DNA from: Nanobdellota archaeon
GTDB taxonomy: Archaea > Nanobdellota > Nanobdellia > Pacearchaeales > GW2011-AR1
NCBI GenBank assembly: GCA_030704765.1
Contig: JAUYDD010000067.1
Location: 1 to 34,244, forward strand
Direction of reading: 5' to 3'
Length of the DNA: 34,244 bases
In this document: piece after piece, positions 1-34,244 of the stretch
Numbering within the stretch: the stretch's first letter is position 1
How the letters are laid out: every line of letters begins with the position of its first letter
Program-made: the position numbers and the translations under genes
The notes under the pieces: model-generated
Told to the model about the DNA's origin: nothing
Database searches by the model: none
The model's input: only the letters and a program-made list of their open reading frames with translations

Positions 1-141
1 AAATTTCTGAGCGCACCCAAAAAACTTCTGAAAGTTTTTTAGTGTGCTCCAAAATGCCTTCTCTTTCTATCCATTAAAATAGATAGGTATGAGAAGAGCA
101 TTTTGGACATCTTAAAAGATGAAGTTTATTTTCCGACATAA
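1..141 (-). repeat. Modular multi-hairpin intergenic element, copy A (truncated by window start)
   Basis: Hairpins aaaaaactt-ctga-aagtttttt, ccaaaatgc..gcattttgg and catctt-aa-aagatg; ends ttccgacataa like the copy at 34244 (tctcgacataa at 2423); 17-40 is identical to 8417-8440. Confidence 0.85.
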
Positions 142-867
142 TCAATTTTCTTCTAATATTTTTTTCAATTTAAAAGTAAAATTTATTGTTCGTTTTATTA
201 GTTTGAATCTTGACTTAAATCCGAAATTCCAAGCACTATGGCCATGCAATCTCTTCCCAAAATATACTGGAAACCTAATTACAATGTAACCATTGGATTT
301 AGCAAGATAATAGGCATATAAGTCGAATGAAAAATCTTCAGGAGGGTTTTTTATTAATCTTAAAAAATCTTTATGGAAGATATTTGGTTGAGCATTTATA
401 TCATATAAAAATTTCTTTAAAACCAAGGTTTCAAAAATGGACATTCCAAAAGTGAAGAATCTGTCAGAAAAAGATCTTCCATATCTTTTTCCTTTAATAA
501 ATGTCTTCTGAGGATTATCATTGGATTTTATCATTTCAAAAGCTTTAATTGTGTCTTTTGGATCTGTTTGTAAATCTGCATGTGTATGGCAAATATATTT
601 TCCTTTTGCAGATGAAAATCCTTTATATACTGCAGCACCATAACCTGGTATCTTTTGAAAAACTGACCTAGCAAAAGGATACTTTCGTCTTTTTAACAAT
701 TTTTTCAATACTTCTTTTGTATTATCATTTGAATTATTATCAACAAGGATCAATTCTGTTGTCTTTAATAAATTCCCATTTAAAATCTCCTTGAATTTAT
801 CTAAAAGAAAAGGCATATTTTCAGCTTCATTATAACACGGGATTATTATAGATAATTCTTTTTTCAT
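142..867 (-). CDS. GT2 glycosyltransferase, polyprenol-phosphate (DPM-synthase-like) type
   Basis: SIIIPCYNE, LVDNNSND, GYGAA, HADLQTDP, IKGKR, SFDL motifs. Confidence 0.9.
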   Translation of the reverse strand: MKKELSIIIPCYNEAENMPFLLDKFKEILNGNLLKTTELILVDNNSNDNTKEVLKKLLKRRKYPFARSVFQKIPGYGAAVYKGFSSAKGKYICHTHADLQTDPKDTIKAFEMIKSNDNPQKTFIKGKRYGRSFSDRFFTFGMSIFETLVLKKFLYDINAQPNIFHKDFLRLIKNPPEDFSFDLYAYYLAKSNGYIVIRFPVYFGKRLHGHSAWNFGFKSRFKLIKRTINFTFKLKKILEEN

Positions 868-1688
868 TTTTCAAAATACTTTTTCCATATTGGAAGAAGT
901 CTTTTTTCTTCATTTGAAATATCAGGAGGGGGAATACCATATTTTATTATGAACTCTATTTTTTCATAATCATGCAAATCATCGGGTTTTCCCCAACTAA
1001 CATATAAATCTACATCAAATATAATTGTTTTTTTATTTAATTTTTGTAAAAATTTAGGGACTGCGTCAACATAAAACTCATTGTTAATCTTATAATTTTC
1101 CTTAAACATGAGTTCAACAGAATCTATAAAATCTTTTGCTTTTTTAAAATAAAAAGTAGCTACATTTGAATGATCATAAAAAGGATCATCAGATACAGGG
1201 ATTTTGATAGAAATATCTTTTATTGTCTCCTGATCATCCTCAAGTTTGTACCATCCCCAAGCAGTTGGATTTCTCCTCAAGATCTCTCTTTGTGTAAAGG
1301 TCCATATAATGCAGCTTACATCGTCTCTTTTTTTTAATTGTTCAAACTTCTCTTCATTATATAAAAAACCACCATCACAAGATGCAATAAACAATTCTTC
1401 TTCTGGATTTATTAAGTGTTTTGCTATCATACAGCTTCCAGCTTGCCCTATTGGTGCAGGATCTACTAAAAATATAGCCTCAGGAATTTCTTTTCTTATT
1501 AACTTATCAATACCATAATCAAAATGCTCTTCTCTCATAACAAATACCCATTTGTCAGCTTTTGGAAGATCCCTTATTACTTTTATTATCATTGGAACTC
1601 CAGAAACAGATATAAGCGGTTTTGATAGCTTATAGCCTGCTTGGCTGAACCTTGTTCCTAGACCTGCCATGGGTATTAAATTCATCAT
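864..1688 (-). CDS. Sugar-phosphate nucleotidyltransferase (NTP_transferase family)
   Basis: IPMAGLGTRF..GY..SKPLI signature, ASCD, NNEFYVD, WGKPDDL; overlaps the GT2 start by 4 bp. Confidence 0.85.
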   Translation of the reverse strand: MMNLIPMAGLGTRFSQAGYKLSKPLISVSGVPMIIKVIRDLPKADKWVFVMREEHFDYGIDKLIRKEIPEAIFLVDPAPIGQAGSCMIAKHLINPEEELFIASCDGGFLYNEEKFEQLKKRDDVSCIIWTFTQREILRRNPTAWGWYKLEDDQETIKDISIKIPVSDDPFYDHSNVATFYFKKAKDFIDSVELMFKENYKINNEFYVDAVPKFLQKLNKKTIIFDVDLYVSWGKPDDLHDYEKIEFIIKYGIPPPDISNEEKRLLPIWKKYFEK

Positions 1689-1718
1689 GTTTTAAGAAAA
1701 ATAAAAGGATATTTATAC

Positions 1719-2165
1719 TTATTGCTGTTTTAAAGCAAATATTTCCCTAGTATAATCATAATCCTTTTTTAATAAAGGACAATCAGGATTTCTTTTTTGA
1801 AATTTACTTGCATGCTTAATTATAGTGTCTCTTAATTCTAAATCTGTTGATAGAACATAACCGGTTTTATGATGCATATTTGATAAAATACGAGCTGAAG
1901 CATTAGCTGTTGGAATATAACCGTATATATCAGTTCTTGGTGGAAGATTTAATGCATTTGCTATAACTTCTGTTGGATCTGTATCCCAGGTTTTCCAATC
2001 TGGTTGACAATTAAAACCTATTGTTAATTTTTCTAAATCACTAAATCCAGGAACATTTTCTTTTGGTTCAATAAAGTTCCTAAATACCTGCATTGCAAAT
2101 ATTCCTGCTCCTCCTACTGGAACCCTTTCTATATCTAAACCTTGTTGTTTCAGATATGCTTCCAA
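1719..2165 (-). CDS. Hypothetical protein (TTG start)
   Basis: 148-aa ORF filling the gap, with a TATA-like sequence upstream; no recognisable motif. Confidence 0.6.
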   Translation of the reverse strand: MEAYLKQQGLDIERVPVGGAGIFAMQVFRNFIEPKENVPGFSDLEKLTIGFNCQPDWKTWDTDPTEVIANALNLPPRTDIYGYIPTANASARILSNMHHKTGYVLSTDLELRDTIIKHASKFQKRNPDCPLLKKDYDYTREIFALKQQ

Positions 2166-2195
2166 TAGATTATATATTATATTTCAAGAATTAAA

Positions 2196-2423
2196 ATAGG
2201 ATATCAAAAAAATTTCCTGAAATCAAAAAAATCTTTCATAAGATTTTTTGGAACATTCAAAATCTTTTAGAGATTTTGAAGTAATCGCCTACTCCATCCT
2301 GAAGGATGGAGTTTGATTGGCGATTTTTCTGATTCGGAAATTTTTAGGATGCTCGAGAATTGAAAACTGTAACATTAGCTACGACCACATGATAAATCAT
2401 GAGGTTTTCAATTCTCGACATAA
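2196..2423 (-). repeat. Modular multi-hairpin element, copy B (with 60-bp internal insertion 2223-2282)
   Basis: Near-identical to 34084-34244 apart from the insertion and a different inner module in the terminal arm; actccatcc-tgaa-ggatggagt perfect stem; tcgagaattgaaaac..gttttcaattctcga arms. Confidence 0.92.
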
Positions 2424-3851
2424 CTAAGATTCTGTTATGCTTTCTTTATCTTTAATAAGATAATGATGCGATTCTGCTTTTATTGTTGCTGCTTTATCTG
2501 AAAATATATATTCTATCATTCTGCAATAATGGACTACATTTTCAAAATTATGATGTTTAGAAGGATTACAAGGAAACAAATGTCTTTTAGACCAATATTC
2601 ATCTTTTAAAAGCTCTGCACCATAAGTTATCGCATATAACTCAAAATTATTATATACTTCGCTTCCAGGAGTTATAAATAAAGGAGTATAGATAATAGTT
2701 CCAATATAATCCTGATTTTTTAATAGAAAATCTAAAGTTTCCCTAAGAGTATCGGGTGTTTCTCCAATATAGAATATTATATTGAACTTTACTACTAATT
2801 CAGGATATTTTGCAATTTCCCTAATTAATTTTTCTGCTCTTGCAATATAATATTTTGGGTCTGCTGATTTATTTATCCTTTTTAATATTTCAATGCTTCC
2901 AGACTCAAAACCTACTGTCAAAACTCTCAAACCTGCATTATAAGCTTCAGGTAAAAAGATTTCCCAATTAGAGTCAACTGAGGTTTGTGTTGACCAAGTG
3001 ATATTTTTTTCTTTCAGGATCTTTATTTGCTCTGTTGCTATTTTTGGACTCATGCCAAAATTAGAAGTCAATAATGCCAAGGTTATATTTTTTCCCCAAA
3101 GATTAACTATTTGATCTAATTCTTCTGAAAATAGAGACATAGGTTTAAAAGTGACTTTACATCCATATAAATTTTCATTTAAACAGAATTTACATTTTTT
3201 AGGACAACCCCTGCTTTCTTCAATATAAGGGGTAAACTGAGATATTTCAGGATATAAAGAATAATCCAGTTTAGGTAATTCTTTCAGTCTATCTGAAAAT
3301 TCTCTAGCTATATGAAGTTCCCCATCTTCTTTCATAAATGAAATTCCCTTGATAGAAGAATAATCTTTTTTATCTTTAGTTAATAACAGCTCCATTGTAA
3401 TTTCCCCTTCTCCATGAACCAATATATCTAAATTATTTGTTTCTTTAAAAACTGTATCTCCTAAATAAGTGCAATGTTCTCCTCCCATAACAATTAAACT
3501 AGATGGAGAATTTTTTCTTGTTATTTCTAAACATTTCAAGCTTTCTATATAATCAAATGCAGTATTATTGCTTATTCCAATAATTTTTGGAGTCTTATTT
3601 TGAAGCTCTTTTTCTATTTTAGAATAATTGTGGTCAACTGAAGTGTCTATTATTTTTACTGAAAATCCCTTGGATTTCAGATAACTAGCGATAGAGAGTA
3701 TGCCTGAGCTTATAATTGAAAACTTGAAACTTTCATCTCTAAAAAAAGCTAAAGGAGGTGTTTCTGTTAAATAAGGAGGGTGGATAAACAAAACATCATA
3801 ATCATATTTATCTTTAATGGAATTTTCATCAATCAGGTTAGGGGTCATCAT
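2424..3851 (-). CDS. Cobalamin-binding (class B) radical SAM protein
   Basis: N-terminal B12-binding-like domain (GILSIASYL, IVMGGEH, GEGE); SRGCPKKCKFC = CxxxCxxC; VGFESGS. Confidence 0.9.
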   Translation of the reverse strand: MMTPNLIDENSIKDKYDYDVLFIHPPYLTETPPLAFFRDESFKFSIISSGILSIASYLKSKGFSVKIIDTSVDHNYSKIEKELQNKTPKIIGISNNTAFDYIESLKCLEITRKNSPSSLIVMGGEHCTYLGDTVFKETNNLDILVHGEGEITMELLLTKDKKDYSSIKGISFMKEDGELHIAREFSDRLKELPKLDYSLYPEISQFTPYIEESRGCPKKCKFCLNENLYGCKVTFKPMSLFSEELDQIVNLWGKNITLALLTSNFGMSPKIATEQIKILKEKNITWSTQTSVDSNWEIFLPEAYNAGLRVLTVGFESGSIEILKRINKSADPKYYIARAEKLIREIAKYPELVVKFNIIFYIGETPDTLRETLDFLLKNQDYIGTIIYTPLFITPGSEVYNNFELYAITYGAELLKDEYWSKRHLFPCNPSKHHNFENVVHYCRMIEYIFSDKAATIKAESHHYLIKDKESITES

Positions 3852-3966
3852 AAACTAAAGAAAAAGATATAGGTTTTTAAACATTATTATAAACCCTGAC
3901 ATAAAAAGGATGATTAACTTTTGCATAAATCTAAGGATTAAATTCATTACAATAAAATATTATAGT

Positions 3967-4051
3967 AACTAAAATTTATACCGAAATAAATTTCAGTTCC
4001 TAAATAGTAAAGGAATAAATTTATCTGAAAATTTATTTCCTTTCCTATAAT
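3967..4051. repeat. AT-rich double hairpin (possible degenerate member of the hairpin family, or terminator)
   Basis: aact-aaaatttat..ataaattt-cagtt and aaaggaataaattt-atctga-aaatttatttccttt, directly after the stop of the 2H gene. Confidence 0.5.
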
Positions 4052-4684
4052 TTAAATCAAAGGGTATTTTTTTATAAGTTTTAAACTATCATCCTTGTCA
4101 TCTACTAAATAAACATTAAGGGAAATAATATTATAATTTCCTTTAGGACATAAGTCTTTTATTTTATTAAATAAAATTTCAAATTTATTATTATCGATTG
4201 TTGCAAGAGAAATATGCGGTTTAAATATATTTCCAATGTAAGGAAATCCATATTTGATGGTGTTTTTTCTTTCTATATCCCCTAAAGATTCATAAGAATC
4301 TTTATATCTTTTAATTATTATGGGATTTCTAAAAGATTGCAGATGATCTATTACTTGCTTTTGTATTCTTCTTATCATATCTACATTTTCTTCTATAATA
4401 TTACACGCCAAGGTAATTTTATTTATGTTCTTTTCTTTAAAAATAATCCAATCAGAAATTGCTATTTGTATTTTATTTGTATCTTTTTTAATTTTATATA
4501 TCAAATCTTCTAATTCCTTATCCCATTCAGATATATCTAAAAAATCTGCATGATATATTGAAAGATGAGGTTCATCATCTAAATATAATTGATTTCCTAT
4601 CAAAGATTTTATGATTATTTTTAATCCTTTTATTTTACTAGATATAATCTTATCAGGTTCTAATAATATGCCATAGGTTACCAT
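4052..4684 (-). CDS. 2H phosphoesterase (2'-5' RNA ligase/cyclic phosphodiesterase fold)
   Basis: Two HxS motifs: EPHLSIY and KPHISLA. Confidence 0.8.
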   Translation of the reverse strand: MVTYGILLEPDKIISSKIKGLKIIIKSLIGNQLYLDDEPHLSIYHADFLDISEWDKELEDLIYKIKKDTNKIQIAISDWIIFKEKNINKITLACNIIEENVDMIRRIQKQVIDHLQSFRNPIIIKRYKDSYESLGDIERKNTIKYGFPYIGNIFKPHISLATIDNNKFEILFNKIKDLCPKGNYNIISLNVYLVDDKDDSLKLIKKYPLI

Positions 4685-4727
4685 TTTTATTAAATATTTA
4701 TCCTAAGGATTTGATATTCATTAATAT

Positions 4728-5366
4728 TCAATTGTTTTGAAAATTTTTTAGTATCCTCCTTTTTTGTTCTTCAGGACCTATATAATCTGCATGACATTCT
4801 TTCAAGTAAAAATAAATAGGTTCAAAATGAGGTATACTAATCTTAAACCATTCTTTCATTGAAATCCCTAAGGAATGTCCCAATGCTGTTCTTAGAACTA
4901 CGTTATGACTACATATGGCTATAGATTTATCAGGATAATTTTTTAAACCTTGGATAAAATTTAAATAACGATTGAGAACGTCCTGACTATTTTCTCCATT
5001 TGGAAATCTCGGGTCTTCGCCTCTTTTCCATGCATCAAATAATTGAGGATATTTTTCTTGCGCTTGTTTTAAATATAACCCATCAACATCACCATAATCG
5101 ATCTCTAAAAGATTAGAATCTGTTATTATTTTATTTTCTGTTAATAGTTGTAATGTCTGTATGCATCTTTTTAATGGAGAAGAAATAAATAAAGTACATC
5201 CAGCTATTCCTTTTTTAGTTTTTTCTGTGGAATCAGGAGACGAAGGCATTATGGAAGGATCCATTCTACCTAAAAATTTTACACCTAAATCTTTATTAAG
5301 AATATTTCCTCCGGTTTCAAGATGTCTTAAAAAAACTAATTTCTTCTCTAAATTTTCTGTTTTCAT
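4728..5366 (-). CDS. Histidine phosphatase (phosphoglycerate-mutase-like superfamily)
   Basis: FLRH, SSPLKRCIQT, LEIDYG, FPNGEN, CSHNVVLR. Confidence 0.9.
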   Translation of the reverse strand: MKTENLEKKLVFLRHLETGGNILNKDLGVKFLGRMDPSIMPSSPDSTEKTKKGIAGCTLFISSPLKRCIQTLQLLTENKIITDSNLLEIDYGDVDGLYLKQAQEKYPQLFDAWKRGEDPRFPNGENSQDVLNRYLNFIQGLKNYPDKSIAICSHNVVLRTALGHSLGISMKEWFKISIPHFEPIYFYLKECHADYIGPEEQKRRILKNFQNN

Positions 5367-5369
5367 TTT

Positions 5370-7883
5370 TTATAAATTTTTTAATATTTCCTTAATCTGA
5401 TTGTCAGTTAGTTCTATATAAAGCCTACTATTTTTAGTTAAAATAAATCTTATTGGTTCAAAATCAGGGATATTTAGTTTATACCATTCTTTCATTGGAA
5501 TTTTTAAATAACTTCCTATTAAACATCTTAAAACAACATTATGGGTGCAGAGGGCTATCTTGTTGTTTTTTATATTTTTTATATTTTTTAAAAAACTATA
5601 GAGTCTAAGTAAAACATCTCTTTGGTTTTCTCCATTTGGAAACTTTGGATCGTTGCCAAATTCCCATTCGTCTATAATTTTTGGATAATTTTTTATTAAA
5701 TAATCCAAATCTTTTCCATCTAATTCTCCGTAATTTATTTCGTTTAAACGATTATCGAGAGTTATATTCTTTTCCGTTAATAATGAAAGGGTGTTTTTGC
5801 ATCTTAAAGATGGGGAAGAGAAAAATATTTCATAGTCAGATAGGATATTTTTTAGATTATTTATTTCTTTTTTATCAGGATAAATTAATTCAGGGTTTGA
5901 TTTTTGCCCGATAAATTGATTTTCATAAGCTTTTGTTTTTACATGCCTTAGAAATATTATCTCTTTATTAGAATTGTAAAAATAATCTTTAAATTGAGAT
6001 TCATAATCAGATAAAAAAAATTCAATATGTTTTAATATATTTTTTATAGAATCGTAGTTTCTTCTTTTTTTAATTTTTATTAAATCGTTTATAAATTTTT
6101 TATGTAATTCTTTATTTTTTGGAAAAATTTTAAAATACGCATCCATAGCTTCATTAATATCATAATCTTTATTTTGCCTATAGTATAATTTTAATAAATT
6201 AGACATCAAGAAACGCATAATATGATAAGAAAATTCTATCCTGTCCCTTGAATCCATTAATTTATAATCTTTTTTTTCAATAACCTTGTTTTTTTGGATA
6301 ATATATTTTCTATAAGATAATTTATTTTCTTTTATTTCAGAAAGATATTCTTTAGAACTTCTTCTAGAATCAAAAAAATTAGAAGGTTGCAAATGATAGA
6401 CCTTATATAATTCAGACATAGATTTCTTAAAAAAAATCCCTGAATTTTGCCAATCATAACAAGTAAAAGGGCTTTTTATACAATGGTCAATATGGCTTTT
6501 GATATCGTATAGCATTATATGAAAGACAATATTGTCTTTGTTGAATTTTAACGGGCCTAAAGAAGGATTTAATATGACATTATAACCATATTTTGATTCT
6601 ATTTCTTTTTTTATTTTTTCAAAATTTTTAATAACAGACTCGAATTTGTCTTTAGATAATTCATCTAAAATTAATACAATATCAACATCATTTATACCTT
6701 CTATTCCTGAATATTTTGAAAAAGAACCAACAATATTTCCAGATTGTATAAAATCTAAATTTTCTGTTAAATCTCTTATTTTTTTAATAATATCTTTTCT
6801 AAGTTCATTTTCAATATTCCTGTATCTTGAGCTAGTTTTTAATTCTAAGAAAGAAGTTATGGGATCGTCTGATGATAAGATACCTGAAGATGAAACTATA
6901 TATTTTGCATTTATTTTTCCAATATTTGTTGGTTTAACACCTCCATCAAATATTATCTCAAAGTTGTATTTTTTCTTGAATCTATTCAATCTATTTACTT
7001 TTTCTATTGATTCAGTATTAAATATCTGTCCGGATTTTCCAAGTTCATCAATACCCATTACTTGAACAAAATCTATATAAGGAATGTATTTTATTATATC
7101 CTCTATTTTTGAATCTGTTTTTAAACATAATCCTACTTTCTTATTTAAAGACCGGCATAATCTTATTACATCGCTTATATTTTCATCTATCTCAATATGA
7201 AAAGTTATAGAATTTACATTTTTGTATAATTTCTTTATCCAGACTGAAGGATTTTTTGACATTATATGAAGTATTTTCTTAATTACCCAAGCCTTATTTA
7301 TCTCCTTAATTAAAGAAAGATCTATTTCAGGTGCTGAACTATTAAATGATTTATCTATTAAATCTATATGGACAAAATCAGCATAATATCTTATTCTAGA
7401 ATATATCTGATTAATGTCTTTATTTTTATTTAAATAAACAGCTATGCCTACTTTTTTAACAAAATCAAAAGTAATATTTCTATGTGCTGTATAACTTAAC
7501 ATAAAAATTATTGCAGAGGTAACAAATCTTAAAGTTGCGTAACCCAGGGGGATTTTTTCCCTTAATACAGCAATCAAGCCTAAATTAAGAATAAAAGCAA
7601 TTGTTGCTATAGCTAAAAATATAATGAAAGTCCTTCTATTTTTTGATTTTGGAACATGAAAATTAAGTCTTGCATTTAATATAAATCCTAAAGTTACTCC
7701 TATTATAAAACCTATGATAACTTTTAATATAAATGGTATATTATAAACTAATAAATATTTTGCTATAATAACCTCTGTTCCTACTGCAATAAGACCTATA
7801 ATTATATAATTTATAAGATATTGGAACCTATATCTTATAAATCTTAAATTTTTTATTATATTTTTTATATAAGAGGTTACCAT
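5370..7883 (-). CDS. Multidomain fusion: GtrA-like + ribulose-phosphate 3-epimerase + Pol-beta-type nucleotidyltransferase + helical region + histidine phosphatase
   Basis: 4 TM helices at aa ~25-135; RPE motifs HIDLID, LHIM, TFHIE, VMG..GKSGQ, FDGGV; NTase VGSF..NDVDIVLI; phosphatase FLRH, SSPSLRC, PNGEN, THNVVLR. Confidence 0.8.
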   Translation of the reverse strand: MVTSYIKNIIKNLRFIRYRFQYLINYIIIGLIAVGTEVIIAKYLLVYNIPFILKVIIGFIIGVTLGFILNARLNFHVPKSKNRRTFIIFLAIATIAFILNLGLIAVLREKIPLGYATLRFVTSAIIFMLSYTAHRNITFDFVKKVGIAVYLNKNKDINQIYSRIRYYADFVHIDLIDKSFNSSAPEIDLSLIKEINKAWVIKKILHIMSKNPSVWIKKLYKNVNSITFHIEIDENISDVIRLCRSLNKKVGLCLKTDSKIEDIIKYIPYIDFVQVMGIDELGKSGQIFNTESIEKVNRLNRFKKKYNFEIIFDGGVKPTNIGKINAKYIVSSSGILSSDDPITSFLELKTSSRYRNIENELRKDIIKKIRDLTENLDFIQSGNIVGSFSKYSGIEGINDVDIVLILDELSKDKFESVIKNFEKIKKEIESKYGYNVILNPSLGPLKFNKDNIVFHIMLYDIKSHIDHCIKSPFTCYDWQNSGIFFKKSMSELYKVYHLQPSNFFDSRRSSKEYLSEIKENKLSYRKYIIQKNKVIEKKDYKLMDSRDRIEFSYHIMRFLMSNLLKLYYRQNKDYDINEAMDAYFKIFPKNKELHKKFINDLIKIKKRRNYDSIKNILKHIEFFLSDYESQFKDYFYNSNKEIIFLRHVKTKAYENQFIGQKSNPELIYPDKKEINNLKNILSDYEIFFSSPSLRCKNTLSLLTEKNITLDNRLNEINYGELDGKDLDYLIKNYPKIIDEWEFGNDPKFPNGENQRDVLLRLYSFLKNIKNIKNNKIALCTHNVVLRCLIGSYLKIPMKEWYKLNIPDFEPIRFILTKNSRLYIELTDNQIKEILKNL

Positions 7884-8278
7884 TTTTTGTTTTTAAAGAC
7901 GAAAATTTTTATACTAAAAAAATTAATTAGAGTTGTTATAGGAATAATGGATGCTGTTGATATAAGGGGATTTAATCCGATATAATCTACTAAGATTTTT
8001 AATAAAAGATTCATAATGCCTAAGGTGGTAAGATTCACTAAAAAATATTCTATAAGATATCTTACAGATTTGTATTTTGAGTTAAATGTCAACAATCTAT
8101 TGAAAAAAAATCCTACAAATGCCCCTATTACAAAAGCTATTGTAGTAGATAAGAGATAATAGATATTTAAAAAGTGATATAACAGTAAAAATATAATGTA
8201 ATATAATAGTGTTGTTTCTAACCCTATTAAACAAAACTTTAAAAACTGCTTAGTTACTTCTCTTTTCAATAACCTCAT
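7877..8278 (-). CDS. GtrA-family membrane protein (lipid-linked sugar flippase-like)
   Basis: QFLKFCLIG, FFFNRLLTF, NFFSIKIFVF, 4 TM; start moved to ATG (MRLLK) at 8278. Confidence 0.85.
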   Translation of the reverse strand: MRLLKREVTKQFLKFCLIGLETTLLYYIIFLLLYHFLNIYYLLSTTIAFVIGAFVGFFFNRLLTFNSKYKSVRYLIEYFLVNLTTLGIMNLLLKILVDYIGLNPLISTASIIPITTLINFFSIKIFVFKNKKW

Positions 8279-8372
8279 AGAAGATATTTCCTTAGAATTA
8301 TTTATAAAGATTGTTGCAATCAAAAAAACTATGTACCACCACACCTTTTAAGGCGTTTTGTGGCAGGCACTT

Positions 8373-8492
8373 GTTTTTTGGATGACTTCAAAATTTTTCA
8401 GAAAATTTTGAGTGTTCCAAAAAACTTCTGAAAGTTTTTTTGGGCTAGAAAAAACTTTTGTGGTTTTTTCTGCACAGAAAATCCAATAAAAC
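8373..8492. repeat. Modular multi-hairpin element, copy C
   Basis: Outer imperfect IR gttttttggat/atccaataaaac enclosing tcaaaatttt-tcag-aaaattttga, ccaaaaaactt-ctga-aagtttttttgg and agaaaaaac..gttttttct. Confidence 0.8.
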
Positions 8493-8494
8493 CT

Positions 8495-8950
8495 CTAGTT
8501 AAGCGGTTCTTTATCTTGATTCTTATAATAAGTATATATTTGGGAGATTTTTGAATATAAAGGGATATTTAGATATATAAGATCTATATAATCCAAGACC
8601 ATATGAATTCCTATGCCTATGCTAATCCAAATAAATAAATCATTCATATAAGAAAGTATAACTAAAATGGTCCAGAATTCAAAACCATGAAGAATCAAGA
8701 TGGGGTTTTTAAATTTTTTTCTTATATTTCTTTCATAAGAAAGCCATTTTATTCTTCTTTTAACAAACCATGCATAAGAATTTTTTAGATTTATATCTTT
8801 TTTAACAAGTATATAATAAAGATAATGATCTACATCAATTAAAAATGAAGCTAAAAATACTAATACTGATTGAAATAAAGTTATATTAAATATTGAATAT
8901 AATAATAAAGATATAATTCCTCCGATTAATATATGCGTTTTAGGATACAT
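8495..8950 (-). CDS. Membrane-bound metal-dependent hydrolase (YdjM/DUF457-like)
   Basis: THILIG, DVDH, LHG, HMVLD with TM helices; ATG start at 8950 preferred. Confidence 0.7.
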   Translation of the reverse strand: MYPKTHILIGGIISLLLYSIFNITLFQSVLVFLASFLIDVDHYLYYILVKKDINLKNSYAWFVKRRIKWLSYERNIRKKFKNPILILHGFEFWTILVILSYMNDLFIWISIGIGIHMVLDYIDLIYLNIPLYSKISQIYTYYKNQDKEPLN

Positions 8951-8964
8951 AAAATAAAGAAATA

Positions 8965-9897
8965 TCAAATGCTTTTAAAATATGCTATTGTCTTTATTAA
9001 TCCTTCATCTAATAATATTTCAGGTTTCCAAGAAAGTTTTTCTAATGCAAGAGTTATATCAGGTTTTCTTACTTTTGGGTCATCTTCAGGCAAAGGATTA
9101 AAAATTAGATTTGAATTAGAACCAGTCATCTTCAATATTTTTTCAGCTAGTTCTAGGATTGTAAATTCATTAGGATTTCCAAGATTAACTGGTCCAATAA
9201 AAGCTGGATTGTTCATCATTTTATGCAAACCTCTAATTAAATCTGATACATAGCAAAATGAACGGGTCTGATTTCCAGTTCCATAAATAGTTATGGGTTT
9301 ATTATCTAGAGCTTGAATAATAAAATTACTAACAACTCTTCCATCATTAACATCCATATTCGGCCCATAAGTATTAAAAATCCTAACAATTCTTATTGGT
9401 AGATTATAAGAGCGATGATAATCCATAAATAAAGTCTCTGCTACTCTTTTTCCTTCGTCGTAACAGGCCCTAGGCCCTAGCGTATTTACATTTCCTTTGT
9501 AACTTTCTTTTTGAGGATGCTCTAAAGGGTCTCCATAGACTTCAGAAGTAGATGCTTGCAATACTCTTGCTCCATTTAATCTAGCAAATTCCAATACATT
9601 AATTGCTCCTATTGTACTTGCTTTAGCAGTTTCAATTGGATCAAATTGATAATGTATTGGAGAAGCTGGACAAGCTAAATTATAAACCTGGTCAAAATCC
9701 CCTTTTATTTTCAATGGCCTTGTAATATCATGAGGTATTACTTTAAATCTTGGATGACTCATTATCTCTTTTAGATTCTTTCTTTTTCCTGTAAAAAAAT
9801 TATCAAGACAAACAACTTCATCTCCATTTTCTTCTAATAAATATCTGCATAAATGTGATCCAATAAAACCTGCTCCTCCTGTTACTAGTATTTTCAT
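8965..9897 (-). CDS. UDP-glucuronate decarboxylase (UDP-xylose synthase), extended SDR
   Basis: [54 protein letters not shown]. Confidence 0.93.
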
Positions 9898-9947
9898 AAT
9901 TCTAAATATATTAAGATATTTATAAGGATTATTGTAGAAAAACTTCC

Positions 9948-11453
9948 TTAATCTTTTACTATTCCTTTTATTATATCTGCAAATGCAGGTCTTGTAATTA
10001 AAACACCTATACTAATGCCAATAAGAGTAGTTAATGCAAATCCTTTTAATAAACCTGCTCCTGCCCAGAATAATGGAAGCATTGCTGCAAATATAGTGAA
10101 GAAAGCTCCAAATACAACAAAAAACGCGCTTTTTATTCTTTCTTTAAGACTTGTTTGTTTATCAGAAACAGCTTCATCAATAATCACTATCTGGTCATTC
10201 ACTCCTGTTCCCATACCAGCTATTATTCCTGCAATAGAAGGAGCATCAAGGTTCCATTTAATCAATGCAGCTATACTAAGAGTAATAAATGCTTCTGAAA
10301 ACATAGTCATTATTACAGCAAGAGTCACTTTTATTCTTCTATATTTCACAAACAAAGCTATAGATACTACAATAAAAACTATTAAAGCAAGTAATAAAAT
10401 ATTACTAGTAAATTCTCTTCCTAATGCTGGAGAGATTGTATCAATCTTTACTATTTCTAATTTATATGGAAGACTTCCTGTTATTAAAATAGTCTGAAGT
10501 TTTTTCATATTATATATAGAATCATCATAAGCTTCTTTTCTTGTTGTGCCTTTTCCTGCTCCTTGTATGGAGATTTGAGTTGTTGCTCTTCCTTTGAGGT
10601 CTTTTGATATGGATAATGAATCAACTAATTTATCATCTAAATACAAATCTAATTTTTTGCTTAGATACTCTGGATCAGTCTCATCTAAAGAAAGATTAGA
10701 AGTTATTTTTGCTTGTTTTTCAGCTGCTTTTTCTGATAAGGTTATAGCAAACCTAAAACTGCATAATTCTTGCCCTTGATAACTGTCACACGAGTAAATT
10801 CCTGCTTGATCTCCTGTTCTTGCTACATAAGTTATATCTTCTCTTCCACCAATAAATACAGTATCATTACCTATTTTTGCTTCAAATTTACCTTGCTTTG
10901 ATACAAGATCTGATAGATCAGCAGGAGTTGCTCCTGCTAATTCAATTAACATATAATTATTTCCAGAAAGGTCAGAAACTGTCCTGACAGTCACATCTGA
11001 AATACCAAATTCATTCAACCTGTTGCTTGTTACAGATATCAAGTCTTCCATCTCAGACCGGGATAAAGCAACTTCAGGCTTAACTAAAGCTCTTGCTCCT
11101 CCTGATAAATCAAGACCTGTCTTTATTTTTGTCTTTGGAATATCAAATACGGTAATTTTTGGAGCTTCATTATCATATAGTATAATTTCACTATCTTTTA
11201 TTCCAATTTTTATACTTGTTTTATTTTCTGAAGGATATACAGCACCGACTAATCTAGTATAATCTGCTAAATTATTAACTGGTTCTCCATTAATAGAAGT
11301 GATTATCATAGAGGGCTTTAGGCCCTGGTCATAGGCAGTAGAATTCTTTTCAACGCTCTTTATCAATACTCCTTTTTCAAAACTAGGAGCAATAACTAAT
11401 GCTGCTGATAAAAGTGCTATTATTAATACTATTATTCTCCAAGTTGTTTTCAT
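9948..11453 (-). CDS. secD: Protein translocase subunit SecD (with N-terminal PDZ-like segment)
   Basis: [39 protein letters not shown]. Confidence 0.93.
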
Positions 11454-12343
11454 TCTATTTTCTTATGATCACAATACCATTTAATGATACTAGCATTAGT
11501 CAGCCATGTATTGAAAATGTCTGCAACTAGACCAAGGGAAAGAATAAAAAATATCTGCCTGAAAGAATCTGGCAAGGAAGATACTACAAAAAATGCAGGT
11601 AAAACAGCTATTAATGCAGTAGTTGTCATAAATATTCCTGTTTTAAATGCTCCATATATTCTTTGATTCAATTTTCCCCCTCTTTTTCTTAAAGCCCTTG
11701 TTGTCAATAATATGTCTGTATCAACTGAATAACCAATAAGCATTAAAAAAGCAGCTATACCTGCTGCTGAAATCCTTATACCTAAATAATCTATTAAAGC
11801 GAGAGGCATAACTATATCTGAAAATGCTGCAAAAATAACAGCGATACTTGGAGTAAAGGTCCTGAACAAGATAAATACTACACATGACATTAATATAAAA
11901 GAAATGAACAAAGCTATAATCAATTGTTTGTAAAAACTCTGGCTTAAAGATGGACCTGTAAATTCTATATTTGAATTCTCTTCTGTTAATTTATAATCCA
12001 GAATCTTTTCTATACTTGGTTTCAATTCTTCTGGTTTTGCAGAACTTTCAATGATAAAAGAAACAGGCTCACCAGTCCTTATATCTGTAAGTTTTCTTGT
12101 GACAAGGTCAGTATATTCTTTTTTTAATTCTGTCTCTATCTTTACCATGTCTATATCTCCTTTTAAAGTGATTGTTGTTCCACCTGTTAAAGAAGAATCC
12201 CTATGCATAATATCTCCATGAACAGAATAAAAATAAAATATATAAACCAAAGATATAATCATGACAGCAACAGGTATTAAAAGCATCTTTTTATGCCATC
12301 TATCATACCAATCTTTTCTATTTGTTTCAAATGTCTCTTCCAT
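11450..12343 (-). CDS. secF: Protein translocase subunit SecF
   Basis: LTGGT, GPSL, IAAFLMLIGYSVDTDILLT, ADIFNTWLTN; start at MEETF because the longer ORF runs through tRNA-Gly. Confidence 0.93.
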   Translation of the reverse strand: MEETFETNRKDWYDRWHKKMLLIPVAVMIISLVYIFYFYSVHGDIMHRDSSLTGGTTITLKGDIDMVKIETELKKEYTDLVTRKLTDIRTGEPVSFIIESSAKPEELKPSIEKILDYKLTEENSNIEFTGPSLSQSFYKQLIIALFISFILMSCVVFILFRTFTPSIAVIFAAFSDIVMPLALIDYLGIRISAAGIAAFLMLIGYSVDTDILLTTRALRKRGGKLNQRIYGAFKTGIFMTTTALIAVLPAFFVVSSLPDSFRQIFFILSLGLVADIFNTWLTNASIIKWYCDHKKIE

Positions 12344-12441
12344 TTTATAGATTAGGTAAGAAAAATTGGTTTTATAAGTCTTTTTGTTTAATGGAGCCGT
12401 ATAGAGTAGAAAAAATAAGAGGATAAAAAAAATAAGAAAAA

Positions 12442-12512
12442 TGCGCGGGCCGGGAATTGAACCCGGGTCGTCTCGTTGGAAGCGAGAAATTCTACCACTA
12501 AACCACCAGCGC
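12442..12512 (-). tRNA. tRNA-Gly(TCC)
   Basis: GCGCTGG..TCTCG-CTTCCAA-CGAGA..CCGGG-TTCAATT-CCCGG-CCCGCGC-A; one U:C acceptor mismatch. Confidence 0.93.
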
Positions 12513-12623
12513 TTTAAATTTAAGTAATCTTGATACCTTTTTAAATGTTTTTTGTTAGCTGGTTTTAGGATCAAGAGTTTTATATGTTTGTTTAAACAAG
12601 TGTTTAAACAATCAAAAAATAAA

Positions 12624-12807
12624 GAAATTGCCTAAAAATTAGCAATCCCAACCGACCCAGAGGGTCGAGGTATTTGCTAATTTTTAGGCAATTTCAGTCT
12701 CCAAGAAAAACTTTCAGAAGTTTTTCTGGGCCATTCAAAATCTTCAGATTTTGAAGGTTTCAAATCTGCCGAGGCAGAGCCTCGGGGTATTAAACCCAGA
12801 TTTGAAA
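12624..12807. repeat. Modular multi-hairpin element, copy D (just 3' of tRNA-Arg)
   Basis: Perfect 22-bp IR 12624-12645/12674-12695; aaaaactt-tcag-aagttttt; ttcaaaatct-tc-agattttgaa; tttcaaatctg..cagatttgaaa enclosing ccgaggc-aga-gcctcgg. Confidence 0.88.
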
Positions 12808-12813
12808 ATAAAG

Positions 12814-12888
12814 CGCACTCGGAAGGATTTGAACCTTCGACCTTCGGCTTAGGATGCCACTGCTCTATCCAGGCTGAGCTACGAGTGC
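12814..12888 (-). tRNA. tRNA-Arg(CCT)
   Basis: GCACTCG/CGAGTGC acceptor stem, GCTC/GAGC D stem, loop ATCCTAA, GAAGG-TTCAAAT-CCTTC. Confidence 0.9.
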
Positions 12889-12939
12889 ATAAAAATAAAA
12901 AAGAAACAGTGTTTATAGATTTTATTAAAAATGGTTCAA

Positions 12940-14352
12940 TCAGTATCTATAATGTTCAGGCTTATAAGGCCCTGTTATTTTCACACCAATATAATCAGCT
13001 TGTTTTTCAGTAAGCTTTGTTAATTTAACACCTAATCTTGCAAGATGCAATCTTGCAACTTCTTCATCTAATTCTTTAGGCAGCCTATACACTCCTATTT
13101 TATGGGATTTAGATGCTAATTCAATCTGCGCTAGACACTGGTTTGTAAATGAATTTGACATAACAAAACTTGGATGGCCTGTTGCACAACCTAGATTAAC
13201 TAATCTTCCTTCTGCTAATATAAATATCGAATGTCTGTCATTGAAAACATATTTGTCTACTTGAGGCTTTATGTTTATTCTTTTAACTTGAGAATAAGAA
13301 TTGAGCATATCCATCTGTATCTCATTATCAAAATGTCCGATATTACATACTATTGCTTGATCTTTCATTTTTTTCATGTGTTCGAGAGTGATTATATCGC
13401 AGTTTCCTGTTGCAGTTACATAGATATCTGCTTCTTCTAAACTATCTTCAATAGATTTTACTTCATAACCCTCCATTGCTGCTTGTAATGCACATATTGG
13501 ATCTATTTCAGTGACAATTACTCTTGCGCCAAAACCTCTCATAGATTGTGAGCAACCTTTTCCAACATCACCATAACCGCAAACAACTACAGTTTTTCCA
13601 GCAACCATTACTCCTGTTGCTCTTTTAAGGCCATCTGCTAAACTTTCTCTACAACCATAAAGATTATCAAATTTCGATTTTGTAACAGAATCATTTACAT
13701 TTATTGCAGGAAAAAGGAGCTTGCCCTGTTCTAACATCTGATACAATCTATGAACTCCTGTTGTTGTTTCTTCAGAAACTCCTTTTATATTTTTTACAAT
13801 TCTTGAAAACCGGGAATTGTCTTTTTTATATATATCTTTTAGATTAATCATTAATTCTCTAAAATCCTCTCCTTTATTAGAATAATCTTTGTCTAATATA
13901 GATGGGTCTTTTTCTGCTTCAACTCCTTTATGAATCATTAATGTAGCGTCTCCTCCATCATCAACAATCAATGTAGGGCCAAGTCCTTTACCAAAATCTA
14001 ATGCTCTTTCAGTACACCACCAATAATCTTTTAAAGATTCTCCTTTCCAAGCAAATACTGGAATACCCGCTTTAGCAATAGCTGCTGCAGCCTCGTCCTG
14101 AGTTGAAAAAATATTACAAGATGCCCATCTTACTTCTGCCCCTAGTATATTCAAAGTCTCAATTAAAACAGCTGTTTCAGTTGTCATATGAAGGCTGCCT
14201 GTTATTCTTTGACCTTTCAAAGGTTTTAATTCACCATATTTTTCTCTAACCGACATTAATCCGGGCATTTCTTTTTCAGAAATTTCTATTTCTTTTCTTC
14301 CTAATTCTGCTAAAGAAATATCTTTTACTTTATAGTTATTTGACTCGTCCAT
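12940..14352 (-). CDS. ahcY: S-adenosylhomocysteine hydrolase
   Basis: [68 protein letters not shown]. Confidence 0.98.
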
Positions 14353-14353
14353 A

Positions 14354-15349
14354 TTAAGCACCTATTTCTGATTTGTATTTATTTAGGGATATTATTAAAT
14401 CTTTCTCTAATCTTGCACCTGGACTTGCAACAACCAAAGATGCTGCATAACTAGCTAATTTTCCTGATTTTTCTAAATCCAAGTTCTTTGATAGACCGTA
14501 TAAAAAACCAGCAGCATACATATCTCCAGCACCATTAGTGTTCATTAGATTTGTCTTAAAACTAGGTATCTTATAAGTCTTGCCCTTGAATCTTATAATA
14601 CTTCCGTTTTCTCCTAATTTTACTATTGCAATTTCACATAGTTTTGATAGTTCTTTAATAGCCTCTTCAGGTGATTTTTTTGTAAATTCCTCTGCTTCTT
14701 TTTCATTAACAAATACTATATCTATTGAATCCTCTAATAATTCTCTAAAAAACTCATGATTCCTTTTTATTATTCCTGGATCAGATAAATCAATAGAAAC
14801 CTTTACATTATTTTTCTTAGCTATATCTATTGCATAAAGAGACGCTTCTTTTAAATTTAGCGCTTCAAAACTATATCCTTCTAAATGTAATATCTTAGAA
14901 TTTTTAATTACTTCCTCTATTATATCTTTTTTATTAAAATACATAGAAGCTCCTAAGTTTACTGCAAAACTTCTTTCTTTATCAGGAGTTATAAAAGTTA
15001 TAGCATGTCCTGTCATTTCATTGTTGAGATTTGAAAAAAAAGAATCTATTCCTATTTCATTTGTCAGATCCTCATATAATTTTCCATATTCATCAAAACC
15101 TATTTTTCCAAAAAACGCAGTTTTGCCACCAAGTATAGCTATTCCTGCTATAGTATTTGAACAGCTTCCTCCTGGAGATATTTTTGATTCATAAGAGCCT
15201 AGTTTCAAAAATATATCTTTACTTTTTTCCTTATCAACCAGAGTCATCTCGCCTTTTTTAAAGCCAAGTGATTCTAAGGCTTTATCTTCTATTTCAAAAG
15301 AAAAATCTAATAATGAATTGCCGAGACCAATAACATCAAATTTTTTCAT
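14354..15349 (-). CDS. PfkB-family kinase, adenosine-kinase-like
   Basis: [32 protein letters not shown]; adjacent to ahcY. Confidence 0.88.
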
Positions 15350-15428
15350 TATAGGTATTAAAAAACTAGGTTTTTAATTCTTATGCTATCAAAGTTAAAT
15401 TTAAAAACTTGTTTTATATAAAAAAATA

Positions 15429-15713
15429 ATGATAATAAAACTCCTTGGAATTATTGATGTATTCATTGCATTGACTTTTTGGATTTATGGGATATTTGAT
15501 GTAGGATTATTATCAGGCCTTATTTATGTTCTTGCAATATATTTAATAATAAAGGGTCTGATATTTCTGACTCAATTGAGTATAGCGAGTATTCTTGATA
15601 TTGCATGTGCATTGGTAATCTTATCTTCTGTAACTGTTAATATGCCTAATATTGTTGTTATAATTGTCTCTTTATTCTTGATACAAAAAGGTATTTTTAG
15701 CATGTTAGGATAA
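15429..15713 (+). CDS. Small hydrophobic membrane protein, unknown function
   Basis: 94 aa, almost entirely TM; TTTATATA upstream. Confidence 0.75.
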   Translation: MIIKLLGIIDVFIALTFWIYGIFDVGLLSGLIYVLAIYLIIKGLIFLTQLSIASILDIACALVILSSVTVNMPNIVVIIVSLFLIQKGIFSMLG

Positions 15714-15762
15714 CTGACTATAAAACCTGATGCAGTCCTTAAAGATTACAAATTCTATAAAT

Positions 15763-15855
15763 TTATGCGGGAGATAGGAAAGCTCGCAAAAGTGTTTTCT
15801 TATCGTATTTATATTTACTGAAAATCCTTTTGCTCGTTGAACCCTTCAGGCACTA
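15763..15855 (-). repeat. Duplicated tRNA-Leu(CAA) 3' fragment interrupted by a hairpin (attR-like remnant)
   Basis: ttatgcgggagatagga 15763-15779 = 15937-15953; homology resumes as ttgaaccc-ttcaggcacta at 15837-15855. Confidence 0.8.
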
Positions 15856-15939
15856 TCAAACTTATTTGAATCTGAGCGGCTAACATAGGTTCAAAGACTA
15901 TTCCAGAATAAAATCATATTTGTTTTGCAAATATGATTA

Positions 15940-16023
15940 TGCGGGAGATAGGATTTGAACCTATGAAGGCACTAAGCCAGCAGATTTTGAGTCTGCCCCT
16001 TTTGACCACTCAGGCACCCCCGC
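15940..16023 (-). tRNA. tRNA-Leu(CAA)
   Basis: GCGGGGG..GCAGA-CTCAAAA-TCTGC, long variable arm, ATAGG-TTCAAAT-CCTAT-CTCCCGC-A. Confidence 0.95.
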
Positions 16024-16045
16024 ACATAAAAAATCTAAGAAAGAG

Positions 16046-16068
16046 ACATATAAAAAGCTTTATAAACC
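16046..16068. promoter_or_regulatory. Back-to-back archaeal TATA boxes for the divergent tRNA-Leu and 5S rRNA
   Basis: atataaaaa (minus-strand TTTTTATAT) ~30 bp before tRNA-Leu; aagc-tttataaa ~29 bp before 5S. Confidence 0.6.
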
Positions 16069-16087
16069 CTTATAATCAAGGATATAT

Positions 16088-16201
<114 letters not shown>

Positions 16202-16235
16202 TTTTACTTTCTTTTTTATAAGAAAGTTGTTTAAG

Positions 16236-16436
16236 ATGATAATACCTGTAAGATGCATAAGTTGTGGAAAACCAATAGGACACCTATGGGAAGAATTCAA
16301 AGAAAGAGTTGAAAAAAATGGAGAGGATTCTAAAAAAGTTTTAGATGAATTAGGATTAGAAAGATATTGCTGCAGGTCTATATTCTTAGGGCAGGTTGAT
16401 ACATTGGAATTAATCAATAAATTCAAGAAATTCTAG
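16236..16436 (+). CDS. rpoN: RNA polymerase subunit N (Rpo10)
   Basis: MIIPVRCISCGKPIG..LDELGLERYCCR. Confidence 0.97.
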   Translation: MIIPVRCISCGKPIGHLWEEFKERVEKNGEDSKKVLDELGLERYCCRSIFLGQVDTLELINKFKKF

Positions 16437-16500
16437 ATTAATTTTATATAGTTGGAGTTTTTGAAGGGAGCATGGTCTAAGGTTAAGGTCATTGATGCTG

Positions 16501-16521
16501 AGGTCTGGGGAGCGGTTAACT
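16501..16521 (+). repeat. Cassette-boundary direct repeat, copy 1
   Basis: tctggggagcggttaact 16504-16521 is identical to 18764-18781; aggtctggggagc is shared with 19676-19688. Confidence 0.85.
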
Positions 16522-16587
16522 ATCTATTTTGGGAATCGTTTAACTAAGAGGTTAAAAAATTGCGTTTGCAAAAAGAGTTATCTTTCT

Positions 16588-16809
16588 TTATTTAAAGAGC
16601 CTTTTTAACTTATTCATAATCCATTTTTTAGTCTCTTTATTACTCTGAATAACCCAAATAATAATTGTTATAATTACTACTAAAGAAATTAATGGGAAAA
16701 GGTTTACTTCGAAAAAAGTTGTGCCTGTTACTCGAACAATTGCCCCTAAAATAGATAAAGAAATTACTAATTTTAATGTGTTTAGCAAATCTTTTTGGAT
16801 AGTTTTCAT
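16588..16809 (-). CDS. Small 2-TM membrane protein
   Basis: 73 aa, two hydrophobic helices, basic tail; starts 17 bp after the HNH gene. Confidence 0.7.
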   Translation of the reverse strand: MKTIQKDLLNTLKLVISLSILGAIVRVTGTTFFEVNLFPLISLVVIITIIIWVIQSNKETKKWIMNKLKRLFK

Positions 16810-16826
16810 TTTTTTGCGTTAATTGT

Positions 16827-18395
16827 TTAGCTTTGTCTGTTTTTTCCTTCATTTAATTCCTTTTGGATTTGCTCTGGAAAATCTGAATCCTTCCATCCTA
16901 ATTGTTCTTTGATTTGATGTATCCCTGATTCCCAGTTATAAGATTCTATTAGGTTATGATTAAATTTCCCTTTAACACTTTCTCTATTGTTTATATCATG
17001 AATTTTTTTATCCATAGGAACTAGGTTCCATATTTCATTATTATATTTATTCCTATCAATATGATGAATAGAAATATTATCTAGAATTTTCTGCCCTTTT
17101 TTCTTCAAATAATCTTCATATTTCCAAACATGGTATAATTTTCCGCTATTTTTAAACACTAAACGGCCTTCTTCGTTAAATCTGAGATTTTGCTTTTGTC
17201 CGGAATCTATTAATGCTTTTTCTTTCCAGTAAGCTTCAGTTCTTTTTTCCAATTCTTTCTCTTTTGTCTTTAATTCTTTCTCCTGTTCCAATAACTCTTT
17301 CCTTTGAATTTTTAATTTATCTTCTGTCTCTTTATTCTTATTTCTTAATCTTATTAATTCTTGTTCATATTTTTCTTTTATCTCCCCTTTAGAATGTCTT
17401 ATTTTTTCTTCTAAATCTTTAATTTCATTTAATCTATTAGCTTTTTGACTTTCTAATTTTTGAATTTCTTTATTCCCCCCTTTGATATCTTCATTTATTC
17501 TTTCTTTCTCCTCACCTAACTTTATTATCTCATTTCTTATATCCTTAACTTTTTCTTCTTCTTTCTGTCTTTCTTTTTTGACTTTACCCCTTTTCCACTT
17601 TTCAATATATAGATAACTTAGTAAGACAACAATAAAAATAATAACTCCAAAAATAGATAGTTGTTTTATTCTCTCTTCCCTCTCTTTTTGTAATTGCTCT
17701 GAACTCTTTAAACAGATTCCTTCCTCAAATCTATCTGACTTACATTCCCATTCGCACATATATGCTTCTCCAACTTCTTTAGTTGAAGGCATTAGGCATG
17801 TTTGATTCTTACAATTAAGTTTTCCATAATGTTCGCAAGAAATTATTTTATCTTTTCCACAAAAACCTACTATATTACATATTGATGAACCGCACTCATT
17901 ATCTGAAATGCATAATGAATTATCATCTAAACATTGTTTTCCATTTGGACAAGTTCTACAAACTTCTTTTTGTTTTTCTACATTTTTATACTCAGAGGAT
18001 ACTTCTGGTTCAATCAGGGTATAATCTAAATCCGTTATACCAATATAGCTATTAAGTTGTGTGTTCACATGCCCATCGTCATATCTATCAGAATCTCGAG
18101 GTTCAACTTTAACTTCAACGCTTTTTACTTCATCAAGTCCAAACCATGTCGAAACAACTTTGTAGTCTAATCTTACTGTAACGGGTATAGTCAAGTTATT
18201 ATATACAGTAAACGAAAGATGACTATTCTCTACCCAAACAAGTTTATCCATCTCCAAATTAGCTCCCACAAAATCGCCATCAAAATAAAACCACTCTTCC
18301 TCTTGAGAATAGGATTCATTAATTTTATATTGACAAGCAGAAACCGAACCTATCAAAAAGACAAACAAAAATAAAATTACAATTAAATTTTTCAT
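16827..18395 (-). CDS. Single-pass membrane protein: signal peptide, Cys-rich ectodomain, TM, coiled coil, C-terminal HNH endonuclease domain
   Basis: MKNLIVILFLFVFLIGSVSA; 14 Cys before TM LSIFGVIIFIVVLLSYLYI; K/E-rich coil; SIHHIDRNKYNNEIWNLVPMDKKIH matches the HNH_3-type pattern. Confidence 0.8.
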   Translation of the reverse strand: MKNLIVILFLFVFLIGSVSACQYKINESYSQEEEWFYFDGDFVGANLEMDKLVWVENSHLSFTVYNNLTIPVTVRLDYKVVSTWFGLDEVKSVEVKVEPRDSDRYDDGHVNTQLNSYIGITDLDYTLIEPEVSSEYKNVEKQKEVCRTCPNGKQCLDDNSLCISDNECGSSICNIVGFCGKDKIISCEHYGKLNCKNQTCLMPSTKEVGEAYMCEWECKSDRFEEGICLKSSEQLQKEREERIKQLSIFGVIIFIVVLLSYLYIEKWKRGKVKKERQKEEEKVKDIRNEIIKLGEEKERINEDIKGGNKEIQKLESQKANRLNEIKDLEEKIRHSKGEIKEKYEQELIRLRNKNKETEDKLKIQRKELLEQEKELKTKEKELEKRTEAYWKEKALIDSGQKQNLRFNEEGRLVFKNSGKLYHVWKYEDYLKKKGQKILDNISIHHIDRNKYNNEIWNLVPMDKKIHDINNRESVKGKFNHNLIESYNWESGIHQIKEQLGWKDSDFPEQIQKELNEGKNRQS

Positions 18396-18688
18396 TTCCC
18401 TTTCGCCTCTTGTTTGATTTTATTTAAAACTTCTTTTCTTGCCTCTTGTATGTCTTTAGGAATTTCTTTCCATTCAAACCTTTCTTTTACTTCATTTTCC
18501 GTAAGTTTTAGATTAATATAGTCTTTGATATAATAATCATTCATTTTATCATCAATGTTATCAATAAATTCTTGTATTGCTTGTTTTATTACAGCAGATT
18601 TATCAATTCCTTGTTCTTTCGCTATTTCAATTATCCTTTTGAGAGTTTCATTTTCAAGATAAATTCCAACTAGTTTGTTTTTTACCAT
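18392..18688 (-). CDS. Ribbon-helix-helix (CopG-like) DNA-binding protein
   Basis: KLVGIYL strand + ENETLKRIIEIAKEQG + DKSAVIKQAIQEFI; ATGA overlap with the HNH gene. Confidence 0.8.
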   Translation of the reverse strand: MVKNKLVGIYLENETLKRIIEIAKEQGIDKSAVIKQAIQEFIDNIDDKMNDYYIKDYINLKLTENEVKERFEWKEIPKDIQEARKEVLNKIKQEAKGK

Positions 18689-18754
18689 ATTAATTAATAT
18701 TAATAATTATTAGCAATTATTATATTTAAATCTTTCGGCTATTTACAAAAATAA

Positions 18755-18781
18755 AAATCCTGTTCTGGGGAGCGGTTAACT
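18755..18781 (+). repeat. Cassette-boundary direct repeat, copy 2
   Basis: aaatcctgttctggggagcggttaact. Confidence 0.85.
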
Positions 18782-18819
18782 GAGAGAAGTTTTATAATAC
18801 TCAATTTCTAAGAATCATT

Positions 18820-19671
18820 ATGAAAGCAACAGAACTTTATGCAAAATTGGAAAAGAATTTCATAAAGCCCGGCTTAAGTGATGAATGGGCTGAGCATATG
18901 GAAGAAGTAAAAGATTTTCTTAGTGATAACTTTAAAAAAAGGTCTATGGGATTAGTTTGCGATAATTCTCAACAAATTATTAGAGTTTATACTGCGGTAT
19001 TTCCAACAGACAGAGTAATGAAATATATTTTAGCTCAAAGAACAGAAGACGCTATGCTTTTTGTCCATCATCCTTCTATTTGGGATATTACTAAGGCTCC
19101 TCAAGTTTTTCAACAAATGAACCAAGATTTATTAAAAAAATTTAAAGCAAGAAAAATTTCAGTTTATAACTTACATGTTCCACTAGATAATTATGGTGAA
19201 TATTCAACTAGTCTAACTTTAGCTAATGCTTTAGAAATAAAACCAAGAAAGCCATTTGCTCCTTATTTCGGAGCTTTATGTGGAGTATTTGGAAAAACAA
19301 AATTAAGAACAACTGCAGATTTATCAAGGAAATTTAAAGAAACAGTGGGTCATAGAGTTAGTTTATATCAATATGGAAGTCCAAGTATTAAAGACGGAGT
19401 TGTCGCAGTGATAGCTGGTGGTGGAAATAATGTTGAAATGTTACAAGAAATTGCAAAAGAAGGCGTAAATACATTTGTAACTGGAATAACTGCATTAAAT
19501 TCTCATTCACAAAAAGCTCATGATTTTGCCAAAGAACATAAGATAAATGTTTTAGGTGGAACTCATTATTCTACTGAAAAATTTGCATGTATTGCTATGT
19601 GCGATTATTTCAGAAAATTAGGATTAAAAAGTCAATTCATAGATGGAAAACCTGGTTTAGAAGATTTGTAA
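18820..19671 (+). CDS. NIF3/DUF34 dinuclear metal-centre protein
   Basis: SMGLV, FVHHP, YNLHVPLD, IAGGG, TFVTG, GGTHYSTE. Confidence 0.88.
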   Translation: MKATELYAKLEKNFIKPGLSDEWAEHMEEVKDFLSDNFKKRSMGLVCDNSQQIIRVYTAVFPTDRVMKYILAQRTEDAMLFVHHPSIWDITKAPQVFQQMNQDLLKKFKARKISVYNLHVPLDNYGEYSTSLTLANALEIKPRKPFAPYFGALCGVFGKTKLRTTADLSRKFKETVGHRVSLYQYGSPSIKDGVVAVIAGGGNNVEMLQEIAKEGVNTFVTGITALNSHSQKAHDFAKEHKINVLGGTHYSTEKFACIAMCDYFRKLGLKSQFIDGKPGLEDL

Positions 19672-19688
19672 ATCCAGGTCTGGGGAGC
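19670..19688 (+). repeat. Cassette-boundary direct repeat, copy 3
   Basis: aaatccaggtctggggagc, 17/19 identical to 18755-18773; overlaps the NIF3 stop codon. Confidence 0.75.
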
Positions 19689-19858
19689 ACATCTGCCTAT
19701 TTTTGCAGAGTTTAACTTAACCTAATTTTAACCTGTAAATTTTTTATCCCTGATAAAAGTCCAAAAAATAATCTCCTGAGGTTTATGAAAGATTATCTAA
19801 CTTCTTATTATAAATAAATCACAATCAGGTTTATATAGGATGAATTTATACTTTTTTC

Positions 19859-20791
19859 ATGAGAGAAAAATTATTTGGCTGTTATGTTGCAATTGTTACT
19901 CCTTTTCAAAAACAAGGAGATAGAGTGAACCATCCTATAAATTATGATTCTTTGGATAGATTTGTTAACCATATAATTCTCGAAGGGGTTGATGGTGTTG
20001 TTGTCTCTGGTTGTACTGGTGTTGATTCTCTTCTTTCTCCAGATAAACAGGTTGAATTAGTTAAATATGTTAAAAGTAAATTTGGACACCTAACAAAAGT
20101 GATTGCTGGAGATGGAGCTAATTCAACAAGAGAAGCAATAGAACTTGCTCAAAGAATGGAAGAAGAAGCTGAAGTTTACACTCACCTCTCAATATCTCCT
20201 TATAAGAACAAGCCTTCTGATAGGGGAATAATAGAGCATTTTACAACTATTGCTGATAATATCGAAGGTAAATTGATATTATATTCTGTGCCTAGCAGAA
20301 CTGGAGGAAAAGGAATTCATCCTGATGTTGCTGAAAAATTAGCAGAGCATAAAAAGATTTATGCTATTAAAGAAGCATCTAGAGATTTGGAAAGGATAAG
20401 AGAGACTATTCATAAGACAAAGGACAAGAAATTCTCTGTTTTATCTGGTGATGATAATCTCACATATCAAATAATTGAAGCTGGTGGAACTGGAGTTATT
20501 TCTGTTGCTGGAAATATTGTTCCAAGATGGATTTCTAGTTTAACCAAGTTAGCTTTAGATAAAAGTTATGATGATGCTAGTAGTTTGCAGCTTAAATTAA
20601 ATTCTTTGTATCAAGCGCTTTTTCCAAAAGCTGTTTTAAATAAAAATCCTTCACCGAATCCAGTTATGTGTTATTATGCATTGAATAAAATGGGTTTTGA
20701 AGTTGGTATTCCAAGATTGCCTTTAACAGAAGGAGAGCCTTATGAACAAGAAAGAATGGATAAGGTATTATTAGATTTAGGACTTAGTTGA
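19859..20791 (+). CDS. DapA/DHDPS-family class I aldolase with divergent active site
   Basis: AIVTPF, GCTG, LYSVPSRTG, AIKEAS, LSGDD, GVISVAGN, PRLPL. Confidence 0.88.
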   Translation: MREKLFGCYVAIVTPFQKQGDRVNHPINYDSLDRFVNHIILEGVDGVVVSGCTGVDSLLSPDKQVELVKYVKSKFGHLTKVIAGDGANSTREAIELAQRMEEEAEVYTHLSISPYKNKPSDRGIIEHFTTIADNIEGKLILYSVPSRTGGKGIHPDVAEKLAEHKKIYAIKEASRDLERIRETIHKTKDKKFSVLSGDDNLTYQIIEAGGTGVISVAGNIVPRWISSLTKLALDKSYDDASSLQLKLNSLYQALFPKAVLNKNPSPNPVMCYYALNKMGFEVGIPRLPLTEGEPYEQERMDKVLLDLGLS

Positions 20792-20818
20792 TTTAAAAAA
20801 TAAAATTTCATTAGATAT

Positions 20819-21085
20819 TCATTCTTTTAACTTATACCTATTTCTATATCCGCATTCCTTACACTGAATGACTCTAAATCCCTTTTTTATTCTTATTTCA
20901 GAATTAACTGCATTAAAAAATGAGCAGCATTTTTTGCAGAATTTCTTTTTATAATCACCAAGTTTAATGTTTTTTGACATTGCAAGTTTTTTAATATTTT
21001 TGATTTCTTTTTCATTCGGAAAATTAGAAAAAACATCTTTGATTTTTTCCTGTATTTCTTCCCTTGAGAGATTTTGTTTTTTCAT
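20819..21085 (-). CDS. rnp4: Ribonuclease P protein Rpp21 (component 4), short form
   Basis: KKKFCKKC..EIRI..IQCKECG..RY zinc ribbon. Confidence 0.82.
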   Translation of the reverse strand: MKKQNLSREEIQEKIKDVFSNFPNEKEIKNIKKLAMSKNIKLGDYKKKFCKKCCSFFNAVNSEIRIKKGFRVIQCKECGYRNRYKLKE

Positions 21086-21201
21086 TTTAACATATTAAAA
21101 TATTTTACAGATTTGTAGATTGCACTCTAGAAGTTTATTTATTTTATTTTCTGAAATTAACATAATAATTATAGAAATCTGTGAAATATAAACATTTACA
21201 A

Positions 21202-21765
21202 TTATCTATTTTCTAATAATTTTTCCAGATAAAGTCCTGCACTTCTAACATAAAGTTCAGGATGTTTTCCAACATCATTTTTAACTAGATCTATCTCTGC
21301 AAAACAACTCCAATAAACTTTATCTGGATTTAAAGAAAAAGGGCCTTTGTAAACTCCTTGGAACATATGAACATATTCAAGGTCATTAGATCTTAGGTCT
21401 TTTGAAAAACTAGTAACAGGTGTTATAGTATTTCTTATTTCTTCTGGTAAAGATAAATTAAAAAAAATTTCTTCTGATAACTCACTTAAAGCAGCTTCTA
21501 AAGGGGTTTGCCCCCTATTTTCAGCTTTTAACCAAATTGCATGACCTTCAATACTAACATTTAATTTATTTATTCTACTAATTTTATAAGATTTCTCTGT
21601 TAATAAAATTCTACTTAAAGAAGTATCATCAAAAATAAATACACTTGAGGTAAGATGCCTAATTCCCGGAGTTTTTCCATCTCCAGGATGTGCTAATTCA
21701 TAAGAAACTGGACTTACTGCTACTCCAAATTCATTCACTTGAACTATTGGCGGGTAATTTAACAT
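21202..21765 (-). CDS. NUDIX-fold protein, IPP-isomerase-type-1-like
   Basis: RHLTSSVFIFD, GH, EAALSELSEEI Nudix box, LEYVHMF, LNPD.V. Confidence 0.7.
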   Translation of the reverse strand: MLNYPPIVQVNEFGVAVSPVSYELAHPGDGKTPGIRHLTSSVFIFDDTSLSRILLTEKSYKISRINKLNVSIEGHAIWLKAENRGQTPLEAALSELSEEIFFNLSLPEEIRNTITPVTSFSKDLRSNDLEYVHMFQGVYKGPFSLNPDKVYWSCFAEIDLVKNDVGKHPELYVRSAGLYLEKLLENR

Positions 21766-21816
21766 TAGAAAAAGCAAAAGGAAAAACCTTTTAAATTTTA
21801 TTATATCTTAGAATAT

Positions 21817-22761
21817 ATGCTAAAACAATTTCCACACCTTTCAGGTAAGCTGATACTTGCGCCAATGCATAATGTAACTAACCTCGCGTTTAGATTGATA
21901 TGCAAAAAATATGGTGCAAACCTTGTTTCAACTGAACTTTTATCAGCTAATGCTATTGCAAGAAAAAATAATGCTGTTATGAAACTAGCAATACATAGTG
22001 ATGAAGAAAAACCTATTACTGCTCAAATATTTTCTAATAATACTAAAAATATGGTTAAATCTGCACAAATTCTTGAAGATTTAGGATTTGATATAATTGA
22101 TATAAATCTAGGTTGCCCTTCTGATAAAATAATGAAACAAGGTTCAGGTGGTGCATTATTGAAAAGAAAGCAAAAAATAGCTGAAATAATCAGAGAAGTA
22201 TATGATTCAATTCAAATACCCTTGACTGTGAAGATAAGGAGTGGATTTGATAGTTTTTCTATCAATGCTCCGGAGATAGCAAAAATATCAGAAGAAAATG
22301 GTGCAAGTGCTATAATAATCCATCCAAGAAGTATAAAACAAGGATATTCTGGAAAATCAGACTGGAATATAATAAAACGAATAAAAGAAAATGTAAATAT
22401 TCCAGTCATAGGAAATGGGGATGTTATTGATGGAGAAAGTGCTAAAAAAATGTTGGATGAAACTGGATGCGATTATATAATGATAGGAAGAGCAGCTATT
22501 GGAAATCCATTCATATTCAGAGAAATTAATGAATTTTTAATGTCTGGAAAAATTATTAAGCAGACAAAAGAAGAAAAAATAAAAGATTATTTTAGATATA
22601 TTGAGCTAACCAAAAAATTTGGGATCTTTTCCATAAAAGATGCTAAACAAAAAGCACATGAGTTTACGAAAGGGCTTCCTGAAAGCTCGAAATTAAGATA
22701 TAAATTAAATAATATAAAATCTTTTGAAGAAATAGATTATTTAATAAAAAATATATTATAA
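21817..22761 (+). CDS. dus: tRNA-dihydrouridine synthase
   Basis: LAPM, DINLGCP, TVKIRSG, IHPR, IGNGDV, MIGRAAIGNP. Confidence 0.95.
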   Translation: MLKQFPHLSGKLILAPMHNVTNLAFRLICKKYGANLVSTELLSANAIARKNNAVMKLAIHSDEEKPITAQIFSNNTKNMVKSAQILEDLGFDIIDINLGCPSDKIMKQGSGGALLKRKQKIAEIIREVYDSIQIPLTVKIRSGFDSFSINAPEIAKISEENGASAIIIHPRSIKQGYSGKSDWNIIKRIKENVNIPVIGNGDVIDGESAKKMLDETGCDYIMIGRAAIGNPFIFREINEFLMSGKIIKQTKEEKIKDYFRYIELTKKFGIFSIKDAKQKAHEFTKGLPESSKLRYKLNNIKSFEEIDYLIKNIL

Positions 22762-22811
22762 AAGAATTTATAAACTTATATGATGTTTTTAATATATAAA
22801 AGTGTGATAAA

Positions 22812-23702
22812 ATGAAAAAGATCCTTATCATTATGATATTAGCATTGGTTTTAAGTATAAATTTTGTACTATCGTTAGATACAGAAAATCAAAACCGCCT
22901 TAATTTTGGCCATGTATTGATTGTAAAAAAAATCAATACAGAACCAAATGAACTTGTTCCTGGAGAAACTGGAAAACTGAAAGTATATGTCTATAATAGT
23001 GGAAAATCATTTATAAGTGATGTTAGAGCGAAACTTATTTTGCCTTCTGAACTTGCATTTATTGATGATGTTTCTGAGAAAAAAATCTCAAAACTTGAAT
23101 CAGGTTGGGAAACTAATTTAGATTTCACATTAATCTCTCTACCAAAAACTGTAGAAGGAGTGTATAAAGCGACTTTAACTATTTATTATATAAACCATAT
23201 TGGGGAACAAAAAGAAGATAATTATTCTATTGGAATCATTGTAAAAAGTGAACCAAAAATCTATGCACAAATAGAGAAATCAGAACTCTATCAAGAGAAT
23301 AGGATTGGTGAAATAACAATGACATTTATAAATAATGATGTTGCTAATGTAAGATTTTTAACGGTAGAACTTCTTGATAGTGAAGATTATGAAATTATAT
23401 CATCTAATAAAAAATATATTGGAGACCTGGATTCAGATGATTTCCAATCTACAACTTTTAAATTAAAAGTAAAGAAAAATATGAATATTTTCAATCTTCC
23501 TATAAAAATAAGTTATAAAGATGCTTTGAACAAAGAATATTCTGAAAATCTAGAATTACCTTTAGAACTGAAATCTGCTAATGATCTTGGAATAAAAAAG
23601 AATAACTATACAACTTGGGCAATAATAATAATTATTTTAGTGATTCTTGTTCTCTATATTATTAAAAAGAACCAAGGAAAGAAATTTTCAAAATATATTT
23701 AA
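22812..23702 (+). CDS. COG1361-like secreted Ig-fold protein with C-terminal TM anchor
   Basis: Signal peptide, P..L.PGE, YIGDLDSDDF, C-terminal TM + basic tail; next to an ABC exporter. Confidence 0.75.
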   Translation: MKKILIIMILALVLSINFVLSLDTENQNRLNFGHVLIVKKINTEPNELVPGETGKLKVYVYNSGKSFISDVRAKLILPSELAFIDDVSEKKISKLESGWETNLDFTLISLPKTVEGVYKATLTIYYINHIGEQKEDNYSIGIIVKSEPKIYAQIEKSELYQENRIGEITMTFINNDVANVRFLTVELLDSEDYEIISSNKKYIGDLDSDDFQSTTFKLKVKKNMNIFNLPIKISYKDALNKEYSENLELPLELKSANDLGIKKNNYTTWAIIIIILVILVLYIIKKNQGKKFSKYI

Positions 23703-23780
23703 GAATATAGTTAATCTTAAATAAATAAGGTTATCGTAATCTTAGGTTATTAGCTTCAGATTATTTCTGAAAATATAAAA

Positions 23781-24500
23781 ATGAAAAAACAAAATAAAAC
23801 AAAGAACAATGAAATCATAAGACTTGAAGAGGTATACAAAAATTATATTATGGGTGAAACTATAGTTAAAGCTATTTGTGATGTTAATTTAGGAATAAAA
23901 AGGGGAGAGTTTGTTGCAATTGTAGGTCCGAGTGGGAGTGGTAAAAGCACAATGATGAATATGGTTGGTGCATTAGATTTAGCTTCAAAAGGTGAGATTT
24001 ATTTAGATGGGCTGGACATTGAACATGTTGGAGAGTCTGAGTTAGCTCAAATAAGAGGAAGAAAAATAGGTTTTATTTTCCAGACATTTAATTTAATTCC
24101 AACATTAAGTGCATTAGAAAATGTTGCGCTTCCAATGATTTTTCAAGGAATTCCTAAATGGAACAGAATTGAGAGGGCAAAAAAGCTCCTAAAAGATGTT
24201 AAACTTGAACATAGAATGTACCATTTGTCAAATGAACTATCTGGCGGAGAAAGGCAAAGAGTAGCTATTGCGAGAGCTTTAGCAAACGACCCTGAAGTTA
24301 TTTTAGCTGACGAACCTACTGGAAACCTTGATAGTAAAACAGGAGAAGAAATACTCGATATGTTCATTGAACTGAATAAAAAAGGAAAAACTATTATAAT
24401 GATTACGCATGACCAAAATCTAGCTAAAAAAGCGCAAAGAATAATTAAGTTAAGAGATGGGTATGTCGTTGGTGAAGAAATAATAAAAAAGCATTCTTAA
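23781..24500 (+). CDS. ABC transporter ATP-binding protein (LolD/MacB family)
   Basis: GPSGSGKST, LSGGERQR, ILADEPTGNLD, ITHD. Confidence 0.96.
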   Translation: MKKQNKTKNNEIIRLEEVYKNYIMGETIVKAICDVNLGIKRGEFVAIVGPSGSGKSTMMNMVGALDLASKGEIYLDGLDIEHVGESELAQIRGRKIGFIFQTFNLIPTLSALENVALPMIFQGIPKWNRIERAKKLLKDVKLEHRMYHLSNELSGGERQRVAIARALANDPEVILADEPTGNLDSKTGEEILDMFIELNKKGKTIIMITHDQNLAKKAQRIIKLRDGYVVGEEIIKKHS

Positions 24501-24598
24501 TGATGTATTTTGTATAAGAACATAATCTTTAAAAACTCTATAACATAGGGTAAAATATAAGGGGGTGAAGGCCTCAGACCTTTTTCTGAGAAATTAAA

Positions 24599-25477
24599 AT
24601 GGATTATAAAAACCGAGTGATAATATTTGGAGTAATTGTATTAATTTGTTTAATTTCAGTTATTAATCTAGCTTTTGCACTTACAACAACCTCTGTTTTT
24701 ATGAATCCTGAAAGCATTGCTCCTGGAGAAACTTCAAAAATTACAATTGTAATAAAAAACAATGGTGAAAATGATTTAACAGATGTCTCTGTTGGACTTG
24801 ATTTTACAAATCTTCCACTAGCTCCATATAATTCTGGTTCAAACCAGGTTTTTAGTGATTTAAATGTTGATAAAACAAAGCAATTAGAATTTGATGTAGT
24901 TGCATTAAATGATGCAAAATCAGGCATATATAAAATTCCAGTAAAAATTAAATATACTGAAGATTCAATATCTAAAACACTAGATTCTATGATTAGTATC
25001 ATGGTTTATTCAAGACCAATTGTTGAAGTTGATGCTGAAGAAAGCTTATTATTAAAAGGACAAAAAAATAAAATCACTATTAAAATAGTCAATAAAGGGC
25101 TTGCTGATGTAAAATTTTTAGAAGTTGAGATCGAAGGCTCTACTTATTACTCGTTATTATCTCCAGATACAGTATATGTTGGAGATGTTGATTCTAATGA
25201 TTTTCAAACAGCAGATTTTAACTTGTTCTTTAATAAAAATATACCTAATACTATAAATATTCCAGTGACATTAACTTATAAGGATATAACAAATAAAGAA
25301 TACAATCAAGACTATACTATTTCTTTAAAAACCTATAGCCAAGAACAAGCTCAAAAATTAGGATTAGTGCAGAAAAGCTATACAAGCTACATAATCGGGG
25401 GAGTAATCTTTTTAATATTAGTCTTCTTAGTCTATAGAACTCTTAGAAGAAGAAAGAATAAAAACCCTCAATACTAG
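24599..25477 (+). CDS. COG1361-like secreted protein, paralog of 22812-23702
   Basis: PESIAPGE, YVGDVDSNDF, C-terminal TM + RRRK. Confidence 0.75.
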   Translation: MDYKNRVIIFGVIVLICLISVINLAFALTTTSVFMNPESIAPGETSKITIVIKNNGENDLTDVSVGLDFTNLPLAPYNSGSNQVFSDLNVDKTKQLEFDVVALNDAKSGIYKIPVKIKYTEDSISKTLDSMISIMVYSRPIVEVDAEESLLLKGQKNKITIKIVNKGLADVKFLEVEIEGSTYYSLLSPDTVYVGDVDSNDFQTADFNLFFNKNIPNTINIPVTLTYKDITNKEYNQDYTISLKTYSQEQAQKLGLVQKSYTSYIIGGVIFLILVFLVYRTLRRRKNKNPQY

Positions 25478-25503
25478 ATTTGATAGAGAATATACAAAAT
25501 AAT

Positions 25504-26724
25504 ATGTTAAGAGATTTTTTCTTTTTGTCTGTGAATAGTATGAAAAAAAGAAAGCTTAGAAGCTGGCTTACTCTCTTAGGAATTTTTATTGGAATTGCCG
25601 CTGTTGTTTCTTTAATTTCTATGGGCGAGGGATTAAGAACAGCTATAACTGGGCAATTTGCTTCTCTATCTTCAGATACTCTTACATTTACAAATGCTGA
25701 AACAGGATTTGGACCACCTGGAAGCACAGCAATTAAAAAAATCACTGATCATGATATAAAATTAATAGAATCTGTAAATAATGTAAAGATTGTAATTCCA
25801 AGGCTAATTAGAGTTGCAAAAATAGAGTATAATAAAATTATAGATTTTAGATATGTTGCAAATTTACCTGAAGATAAAGAAAAAATAGATTTTATCTATA
25901 CTAATATGAATATTAAAATAGAGGAAGGAAGATTATTAGGAATTAATGACCGTGGAAAAGTTGTTTTAGGAAATGATTTTACAACTACTGATAAATTTAA
26001 TAAAAAAATAAGGGTAGGAAGCAGGATAAAAATACAAGGCAAAGAATTTGAAGTTGTCGGAATACTAAAAAAAGCAAGCACTTTTACAATTAACAGTGTT
26101 GTTATAATGTTAGACAGTGATATGAGGGAGATTTTAAATATACCTAAAGATGAACATGATATAGTTGCAATCAGGGTTAATAGCAAAGATAATGTAGAAA
26201 AAGTTTCTTTAGACATAAAAGACAAAATAAGAAAAGATAGAAAAGAAAAAATAGGTGAAGAGGATTTTAATGTCCAGACACCATTACAGGCGCTCCAATC
26301 TGTTAATACAATTCTTGATATCGTAAATATTGTAGTTATTGGGATTGCTGCAATCTCTTTAATCATAGGAGGAATTGGAATTGCAAATACTATGTATACA
26401 TCAGTTTTAGAGAGGACAAATGAGATTGGAATAATGAAAGCAGTTGGAGCTAAAAATTCTGACATTCTGACTTTGTTTGTAATTGAATCAGGAATATTTG
26501 GATTAATTGGAGGTTTTGCTGGATCTTTATTTGGAGTCCTAATGTCTTATAGTGCTTCATCAAGTGCAAATAGCTTTTTTGGAGAAAATATTTTTAGTTT
26601 TCAAATATCCTGGCCATTAATATTTGCAGCTATAATATTTTCATTTTTAATAGGAGTTTTTGCAGGCTTAATCCCTTCTTATCGTGCAAGTAAATTAAAA
26701 CCTGTTGATGCATTAAGAGCATGA
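25504..26724 (+). CDS. ABC transporter permease (MacB/FtsX family)
   Basis: RSWLTLLGIFIG, GIANTMYTSVLERTNEIGIMKAVGA, KPVDALR. Confidence 0.95.
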   Translation: MLRDFFFLSVNSMKKRKLRSWLTLLGIFIGIAAVVSLISMGEGLRTAITGQFASLSSDTLTFTNAETGFGPPGSTAIKKITDHDIKLIESVNNVKIVIPRLIRVAKIEYNKIIDFRYVANLPEDKEKIDFIYTNMNIKIEEGRLLGINDRGKVVLGNDFTTTDKFNKKIRVGSRIKIQGKEFEVVGILKKASTFTINSVVIMLDSDMREILNIPKDEHDIVAIRVNSKDNVEKVSLDIKDKIRKDRKEKIGEEDFNVQTPLQALQSVNTILDIVNIVVIGIAAISLIIGGIGIANTMYTSVLERTNEIGIMKAVGAKNSDILTLFVIESGIFGLIGGFAGSLFGVLMSYSASSSANSFFGENIFSFQISWPLIFAAIIFSFLIGVFAGLIPSYRASKLKPVDALRA

Positions 26725-27938
26725 TTCAAGATTATTTTAAACTAGGCTTTGAAAATATAAAAAGAAAAAAATTAAGAAGCTCTTTAACAATAGTGGGGAT
26801 TTTTATCGCTGTCACAACTATATTTATTTTAATTAGCTTGTCTATTGGTTTAGATCAGGCTATAAAGGAGCAGTTTAGGCAATTAGGTACAGATAAATTC
26901 TTTATTATGCCAAAAGGCCAAGCAGGAGCGCCAGGTTCTGGAGGAGCTGTAGAATTAACAACAAAAGATGTAGCAGTTATTGAAAAAATTAATGGTGTAA
27001 AAGATGCTGTATATTTCAATGTAGGAAATGTAAAAATAGAATTTAAACAAAAAAACAGGTATTATATGGCTATTGGAATTCCTGATGATAACAGACTAAT
27101 GAAAGTCATGCTTGAAACTATGAATATAAAAGTAAATGAGGGAAGATTTTTAAAACCAGGAGATAATAAAAAAATTGTTTTAGGATACAATTACAAATAT
27201 GGGAACCTTTATGATAAACCCGTTAGAACCAGAGATAAAATAGAGTTAAATGATGTTGAATTTGATGTTGTTGGAATTCTTAGCCAGATTGGAAATTCTG
27301 CAGATGACCAGCAGGTCTATATTACTTTTAATGATGCAAAAGAACTGTTTAATTCAGGAGACAGAGTTGATGAAATAGTAGTACAAGTAAAAAGTGAAGA
27401 AGACGTTAATGCAGTTGCAGATAGTGTTAAAAGAAAGTTGATAAATTTTAGAGATGTTACTGAAAAAACAATGGATTTTACAATATCAACTCCCGAAGAG
27501 CTGTTAAGAAGTTTCGGGACTGTGTTAAATATAATCACTGCTTTTTTACTAGGAGTTGCTGCTATTTCTCTTTTAGTCGGAGCTATTGGAATTGCAAATA
27601 CTATGTATACATCAGTTTTAGAAAGGACAAAAGAAATCGGTGTAATGAAAGCAATTGGAGCTAAAAACTCGGATATATTAACTATATTTGTAATAGAATC
27701 TGGATTTTTGGGTTTAGTTGGAGGAATAATTGGAATTTTAGTTGGAATTGGAATTGGAAAGATAATTGAATATATAGCAATCACTAGCCTTAAAACAAAT
27801 CTATTGAGAATTGCTACTCCCTGGTATCTTATTCTAGGATGCATAATGTTTTCTTTTATAATTGGCGCAGTTTCTGGTTTACTTCCAGCACATCAAGCAT
27901 CAAAGGTCAAACCTGCCGATACATTGAGATATGAATAA
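26721..27938 (+). CDS. ABC transporter permease (MacB/FtsX family)
   Basis: GIANTMYTSVLERTKEIGVMKAIGA, KPADTLRYE. Confidence 0.95.
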   Translation: MIQDYFKLGFENIKRKKLRSSLTIVGIFIAVTTIFILISLSIGLDQAIKEQFRQLGTDKFFIMPKGQAGAPGSGGAVELTTKDVAVIEKINGVKDAVYFNVGNVKIEFKQKNRYYMAIGIPDDNRLMKVMLETMNIKVNEGRFLKPGDNKKIVLGYNYKYGNLYDKPVRTRDKIELNDVEFDVVGILSQIGNSADDQQVYITFNDAKELFNSGDRVDEIVVQVKSEEDVNAVADSVKRKLINFRDVTEKTMDFTISTPEELLRSFGTVLNIITAFLLGVAAISLLVGAIGIANTMYTSVLERTKEIGVMKAIGAKNSDILTIFVIESGFLGLVGGIIGILVGIGIGKIIEYIAITSLKTNLLRIATPWYLILGCIMFSFIIGAVSGLLPAHQASKVKPADTLRYE

Positions 27939-28004
27939 TTTAAAAACATAAAAATTTATAAACTCTAAGAATAAATTATCTCTATTAACAAAAAGGTGTA
28001 AAAT

Positions 28005-28175
28005 ATGACTAAATGTACGTATTGTAAAAAACAAATGCCCGAGAATAGTTCTTTAGAAGTCTGCGATCCATGTGGAATAAAAGTATGGGGCCTAAAAATG
28101 TTCAATGCAATAAAAAGCAATATGGAAGAGGCTAATAAAAGAGGGAATCTTGACCAAGGTGGAAATGGGAGATAA
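28005..28175 (+). CDS. 56-aa CxxC-CxxC zinc-finger microprotein (not in the ORF track)
   Basis: MTKCTYCKKQMPENSSLEVCDPCGIKVWG..; AAGGTG SD-like motif and TTTATAA upstream. Confidence 0.75.
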   Translation: MTKCTYCKKQMPENSSLEVCDPCGIKVWGLKMFNAIKSNMEEANKRGNLDQGGNGR

Positions 28176-28314
28176 GCTATTAGTAAGCTTTTTAAATGCT
28201 CTATTTCTATATTTTTTAGGGTTAATTAAGATTAGTGGATAGTTATGGACTATCTTAAACGACCATTGAGCACTAAGAAACCCATAGAAGATTCTTAGAA
28301 GCTTATATATAAAA

Positions 28315-28566
28315 ATGATTAAAAGAAAACAATTACGTGATCGTGGAAAAATCAAACTCAGTAATTATTTCCAAGAGTTTAAAGAAGGAGAAAGAGTAGC
28401 TGTAGTAAGAGAACTTGCTATGAATCCGAAATTTCCGAAACAAATCCAAGGAAGATCCGGAGTTATTTTAGAAAAGAGGGGGAACTCTTATATAGTAAAG
28501 ATAAATGATTTAAACAAGGAAAAACATTATATAATCCATCCCGTACATCTAAGGAGATTAAAATGA
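28315..28566 (+). CDS. rpl21e: 50S ribosomal protein eL21
   Basis: RDRGK..QEFKEGERV..QGRSG..IIHPVHLR. Confidence 0.95.
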   Translation: MIKRKQLRDRGKIKLSNYFQEFKEGERVAVVRELAMNPKFPKQIQGRSGVILEKRGNSYIVKINDLNKEKHYIIHPVHLRRLK

Positions 28567-28736
28567 TAAATAAAAATAAATTAGTAATTAGAAGTATGGA
28601 TGATGTGTTTAAAGATCCAGATGTTGATATAGAGGATAGTAGAGAATTAATAGAAGGAGTTATGAAAAGTCCTTTGTATAGCTTAATGACTGAACAATGT
28701 AATGGTTATGAAATGAGATTGATTCACAATAATTAA
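28563..28736 (+). CDS. 57-aa hypothetical protein (not in the ORF track)
   Basis: ATGA overlap with the rpl21e stop, GGAG upstream; MINKNKLVIRSMDDVFKDPDVDIED.. Confidence 0.5.
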   Translation: MINKNKLVIRSMDDVFKDPDVDIEDSRELIEGVMKSPLYSLMTEQCNGYEMRLIHNN

Positions 28737-28765
28737 AATTAAACATTAAAAAAATATTCAAAAAA

Positions 28766-29077
28766 ATGATAATCGATAGAACACCCTTGAACCTTAATGA
28801 AGTTGAAGAAATAGTAAAAAGTATACCTGATAATCCTAAAAAAGAAGCTTTGGAAGAATATCTAAAGAAATTTCTCAAGACAAAAAAGGATCAAGCAAAA
28901 AAAATAAAAGAAGAACTCGAAAAATTAGATATGATTAAAATAAAAAAAGAACATATAGTAAAAATAGTGGATCTTCTTCCTAGTGATGCGTCTGATATAA
29001 ACAAAATATTCATTGATGTCAGTTTAAACGAGGATGAAACAAATAAAATACTCGGAATTGTCAAAAATTCAAAATAA
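28766..29077 (+). CDS. rpoF: RNA polymerase subunit F (Rpo4)
   Basis: EYLKKF, VKIVDLLP; conserved position between eL21 and DUF655. Confidence 0.88.
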   Translation: MIIDRTPLNLNEVEEIVKSIPDNPKKEALEEYLKKFLKTKKDQAKKIKEELEKLDMIKIKKEHIVKIVDLLPSDASDINKIFIDVSLNEDETNKILGIVKNSK

Positions 29078-29082
29078 GAAAA

Positions 29083-29625
29083 ATGATAGAAAAAGAAGAA
29101 TATGCAATAGTCCTAGACTATTTACCTTATGGCTATCCATTAGAAAAGAAAATGATGCCAATAGCCCAGGCTATAGGTATTAAAAAATTCACTCTTCTTC
29201 AACTCATACCTCGAAGAGGCATAAAATTAGAAATAGGAGAAAAAGTTTATATTGGAGATGGAAAAAGAGATAAGATTTATTACATATTAGGCAGGCTTCT
29301 TGAAGACAAATTGACTGAGACCGCAAAAAACCAATTGAATGAATTCGTAGGAAAAGAAATATCAGAAAATGAAAAAAAGTTTGTTGAATTCTTTAATACT
29401 GCTGGGGCTATAAACACTAGAATGCATCAATTTGAGTTATTGCCTGGTTTTGGAAAGAAACATACTGAAGCAATATTAAATGAAAGAAATAATAAACCTT
29501 TTGAATCTTTAGAAGACTTGAAGAACAGAGTTTCTAACCTGCCTGATCCAAAAAAAGCAATTGAAAGAAGATTTGTAGAGGAGATAATAAGTAAACAAAA
29601 ATACTATTTATTAATAGGAAACTAA
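29083..29625 (+). CDS. DUF655 nucleic-acid-binding protein (OB + HhH)
   Basis: EEYAIVLDYLP, RMHQFELLPGFGKK, PFESLEDL. Confidence 0.92.
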   Translation: MIEKEEYAIVLDYLPYGYPLEKKMMPIAQAIGIKKFTLLQLIPRRGIKLEIGEKVYIGDGKRDKIYYILGRLLEDKLTETAKNQLNEFVGKEISENEKKFVEFFNTAGAINTRMHQFELLPGFGKKHTEAILNERNNKPFESLEDLKNRVSNLPDPKKAIERRFVEEIISKQKYYLLIGN

Positions 29626-29626
29626 G

Positions 29627-30115
29627 ATGGCAGAACAATTACAAAAAGGAAAAATTCCAGAAAAAAAAGATTATGTTTCAATTGTGAGAATCCTGCAGAC
29701 AGATATTCCTGGAAACAAAAATACATTTACAGGCCTTACTTATCTTAAAGGAATATCCTGGTCAATGTCCAATGCTATATGTAAGATATTGAAACTTGAT
29801 CCTAATAAAAAAGTAATAGAATTAGATTCTAAAGATATTGAAAAGATAACTAGTTTTTTAAATAATATTCCCAATGAAGTCCCGGTTTTTTTATTAAACA
29901 GAAGGAAAGATTTTGATACAGGGAAAGATTTCCATTTGACTGGAAATAATCTTGAAATGAGAAAAGAGTTTGATGTCAGGAGACTTAAAAAAATAAGGTC
30001 TTATAGAGGGTTAAGACATGCTACAGGCCAACCTACAAGAGGGCAAAGGACAAAAAGCCATTTTAGAAATAAAAAGAAAAATAAACCTATTGGAGTGAGT
30101 AGGAACAAAAAATAA
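29627..30115 (+). CDS. rps13: 30S ribosomal protein uS13
   Basis: LNRRKD..TG..HL, SYRGLRH..GQPTRGQRT. Confidence 0.97.
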   Translation: MAEQLQKGKIPEKKDYVSIVRILQTDIPGNKNTFTGLTYLKGISWSMSNAICKILKLDPNKKVIELDSKDIEKITSFLNNIPNEVPVFLLNRRKDFDTGKDFHLTGNNLEMRKEFDVRRLKKIRSYRGLRHATGQPTRGQRTKSHFRNKKKNKPIGVSRNKK

Positions 30116-30116
30116 A

Positions 30117-30659
30117 ATGCCAAAAAGAAGCAGAAAAAAATATTCAAGACCGAGAAAACCTTATGACAAAACAAGGATAGATGAAGAGAACAAACTTAGA
30201 GAAGCTTATGGGTTAAAAAATAAAAGAGAGATATGGAAAGCTGATGCTGCTATAACTAGAGTCAGAAACCTTGCAAAAGAACTTATCACTAAATCTGTAG
30301 ACGAAAAAGAACTTTTCATAAAAAGACTGCAAAAAAGAGGATTTGATGTAAAAAGCATAGCAGAATCTCTTGCATTAGATAAAGAAGATTATCTTAAAAG
30401 AAGACTGCAGACTATAACCTATAAAAAAGGATTGACAACCACCCCTAAACAAGCAAGACAAATGATAGTTCATAAGCATATATCTATAGGTGATCAAATA
30501 GTGAATATACCTTCTTACCAAGTATCTTTAGATGAAGAACATTTAGTCAAGCTAAACATTGTATTAAAGATAAAAGAACAAAAAAAATCAAAAGAAGAAA
30601 AAATAAAAGAAGAGATCCTAGAAGAAGAAAACCTGAATAACCAAATTATGGAGATTTAA
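30117..30659 (+). CDS. rps4: 30S ribosomal protein uS4
   Basis: YGLKNKREIW, RRLQT, QARQMIVH.HI, IPSY. Confidence 0.97.
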   Translation: MPKRSRKKYSRPRKPYDKTRIDEENKLREAYGLKNKREIWKADAAITRVRNLAKELITKSVDEKELFIKRLQKRGFDVKSIAESLALDKEDYLKRRLQTITYKKGLTTTPKQARQMIVHKHISIGDQIVNIPSYQVSLDEEHLVKLNIVLKIKEQKKSKEEKIKEEILEEENLNNQIMEI

Positions 30660-30660
30660 G

Positions 30661-31101
30661 ATGAGTGAAAAAACAATAAAAAACAAAGAAACTGAAGAAG
30701 AAAAAAGAGAGAGTATAAAAAAGAAAGAAGAAAGAATAGGTATACTCAATATCTATACTACTTTTAATAATACTATAATCAATTTGACTGATATGGCTGG
30801 AAACACCTTGGCTAAGTTCTCTGGAGGACAATCTACAAAACAATCAAGATTAAAAGCTAATCCAACAATTGCTATGTTTGTTGCTCAAAGGATTGCTGAA
30901 GAAGCTAAAGACAACGGAATTACAGGGTTTTATGTCAGGATAAAAGCTGAAACAGGCCAGAATAATCCGGGACCTGGTGCTCATTCTGCTATCAAATCAC
31001 TTACAAGAGCTGGTTTTAAGATAGTAAGCATAATGGATACTACTAAAATGCCGAGAGGCGGACCTAAAAAGAAAGGAGGCAGGAGAGGTAGAAGAGTTTA
31101 A
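30661..31101 (+). CDS. rps11: 30S ribosomal protein uS11
   Basis: FNNTII.LTD..G, PGPGA, GGRRGRRV. Confidence 0.97.
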   Translation: MSEKTIKNKETEEEKRESIKKKEERIGILNIYTTFNNTIINLTDMAGNTLAKFSGGQSTKQSRLKANPTIAMFVAQRIAEEAKDNGITGFYVRIKAETGQNNPGPGAHSAIKSLTRAGFKIVSIMDTTKMPRGGPKKKGGRRGRRV

Positions 31102-31125
31102 AAACCTTATAAATTATTTTTTAAT

Positions 31126-31791
31126 ATGATAAAAACAATTAGCTCTAATGATAAAGAAGGAAAATTAAGCTTTATAACAGACATGTCCACTAGTCTTGCT
31201 AATGCTATTAGAAGAAGTGTCTTGGAAATACCCACAATGGCAATAGATGAGGCTGAAATAATAAAAAACGATTCTGCATTATACGATGAAATAATTGCCC
31301 ATAGAATGGGCTTGATTCCTATAAAAGCAGACAAAGGCACTAAAGAATTGAAATTCAAATTAAAAGAAGTCGGTCCAAAGACTGTTTATTCAACTGATTT
31401 GCATCCTTCTACAGATACTGAATATAAATTGCCTATTGTACTACTGGATGAAGAACAAGAACTTGAAGTCTTATGTGAAGCAAGATTAGGCAAAGGTATT
31501 GATCATATAAAATATTCTCCTGGACTAGTATATTACAGGCATAATATAGATCCTGGAATATTAGATTTTGTTGTGATTGATGATGAAGGAAAAGCTAGCT
31601 TTAATGAAGAAGAATTAAATCAGAAAAAACTAACAGAAGCAGATTTAAATAAAATTAAAAAAACCAAGAAGGTCAATGAACTTATCTTCAATATAGAATC
31701 CTGGGGACAGATAAAGTCCAAAGATATTTTCTTAAGAGCTGTAGACGCTTTAAATGAAAATCTAGAAGAACTGGAAAAAGCAATCAAATAA
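31126..31791 (+). CDS. rpoD: RNA polymerase subunit D (Rpo3), no Fe-S Cys motif
   Basis: ANAIRR, NDSALYDEIIAHRMGLIP, IESWGQ. Confidence 0.96.
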   Translation: MIKTISSNDKEGKLSFITDMSTSLANAIRRSVLEIPTMAIDEAEIIKNDSALYDEIIAHRMGLIPIKADKGTKELKFKLKEVGPKTVYSTDLHPSTDTEYKLPIVLLDEEQELEVLCEARLGKGIDHIKYSPGLVYYRHNIDPGILDFVVIDDEGKASFNEEELNQKKLTEADLNKIKKTKKVNELIFNIESWGQIKSKDIFLRAVDALNENLEELEKAIK

Positions 31792-31850
31792 TAGATTTCT
31801 ATTAAAAAATAAATATATATACTCGTTTTATTTTCACTTTGTTAGATTAA

Positions 31851-31934
31851 GCGGGAGTGCCAGAGTGGTCAAATGGAGCACGTTAAGGCCGTGCTGGCTT
31901 AGTGCCTACAGGGGTTCAAATCCTCTCTCCCGCA
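31851..31934 (+). tRNA. tRNA-Leu(AAG)
   Basis: GCACG-TTAAGGC-CGTGC places AAG at 31885-31887; long variable arm; A73. Confidence 0.92.
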
Positions 31935-32073
31935 TTCTAGAAAGGATTTGAATTATCAAAATCACAATAACCTTTATAAACCCCTTATTGTTACAAAACT
32001 TATCTTGCAAGTATAAAAGCGTTTAGCAGGAGTCAAATATAGACTTCTATAAACCCTTCTTTACTTCAATAAA

Positions 32074-32430
32074 ATGATATCAAAAACAAAAATACAAGAA
32101 AGATTAAGAGGGAAAAAAAACCTTTATCTAGTTGAAACAATAATCTTAGCAAAAAAGAACAATCATTTAGAATTAGCAAATAAACTAGCTGTTCCTACTA
32201 GAAGACAAGCTAAAATCAATCTGAATGAATTAAACAATCTAAATGAGAAACACATAATCTATCCTGGAAAGGTCCTTGCTAATGGAGACATTAATAAAAA
32301 AATGATTGTTGTTGCTTTAGGTTTTTCTAGTCAAGCAAAAGAAAAACTTAATAAAGCAGGATGCGAGACTAAAACAATAAAAGAAGAACTTTTAAAAAAT
32401 CCGGATTTGAAAGGAGTAAAAATATTATGA
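32074..32430 (+). CDS. rpl18e: 50S ribosomal protein eL18
   Basis: PTRRQAKINL, PGKVLANG, FSSQAKEKL, NP..KGVKI. Confidence 0.95.
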   Translation: MISKTKIQERLRGKKNLYLVETIILAKKNNHLELANKLAVPTRRQAKINLNELNNLNEKHIIYPGKVLANGDINKKMIVVALGFSSQAKEKLNKAGCETKTIKEELLKNPDLKGVKIL

Positions 32431-32470
32431 TACAATTAAATAATGTTCGATTTAAGAGGTAAATCTTCAC

Positions 32471-32875
32471 ATGGAAAAGATAATAATTGATGCTGAAGGA
32501 ATTGTCTTAGGAAGACTTGCGAGTTTTGTTGCAAAACAAGCTCTTGAAGGAAAAGAAATATCTATAGTCAATTCTGAAAAAGCAATAATCACTGGAAACA
32601 GAAAAAACATAATTGAAAAATACCAAAAGAAAAGAAAACTTGGTGGAACTGCTCAAAAAGGACCGTATTATGATAAACCTTCTTATATGATATTGAAAAG
32701 AGCGATAAGGGGAATGCTTCCAGACCATAGAAATGGAATAGGAAGAACAGCATTCAAGAACATCAAATGCTATGAAGGAATTCCTAATGAATTCAAGAAC
32801 TCAATATTCATGAAATTAAAAAGTCCTGAAAAAATAAATTATATAGATATTAAAGAAGTTTCAAAAAACTTGTAA
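32471..32875 (+). CDS. rpl13: 50S ribosomal protein uL13
   Basis: IDAEGIVLGRLAS, KRAIRGMLP. Confidence 0.97.
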   Translation: MEKIIIDAEGIVLGRLASFVAKQALEGKEISIVNSEKAIITGNRKNIIEKYQKKRKLGGTAQKGPYYDKPSYMILKRAIRGMLPDHRNGIGRTAFKNIKCYEGIPNEFKNSIFMKLKSPEKINYIDIKEVSKNL

Positions 32876-32876
32876 A

Positions 32877-33284
32877 ATGGAAAAAAATAAAACAACAATA
32901 AGCGGTAAAAGAAAGACATCTATTGCTAAAGCAACAATACTTGAAGGTAATGGAAAAATATGGATAAATAAAAGGCCGTATGAAAACCTGGATTTTTTTA
33001 GAAAACTAATGATTGATGAGCCTGTTGAGATAACCAAAAAAACACTCGGCCATTTTAATTTCAACATCTATGTCAATGCAAAAAGTGGTGGAAAAGAAAG
33101 CCAGATCCATGCATCAAGACTTGCTATTGCAAGAGCATTAGTAAAATTCACAGGCTCTAATGAACTGAAAAGAGCGTTTTTAAAATATGACAAAAACCTT
33201 CTTGTAGCTGACACTAGAAGAAAAGAAGCATATAAGCCCGGAGACTCTAAAGCAAGAGCGAAAAGGCAGAAGTCATTTAGATAG
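32877..33284 (+). CDS. rps9: 30S ribosomal protein uS9
   Basis: GKRKTSIAKA, LLVADTRRKE, ARAKRQKSFR. Confidence 0.97.
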   Translation: MEKNKTTISGKRKTSIAKATILEGNGKIWINKRPYENLDFFRKLMIDEPVEITKKTLGHFNFNIYVNAKSGGKESQIHASRLAIARALVKFTGSNELKRAFLKYDKNLLVADTRRKEAYKPGDSKARAKRQKSFR

Positions 33285-33330
33285 TTCTAATTAGGGTTAA
33301 TTTAAATAGAATTCAAAAAAAAATTAATAA

Positions 33331-34044
33331 TTATCCTGATGTAGAAGGTGCCATTAATCTTTGAGCTAATCCCTGAATCCTTTCTTTGTAGGAATCTATC
33401 ATTCTTTGGGCTGCTGTATAAGATTTCTCAACTGCATCTGCAGTTGCAATGGTTCTATCATATACCTCAGTTAGGTTTGGCAGATATCCTATTCTTCTCA
33501 ATCGATCATCATGAGTATTTGTTTCAGCATAAAAATGAAGCTTATCTTTATCTTCTATTAATTCAACGCCATTATTTGTAGCAAGATATTTTCGAGAAGC
33601 ACCACTTATCTCACTAAGAGCTTGTCTTAAAGCAATTAATTCTTCTGAACCTTCAAATTCTTCTAATGATTTATAAATATGTTTAGAACTGGCACTTATA
33701 TTACGAGCTATTGAAAAAGGGTTAGGATGCGCAAAATAAAGCTCAATTTCAAGAGTAGTATTTGGAAGCTTTGTTCCATTTAATAATACAAAAGGAATTT
33801 CTTTTCCATCATAAGATACTACTTTTAGAGAATCAGTTCCTAAATATTCTCCAAGACTTTTAAAAAAATCTCTTACAACATCTGCATCTCTTTGAAACAT
33901 TGATTGAGTTCTTATTGCCCAGTCTAATTCTCCAAGATTTAAAACTGATTTACCTGTTTTTGAAAGAGCAAATAACCATTCACAAAAAGCTTTATGGCCT
34001 GGAAGTGTTGGACCTTGCACACGATTCTCTATATTTTCTTGCAT
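33331..34044 (-). CDS. Hypothetical protein
   Basis: Long ORF; ATG (MQENI) ~30 bp after a TATA-like TATTTAAA; no recognisable motif. Confidence 0.7.
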   Translation of the reverse strand: MQENIENRVQGPTLPGHKAFCEWLFALSKTGKSVLNLGELDWAIRTQSMFQRDADVVRDFFKSLGEYLGTDSLKVVSYDGKEIPFVLLNGTKLPNTTLEIELYFAHPNPFSIARNISASSKHIYKSLEEFEGSEELIALRQALSEISGASRKYLATNNGVELIEDKDKLHFYAETNTHDDRLRRIGYLPNLTEVYDRTIATADAVEKSYTAAQRMIDSYKERIQGLAQRLMAPSTSG

Positions 34045-34083
34045 TAATAAAATATGAATACTTGATTTAAATATATTTCTAAG

Positions 34084-34244
34084 ATAGGATATCAAAAAAA
34101 TTTCCTGAAAAATCGCCTACTCCATCCTGAAGGATGGAGTTTGATCGGCGATTTTTCTGATTCGGAAATTTTTAGGATGCTCGGAAATTGAATGCAAGTA
34201 AACTACCTCATCTTAAAAGATGAGGTTTTCAATTTCCGACATAA
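34084..34244 (-). repeat. Modular multi-hairpin element, copy E
   Basis: ataggatatcaaaaaaatttcc..actccatcctgaaggatggagt..tcggaaattgaa..cctcatcttaaaagatgagg..ttcaatttccgacataa. Confidence 0.92.

Follow-up and report, generated by a model that had tools for sequence, protein, structure and literature searches.

The question raised by this locus is what its five hairpin-rich spacers are and how they came to share hairpin modules with one another. The window is the whole stretch of DNA that was analysed, 34,244 nucleotides, and it is an entire contig of a Pacearchaeota-type DPANN genome (1.71 Mb in 244 contigs, 87.6% complete). The original prediction offered two readings, a REP/BIME- or PATE-like system whose units insert into each other, or a family of branched 3'-UTR RNAs. 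Our results indicate that the five spacers are very probably copies of a mobile, selfish, non-coding DNA element with two hairpins, which makes up about 6% of this tiny archaeal genome. All of the genomes used for comparison were incomplete MAGs, in which assembly often misses repeats and IS elements.

A complete unit is 125-220 nt long and has the order 5' tag ATCAAAAAAAC, hairpin H1, hinge GTTTTTAGGATGCTC, hairpin H2 and 3' tag GACAT. H1 is a long imperfect palindrome and H2 is a second palindrome. The five copies lie where they were predicted, with the revised borders given in Table 1; copy C now begins earlier and includes its complete H1.

Table 1. Hairpin copies in the window and their parts, with the z score of the single-stranded DNA fold.
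Feature	Position	Strand	Description	Fold z
Copy A	1..139	+	Right part of a composite unit, truncated by the contig start	-6.5
Copy A, interior	1-106		Nested element of two long hairpins, within the inner hairpin of an H2	
Copy A, 3' half of H2	107-139		Ends in GACAT	
Copy B	2203..2421	+	Full unit: ATCAAAAAAA - H1 - hinge AGGATGCTC - H2 (GAGAATTGAAAAC type) - GACAT	-10.0
Copy B, insert	2223-2282		Extra 60-nt two-hairpin insert in H1, relative to copy E	
Copy C	8319..8492	+	Degenerate H1 (CAATG/CTTG type), hinge variant TGGATG, then three AT-rich hairpin modules	-4.9 (8373-8492)
Copy C, repeat segment	8307-8492		Repeat depth up to 99	
Copy D	12611..12809	+	Four-hairpin array with family start ATCAAAAAA and terminal AT; hinge AGGATGCTC absent	-13.1
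Copy E	34091..34242	+	Canonical 152-nt unit at the contig end	-10.5

The copies are built from a common stock of parts. The nested form of copy A was found again on other contigs (repeat depth up to 46). In copy B the outer stem of H1, AAAAATTTCC/GGAAATTTTT, encloses three inner hairpins (repeat depth up to 237), and its insert, whose junction is unambiguous, was found at 13 loci. Copy C has neither an H2 nor a GACAT end, and its AT-rich modules are of the same kinds as hinge inserts elsewhere in the genome. Copy D lies between tRNA-Gly and tRNA-Arg. In copy E a TTTCC-type H1 that encloses a single GC-rich inner hairpin is followed by the hinge, an H2 of the GGAAATTGAA type and GACAT; among the matches listed, 20 in this genome have 97-100% identity to it over 138-151 nt. 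The module sharing that had been described was recovered throughout: copies B and E have a common scaffold of 82 nt at 96% identity (family D3), copies A and C both contain AAAAACTT-CTGA-AAGTTTTT, which recurs in D with its loop inverted, CATTCAAAATCT..AGATTTTGAAG is present in B and D, and CATCTT-AAAA-GATG is present in A and E. None of 200 shuffles of each copy folded as well as the real sequence. That the window holds no transposase is true of the 26 ORFs scanned of the 50 listed, with small ORFs at 28.7-33.3 kb outside the scan.

The five copies are members of a genome-wide repeat family, and a blastn search of the genome with them gave 1044 HSPs. The 9-nt hinge AGGATGCTC occurs 270 times (164 + 106) in 1.71 Mb, and a 14-nt hinge occurs 262 times, as against 0 for its reversed control. 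Repeats with at least 5 copies amount to 108.6 kb (6.3% of the assembly) and occupy 101 kb out of a total of 340 kb of intergenic DNA. Perfect hairpins with stems of at least 8 number 2178, compared with 308 after block shuffling, both totals including the same double-counting. Of the 488 contig ends, 318 lie inside repeats, and k-mer depth in the probable source run is 500-1800 for units, compared with about 14 in unique DNA. The 182 complete H2 segments comprise only 51 distinct sequences, the most frequent of which are represented by 32, 18, 17, 17 and 15 identical copies. These many identical copies are the product of recent, dispersed copying.

Across genomes, the three short motifs ATCAAAAAAAC, GTTTTTAGGATGCTC and GACAT are invariant in an alignment of 14 genomes and fixed across genera. 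The stems drift yet stay complementary. In 21 units from these 14 genomes, 97.0% of pairing cells were paired, whereas shuffling gave 82.1% and sliding the partners gave 34-49%, and double changes occurred in 22 of 43 stem pairs. The compensation is almost purely Watson-Crick, with 133 double-change cells and 13 one-sided (G-U type) cells. Compensation nearly free of G-U pairs suits palindromic DNA better than RNA. Stem complementarity is probably kept at the DNA level rather than by RNA function. It may be maintained by selection for hairpin formation or by templated correction from arm to arm. In addition, each terminus has its complement in the hinge, GAT for ATC and ATG(C)TC for GACAT.

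The view that REP/BIME-like units insert into each other and swap modules agrees with the genome-wide data. H1 types and H2 types are reassorted among the copies, and 102 split alignments place inserts in the hinge, in the inner hairpin of H2 after CAT, and in the internal loop of H1. Smaller units are nested in the loops and hinge of others. One unit interrupts a Y1 gene. The units lack terminal inverted repeats; their two end tags, ATCAAAAAAAC and GACAT, do not form an inverted pair. The flanks follow a simple rule, A-A-N | ATC...GACAT | N-A, in which AT abuts both unit ends. In this genome A is found at -2 in 75% of 77 left ends, and 170 right ends have A/T at +1 and A at +2 (96%); the same rule was found in other genomes and metagenomes (83 left and 78 right ends). 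The -1 and +1 bases are equal in 22 of 69 units, where 21.7 would be expected, and thus there is no target duplication beyond a possible AT. Twelve head-to-tail junctions, GAC-AT-CAAAAAAA, join tandem units that share one AT. Because no exact empty site was found at strain level, support for the AT rule comes from flank statistics and from nested copies, which are not independent events because composites themselves get copied. Among 98 pairs of adjacent hinges separated by 400 bp or more in the 244-contig assembly, 69 were co-oriented (p = 7e-5), which is only indirect evidence for a strand-specific mode of movement.

The distribution among relatives is patchy. The hinge was found in 18 of 48 congeners and, at the level of the order, in 21 of 300 genomes; bursts of copies are seen in this genome (G000, 262), G159 (23) and G078 (8). 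Confinement of the modules to the loci of the window is clearly contradicted, since they occur throughout this genome and in related DPANN genomes. Comparison of orthologous loci identified one site without the insertion: the array of copy D is absent from the same tRNA-Arg/tRNA-Gly spacer in G047 and G051, where the spacer measures 94 nt and 45 nt, respectively, compared with about 300 nt here.

These results make it very likely that the family is non-autonomous, mobile selfish DNA, which we call double-hairpin units. The full explanation, in which the units also move as folded single-stranded DNA, is evenly balanced, and a single-strand, hairpin-guided (HUH-like) mode of movement is plausible at a little short of even. 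In this mode, an enzyme would recognise the hairpins and the three short tags and would cut next to AT at both ends, leaving no duplication beyond AT. Insertion would be strand-specific, beside an AT exposed in single-stranded DNA, and this would account for both the nested inserts in loops and hinge and the co-oriented neighbours. The hinge, being complementary to both termini, could hold the two ends together. A more speculative form, which we regard as possible though rather unlikely, is a self-guided hairpin transposon of a new class, in which the hinge GGATG(C)TC would pair with the 5' ATC and the 3' GACAT and so unite the cut sites. Its enzyme would lie outside the known transposase families tested and might be a nuclease or recombinase with a housekeeping role in these archaea. 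If so, such an element could invade many Pacearchaeota and Woesearchaeota lineages, nest in its own loops, and reach 6% of a genome otherwise under strong reduction. No recurrent neighbour gene was found across 70 unit-bearing metagenome loci, and no Y1, IS110, resolvase, Y2 or DDE_Tnp_1 candidate tested could be tied to the units.

Several other explanations were considered. First, the units could be PATE- or REP-like satellites moved in trans, through H1 and AGGATG, by the resident IS200/IS605-type Y1 transposase. The genome does contain two intact Y1 genes and one fragment. Also in favour, the units have no terminal inverted repeats or target duplications, each end has a hairpin, and neighbouring units are co-oriented. 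The IS hairpins are followed by GGATG at both ends (in relatives: right, hairpin-GGAGGATGTCAC; left, hairpin-GGATGAATTGCG), as H1 is followed by AGGATGCTC in the unit. However, GGATG after a hairpin is the sole feature that the two share. At 16 loci the IS has the left end TTTAAAG..CGCAAGAAATC-hairpin-GATGAATTGCG and the other end GGACGCC-hairpin-GGAGGATGTCAC, and both the left-end motif and the apparent TTTAAA target are missing from the units. Both intact Y1 proteins are recognised by NF033573, the IS200 model, but reach only 30.7 and 33.2 bits with NF047646, the RAYT model, whose cut-off is 80, and no units adjoin the Y1 genes on their contigs. The presence of Y1 is also independent of the presence of units. 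Among the 48 congeners the two occur together in 7 genomes, with 7.1 expected, and within the order Y1 is found in 5 of 21 hinge-positive genomes (24%), compared with a base rate of 76 of 300 (25%). No Y1 was found in four of five further multi-copy genomes (G159, with 23 units and 88% complete; G078; G124; G014), nor in G013, which is 96% complete and has 18 unit matches among those listed. The predicted link to HUH, RAYT or PATE systems was therefore not borne out for the resident Y1, and this explanation is improbable.

Secondly, movement of the units could involve a circular intermediate, with a serine recombinase or an IS110/bridge-type enzyme carrying out site-specific recombination at a 2-bp AT core. 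AT would then be left at both junctions, and the circle junction would read GAC-AT-CAAAAAAAC. This fits the AT at both ends with no other duplication and the single AT shared at the 12 tandem junctions, and there is a likeness between the target consensus A-N-AT-N-A and the circle junction predicted for this route, AC-AT-CA. The genome contains one IS110-family gene as well as two matches to resolvase domains. The ends of the IS110 element (contig C61), however, are unlike the unit ends, and the repeats flanking the gene, present in 13 and 8 copies, belong to another family. IS110 was not found in any of five other unit-bearing genomes and a resolvase was not found in G159 or G078. A palindromic AT core alone would also not yield co-orientation, and this explanation too is considered improbable.

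Third, the units could be a structured RNA family or cis-acting RNA signals, such as 3'-UTR stabilisers or terminators, kept for RNA folding. The very stable folds, the strong covariation, the T-runs after hairpins on both strands and the position of three window copies against the stop codons of minus-strand genes all speak for this reading. Orientation relative to neighbouring genes, however, is random (78 vs 76, and 22 vs 21 in a second count), and the units are spread over the spacer classes at close to background frequencies (tandem, 43 vs 822; convergent, 17 vs 232; divergent, 16 vs 224). The Watson-Crick compensation described above, the identical copies, the patchy distribution and the mutual nesting also argue against it. 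Searches with Rfam 15 at the gathering score identified only 5S rRNA and tRNAs, and at E values up to 1 there was one chance-level H/ACA match over copy C (28.6 bits, gathering score 100) and none over the other copies. The suggestion of branched 3'-UTR RNAs is thus very unlikely to be correct.

Rolling-circle movement by the IS91-type Y2 transposase of this genome, whose Y2_Tnp gene lies on contig C164, is scarcely credible. Few genomes of the order carry Y2 (7 of 300 others), but two of these seven contain the hinge, for which the base rate is 21 of 300. The end of the Y2 element, where TTAA and CTTGAT come after a GC-rich hairpin, is also loosely reminiscent of the GC hairpin and TTTGAT inside H1. 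The resident Y2 elements, however, have hairpin-TTAA followed by CTTG, and no CTTG/GTTC-type tetranucleotide is found at the unit flanks; in addition, G159, G014 and G052 were without Y2 and no repeat with at least 3 copies lies on C164. Lastly, derivation as a MITE from a DDE transposon was rejected, as the units lack terminal inverted repeats, duplicate nothing beyond a possible AT and have no parent IS with the same ends, and none of the 10 DDE_Tnp_1 matches is flanked by units.

Double-hairpin units can be compared with several known systems. Hairpin elements of fungal and sponge mitochondria are GC-rich repeats, formed of one or two hairpins, that have spread into intergenic DNA; they have no flanking duplications and no known enzyme, and their scattered distribution suggests repeated invasions, as described in part of PMC2800124. 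They differ from the units in being organellar and GC-rich, and the same part of PMC2800124 reports no conserved hinge or tags. Their likeness to the units is an analogy only, with no sequence relation. A MITE-Tracker census reports the highest archaeal MITE densities in DPANN, for example 145.5 per Mb in Altiarchaeum and 105.1 per Mb in a Woesearchaeon (bioRxiv 10.1101/2024.01.18.576219). The units resemble prokaryotic MITEs in being short, non-coding, high-copy and sometimes nested, but they lack terminal inverted repeats, have a separate palindrome in each half, and show no duplication beyond AT.

PATEs are non-autonomous derivatives of IS200/IS605 elements that have no terminal inverted repeats or target duplications, insert 3' of a short fixed sequence and have ends like those of the parent IS. 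The orientation of IS200/IS605 elements is tied to the direction of replication. Like both, the units have neither terminal inverted repeats nor a target duplication, carry a hairpin at each end, insert next to a fixed short sequence, show a local strand bias and have GGATG after a hairpin; unlike PATEs, they match neither the left nor the right ends of the resident IS200-type elements and are not co-distributed with Y1. In bacterial REP/BIME/REPIN systems the RAYT gene is usually single-copy and flanked by repeats. No RAYT or linked single-copy gene was found for the units, whose host is an archaeon and whose distribution is patchy rather than vertically stable. REP sequences are described in PMC3733652 as GC-rich palindromes of 20-40 nt with GTAG or CGTC tags, whereas the units measure 125-220 nt, have two long palindromes with nested sub-hairpins, and carry the tags ATCAAAAAAAC, AGGATGCTC and GACAT. 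Both are high-copy extragenic palindromes with no coding capacity, and both are mosaics of a few hairpin types and linkers with short conserved tags beside drifting stems. REP elements also serve as landing sites for other IS elements, according to PMC1525189, and here an IS110-type right-end sequence sits within an H2. In their mode of action, the double-hairpin units would resemble elements of the IS200/IS605 family and REP/BIME elements.

All five hairpin-rich spacers proposed in the original prediction (copies A to E) were found in the window at the predicted positions, and every shared module it had listed was recovered. The stretch common to copies B and E, which are full units, is 82 nt long with 96% identity. 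The predicted borders were adjusted for each of the five. Folding of the copies as single-stranded DNA gave z-scores of -4.9 to -13.1 (200 shuffles each). The assembler stopped at repeats, which accounts for the placement of copies A and E at either end of the window.

Adjusted borders of the five hairpin-rich copies in the window
Copy	Position	Remark
A	1-139	truncated by contig start
B	2203-2421	adjusted border
C	from 8319	adjusted border; opens with a complete first hairpin
D	12611-12809	adjusted border
E	34091-34242	adjusted border

Gene starts in the window are distorted by the repeats. Two ORFs run into copies, 7877..8344 into C and 33331..34095 into E. A mechanically called SecF-like ORF (11450..12574) overruns the tRNA-Gly(TCC) gene at 12442-12512, which makes its TTG start an artefact. 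Units of the double-hairpin family can produce false gene starts and false tRNA calls. A repeated stretch at 3960-4057, which had not been listed previously, belongs to a different family with a depth of at most 18. Its 18 copies have TATAG...CTATA-like ends that resemble the repeats flanking an IS110-family gene elsewhere in the genome, to which they are possibly related. Another stretch of 57 nt (19676-19732), just past a NIF3-like gene, has about five copies in the genome and by eye is not of the double-hairpin family. The window also holds a lone 5S rRNA gene (16088-16202) beside tRNA-Leu(CAA), with 16S and 23S genes absent from it, and two adjacent MacB/FtsX permease paralogues (25480-27938; 79% identity over 191 nt). 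ORF 4728-5366 has a histidine-phosphatase domain that recurs at the C-terminus of an 837-aa GtrA / ribulose-phosphate epimerase / phosphatase fusion (region 4728-7883), with DNA repeats of 71-72% identity.

Alignments within the host genome and across 14 genomes gave the same order for the unit on the window strand: ATCAAAAAAAC, hairpin H1, the hinge GTTTTTAGGATGCTC, hairpin H2 and the 3' tag GACAT. H1 is a long outer stem around a GC-rich inner hairpin, and H2 is a NNNAATTNAAAA-type outer stem around an inner hairpin. Covariation was analyzed in an alignment of 21 units, consisting of 17 of 28 copies from relatives and four from the host; copies with nested inserts, a minimal H2, the other H1 type or contig-end cuts were omitted. 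The three tags were unchanged in all 21 units, while the stems vary. Alignment cells at stem positions paired in 97.0% of cases, compared to 82.1% in the shuffled control, whose significance is inflated because the aligned sequences are akin, and 34-49% with slid partners, a control that is independent of kinship. Changes on both sides were present in 22 of the 43 stem pairs, and there were 133 double-change cells against 13 one-sided (G-U type) cells, eight of which came from one pair. The hinge is also complementary to both termini (ATC/GAT and GACAT/ATG(C)TC). RNAalifold draws the first of these pairings, and both lie beyond covariation testing because both are invariant.

The family is a heavy load on the host genome. 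The assembly has 1,712,278 bases in 244 contigs (30.1% G+C), of which the window is one complete contig. When the five copies were compared to the genome by blastn, 1044 HSPs were obtained, and the hinge AGGATGCTC occurs 270 times, so the family is genome-wide. Sequence present in at least five copies amounts to 108,635 bases (6.3% of the assembly) at 718 loci with a median of 151 bp, and 101 kb of it lies outside ORFs, within 340 kb of non-ORF DNA as defined by a crude ORF set. DPANN genomes are among the smallest and most streamlined known, and yet this one carries approximately 700 repeat loci, to which 30% of the intergenic DNA belongs. The units also explain the fragmentation of the assembly, in which 318 of 488 contig ends, or two thirds, are within repeats. 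For the probable source run, Logan contigs have a depth of 500-1800 at units compared to approximately 14 in unique sequence, and they break at the units.

The family extends beyond this genome. Homologues of one resident gene are assigned to Candidatus Pacearchaeota, Woesearchaeota or Nanoarchaeota, in agreement with the DPANN affiliation assumed in the original prediction. A 14-nt form of the hinge occurs 262 times in the host, one to ten times in 18 of 48 congeners (genomes of 0.4-1.6 Mb) and in 21 of 300 other sampled genomes of the order, where the reversed hinge gave two single matches. Bursts were found in G159, a genome of another genus (23 copies), and in G078, of another family (8 copies). 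In metagenome contigs an exact 17-mer identified at least 119 stretches. Eighty were fetched, of which 47 satisfied a strict both-ends test; on reading, 23 of the other 33 were cut or interrupted units and 10 were chance matches. Four viral-contig matches of the 17-mer have no unit architecture and were rejected as chance. The family is widespread in groundwater and sediment metagenomes.

Module swapping and mutual insertion, both part of the original prediction, were each confirmed. H1 and H2 types are reassorted between copies. Thus, an H1 arm that ends in GATTGGCCCTTG can precede H2 types AGAAATT (64 times), GAGAATT (42), GGAAATT (6) and GAGAATC (4), and one that ends in CTGATTCGGAAA is found with GGAAATT (37) and GAGAATT (10). 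A given context can carry a hairpin tip in either flip state, as had been noticed for copy D. Canonical units were matched to the genome by split alignment, and 102 loci carried an insert; these are not independent insertions because composites are copied whole. Three insert sites recur, all unpaired in predicted folds. First, the hinge is opened between AGGATGC and TGCTC by a two-hairpin module of 54-60 nt (longer forms 87-117 nt) in all H2 subfamilies. Secondly, the H2 inner hairpin receives, just past CAT, elements of 108-185 nt reading GTC-hairpin-GAGCAC-hairpin, each of which is a reverse-oriented unit. Third, an internal loop of H1 holds the 60-nt insert that separates copy B from copy E. 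This insert has an unambiguous junction and begins with the family's own TCAAAAAAA. Metagenome copies show similar nesting, with mini-units of approximately 55 nt.

Several results indicate that the units have moved. The 182 complete H2 segments comprise just 51 different sequences, the most frequent of which have 32, 18, 17, 17 and 15 copies. A complete unit lies within an IS200-type Y1 transposase gene (C59:1-260), of which the C-terminal third and the right-end hairpin are left. The tRNA-Arg/tRNA-Gly spacer that holds copy D is approximately 300 nt long, while the orthologous spacers in genomes G047 and G051 are 94 and 45 nt and have no array. The comparison of orthologous loci provided spacers free of copy D. 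An exact empty site was found in neither reads nor assembly. Among the Logan contigs listed for four runs over window positions 1-14000, none spans an empty site; these contigs end at units. A 60-nt skip at 2222-2283 was rejected as an empty site, as other copies simply have a shorter H1 there. Inter-contig matches of at least 85% were composites or duplicate loci, with no filled/empty pair. In the same tRNA region, ARAGORN calls the G047 tRNA-Gly (L073:1796-1885) as a 90-nt 'tRNA-Ile(aat)', and only the 5' part of the G051 tRNA-Gly (L074 from ~3216) is recognizable before unrelated sequence; an insertion or intron appears to be present in both.

The unit lacks terminal inverted repeats. Repeat borders from BLAST coverage were too blurred for classifying ends. 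In the host genome, A occupies position -2 before ATC in 75% of 77 left ends, and GACAT is followed by A (72%) or T (21%) and then by A (96%) in 170 right ends. Beyond this genome the rule is similar, with A at -2 in 73% of 83 left ends and at +2 in 92% of 78 right ends. The bases at -1 and +1 were identical in 22 of 69 units, compared to 21.7 expected; thus, nothing is duplicated outside AT. Twelve junctions of the form GAC-AT-CAAAAAAA were found, some of which may be a unit plus A-rich flank and not a second unit.

The evidence points to a DNA rather than an RNA function of the units. The original prediction had offered a family of branched 3'-UTR RNAs as an alternative, and the stem covariation might be taken in its favor. 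However, units were oriented at random with respect to the GACAT-side gene (78 versus 76; that side had no gene for 28 of 182), and likewise in tandem gene spacers (22 versus 21). Among the sequencing runs listed, none of RNA type contained window positions 1500-9500. The 76 hinges flanked by two genes lie in 43 tandem, 17 convergent and 16 divergent spacers, similar to the background of 822, 232 and 224, and the family has no match in Rfam. G-U pairs are nearly absent, in keeping with palindromic DNA, and such Watson-Crick-only compensation is a caution against inferring an RNA gene with certainty from covariation in repeats. Readings as H/ACA-like, C/D-box-like or hammerhead-like RNAs, BHB introns or DNA uptake sequences were unsupported by motif or Rfam and did not fit the copy-number pattern. 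Of 98 pairs of neighboring hinges that share a contig and are separated by 400 bp or more, 69 were co-oriented (binomial p = 7e-5), and the five window copies are all oriented alike while the genes change strand at 18.8 kb. This regional polarity is independent of transcription, as replication-linked strand-specific insertion would give.

Candidate enzymes in the host genome include two intact IS200-type Y1 genes and a Y1 fragment, one IS110-family gene, ten DDE_Tnp_1 matches, two resolvase-domain matches and one IS91-type Y2 gene. The proposed link to HUH (Y1) enzymes or RAYTs was not supported. The Y1 proteins passed the IS200 model and failed the RAYT model, and TnpB domains (PF07282, PF01385) had no match in this genome. 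The Y1 family ends are well conserved at 16 loci and share with the unit only GGATG after a hairpin, and no transposase gene of this genome is flanked by units. Y1 and hinge were also not co-distributed. In the 48 congeners the hinge is present in 18 and Y1 in 19, with seven genomes having both (7.1 expected). In the order sample, five of the 21 genomes with the hinge carry Y1, for which the base rate is 76 of 300; the genomes are incomplete and interrelated, so these counts are not independent and absences are unproven. No Y1 was seen in G159, G078, G124 or G014, four other genomes with multiple units.

The remaining enzymes fared no better. Searches for IS110 in five other unit-bearing genomes found none, as did those for resolvase in G159 and G078. 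Few genomes have Y2 (7 of 300); its hinge-positive carriers are G078 and G232, and it was not found in G159, G014 or G052. The ends of the Y2 element abut CTTG and unit ends do not. Rep_1 and Viral_Rep had no match in five genomes, a weakly informative result since control genomes were equally silent. No protein present in at least three copies was found in the host by all-against-all blastp, and ORFs between neighboring units are ordinary-looking genes by eye. Among 70 metagenome unit loci with flanks of at most 2 kb, protein clusters recurred in two loci at most, and an IS200-type gene occurred in two. Nothing supports a dedicated linked enzyme. The units' sharp tags and simple, testable architecture, without a recognizable transposase, offer a direct way to search for an unknown archaeal DNA-mobilizing activity.

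Two of these candidates have features of their own. Rolling-circle IS91-type Y2 genes occur in DPANN archaea, and the Y2 loci of the host (C164:512-1628) and G078 (L243, on C83) have a GC-rich hairpin, then TTAA, and a classical CTTG flank. The genome has gene-free copies of the sequences flanking the IS110-family gene (C61:13994-14999, within C61:13724-15260), 13 of one flank and 8 of the other, and approximately 85 nt of the right flank lies within an H2 hairpin (C69:1-181). This suggests an IS110-derived satellite family that lands in double-hairpin units.

We tentatively prefer a hairpin-guided, single-strand, strand-specific mode of movement, which has somewhat less than an even chance of being correct. 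It is preferred because the absence of terminal inverted repeats and of target site duplications beyond a possible AT, the end hairpins with fixed tags, the fixed junction dinucleotide, the inserts in unpaired parts and the gene-independent regional co-orientation match the behavior of IS200/IS605-family and REP elements. The main alternative, recombination at the AT core through a circle, is improbable. Membership in RAYT/REP, PATE, MITE, IS110-satellite or IS91-satellite families was rejected, as the units failed the respective tests. Either selection for folding or arm-to-arm templated correction may maintain stem complementarity, and the H2-only loci and flip states hint at the latter. The H2-only loci (C115 near 3900-3971 and C144:16318-16390) have TTAT...ATAA flanks, and their palindrome extends 6-8 nt into the flanks, as if arm and flank had been copied across.

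No description of the double-hairpin family was found in the literature. The parts consulted of the RepRanger survey of REPs, archaea included, do not mention DPANN (PMC12306157). A MITE census gives DPANN the highest archaeal MITE densities; its text, as consulted in part, has no description of a double-hairpin family, and its supplementary tables may list this or related genomes (bioRxiv 10.1101/2024.01.18.576219). Functionally, the family is closest to REP/BIME/REPIN elements of bacteria and to mitochondrial repetitive hairpin and double-hairpin elements, the latter being described, in the part of the source consulted, as likewise without flanking duplications or a known enzyme (PMC2800124). 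The archaeal family is distinctive in having no candidate enzyme, in its load in a reduced genome, in its self-nesting and in its three tags that are invariant across genera.

Follow-up and report, generated by a model that had tools for sequence, protein, structure and literature searches.

Three copies of a GC-rich repeat lie between rpoN and dapA in a stretch of 34,244 nucleotides from a Nanobdellota archaeon (contig JAUYDD010000067.1, here called the window), and they raise the question of what the repeats are and how the genes between them came together. A sequence-only reading had proposed that small gene cassettes were captured by a recombinase acting in trans on a repeat derived from tRNA-Tyr. 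We found that the repeats are the worn ends and an inner joint of a small cargo element of Pacearchaeota that has no recombinase of its own. The proposal is supported as to mobile, recombinase-less cassettes and a candidate enzyme in trans, but not as to a tRNA-Tyr origin.

Repeats and cargo in the window

An 18-bp direct repeat (TCTGGGGAGCGGTTAACT) starts at 16504 and again at 18764, a spacing of 2260 bp, as had been claimed. The third copy (19670-19688), which had been placed at the NIF3 stop, does overlap the stop codon of that ORF (18820-19671), and it is identical to 18755-18773 at 17 of 19 positions. The downstream tract said to be common to copies 1 and 3 is present. The argument that such GC-rich repeats exceed chance was borne out by shuffles and Markov simulations. 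No GC-rich 10-mer present three times, and no repeated GC-rich 18-mer, was found in 100 dinucleotide shuffles of the window, and the 10-mer core occurs six times in the 1.71-Mb genome compared to 0, 1 and 0 times in three Markov simulations. The rpoN-dapA stretch contains neither a tRNA nor a recombinase, in agreement with the sequence-only reading, and a search of 15000-21500 for structured RNA (Rfam, E ≤ 1) returned only 5S rRNA, tRNA-Leu and one chance match.

Copies 1 and 2 bracket a unit of ORFs that are all on the minus strand: a hydrophobic ORF of 73 aa (16588..16809), a 522-aa protein (16827..18395) and a ribbon-helix-helix protein (18392..18688; PF01402, E = 4e-6). The description of this unit as repeat-bracketed holds. 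Its count of three genes is less secure, because the 73-aa ORF is weakly supported as a gene and has one relative besides itself. The 522-aa protein has a weak HNH_3 match at residues 434-466 and 19 relatives, 9 of these with PF13392; judged from its sequence, it likely consists of a signal peptide, a Cys-rich region, a membrane segment, a coiled coil and a C-terminal HNH. Comparison of this protein to the Atlas gave no usable match, and PADLOC, run on the cargo, reported only one weak coiled-coil match. Cargo unit 2 (18787..19671, plus strand) is made up of an AT-rich promoter-like tract and the NIF3/DUF34 gene (18820-19671; PF01784). The orthologue of NIF3 in another genome (G003), which is 79% identical, has the same upstream tract and no repeat at all.

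A family of elements with compound ends

The window repeat is one module (G) of a far longer compound end. Intact copies have the order T-P-B-G1-G2-G3, variable cargo, G-R-B'-P-T, where P is a palindrome and T, a direct repeat, is identical in its central 8 bp to the 3' end of tRNA-Arg(GCG). We collected 56 distinct left ends, 29 distinct right ends and 30 distinct complete copies with a median length of 2 kb, four of which are empty (194-270 bp). A tyrosine integrase was absent from all 26 cargo-bearing complete copies tested. Matches to the joined ends were found in 42 of 400 family genomes, and matches to the left-end pattern in 6 of 48 genus genomes (0 with reversed-pattern controls). The copies are small (0.2-11 kb), numerous within a genome and mostly away from tRNA genes, and their ends are about 90% alike over some 30 genera. 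The same cargo is met again at different host sites, and cargo genes occur in both orientations with their own upstream tract kept. On this point the sequence-only reading is supported: the repeats bound cassettes of a mobile unit that lacks a recombinase.

The Pfam search covered 86 of 109 representatives of cargo or near-end genes and two flanking transposases; serine or DDE enzymes may be present among the others. One related element (L224) has a resolvase-domain gene aboard. A viral origin of the family was considered and rejected, the three element patterns having 0 matches in viral contigs. We found no published description of the family in the literature.

The window element is a decayed copy

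The left host anchor is rpoN (RNA polymerase subunit N; 16236..16436, plus strand; PF01194), which is conserved and present in 46 of 48 other genus genomes. Behind it is a decayed left end (16466..16545, plus strand), matched at 16477-16545 by an nhmmer model built from 50 other ends (36.8 bits, E = 4.8e-11). On the plus strand, this end comprises a possible remnant of the right arm of T, seen by eye (16466-16475), the right half of palindrome P (16477-16486), a worn B motif (16489-16501), G1, which is copy 1 (16504-16521), and G2 (about 16527-16545). The T core is absent, and an 11-nt deletion separates P from B. The truncated right end (19670..19768, plus strand) was matched at 19672-19768 by a model built from 28 other ends (54.0 bits, E = 2.4e-16). 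It contains copy 3 as its G module (19670-19695, plus strand) and the R module (19700-19716, plus strand), followed by a worn spacer and a B' with a 14-nt deletion; P and the T core are absent. Both T cores are gone from the window copy (about 16466-19768), which is probably immobile.

The gene dapA (19859..20791, plus strand; TIGR00674 over cut-off) lies outside the element. It too is an accessory gene of this hotspot, and the search of 40 relatives gave matches in two, both distant. The usual downstream neighbour of rpoN is an rpp21-like gene (20819..21085, minus strand; weak Rpr2 match), which is the first ORF past rpoN in 11 of 25 parsed relatives. The variation among relatives that had been anticipated between rpoN and dapA exists, but between rpoN and rpp21. 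One genome (G051) carries a complete element with other cargo directly 3' of rpoN, the same host site. In another (G002), a possible worn relic past rpoN was seen by eye; it does not match the end models.

Inner G joints

Copy 2 is an internal hybrid G site (18755..18781, plus strand), the left part of which is of the right-end type and the right part of which is joined to the NIF3 upstream region. Its left context scored +3.7 bits on the right-end matrix and -20.3, -3.1 and -15.2 on the G1, G2 and G3 matrices, respectively. Copies 1 and 2 have in common a variant found only in these 2 of 159 G copies. In contigs from an independent study, a NIF3 relative aligns from 18769, inside G, with 309 unrelated bases upstream. 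Copy 2 as a hybrid joint of two cargo units supports the serial capture proposed by the sequence-only reading.

Other internal G or G-R joints with a left context of the right-end type were found at L086, L091, L095, L103 and L232, and on contig C200 of the source genome. The internal G sites of L105 and L228, flagged among five copies, were unconfirmed on context scoring and were dropped. Cargo starts flush behind the TAAC of G1, G2, G3 or R, and the G motif resembles the T core. The start of one AAA-ATPase cargo follows T in one genome and, in the same register, follows G2 at four other loci.

The same family could have acquired these joints without a second site-specific tier. The G motifs would then be mere binding sites or relics, and inner G sites and empty elements would result from passive deletion, by slippage or homologous recombination, after tandem integration. 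We give this possibility serious weight, although somewhat less than an even chance. It requires no new chemistry, tandem right and left junctions with one T in common are frequent enough to give 27 distinct P-T-P contexts (L115, L086 and L247 among the loci), and a deletion from the first right-end G to a left-end G yields precisely a hybrid of the copy 2 type. However, the variant common to copies 1 and 2 would have to be a coincidence or a later conversion, and neither the flush cargo starts nor the in-register exchange of T and G2 would be explained.

The tRNA-Arg(GCG) target

The real att core of the family is the 3' end of tRNA-Arg(GCG), contained in a module other than G and lost from the window copy. 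The T core forms the end of 10 of 12 tRNA-Arg(GCG) genes in the fetched loci, and P is directly behind the tRNA end in 5 of 12 tRNA-Arg(GCG) genes compared to 2 of 136 other tRNA ends, counts that come from loci fetched by motifs and are not an unbiased sample. Elements are found at tRNA-Arg(GCG) and at many intergenic sites, and some are arranged in tandem with a common T. Host-side conservation ends about 10 bp to the left of the core and 12-17 bp to its right, a pattern expected of att hybrids. In copies away from tRNA genes, both ends carry the core, and one crossover into native host DNA does not account for this. There was no clean pair of filled and empty sites among the flank-search matches listed, and no excision circle junction in the contigs of four sequencing runs, one of them probably the source. 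One contig joint skips 16540-19693; its short side is only 23 letters, and another family copy could give it.

Candidate recombinases

A candidate for the recombinase postulated to act in trans does exist. IntA, a tyrosine integrase of 440 aa (PF00589), is encoded behind the same left-end type in two genomes. In one (G767), it is directly behind T-P-...-G-P and in tandem with two integrase-less units. In the other (G785), tRNA-Arg(GCG) and a left end with part of it deleted immediately precede the gene; over 155 nt, this left end shares 95% identity with an integrase-less end of contig C45 in the source genome. Three of 271 genomes, each of a different genus and all with element ends, have an IntA copy that is 96-97% identical. 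The source genome is one of these; its partial copy (97% identical) is cut by a contig edge and the left end is thus out of view. None of 15 other element-bearing genomes that were tested had a close IntA, the best match there being 44% identical (G047) and not beside a T core; these MAGs are incomplete, yet the shortfall is large. Roughly 28 proteins of the IntA clade have 45-87% identity. No right end was found for any IntA-bearing element, and the left end of the main subfamily differs from that of the IntA elements. IntA aligned to nine viral loci with only 26-35% identity, and other integrases of the element-bearing genomes are located at tRNA-Ser, -Gln or -Glu.

We think it probable that 16466-19768 is a decayed and likely immobile member of a recombinase-less Pacearchaeota family that likely depends, for integration and excision in trans, on a tyrosine integrase whose crossover core is the 3' end of tRNA-Arg(GCG).

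A different catalyst is conceivable: a host XerA-type recombinase or a second, divergent family of tRNA integrases, with the dif-like 11-7-11 core or the P palindromes as its substrate. IntA is rare, whereas 47 of 49 genus genomes have a PF00589 gene and two proteins of the source genome are over the XerA_Arch cut-off. The divergent family is present in 63 of 270 genomes and is found twice (G160 and G775) behind a T core, without P, B or G modules. However, no XerA-size gene in the fetched loci has end modules, as IntA does in two genomes, and members of the divergent family mostly flank other tRNAs and were not found in the source genome at E ≤ 1e-40. We consider a catalyst other than IntA unlikely.

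A reading of the ends as repeats of the MITE or REP type, with the cargo moved as a composite transposon by the IS4 or IS1182 transposases often located beside them, is very improbable. Genes of the IS4 and IS1182 types, or their ends, adjoin the T/P region at several loci, but these IS ends break up the core and do not bound the element. The outermost motifs are direct rather than inverted repeats, they are identical to a tRNA 3' end, and insertion sites show a fixed tRNA-derived core rather than variable target duplications.

Still less credible is the G repeat itself as a tRNA-Tyr att core. Copy 3 can be read as a T-stem and acceptor strand, and G does look like a tRNA end, by virtue of its likeness to the T core. 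However, the 3' end of the genome's tRNA-Tyr(GTA) differs, and the proposed 17-mer matched at best 12 of 17 positions among 148 tRNA 3' ends in the fetched DNA, with neither of two tRNA-Tyr among the best. This origin is refuted for the source genome (88% complete), barring an unassembled second tRNA-Tyr with such an end. The least probable explanation is an integron cassette array without an integrase (CALIN), in which the repeats would serve as attC sites: RYYYAAC-like words occur inside the motifs and archaeal CALINs are described (excerpts of PMC9668308), but the repeats lack an attC hairpin (folding of either strand was no better than that of shuffles; z -0.43 to +1.37), four recombinases of the source genome, at its 88% completeness, scored 209, 196, 32 and 31 bits against the cut-off of 265 for TIGR02249, and the cargo is of mixed orientation and keeps its own upstream tract.

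Discussion

In the mechanism that we propose for IntA, joining of the right and left ends would produce an attP, which IntA would recombine with either the tRNA end or T copies that remain elsewhere, and a small protein encoded downstream of IntA (62 aa in G767) may serve as a directionality factor. The G motifs, as degenerate copies of the T core, would provide a second tier of joints between which cargo units could be added, swapped or dropped. Copy 2 would be the G-site joint of the three-gene unit and the NIF3 unit, and the window copy would later have been stripped of both T cores, along with most of P and B'. In its broadest form the idea is tentative, and we hold it to be rather doubtful: Pacearchaeota would have two-tier, integron-like shuffling driven by one tRNA integrase, which would move mini-elements via the tRNA-Arg(GCG) core and also recombine degenerate inner core copies. 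Host genes would in this way be captured together with their promoters, stacked and swapped, and toxin-antitoxin pairs, transporters and even aminoacyl-tRNA synthetases would spread through some 30 genera.

Parts of this arrangement are known from other systems. Cis-mobilizable elements (CIMEs) accrete in tandem at tRNA 3' ends in Streptococcus and, like intact integrase-less members of this family, have no integrase or transfer gene, keep their att ends, and form one-core tandem arrays that include an integrase-bearing relative, here in G767 (excerpts of PMC5704250). Intact family members keep both att ends; the window copy lost both T cores. Unlike CIMEs, as these excerpts present them, the family is archaeal and has many small copies, mostly off tRNA genes, and inner G joints; CIMEs are transferred in cis by an adjacent conjugative element, but no such partner was seen here, where the tandem neighbour in G767 is an IntA element.

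Type II (pNOB8/lambda-paradigm) archaeal elements resemble the IntA elements in their short att core and in that an intact integrase gene lies just inside a left end located at the 3' end of a tRNA (excerpts of PMC8371274, a review in which the word DPANN does not occur). The family as a whole has a tRNA-derived core, that of tRNA-Arg(GCG), which the window copy has not kept. An integrase inside the element is found only in the G767 and G785 members, unlike the window element and 26 tested cargo-bearing copies, which have no tyrosine integrase. Integron and CALIN arrays, as described in excerpts of PMC9668308, are similar in their accessory units of few genes flush with repeated sites, cargo rich in toxin-antitoxin genes, and an enzyme in trans. 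The family differs from the arrays so described in its lack of an attC hairpin and of IntI, its mixed gene orientation and its asymmetric ends.

The attP of phage lambda consists of a core and arm-type sites. The joined site here, of about 290 bp with a central core and with several direct and inverted motifs on both arms, is similar. Unlike in lambda attP, the direct repeats are themselves core-like and flank the cargo.

To our knowledge, little is in print about the gain of accessory genes by the reduced genomes of DPANN archaea. The window copy is a worn example, and its main contribution is the hybrid joint at copy 2. The family offers defined ends, a tRNA target and a candidate enzyme, and gene flux in an uncultured lineage thereby becomes mappable from sequence. 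If the inner G sites are indeed substrates, then the family would represent a cassette-capture system with an origin independent of integrons.

The repeats downstream of rpoN belong to the ends and an inner joint of a decayed element

Three GC-rich repeats, copies 1, 2 and 3 (16504, 18764 and 19670-19688), lie between rpoN and dapA in the window, which is contig C226 of a 1.71-Mb genome with 30% GC (G000). A sequence-only reading had proposed that they are unlikely to be due to chance and delimit cassettes lacking both an integrase and a complete tRNA. The positions were confirmed, none of 100 shuffles reproduced the repeats, and neither a tRNA nor a recombinase was detected inside the interval. 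Copies 1 and 2 enclose a 73-aa ORF and the genes for an RHH protein and for a 522-aa protein that weakly matches HNH; copies 2 and 3 enclose a NIF3 gene.

The repeat core was found genome-wide in ordered clusters on at least 10 contigs, and the repeat is a single module within a long compound end. With module names coined here, the order of the left end is T (centre TCGTGGGG), a palindrome P, a motif B and up to three G repeats, and that of the right end is G, a G-like R module, inverted B, P and T. We gathered 56 distinct left ends and 29 right ends, and trained end models on 50 left and 28 right ends, excluding the window. The left-end model matched 16477-16545 (E=4.8e-11) and the right-end model matched 19672-19768 (E=2.4e-16). 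As judged by sequence, copy 1 is the G1 repeat in a worn left end, and a truncated right end begins with copy 3. Neither T core remains, and the window copy is therefore probably dead. An integron array, as described in PMC9668308, was rejected for these repeats, as hairpin-folding and integron-integrase tests were against it.

Several other features were observed. The gene at 16827-18395 (minus strand), whose start is overlapped by the RHH gene, encodes a predicted membrane-anchored protein with an HNH motif at its C-terminus; 19 relatives were found, and family and Atlas searches gave no match. A 5S rRNA gene (16088-16202) is flanked by tRNA-Leu(CAA) and rpoN. A separate, unrelated intergenic repeat family has two 82-nt copies (2283-2364 and 34111-34192, 96% identical) and additional sites at 2224-2266 and 12702-12744. 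Elsewhere, elements of the IS4 and IS1182 types, or ends of such elements, have repeatedly inserted within the T/P core, both in fetched loci (L056, L058, L082, L090, L012) and in G000 (contigs C24, C126, C153, C200), and these insertions would have inactivated the ends.

A mobile family with varied cargo

All 12 named records sharing the repeat bear the names Pacearchaeota, Nanoarchaeota or Woesearchaeota, which makes the source of the window a DPANN archaeon, most likely a member of the Pacearchaeota. In collection scans the repeat came up at 12 loci in genomes, at 40 in metagenomes and at none in viral contigs. End sequences were present in 6 of 48 other genomes of the genus, the exact right-end pattern in 7 of 400 genomes of the order, and BLAST matches to the ends in at least 42 of 400 genomes of the family, a lower bound because only two candidates were scored per genome.

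The fetched DNA contained 30 complete distinct copies, some possibly one element in related strains, with a median of 2.0 kb (194 bp to 10.8 kb). Four were free of ORFs, and a tyrosine-integrase profile had no match inside the 26 that bear cargo. Among the cargo are AbiE, HEPN/nucleotidyltransferase pairs, TrmB and AsnC regulators, a P-type ATPase, radical SAM enzymes and tRNA synthetases. In three complete elements (L125, L099, L175) the sole cargo is of housekeeping type (class I or class II aminoacyl-tRNA synthetases, GMP synthase). The same cargo occurs between differing flanks, for example an AbiE pair in L070, L073, L081, L111 and L118. The element family is mobile.

Content downstream of rpoN, an interval the sequence-only reading had singled out for comparison, is variable in relatives. 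Among 29 loci compared (4 unparsed), the gene directly after rpoN was rpp21 in 11 of the 25 parsed and various genes in the rest; one of the 29, in genome G051, has a complete element with other cargo there.

The att core is the end of tRNA-Arg(GCG)

Sequence comparison identifies the att core as tRNA-Arg(GCG), not the tRNA-Tyr originally proposed, whose 17-mer matched every tRNA end compared at no more than 12 of 17 positions. T overlaps the 3' end of tRNA-Arg(GCG) in several loci, and 10 of the 12 genes for this tRNA in fetched DNA terminate in the core. P lies directly 3' of 5 of the 12, versus 2 of 136 other tRNA ends, counts that come from a biased sample. At host junctions (56 left, 35 right), conservation fades about 10 bp to the left and 12-17 bp to the right of the core. 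In 27 contexts P is on both sides of the core, as in a tandem array. Copies distant from any tRNA are likewise bounded by the core on both sides, which implies that their sites had first to be seeded with a core copy; the junction analysis found no empty allele for them. At L098:47-121, a tRNA-Glu(CTC) gene with a T-like 3' end is followed by the P palindrome, and may be a second tRNA target.

Two cargo units are joined at copy 2

G can be aligned to the right-hand portion of T, and its TAAC is directly followed by the cargo. One ATPase cargo follows T in L249 and G2 at four other loci, joined in register in every case. Six loci besides the one in the window have internal G or G-R joints between cargo units. 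The left context of copy 2 is of the right-end type, and copies 1 and 2 share a variant found in only these two of 159 G copies. The NIF3 orthologue in genome G003 has the same upstream tract with the repeat absent, which indicates that the stretch captured begins just ahead of the tract and ends at the NIF3 stop codon. In contigs from an independent study, a NIF3 relative can be aligned starting within G, and the upstream DNA is unrelated. On this evidence the two cargo units were joined at copy 2, as the sequence-only reading had inferred. A further NIF3 orthologue, in L251 (G771:C43), has a T-core right end on one side and a left end on the other, and its upstream junction differs.

A structure of the copy-2 type would result if a G-joined circle were inserted. 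Passive collapse of a tandem pair would give an identical structure, but the variant common to copies 1 and 2 favours direct exchange between their G sites, which may have been enzymatic or otherwise.

A candidate integrase

In genome G767, a 440-aa PF00589 integrase (IntA) lies behind a T-P-...-G-P left end, where it ends a series of two units that lack an integrase. Its 96%-identical counterpart in G785 is behind tRNA-Arg(GCG) and the same left end with P deleted. The copy in G000 is 97% identical and truncated at the start of contig C223; its catalytic motifs are present, and it has the same small ORF downstream. An integrase-less end on contig C45 is 95% identical to the G767 end over 155 nt. 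The near identity of IntA across three genera suggests recent transfer. We consider it somewhat probable that IntA moves the family; against this, no close copy was found in 15 other element-bearing genomes. The enzyme could instead be from a second integrase family, which likewise uses the T core, or a XerA-type recombinase, genes for which are nearly universal. The second family, tyrosine-recombinase-like and 380-410 aa long (L224:16249-17481 and loci L273-L302), was seen in 63 of 270 genomes of the archaeal family, mostly adjoining tRNA genes; its query protein had no Pfam match at E<=0.001.

Relation to known systems

We found no published description of this family in DPANN or Pacearchaeota in a literature search that covered few subscription journals. 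Its mode of working resembles that of CIMEs and tandem accretion (PMC5704250), with a type II archaeal integrase (PMC8371274) as the likely driver. The family is integrative, non-autonomous and apparently unpublished, and the feature downstream of rpoN is a real, decayed member of it.

Follow-up and report, generated by a model that had tools for sequence, protein, structure and literature searches.

Several described systems couple events at the cell envelope to an attack on DNA. In Zorya, ZorAB with its long coiled-coil tail acts together with ZorC/D, and in Kiwa KwaA is paired with KwaB; both are membrane-anchored anti-phage systems in which an envelope sensor is coupled to DNA-targeting effectors. 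Classical Mrr restriction enzymes are soluble and recognise modified DNA, while polymorphic-toxin and contact-dependent HNH toxins, as well as surface competence nucleases, combine a nuclease with export signals and cell-surface domains. Among the archaea of groundwater and sediment, the ultra-small DPANN group accounts for a large share, and to our knowledge almost nothing is known of how its members handle viruses, foreign DNA or hosts.

Here we analysed an operon of three ORFs, all on the minus strand, in a stretch of 34,244 nt (the window) from contig JAUYDD010000067.1 of a Nanobdellota archaeon (Table 1). A gene for a ribbon-helix-helix (RHH) protein is followed by the main gene and by a small hydrophobic ORF, each recovered where the initial annotation of this DNA had placed it. 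The translational coupling proposed there for the first two genes takes the form of an ATGA common to the RHH stop and the main gene start, a 4-nt overlap that gives the window a bicistronic layout with the small gene first. The domain order claimed for the 522-aa protein also holds: signal peptide, Ig-like beta-sandwich, 13-Cys module, one transmembrane (TM) helix, K/E-rich coiled coil and I-HmuI-type HNH domain. This architecture is more than a chance arrangement, because it recurs in hundreds of related proteins with invariant Cys and HNH residues, and the alignments argue that it is conserved and under selection. The core of the operon is two genes, RHH and the membrane HNH protein, with the third gene optional, and this two-gene core is accessory DNA of DPANN archaea of the Nanoarchaeota class. 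At about even confidence we infer that it encodes an autoregulated nuclease that is tethered to the membrane, senses events at the envelope and belongs to a defence or conflict system.

Table 1. Positions of the operon and its surrounding elements in the window
Feature	Position (nt)	Strand	Basis or remark
18-nt direct repeat, copy 2	18764..18781	+	18/18 identical to copy 1
Putative BRE/TATA-type archaeal promoter (cgaaaga + tttaaata)	18723..18737	-	about 35-42 nt before RHH ATG
AT-rich palindromes between TATA box and ATG: TAATAATT-6-AATTATTA; ATATTAA/TTAATAT	18689..18722	-	candidate RHH operator
RHH (CopG-like) protein, 98 aa	18392..18688	-	Pfam RHH_1 match
Main gene, 522 aa	16827..18395	-	
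Predicted signal peptide, aa 1-20 (MKNLIVILFLFVFLIGSVSA)	18336..18395	-	hydrophobic window 3-21; position conserved ahead of invariant C-Q-Y
Variable Ig-like beta-sandwich, aa 21-145, predicted extracellular	17961..18335	-	AF2 strands 24-146
13-Cys module, aa 146-230, predicted extracellular, membrane-proximal	17706..17960	-	conserved Cys
TM helix, aa 244-264	17604..17666	-	hydrophobic window 246-264, mean hydropathy 2.7
K/E-rich coiled-coil-like linker, aa 265-400, about 135 aa, predicted cytoplasmic	17196..17603	-	composition and weak heptad signal
HNH (His-Me finger) domain, HNH_3/I-HmuI type, aa 405-470	16986..17183	-	motif aa 444-466, nt 16998-17066
Two-helix C-terminal tail (W.SGI..LK.QL ... 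DFPEHIQKEI)	16830..16985	-	conserved; helices at model residues 91-102 and 111-124
Hydrophobic ORF, 73 aa	16588..16809	-	17 nt past main gene stop; one strong and one weaker hydrophobic segment
Degenerate third repeat copy	16528-16545	+	78%; after copy 1
18-nt direct repeat, copy 1 (TCTGGGGAGCGGTTAACT)	16504..16521	+	part of a longer repeat unit found elsewhere in the genome

The likeness to Zorya and Kiwa lies in the working principle only, namely a membrane part, a long cytoplasmic coiled coil and a nuclease or DNA-binding effector near the entry site. There is no sequence relationship, and PADLOC-DB v2.0.0, which covers such systems, held no system model that fits the three proteins; matches were at coiled-coil level only (JetC, LmuB and LeoBC, E 6e-4 to 0.02), with none for the 73-aa ORF. 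Zorya and Kiwa also differ from the window system in that the latter has neither motor nor ion channel, combines sensor and nuclease in a single polypeptide, carries a new, large ectodomain of disulfide type and belongs to a DPANN archaeon. Compared with secreted and surface HNH toxins the topology is opposite: theirs are delivered outside or into another cell, whereas the window's nuclease is predicted in the producer's own cytoplasm, paired with a cytoplasmic RHH protein rather than an immunity protein.

The topology rests on several features of the main protein. Its hydrophobic 19-mers are found at residues 3-21 and 246-264, and the 15 residues that follow the second carry a net charge of +5, compared with 0 ahead of it. 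Exactly 14 Cys are present, at positions 21, 146, 149, 155, 162, 168, 173, 179, 187, 195, 200, 214, 218 and 228, with none beyond, which matches the earlier count of 13 clustered Cys plus one after the signal peptide. Since 14/14 Cys precede the TM helix, positive charge follows it and the partner RHH is without a signal peptide, a single-pass (type I) topology is predicted, with the ectodomain outside and the HNH domain inside; the previously proposed outside sensor and inside nuclease are thus borne out by hydropathy, charge and Cys placement.

Within the ectodomain, the distal sandwich is variable (mean pairwise identity 27%, versus 57% for the Cys module). Its AF2 model reached pLDDT 80-95 in most 10-residue blocks, and structural matches were limited to generic sandwich folds (best Z 8.1). 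The presumably rigid Cys module is the most conserved part of the protein: across 22 aligned sequences 12/13 of its Cys never vary, and C218 is kept in at least 90%; C21 is also invariant in the alignments, and the AF2 pLDDT is below 50 over residues 159-219 of the module. Pfam contained no family matching any of 22 ectodomain family members at a useful level, and a PDB sequence search gave no match. An ectodomain profile search recovered 304 representative clusters (50% identity), 263 of them at E<=1e-10, with the window protein as a full-length member (E 8.7e-78). Members share a signal or anchor, C-Q-Y, the beta-sandwich, the 13-Cys module (C..C.....C......C.....C.S..CN....C ...) and a TM helix. 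Behind this helix an HNH motif follows in at least 124 of the 159 members collected as matches of the first homolog search plus the best 150 of the profile search. The ectodomain is an unnamed family, without a name in Pfam, NCBIfam or PADLOC.

Behind the TM helix, residues 265-400 consist to 75% of K/E/R/Q/L/I and are devoid of Pro. Profile matches of this linker were only to coiled-coil parts of Leu_zip, JetC and SMC, all below cut-offs, and both its length and its sequence differ among homologs. The subsequent HNH motif, HHIDRNKYNNEIWNLVPMDKKIH at residues 444-466, is far more constrained: H444, H445, N457, L458 and H466 are invariant in 19 aligned sequences (24-60% identity to the window's) and in a set of 13, with H444/H445/N457/H466 presumably representing the catalytic His and the Asn/His of the metal site. 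With Pfam HNH_3 (PF13392), whose cut-off is 24.8 bits, the window protein reaches 18.0 bits (E 0.0022), and 20.2 bits in a second run; relatives exceed the cut-off at 25.4, 27.0, 32.9 and 30.3 bits, and 9/20 homolog matches carry precomputed PF13392 annotation. An AF2 model of aa 398-522 (pLDDT 88.1, pTM 0.81) displays a beta-beta-alpha fold; of the solved structures, I-HmuI comes closest to it in VIA-align (Z 5.0, rmsd 3.3 over 73 aligned residues). Among 20 chains with Z>=2, we take 15 to be HNH/His-Me nucleases by entry title and what is known of these structures, and the BFVD matches are headed by phage HNH endonucleases (best TMq 0.55). As Foldseek of the model against PDB gave nothing at E<=0.001, we assign the C-terminus to the HNH fold with moderate confidence, in keeping with the beta-beta-alpha terminus originally suggested, for which the confident model, I-HmuI and the phage HNH matches all speak.

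The protein thereby shares with I-HmuI-type homing endonucleases and nickases (PF13392; PDB 1u3e) the beta-beta-alpha core and the H-H..N..N-L..H motif. It differs from them in its lack of a NUMOD or HTH DNA-binding module (Pfam), in the location of its gene outside any intron, intein or phage, and in the fusion of the HNH domain behind signal peptide, ectodomain, TM helix and long coiled coil. Neither a NUMOD/HTH/AP2 module nor a conserved target-gene site marks it as a homing endonuclease, and a true intein-borne HNH of the same genome, in GyrB, looks different. One may also ask if the HNH fold no longer cuts, the protein being instead a membrane-tethered DNA-binding or signalling protein, either a ToxR-type one-component sensor or a chromosome-to-membrane anchor. 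The receptor-like layout, the co-encoded DNA-binding RHH protein and the helical, basic C-terminal tail, which is absent from a short 'HHKD..NLEE' subtype, would suit such a role. We nevertheless judge it highly improbable, considering that the catalytic-type H-H, N and H persist across sequences so divergent, and that the other partners of the ectodomain (Mrr_cat, UvrD, HNH) are enzymes, not regulators.

The 98-aa RHH protein matches RHH_1 (PF01402) at residues 7-43 with 26.9 bits, above the Pfam cut-off of 20.5, and is thus a family member. Its homologs have a mean column identity of 64%, and the C-terminal half is conserved as well (..DYI.L.I.E......IPKDI..ARKEVLNKIK). An RHH homolog lies immediately upstream of the main gene in 14/33 distinct loci, with a 4-nt overlap at the junction in 13 of these and a 4-nt gap in one, and the exact word TTTAAATA occurs at a similar distance ahead of the RHH start in 14/18 upstream regions compared. 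The RHH partner initially proposed is accordingly a conserved, overlapping upstream gene behind a conserved putative BRE/TATA promoter. The palindromes between TATA box and ATG are a lead only as an RHH operator, because a genome of 29% GC contains many AT-rich palindromes. RHH precedes 13/26 HNH fusions versus 0/5 ectodomain-only proteins, an HNH gene is directly downstream in 7/7 genomes with strong RHH matches (E<=1e-30), and in two of these, both genomes other than the window's, the gene downstream of the same RHH subfamily encodes a free HNH_3 protein, of 68 and 77 aa (42.7 and 30.0 bits). RHH is hence a dedicated partner of the HNH domain, not of the ectodomain; as 13/26 HNH fusions are without it, it cannot be essential to the membrane protein.

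These features recall type II toxin-antitoxin systems with RHH antitoxins (CopG/RelB/ParD), which likewise have a small RHH gene first, an overlap and a strong promoter with palindromes, and of which the RHH and 68-77-aa HNH pair resembles a minimal version; the CopG-like autoregulator ORF56 of pRN1, overlapping a downstream enzyme gene, is presumably a similar case. The operon could then be a selfish addiction module, in which the RHH antitoxin binds and neutralises an HNH toxin and the only role of the membrane and ectodomain part is to keep the toxin in place or stable, with no sensing of the outside. Antitoxin-first order, DNA-binding N-half and highly conserved C-half, as in RHH antitoxins, agree with this, as do weak NCBIfam matches of the RHH protein to RelB-like antitoxin and ORF56-like families (all below family cut-offs), the toxin-antitoxin size of the free HNH_3 proteins and the patchy distribution. 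We consider it unlikely. The partner in the window is a 522-aa membrane protein rather than a small soluble toxin, RHH is missing in half of the HNH fusions, and our literature search found no description of HNH toxins with RHH antitoxins. Furthermore, an addiction module leaves unexplained the large ectodomain, conserved across 304 clusters with 12 invariant Cys and 13 at >=90%, and its pairing with other effectors.

Such pairings are found in two forms. In three distinct loci the ectodomain gene is preceded by a gene for a tail-anchored protein with Mrr_cat (PF04471), its own coiled coil and a C-terminal TM anchor, and in one locus ectodomain and UvrD helicase form a single fusion protein, while HNH is encoded by its own gene downstream. 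The Mrr_cat variant has a nuclease-coil-membrane geometry like that of the window protein, but is not the window's own form. The search for homologs with swapped effectors that the initial annotation had called for was consequently positive, and effector swapping of this kind is typical of conflict systems.

The 73-aa ORF fared differently and is not a conserved third component. It has only one relative in a search of 5.8 billion proteins (88% identity, 65 aa). About 6/30 family loci have a small hydrophobic ORF after the main gene, versus 1 of roughly 85-93 for other genes, and those of different family loci are barely alike. Of the three-gene co-occurrence anticipated earlier, the RHH and main gene pair therefore stands, while the small ORF does not.

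Carriage of the family is patchy: 16/400 good genomes of the phylum, spread over 16/280 genera, with 0/36 same-genus and 0/24 same-order genomes. In addition, the copy in one genome is split and a close relative in another is intact. With its variable sandwich, the main gene behaves as an accessory gene. Some loci lie among defence or toxin-antitoxin genes, including type I R-M, AbiLi-like (E 1.4e-86), PD-(D/E)XK/Cas4-like and DUF2779, along with ORFs whose translations look PIN-like and RelE-like by eye. However, neighbourhoods are mixed and many of the 104 neighbour ORFs from 16 loci are housekeeping genes (ribosomal protein L3, MetRS, proteasome, topoisomerase), so there is no consistent defence island; the window operon itself is surrounded by rpoN, 5S rRNA, NIF3 and a DapA-like gene.

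DPANN archaea depend on hosts for nucleotides, and membership of this group, the predicted placement of the nuclease beneath the membrane and the variable, presumably surface-exposed ectodomain would also accommodate a nuclease for DNA uptake or nucleotide scavenging, with the ectodomain docking at the host contact site and the tethered HNH cutting imported host DNA. The above carriage is, however, too rare for a core function in symbiosis, and genes for transporters, pili or competence are not among its conserved neighbours. RHH pairing and swapped restriction-type effectors are easier to reconcile with conflict than with nutrition. We regard a nutritional role as very unlikely.

The direct repeats said to bound the operon are present and identical over 18/18 positions, but do not constitute a clean target-site duplication. 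Genome-wide, 11 places match the 18-nt repeat with <=3 mismatches, versus 0 for a reversed control pattern, and at 6/6 other places inspected the motif lies just beyond gene 3' ends; the flanking repeats thus belong to a family of intergenic repeats spread across the genome and are not peculiar to the cassette. It is quite unlikely, in our estimation, that the cassette is cargo of a mobile element or provirus, whose role would be superinfection exclusion or that of a homing-type endonuclease, with the repeats as att-like or target-duplication sites. The two flanking copies are indeed identical while the 9 other genomic copies each diverge from them by 2-3 mismatches, a related motif occurs on both sides of the cassette in two other loci, and tRNA genes adjoin in the window and, as inferred from tRNA-like ORF translations, in two loci. 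A tyrosine recombinase gene is near the cassette in L010/L017 (Pfam), one RHH-HNH pair is near an ORF start that by eye resembles a phage-integrase SAM-like domain in translation, and HNH_3 is of homing-endonuclease type, as in the GyrB intein. On the other hand, genes for an integrase, a transposase or replication are absent from the 2.26-kb cassette, and the motif, which occurs between genes in general, is missing around most other loci, where relatives occupy unrelated sites without repeats. IMG/VR viral contigs gave no relative (0/80 pattern matches), source-run contigs show no joint that skips the cassette, and homing is hard to square with a membrane tether.

Returning to the membrane-tethered nuclease of a conflict system, we infer each functional step, DNA cleavage, trigger, RHH repression and defence role alike. 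The RHH-HNH pair would be the old core, resembling a type II toxin-antitoxin module, in which RHH would act on its own promoter as repressor of the operon and might restrain the nuclease as well. The nuclease would have become tethered beneath the membrane, with a recognition domain in front of it on the extracellular side. The trigger may be an event at the envelope, for instance a virus adsorbing, DNA being injected or another cell making contact, the signal passing through the TM helix and a probably dimeric coiled coil, whereupon HNH would cut DNA close to the point of entry or, as abortive infection, that of the cell itself. The small membrane protein, where present, may be a partner or inhibitor. 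More tentatively, the protein may be a 'receptor nuclease', whose hypervariable Ig-like/disulfide-knot ectodomain recognises a virus or foreign cell surface and directly gates the cytoplasmic HNH via the dimeric coiled coil. This would amount to a tethered toxin-antitoxin-like RHH-HNH pair with exchangeable nuclease (HNH, Mrr, UvrD+HNH), and among known defence systems it would be the first that is DPANN-specific; if true, it would represent innate-immune signalling across the membrane in one polypeptide.

Aggregated, the data describe a widespread, undescribed operon design that probably serves in conflicts with invading DNA; in the literature we found no description of its layout of outside sensor, TM helix, coiled coil and inside nuclease. 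The minimal pair of RHH and 70-aa HNH points towards a toxin-antitoxin-like class, of which we found no description in the literature either. Even on a cautious reading, a new domain family with a conserved promoter and operon is available for annotators to name. If the ectodomain truly gates the nuclease, the operon would offer a simple, testable model of prokaryotic transmembrane immune signalling, and also a source of modular, membrane-localised nucleases.

The cassette consists of three genes, whose positions are collected in the table together with the elements around them, and is carried by an archaeon of low GC content (about 29%). The end of the 98-aa ORF and the start of the 522-aa ORF have an ATGA in common, and the 98-aa product is a ribbon-helix-helix (RHH) protein (Pfam RHH_1, 26.9 bits against a cut-off of 20.5). 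The 522-aa protein displays two hydrophobic segments, at residues 3-21 and 246-264, the latter with a net charge of 0 before and +5 after it, and exactly 14 Cys, one at position 21, thirteen within 146-228 and none past residue 228. Residues 265-400 are devoid of Pro and composed to 75% of K, E, R, Q, L and I, and the HNH motif HHIDRNKYNNEIWNLVPMDKKIH occupies residues 444-466. Hence every element listed in the initial annotation (ORFs, ATGA, Cys, hydrophobic segments and motif) was recovered in place, and prediction splits the protein between an outer and an inner part. The coiled coil is about 135 residues long, which would correspond to a length in the order of 20 nm were it helical throughout. 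In the adjoining RNA gene row, probably spurious ORFs at 15933-16166, 16149-16283 and 16163-16426 overlap with the RNA genes or with rpoN.

Features of the cassette and its immediate surroundings (window positions)
Feature	Position	Strand	Remarks
5S rRNA	16088-16202		70.9 bits; just before rpoN
tRNA-Leu(CAA)		minus	in a row with 5S rRNA and rpoN (15939-16436)
rpoN	16236-16436		Pfam RNA_pol_N, E 1.2e-25
Small ORF	16588-16809	minus	73 aa
Main gene	16827-18395	minus	522 aa ORF
RHH gene	18392-18688	minus	98 aa ORF
TTTAAATA	18723-18730		followed by AT-rich palindromes

The initial annotation had let its nuclease reading depend on a beta-beta-alpha-metal fold at the C-terminus, and such a fold is indeed present in the model of the last 125 residues (pLDDT 88.1, pTM 0.81). 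An exhaustive structure aligner ranked I-HmuI first (Z 5.0, rmsd 3.3, 73 aligned residues), and 15 of the 20 chains at Z>=2 are HNH/His-Me nucleases, among them I-PpoI, Cas9 HNH domains, McrA, IscB and VcaM4I. Phage HNH endonucleases fill nearly all top rows of the comparison with predicted viral structures (BFVD), the best match having TMq 0.55, rmsd 3.4 and E 6.2e-4. Foldseek against the PDB returned nothing at E<=0.001, and a PDB sequence search with the HNH-part sequences gave weak matches to Cas8f-HNH (E 0.062) and I-HmuI (E 0.59). Pfam HNH_3 scores 18.0 bits in the window protein against a cut-off of 24.8, which several relatives exceed, and H444, H445, N457, L458 and H466 are invariant in 19 HNH sequences. 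Considering the fold matches to HNH nucleases, the C-terminus does not lack the fold; model and alignment thus show an HNH fold with catalytic-type residues kept, and service of this domain as a non-catalytic tether or regulator appears very improbable. The sole other HNH_3-like match in the same genome is the homing endonuclease motif HHIDFNKSNN..ENII....H of a GyrB intein (Intein_splicing, E 6.6e-21; L089:2380-5559, contig C36).

The 522-aa protein belongs to a large family without a name. A word-indexed search recovered 19 other clusters, mostly as full-length matches at 26-47% identity, and a profile of 22 ectodomains reached 304 representative clusters at E<=0.001, of which 263 remain when the limit is tightened to E<=1e-10 and 118 when it is set at E<=1e-30. 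Among 159 proteins, made up of the word-search matches and the best 150 of the profile matches, the pattern H-H..N..N-L..H follows the TM helix in 122 by regular expression and in 2 more by Pfam. No Pfam, NCBIfam or PDB sequence match provides a name for the ectodomain: a PDB sequence profile search yielded 0 matches at E<=1, Pfam gave just 3 matches on the 22 members, each in a single member and at E>=0.009, and a feature-based Atlas search produced no usable match. Twelve of the 13 clustered Cys, C21 and the next Tyr are invariant in the 22 ectodomains. Mean pairwise identity is 27% in the sandwich, 57% in the Cys module, 23% in the coiled coil, 36% in the HNH part and 38% in the tail; thus, the domain distal to the membrane varies, and the Cys module is rigidly kept. 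The ectodomain model is confident for residues 24-146 only, an all-beta sandwich, with pLDDT < 50 for the Cys-rich part (residues 159-219). The sandwich matches (VIA-align, wide) are generic Ig-like domains only, such as factor XIII and transglutaminase barrels, GH2 domains and HAP2 domain 3, with a best Z of 8.1, a level that is common according to the tool.

The named carriers of the family gene are MAGs of Nanoarchaeota, Woesearchaeota and Pacearchaeota. Of 400 good-quality genomes across the phylum, 16 contain it, corresponding to 16 of 280 genera, and it was not found in the 36 same-genus and 24 same-order genomes searched; the counts include one unpublished genome (G452, locus L049), on which alone no claim rests. 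In one genome (G097, L053) the gene is split into ORFs of 145 and 252 aa, while the near-identical copy in a congener (G209, L048) is intact at 469 aa, and the split copy is probably a pseudogene. Together, the patchy distribution and this split copy form the pattern of an accessory gene, with gains and losses. The family gene also occurs in a public MAG labelled 'uncultured Methanosarcinales archaeon' (G110; L013, the same locus as L044), whose sequence was placed by genome search in the class of the window, so that the label or binning of that MAG is doubtful. The window's own genome encodes a further Cys-rich, C-terminally anchored surface protein (L089:6210-7499), which contains CGGPCSPC repeats as well as a poly-Gly stretch and has no sequence relationship to the ectodomain family.

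Homologs with swapped effectors, which the initial annotation had named as a check, were found in two forms. At three distinct loci (L015, L041 = L042 and L047 = L070) the ectodomain protein stops soon after the TM helix and is directly preceded, at a spacing of 0-3 nt, by a 345-361-aa protein. This protein begins with an Mrr_cat restriction-endonuclease domain (24.6, 27.6 and 23.8 bits; cut-off 21) and continues with a long charged coiled-coil-like stretch and then a C-terminal TM anchor. This variant shares the nuclease-coil-membrane geometry of the HNH fusion, however with another nuclease and in reverse order. A 73-85-aa protein with a coiled coil and a zinc ribbon precedes the Mrr_cat gene in two of the three loci (L015:3061-3282 and L070:2176-2433), and may be a third component of the variant. 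In the other form (L068), a 1195-aa protein joins ectodomain and TM helix to a UvrD-type helicase (PF00580, E 1.2e-46), followed by a separate classical HNH gene (PF01844, E 1.1e-9). Furthermore, PD-(D/E)XK genes (PDDEXK_1, DUF2779) adjoin the family gene at L011, L013 and L069. The nuclease and helicase partners of the ectodomain are thus shown to be exchangeable. Single extracellular modules with interchangeable DNA-acting enzymes are a feature of conflict systems.

The operon is conserved, and the strongest functional clue comes from its first gene. Following removal of near-duplicates, 36 distinct family loci remained, 33 of these with at least 330 nt upstream; an RHH gene of the same subfamily lies directly upstream of the family gene in 14 of the 33, overlapping it by 4 nt in 13 cases and separated from it by 4 nt in the remaining one. 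A fifteenth RHH locus (L031/L032) has a truncated RHH gene with a broken 5' end. The upstream RHH accompanies 13 of 26 verified HNH fusions, as compared to 0 of 5 complete ectodomain-only proteins. Mean column identity is 64% for the RHH versus 39% for the adjacent HNH domain, and conservation takes in the C-terminal half, DYI.L.I.E...IPKDI..ARKEVLNKIK, past the DNA-binding unit. When the phylum sample was searched with the RHH alignment, seven genomes contained a match at E<=1e-30, and in all seven an HNH gene follows immediately 3': four ectodomain fusions, one divergent signal-peptide/HNH protein of 382 aa (L077) and two free HNH_3 proteins, one of 68 aa (42.7 bits) and one of 77 aa (30.0 bits). 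The RHH is thus a dedicated partner and tracks the nuclease, membrane-bound or not. The minimal pair of RHH and free HNH_3 resembles a type II toxin-antitoxin module in size and layout, and we consider it unlikely that the system as a whole is a pure addiction module. Prediction of a complex between the HNH C-terminus and the RHH returned a score of 0.02, against a mark of 0.32, which is evidence neither way.

Upstream of the RHH gene, the word TTTAAATA follows GAAAG-like bases in 14 of 18 regions compared, mostly about 32 nt from the ATG. We infer that this region is a BRE/TATA promoter, giving rise to a short-leader or leaderless operon transcript, and possibly an operator. Relatives maintain a conserved TAATTGTTAYCATTTAATATCAT-type region, and the window region 18689-18737 is a candidate RHH target. 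A scan of this archaeal DNA for bacterial-type promoters and terminators found 16, not above the shuffles (mean 13.2).

The 73-aa ORF at the end of the operon contains one strong and one weaker hydrophobic segment, and has a single relative (88% identity, 65 aa) in the protein collection. Searching for ORFs on the same strand of <=110 aa, with a hydrophobic 19-mer and a start at -8 to +60 nt from the stop, we found one behind the main gene at 6 of 30 loci of the family (the window itself, L018, L031, L034 and, weakly, L045 and L049), versus 1 of roughly 85-93 other genes >=200 aa of the same loci. All of the four good cases belong to the RHH type of locus. The sequences are hardly similar, the best pair sharing 33% over 43 residues. 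The proposal of a small membrane protein as a regular third gene hence does not hold; given the few loci and dissimilar sequences it is an occasional accessory rather than a defining part.

The 18-nt direct repeats said to bound the cassette are exact copies, yet part of a genome-wide family: 11 copies at <=3 mismatches occur in the same genome (e.g. window 16504, 16528 and 18764, and L003-L008), versus 0 for a reversed control. The family reads GGGGAGCG(T/G)TTAACT, with a longer unit ..GAYGCTGAGG TCTGGGGAGC.., and at 6 of 6 other places inspected (L003-L008) the repeat lies just past the 3' end of a gene, often in tandem and inside a longer shared unit. At L034 and L024 the cassette is flanked, in intergenic DNA, by the related word GTTAAACGCCCC, which is absent around most loci. 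Rfam holds no family at the repeat, possibly a REP-like element of this lineage or one associated with terminators. A role as general RHH operator or att site was rejected, as the repeat is absent around most loci and is 3' intergenic and often tandem in its own genome. The window copies are the only identical pair, and duplication or recombination at the site is therefore possible.

That the cassette is cargo of a mobile element we regard as unlikely. The sequencing runs recovered for the cassette were the probable source run, of DNA, and two sisters of it, with no RNA run among them. No joint skipping 16521-18764 was present in the contigs of these three, all examined at contig level, where rare variants lie below resolution. 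In the source run the cassette occupies a separate 2512-nt assembly-graph contig (16335-18846) of depth equal to its flanks, one end of which falls within rpoN and the other at the beginning of NIF3. This separate contig, together with low-depth variant contigs at 18783-19037 in the same run, suggests strain variation at the cassette borders. A search for an empty site via NIF3 found this gene in only 2 of 36 same-genus genomes, with other neighbours and no motif. None of 80 pattern matches obtained with the ectodomain in IMG/VR was a relative, and the ectodomain model had no convincing match in BFVD (TMq <=0.29). In G003 (L066) an rpp21/Rpr2-like gene directly follows rpoN on the same strand; the window has this gene at 20819-21085, in opposite orientation and separated from rpoN by 4.4 kb that include the cassette, NIF3 and a DapA-like gene. 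Compared to G003, window 16236-21085 is a local rearrangement.

The 104 neighbour ORFs examined from 16 loci are mixed. Defence-type neighbours comprise a type I methyltransferase, an AbiLi-like ATPase (E 1.4e-86), a type II REase, Cas4-like nucleases and integrases, with PIN-like and RelE-like ORFs (judged by eye) adjoining some loci, and housekeeping neighbours include ribosomal protein L3, MetRS, proteasome and topoisomerase genes. As the context is mixed and the window's own neighbours are housekeeping genes, it lends weak support for defence. None of the three cassette proteins corresponds to a PADLOC model.

RHH and HNH_3 are already known as parts. In the literature we did not find descriptions of the ectodomain family, its fusion via TM helix and coiled coil to a cytoplasmic nuclease, or an archaeal RHH-HNH toxin-antitoxin pairing, although a pair of this kind could be listed in supplementary tables of predicted defence or toxin-antitoxin families; the passages on HNH or ribbon-helix-helix in PMC3632139, PMC10440598, PMC13092281 and PMC12259885 contain nothing bearing on the architecture or the pair. 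We file the system with membrane-associated or toxin-antitoxin-like nuclease modules, and that it represents a truly new type of transmembrane immune receptor is doubtful. The system could also act in DNA uptake or scavenging, which we find rather improbable, and the small remaining probability goes to something else. The reading we favour, with about even confidence, is an envelope-sensing conflict or defence system, in which the ectodomain would recognise something at the cell surface, the coiled coil would hold and gate the nuclease, the nuclease would cut incoming or self DNA, and the RHH would autoregulate the operon and possibly restrain the nuclease.
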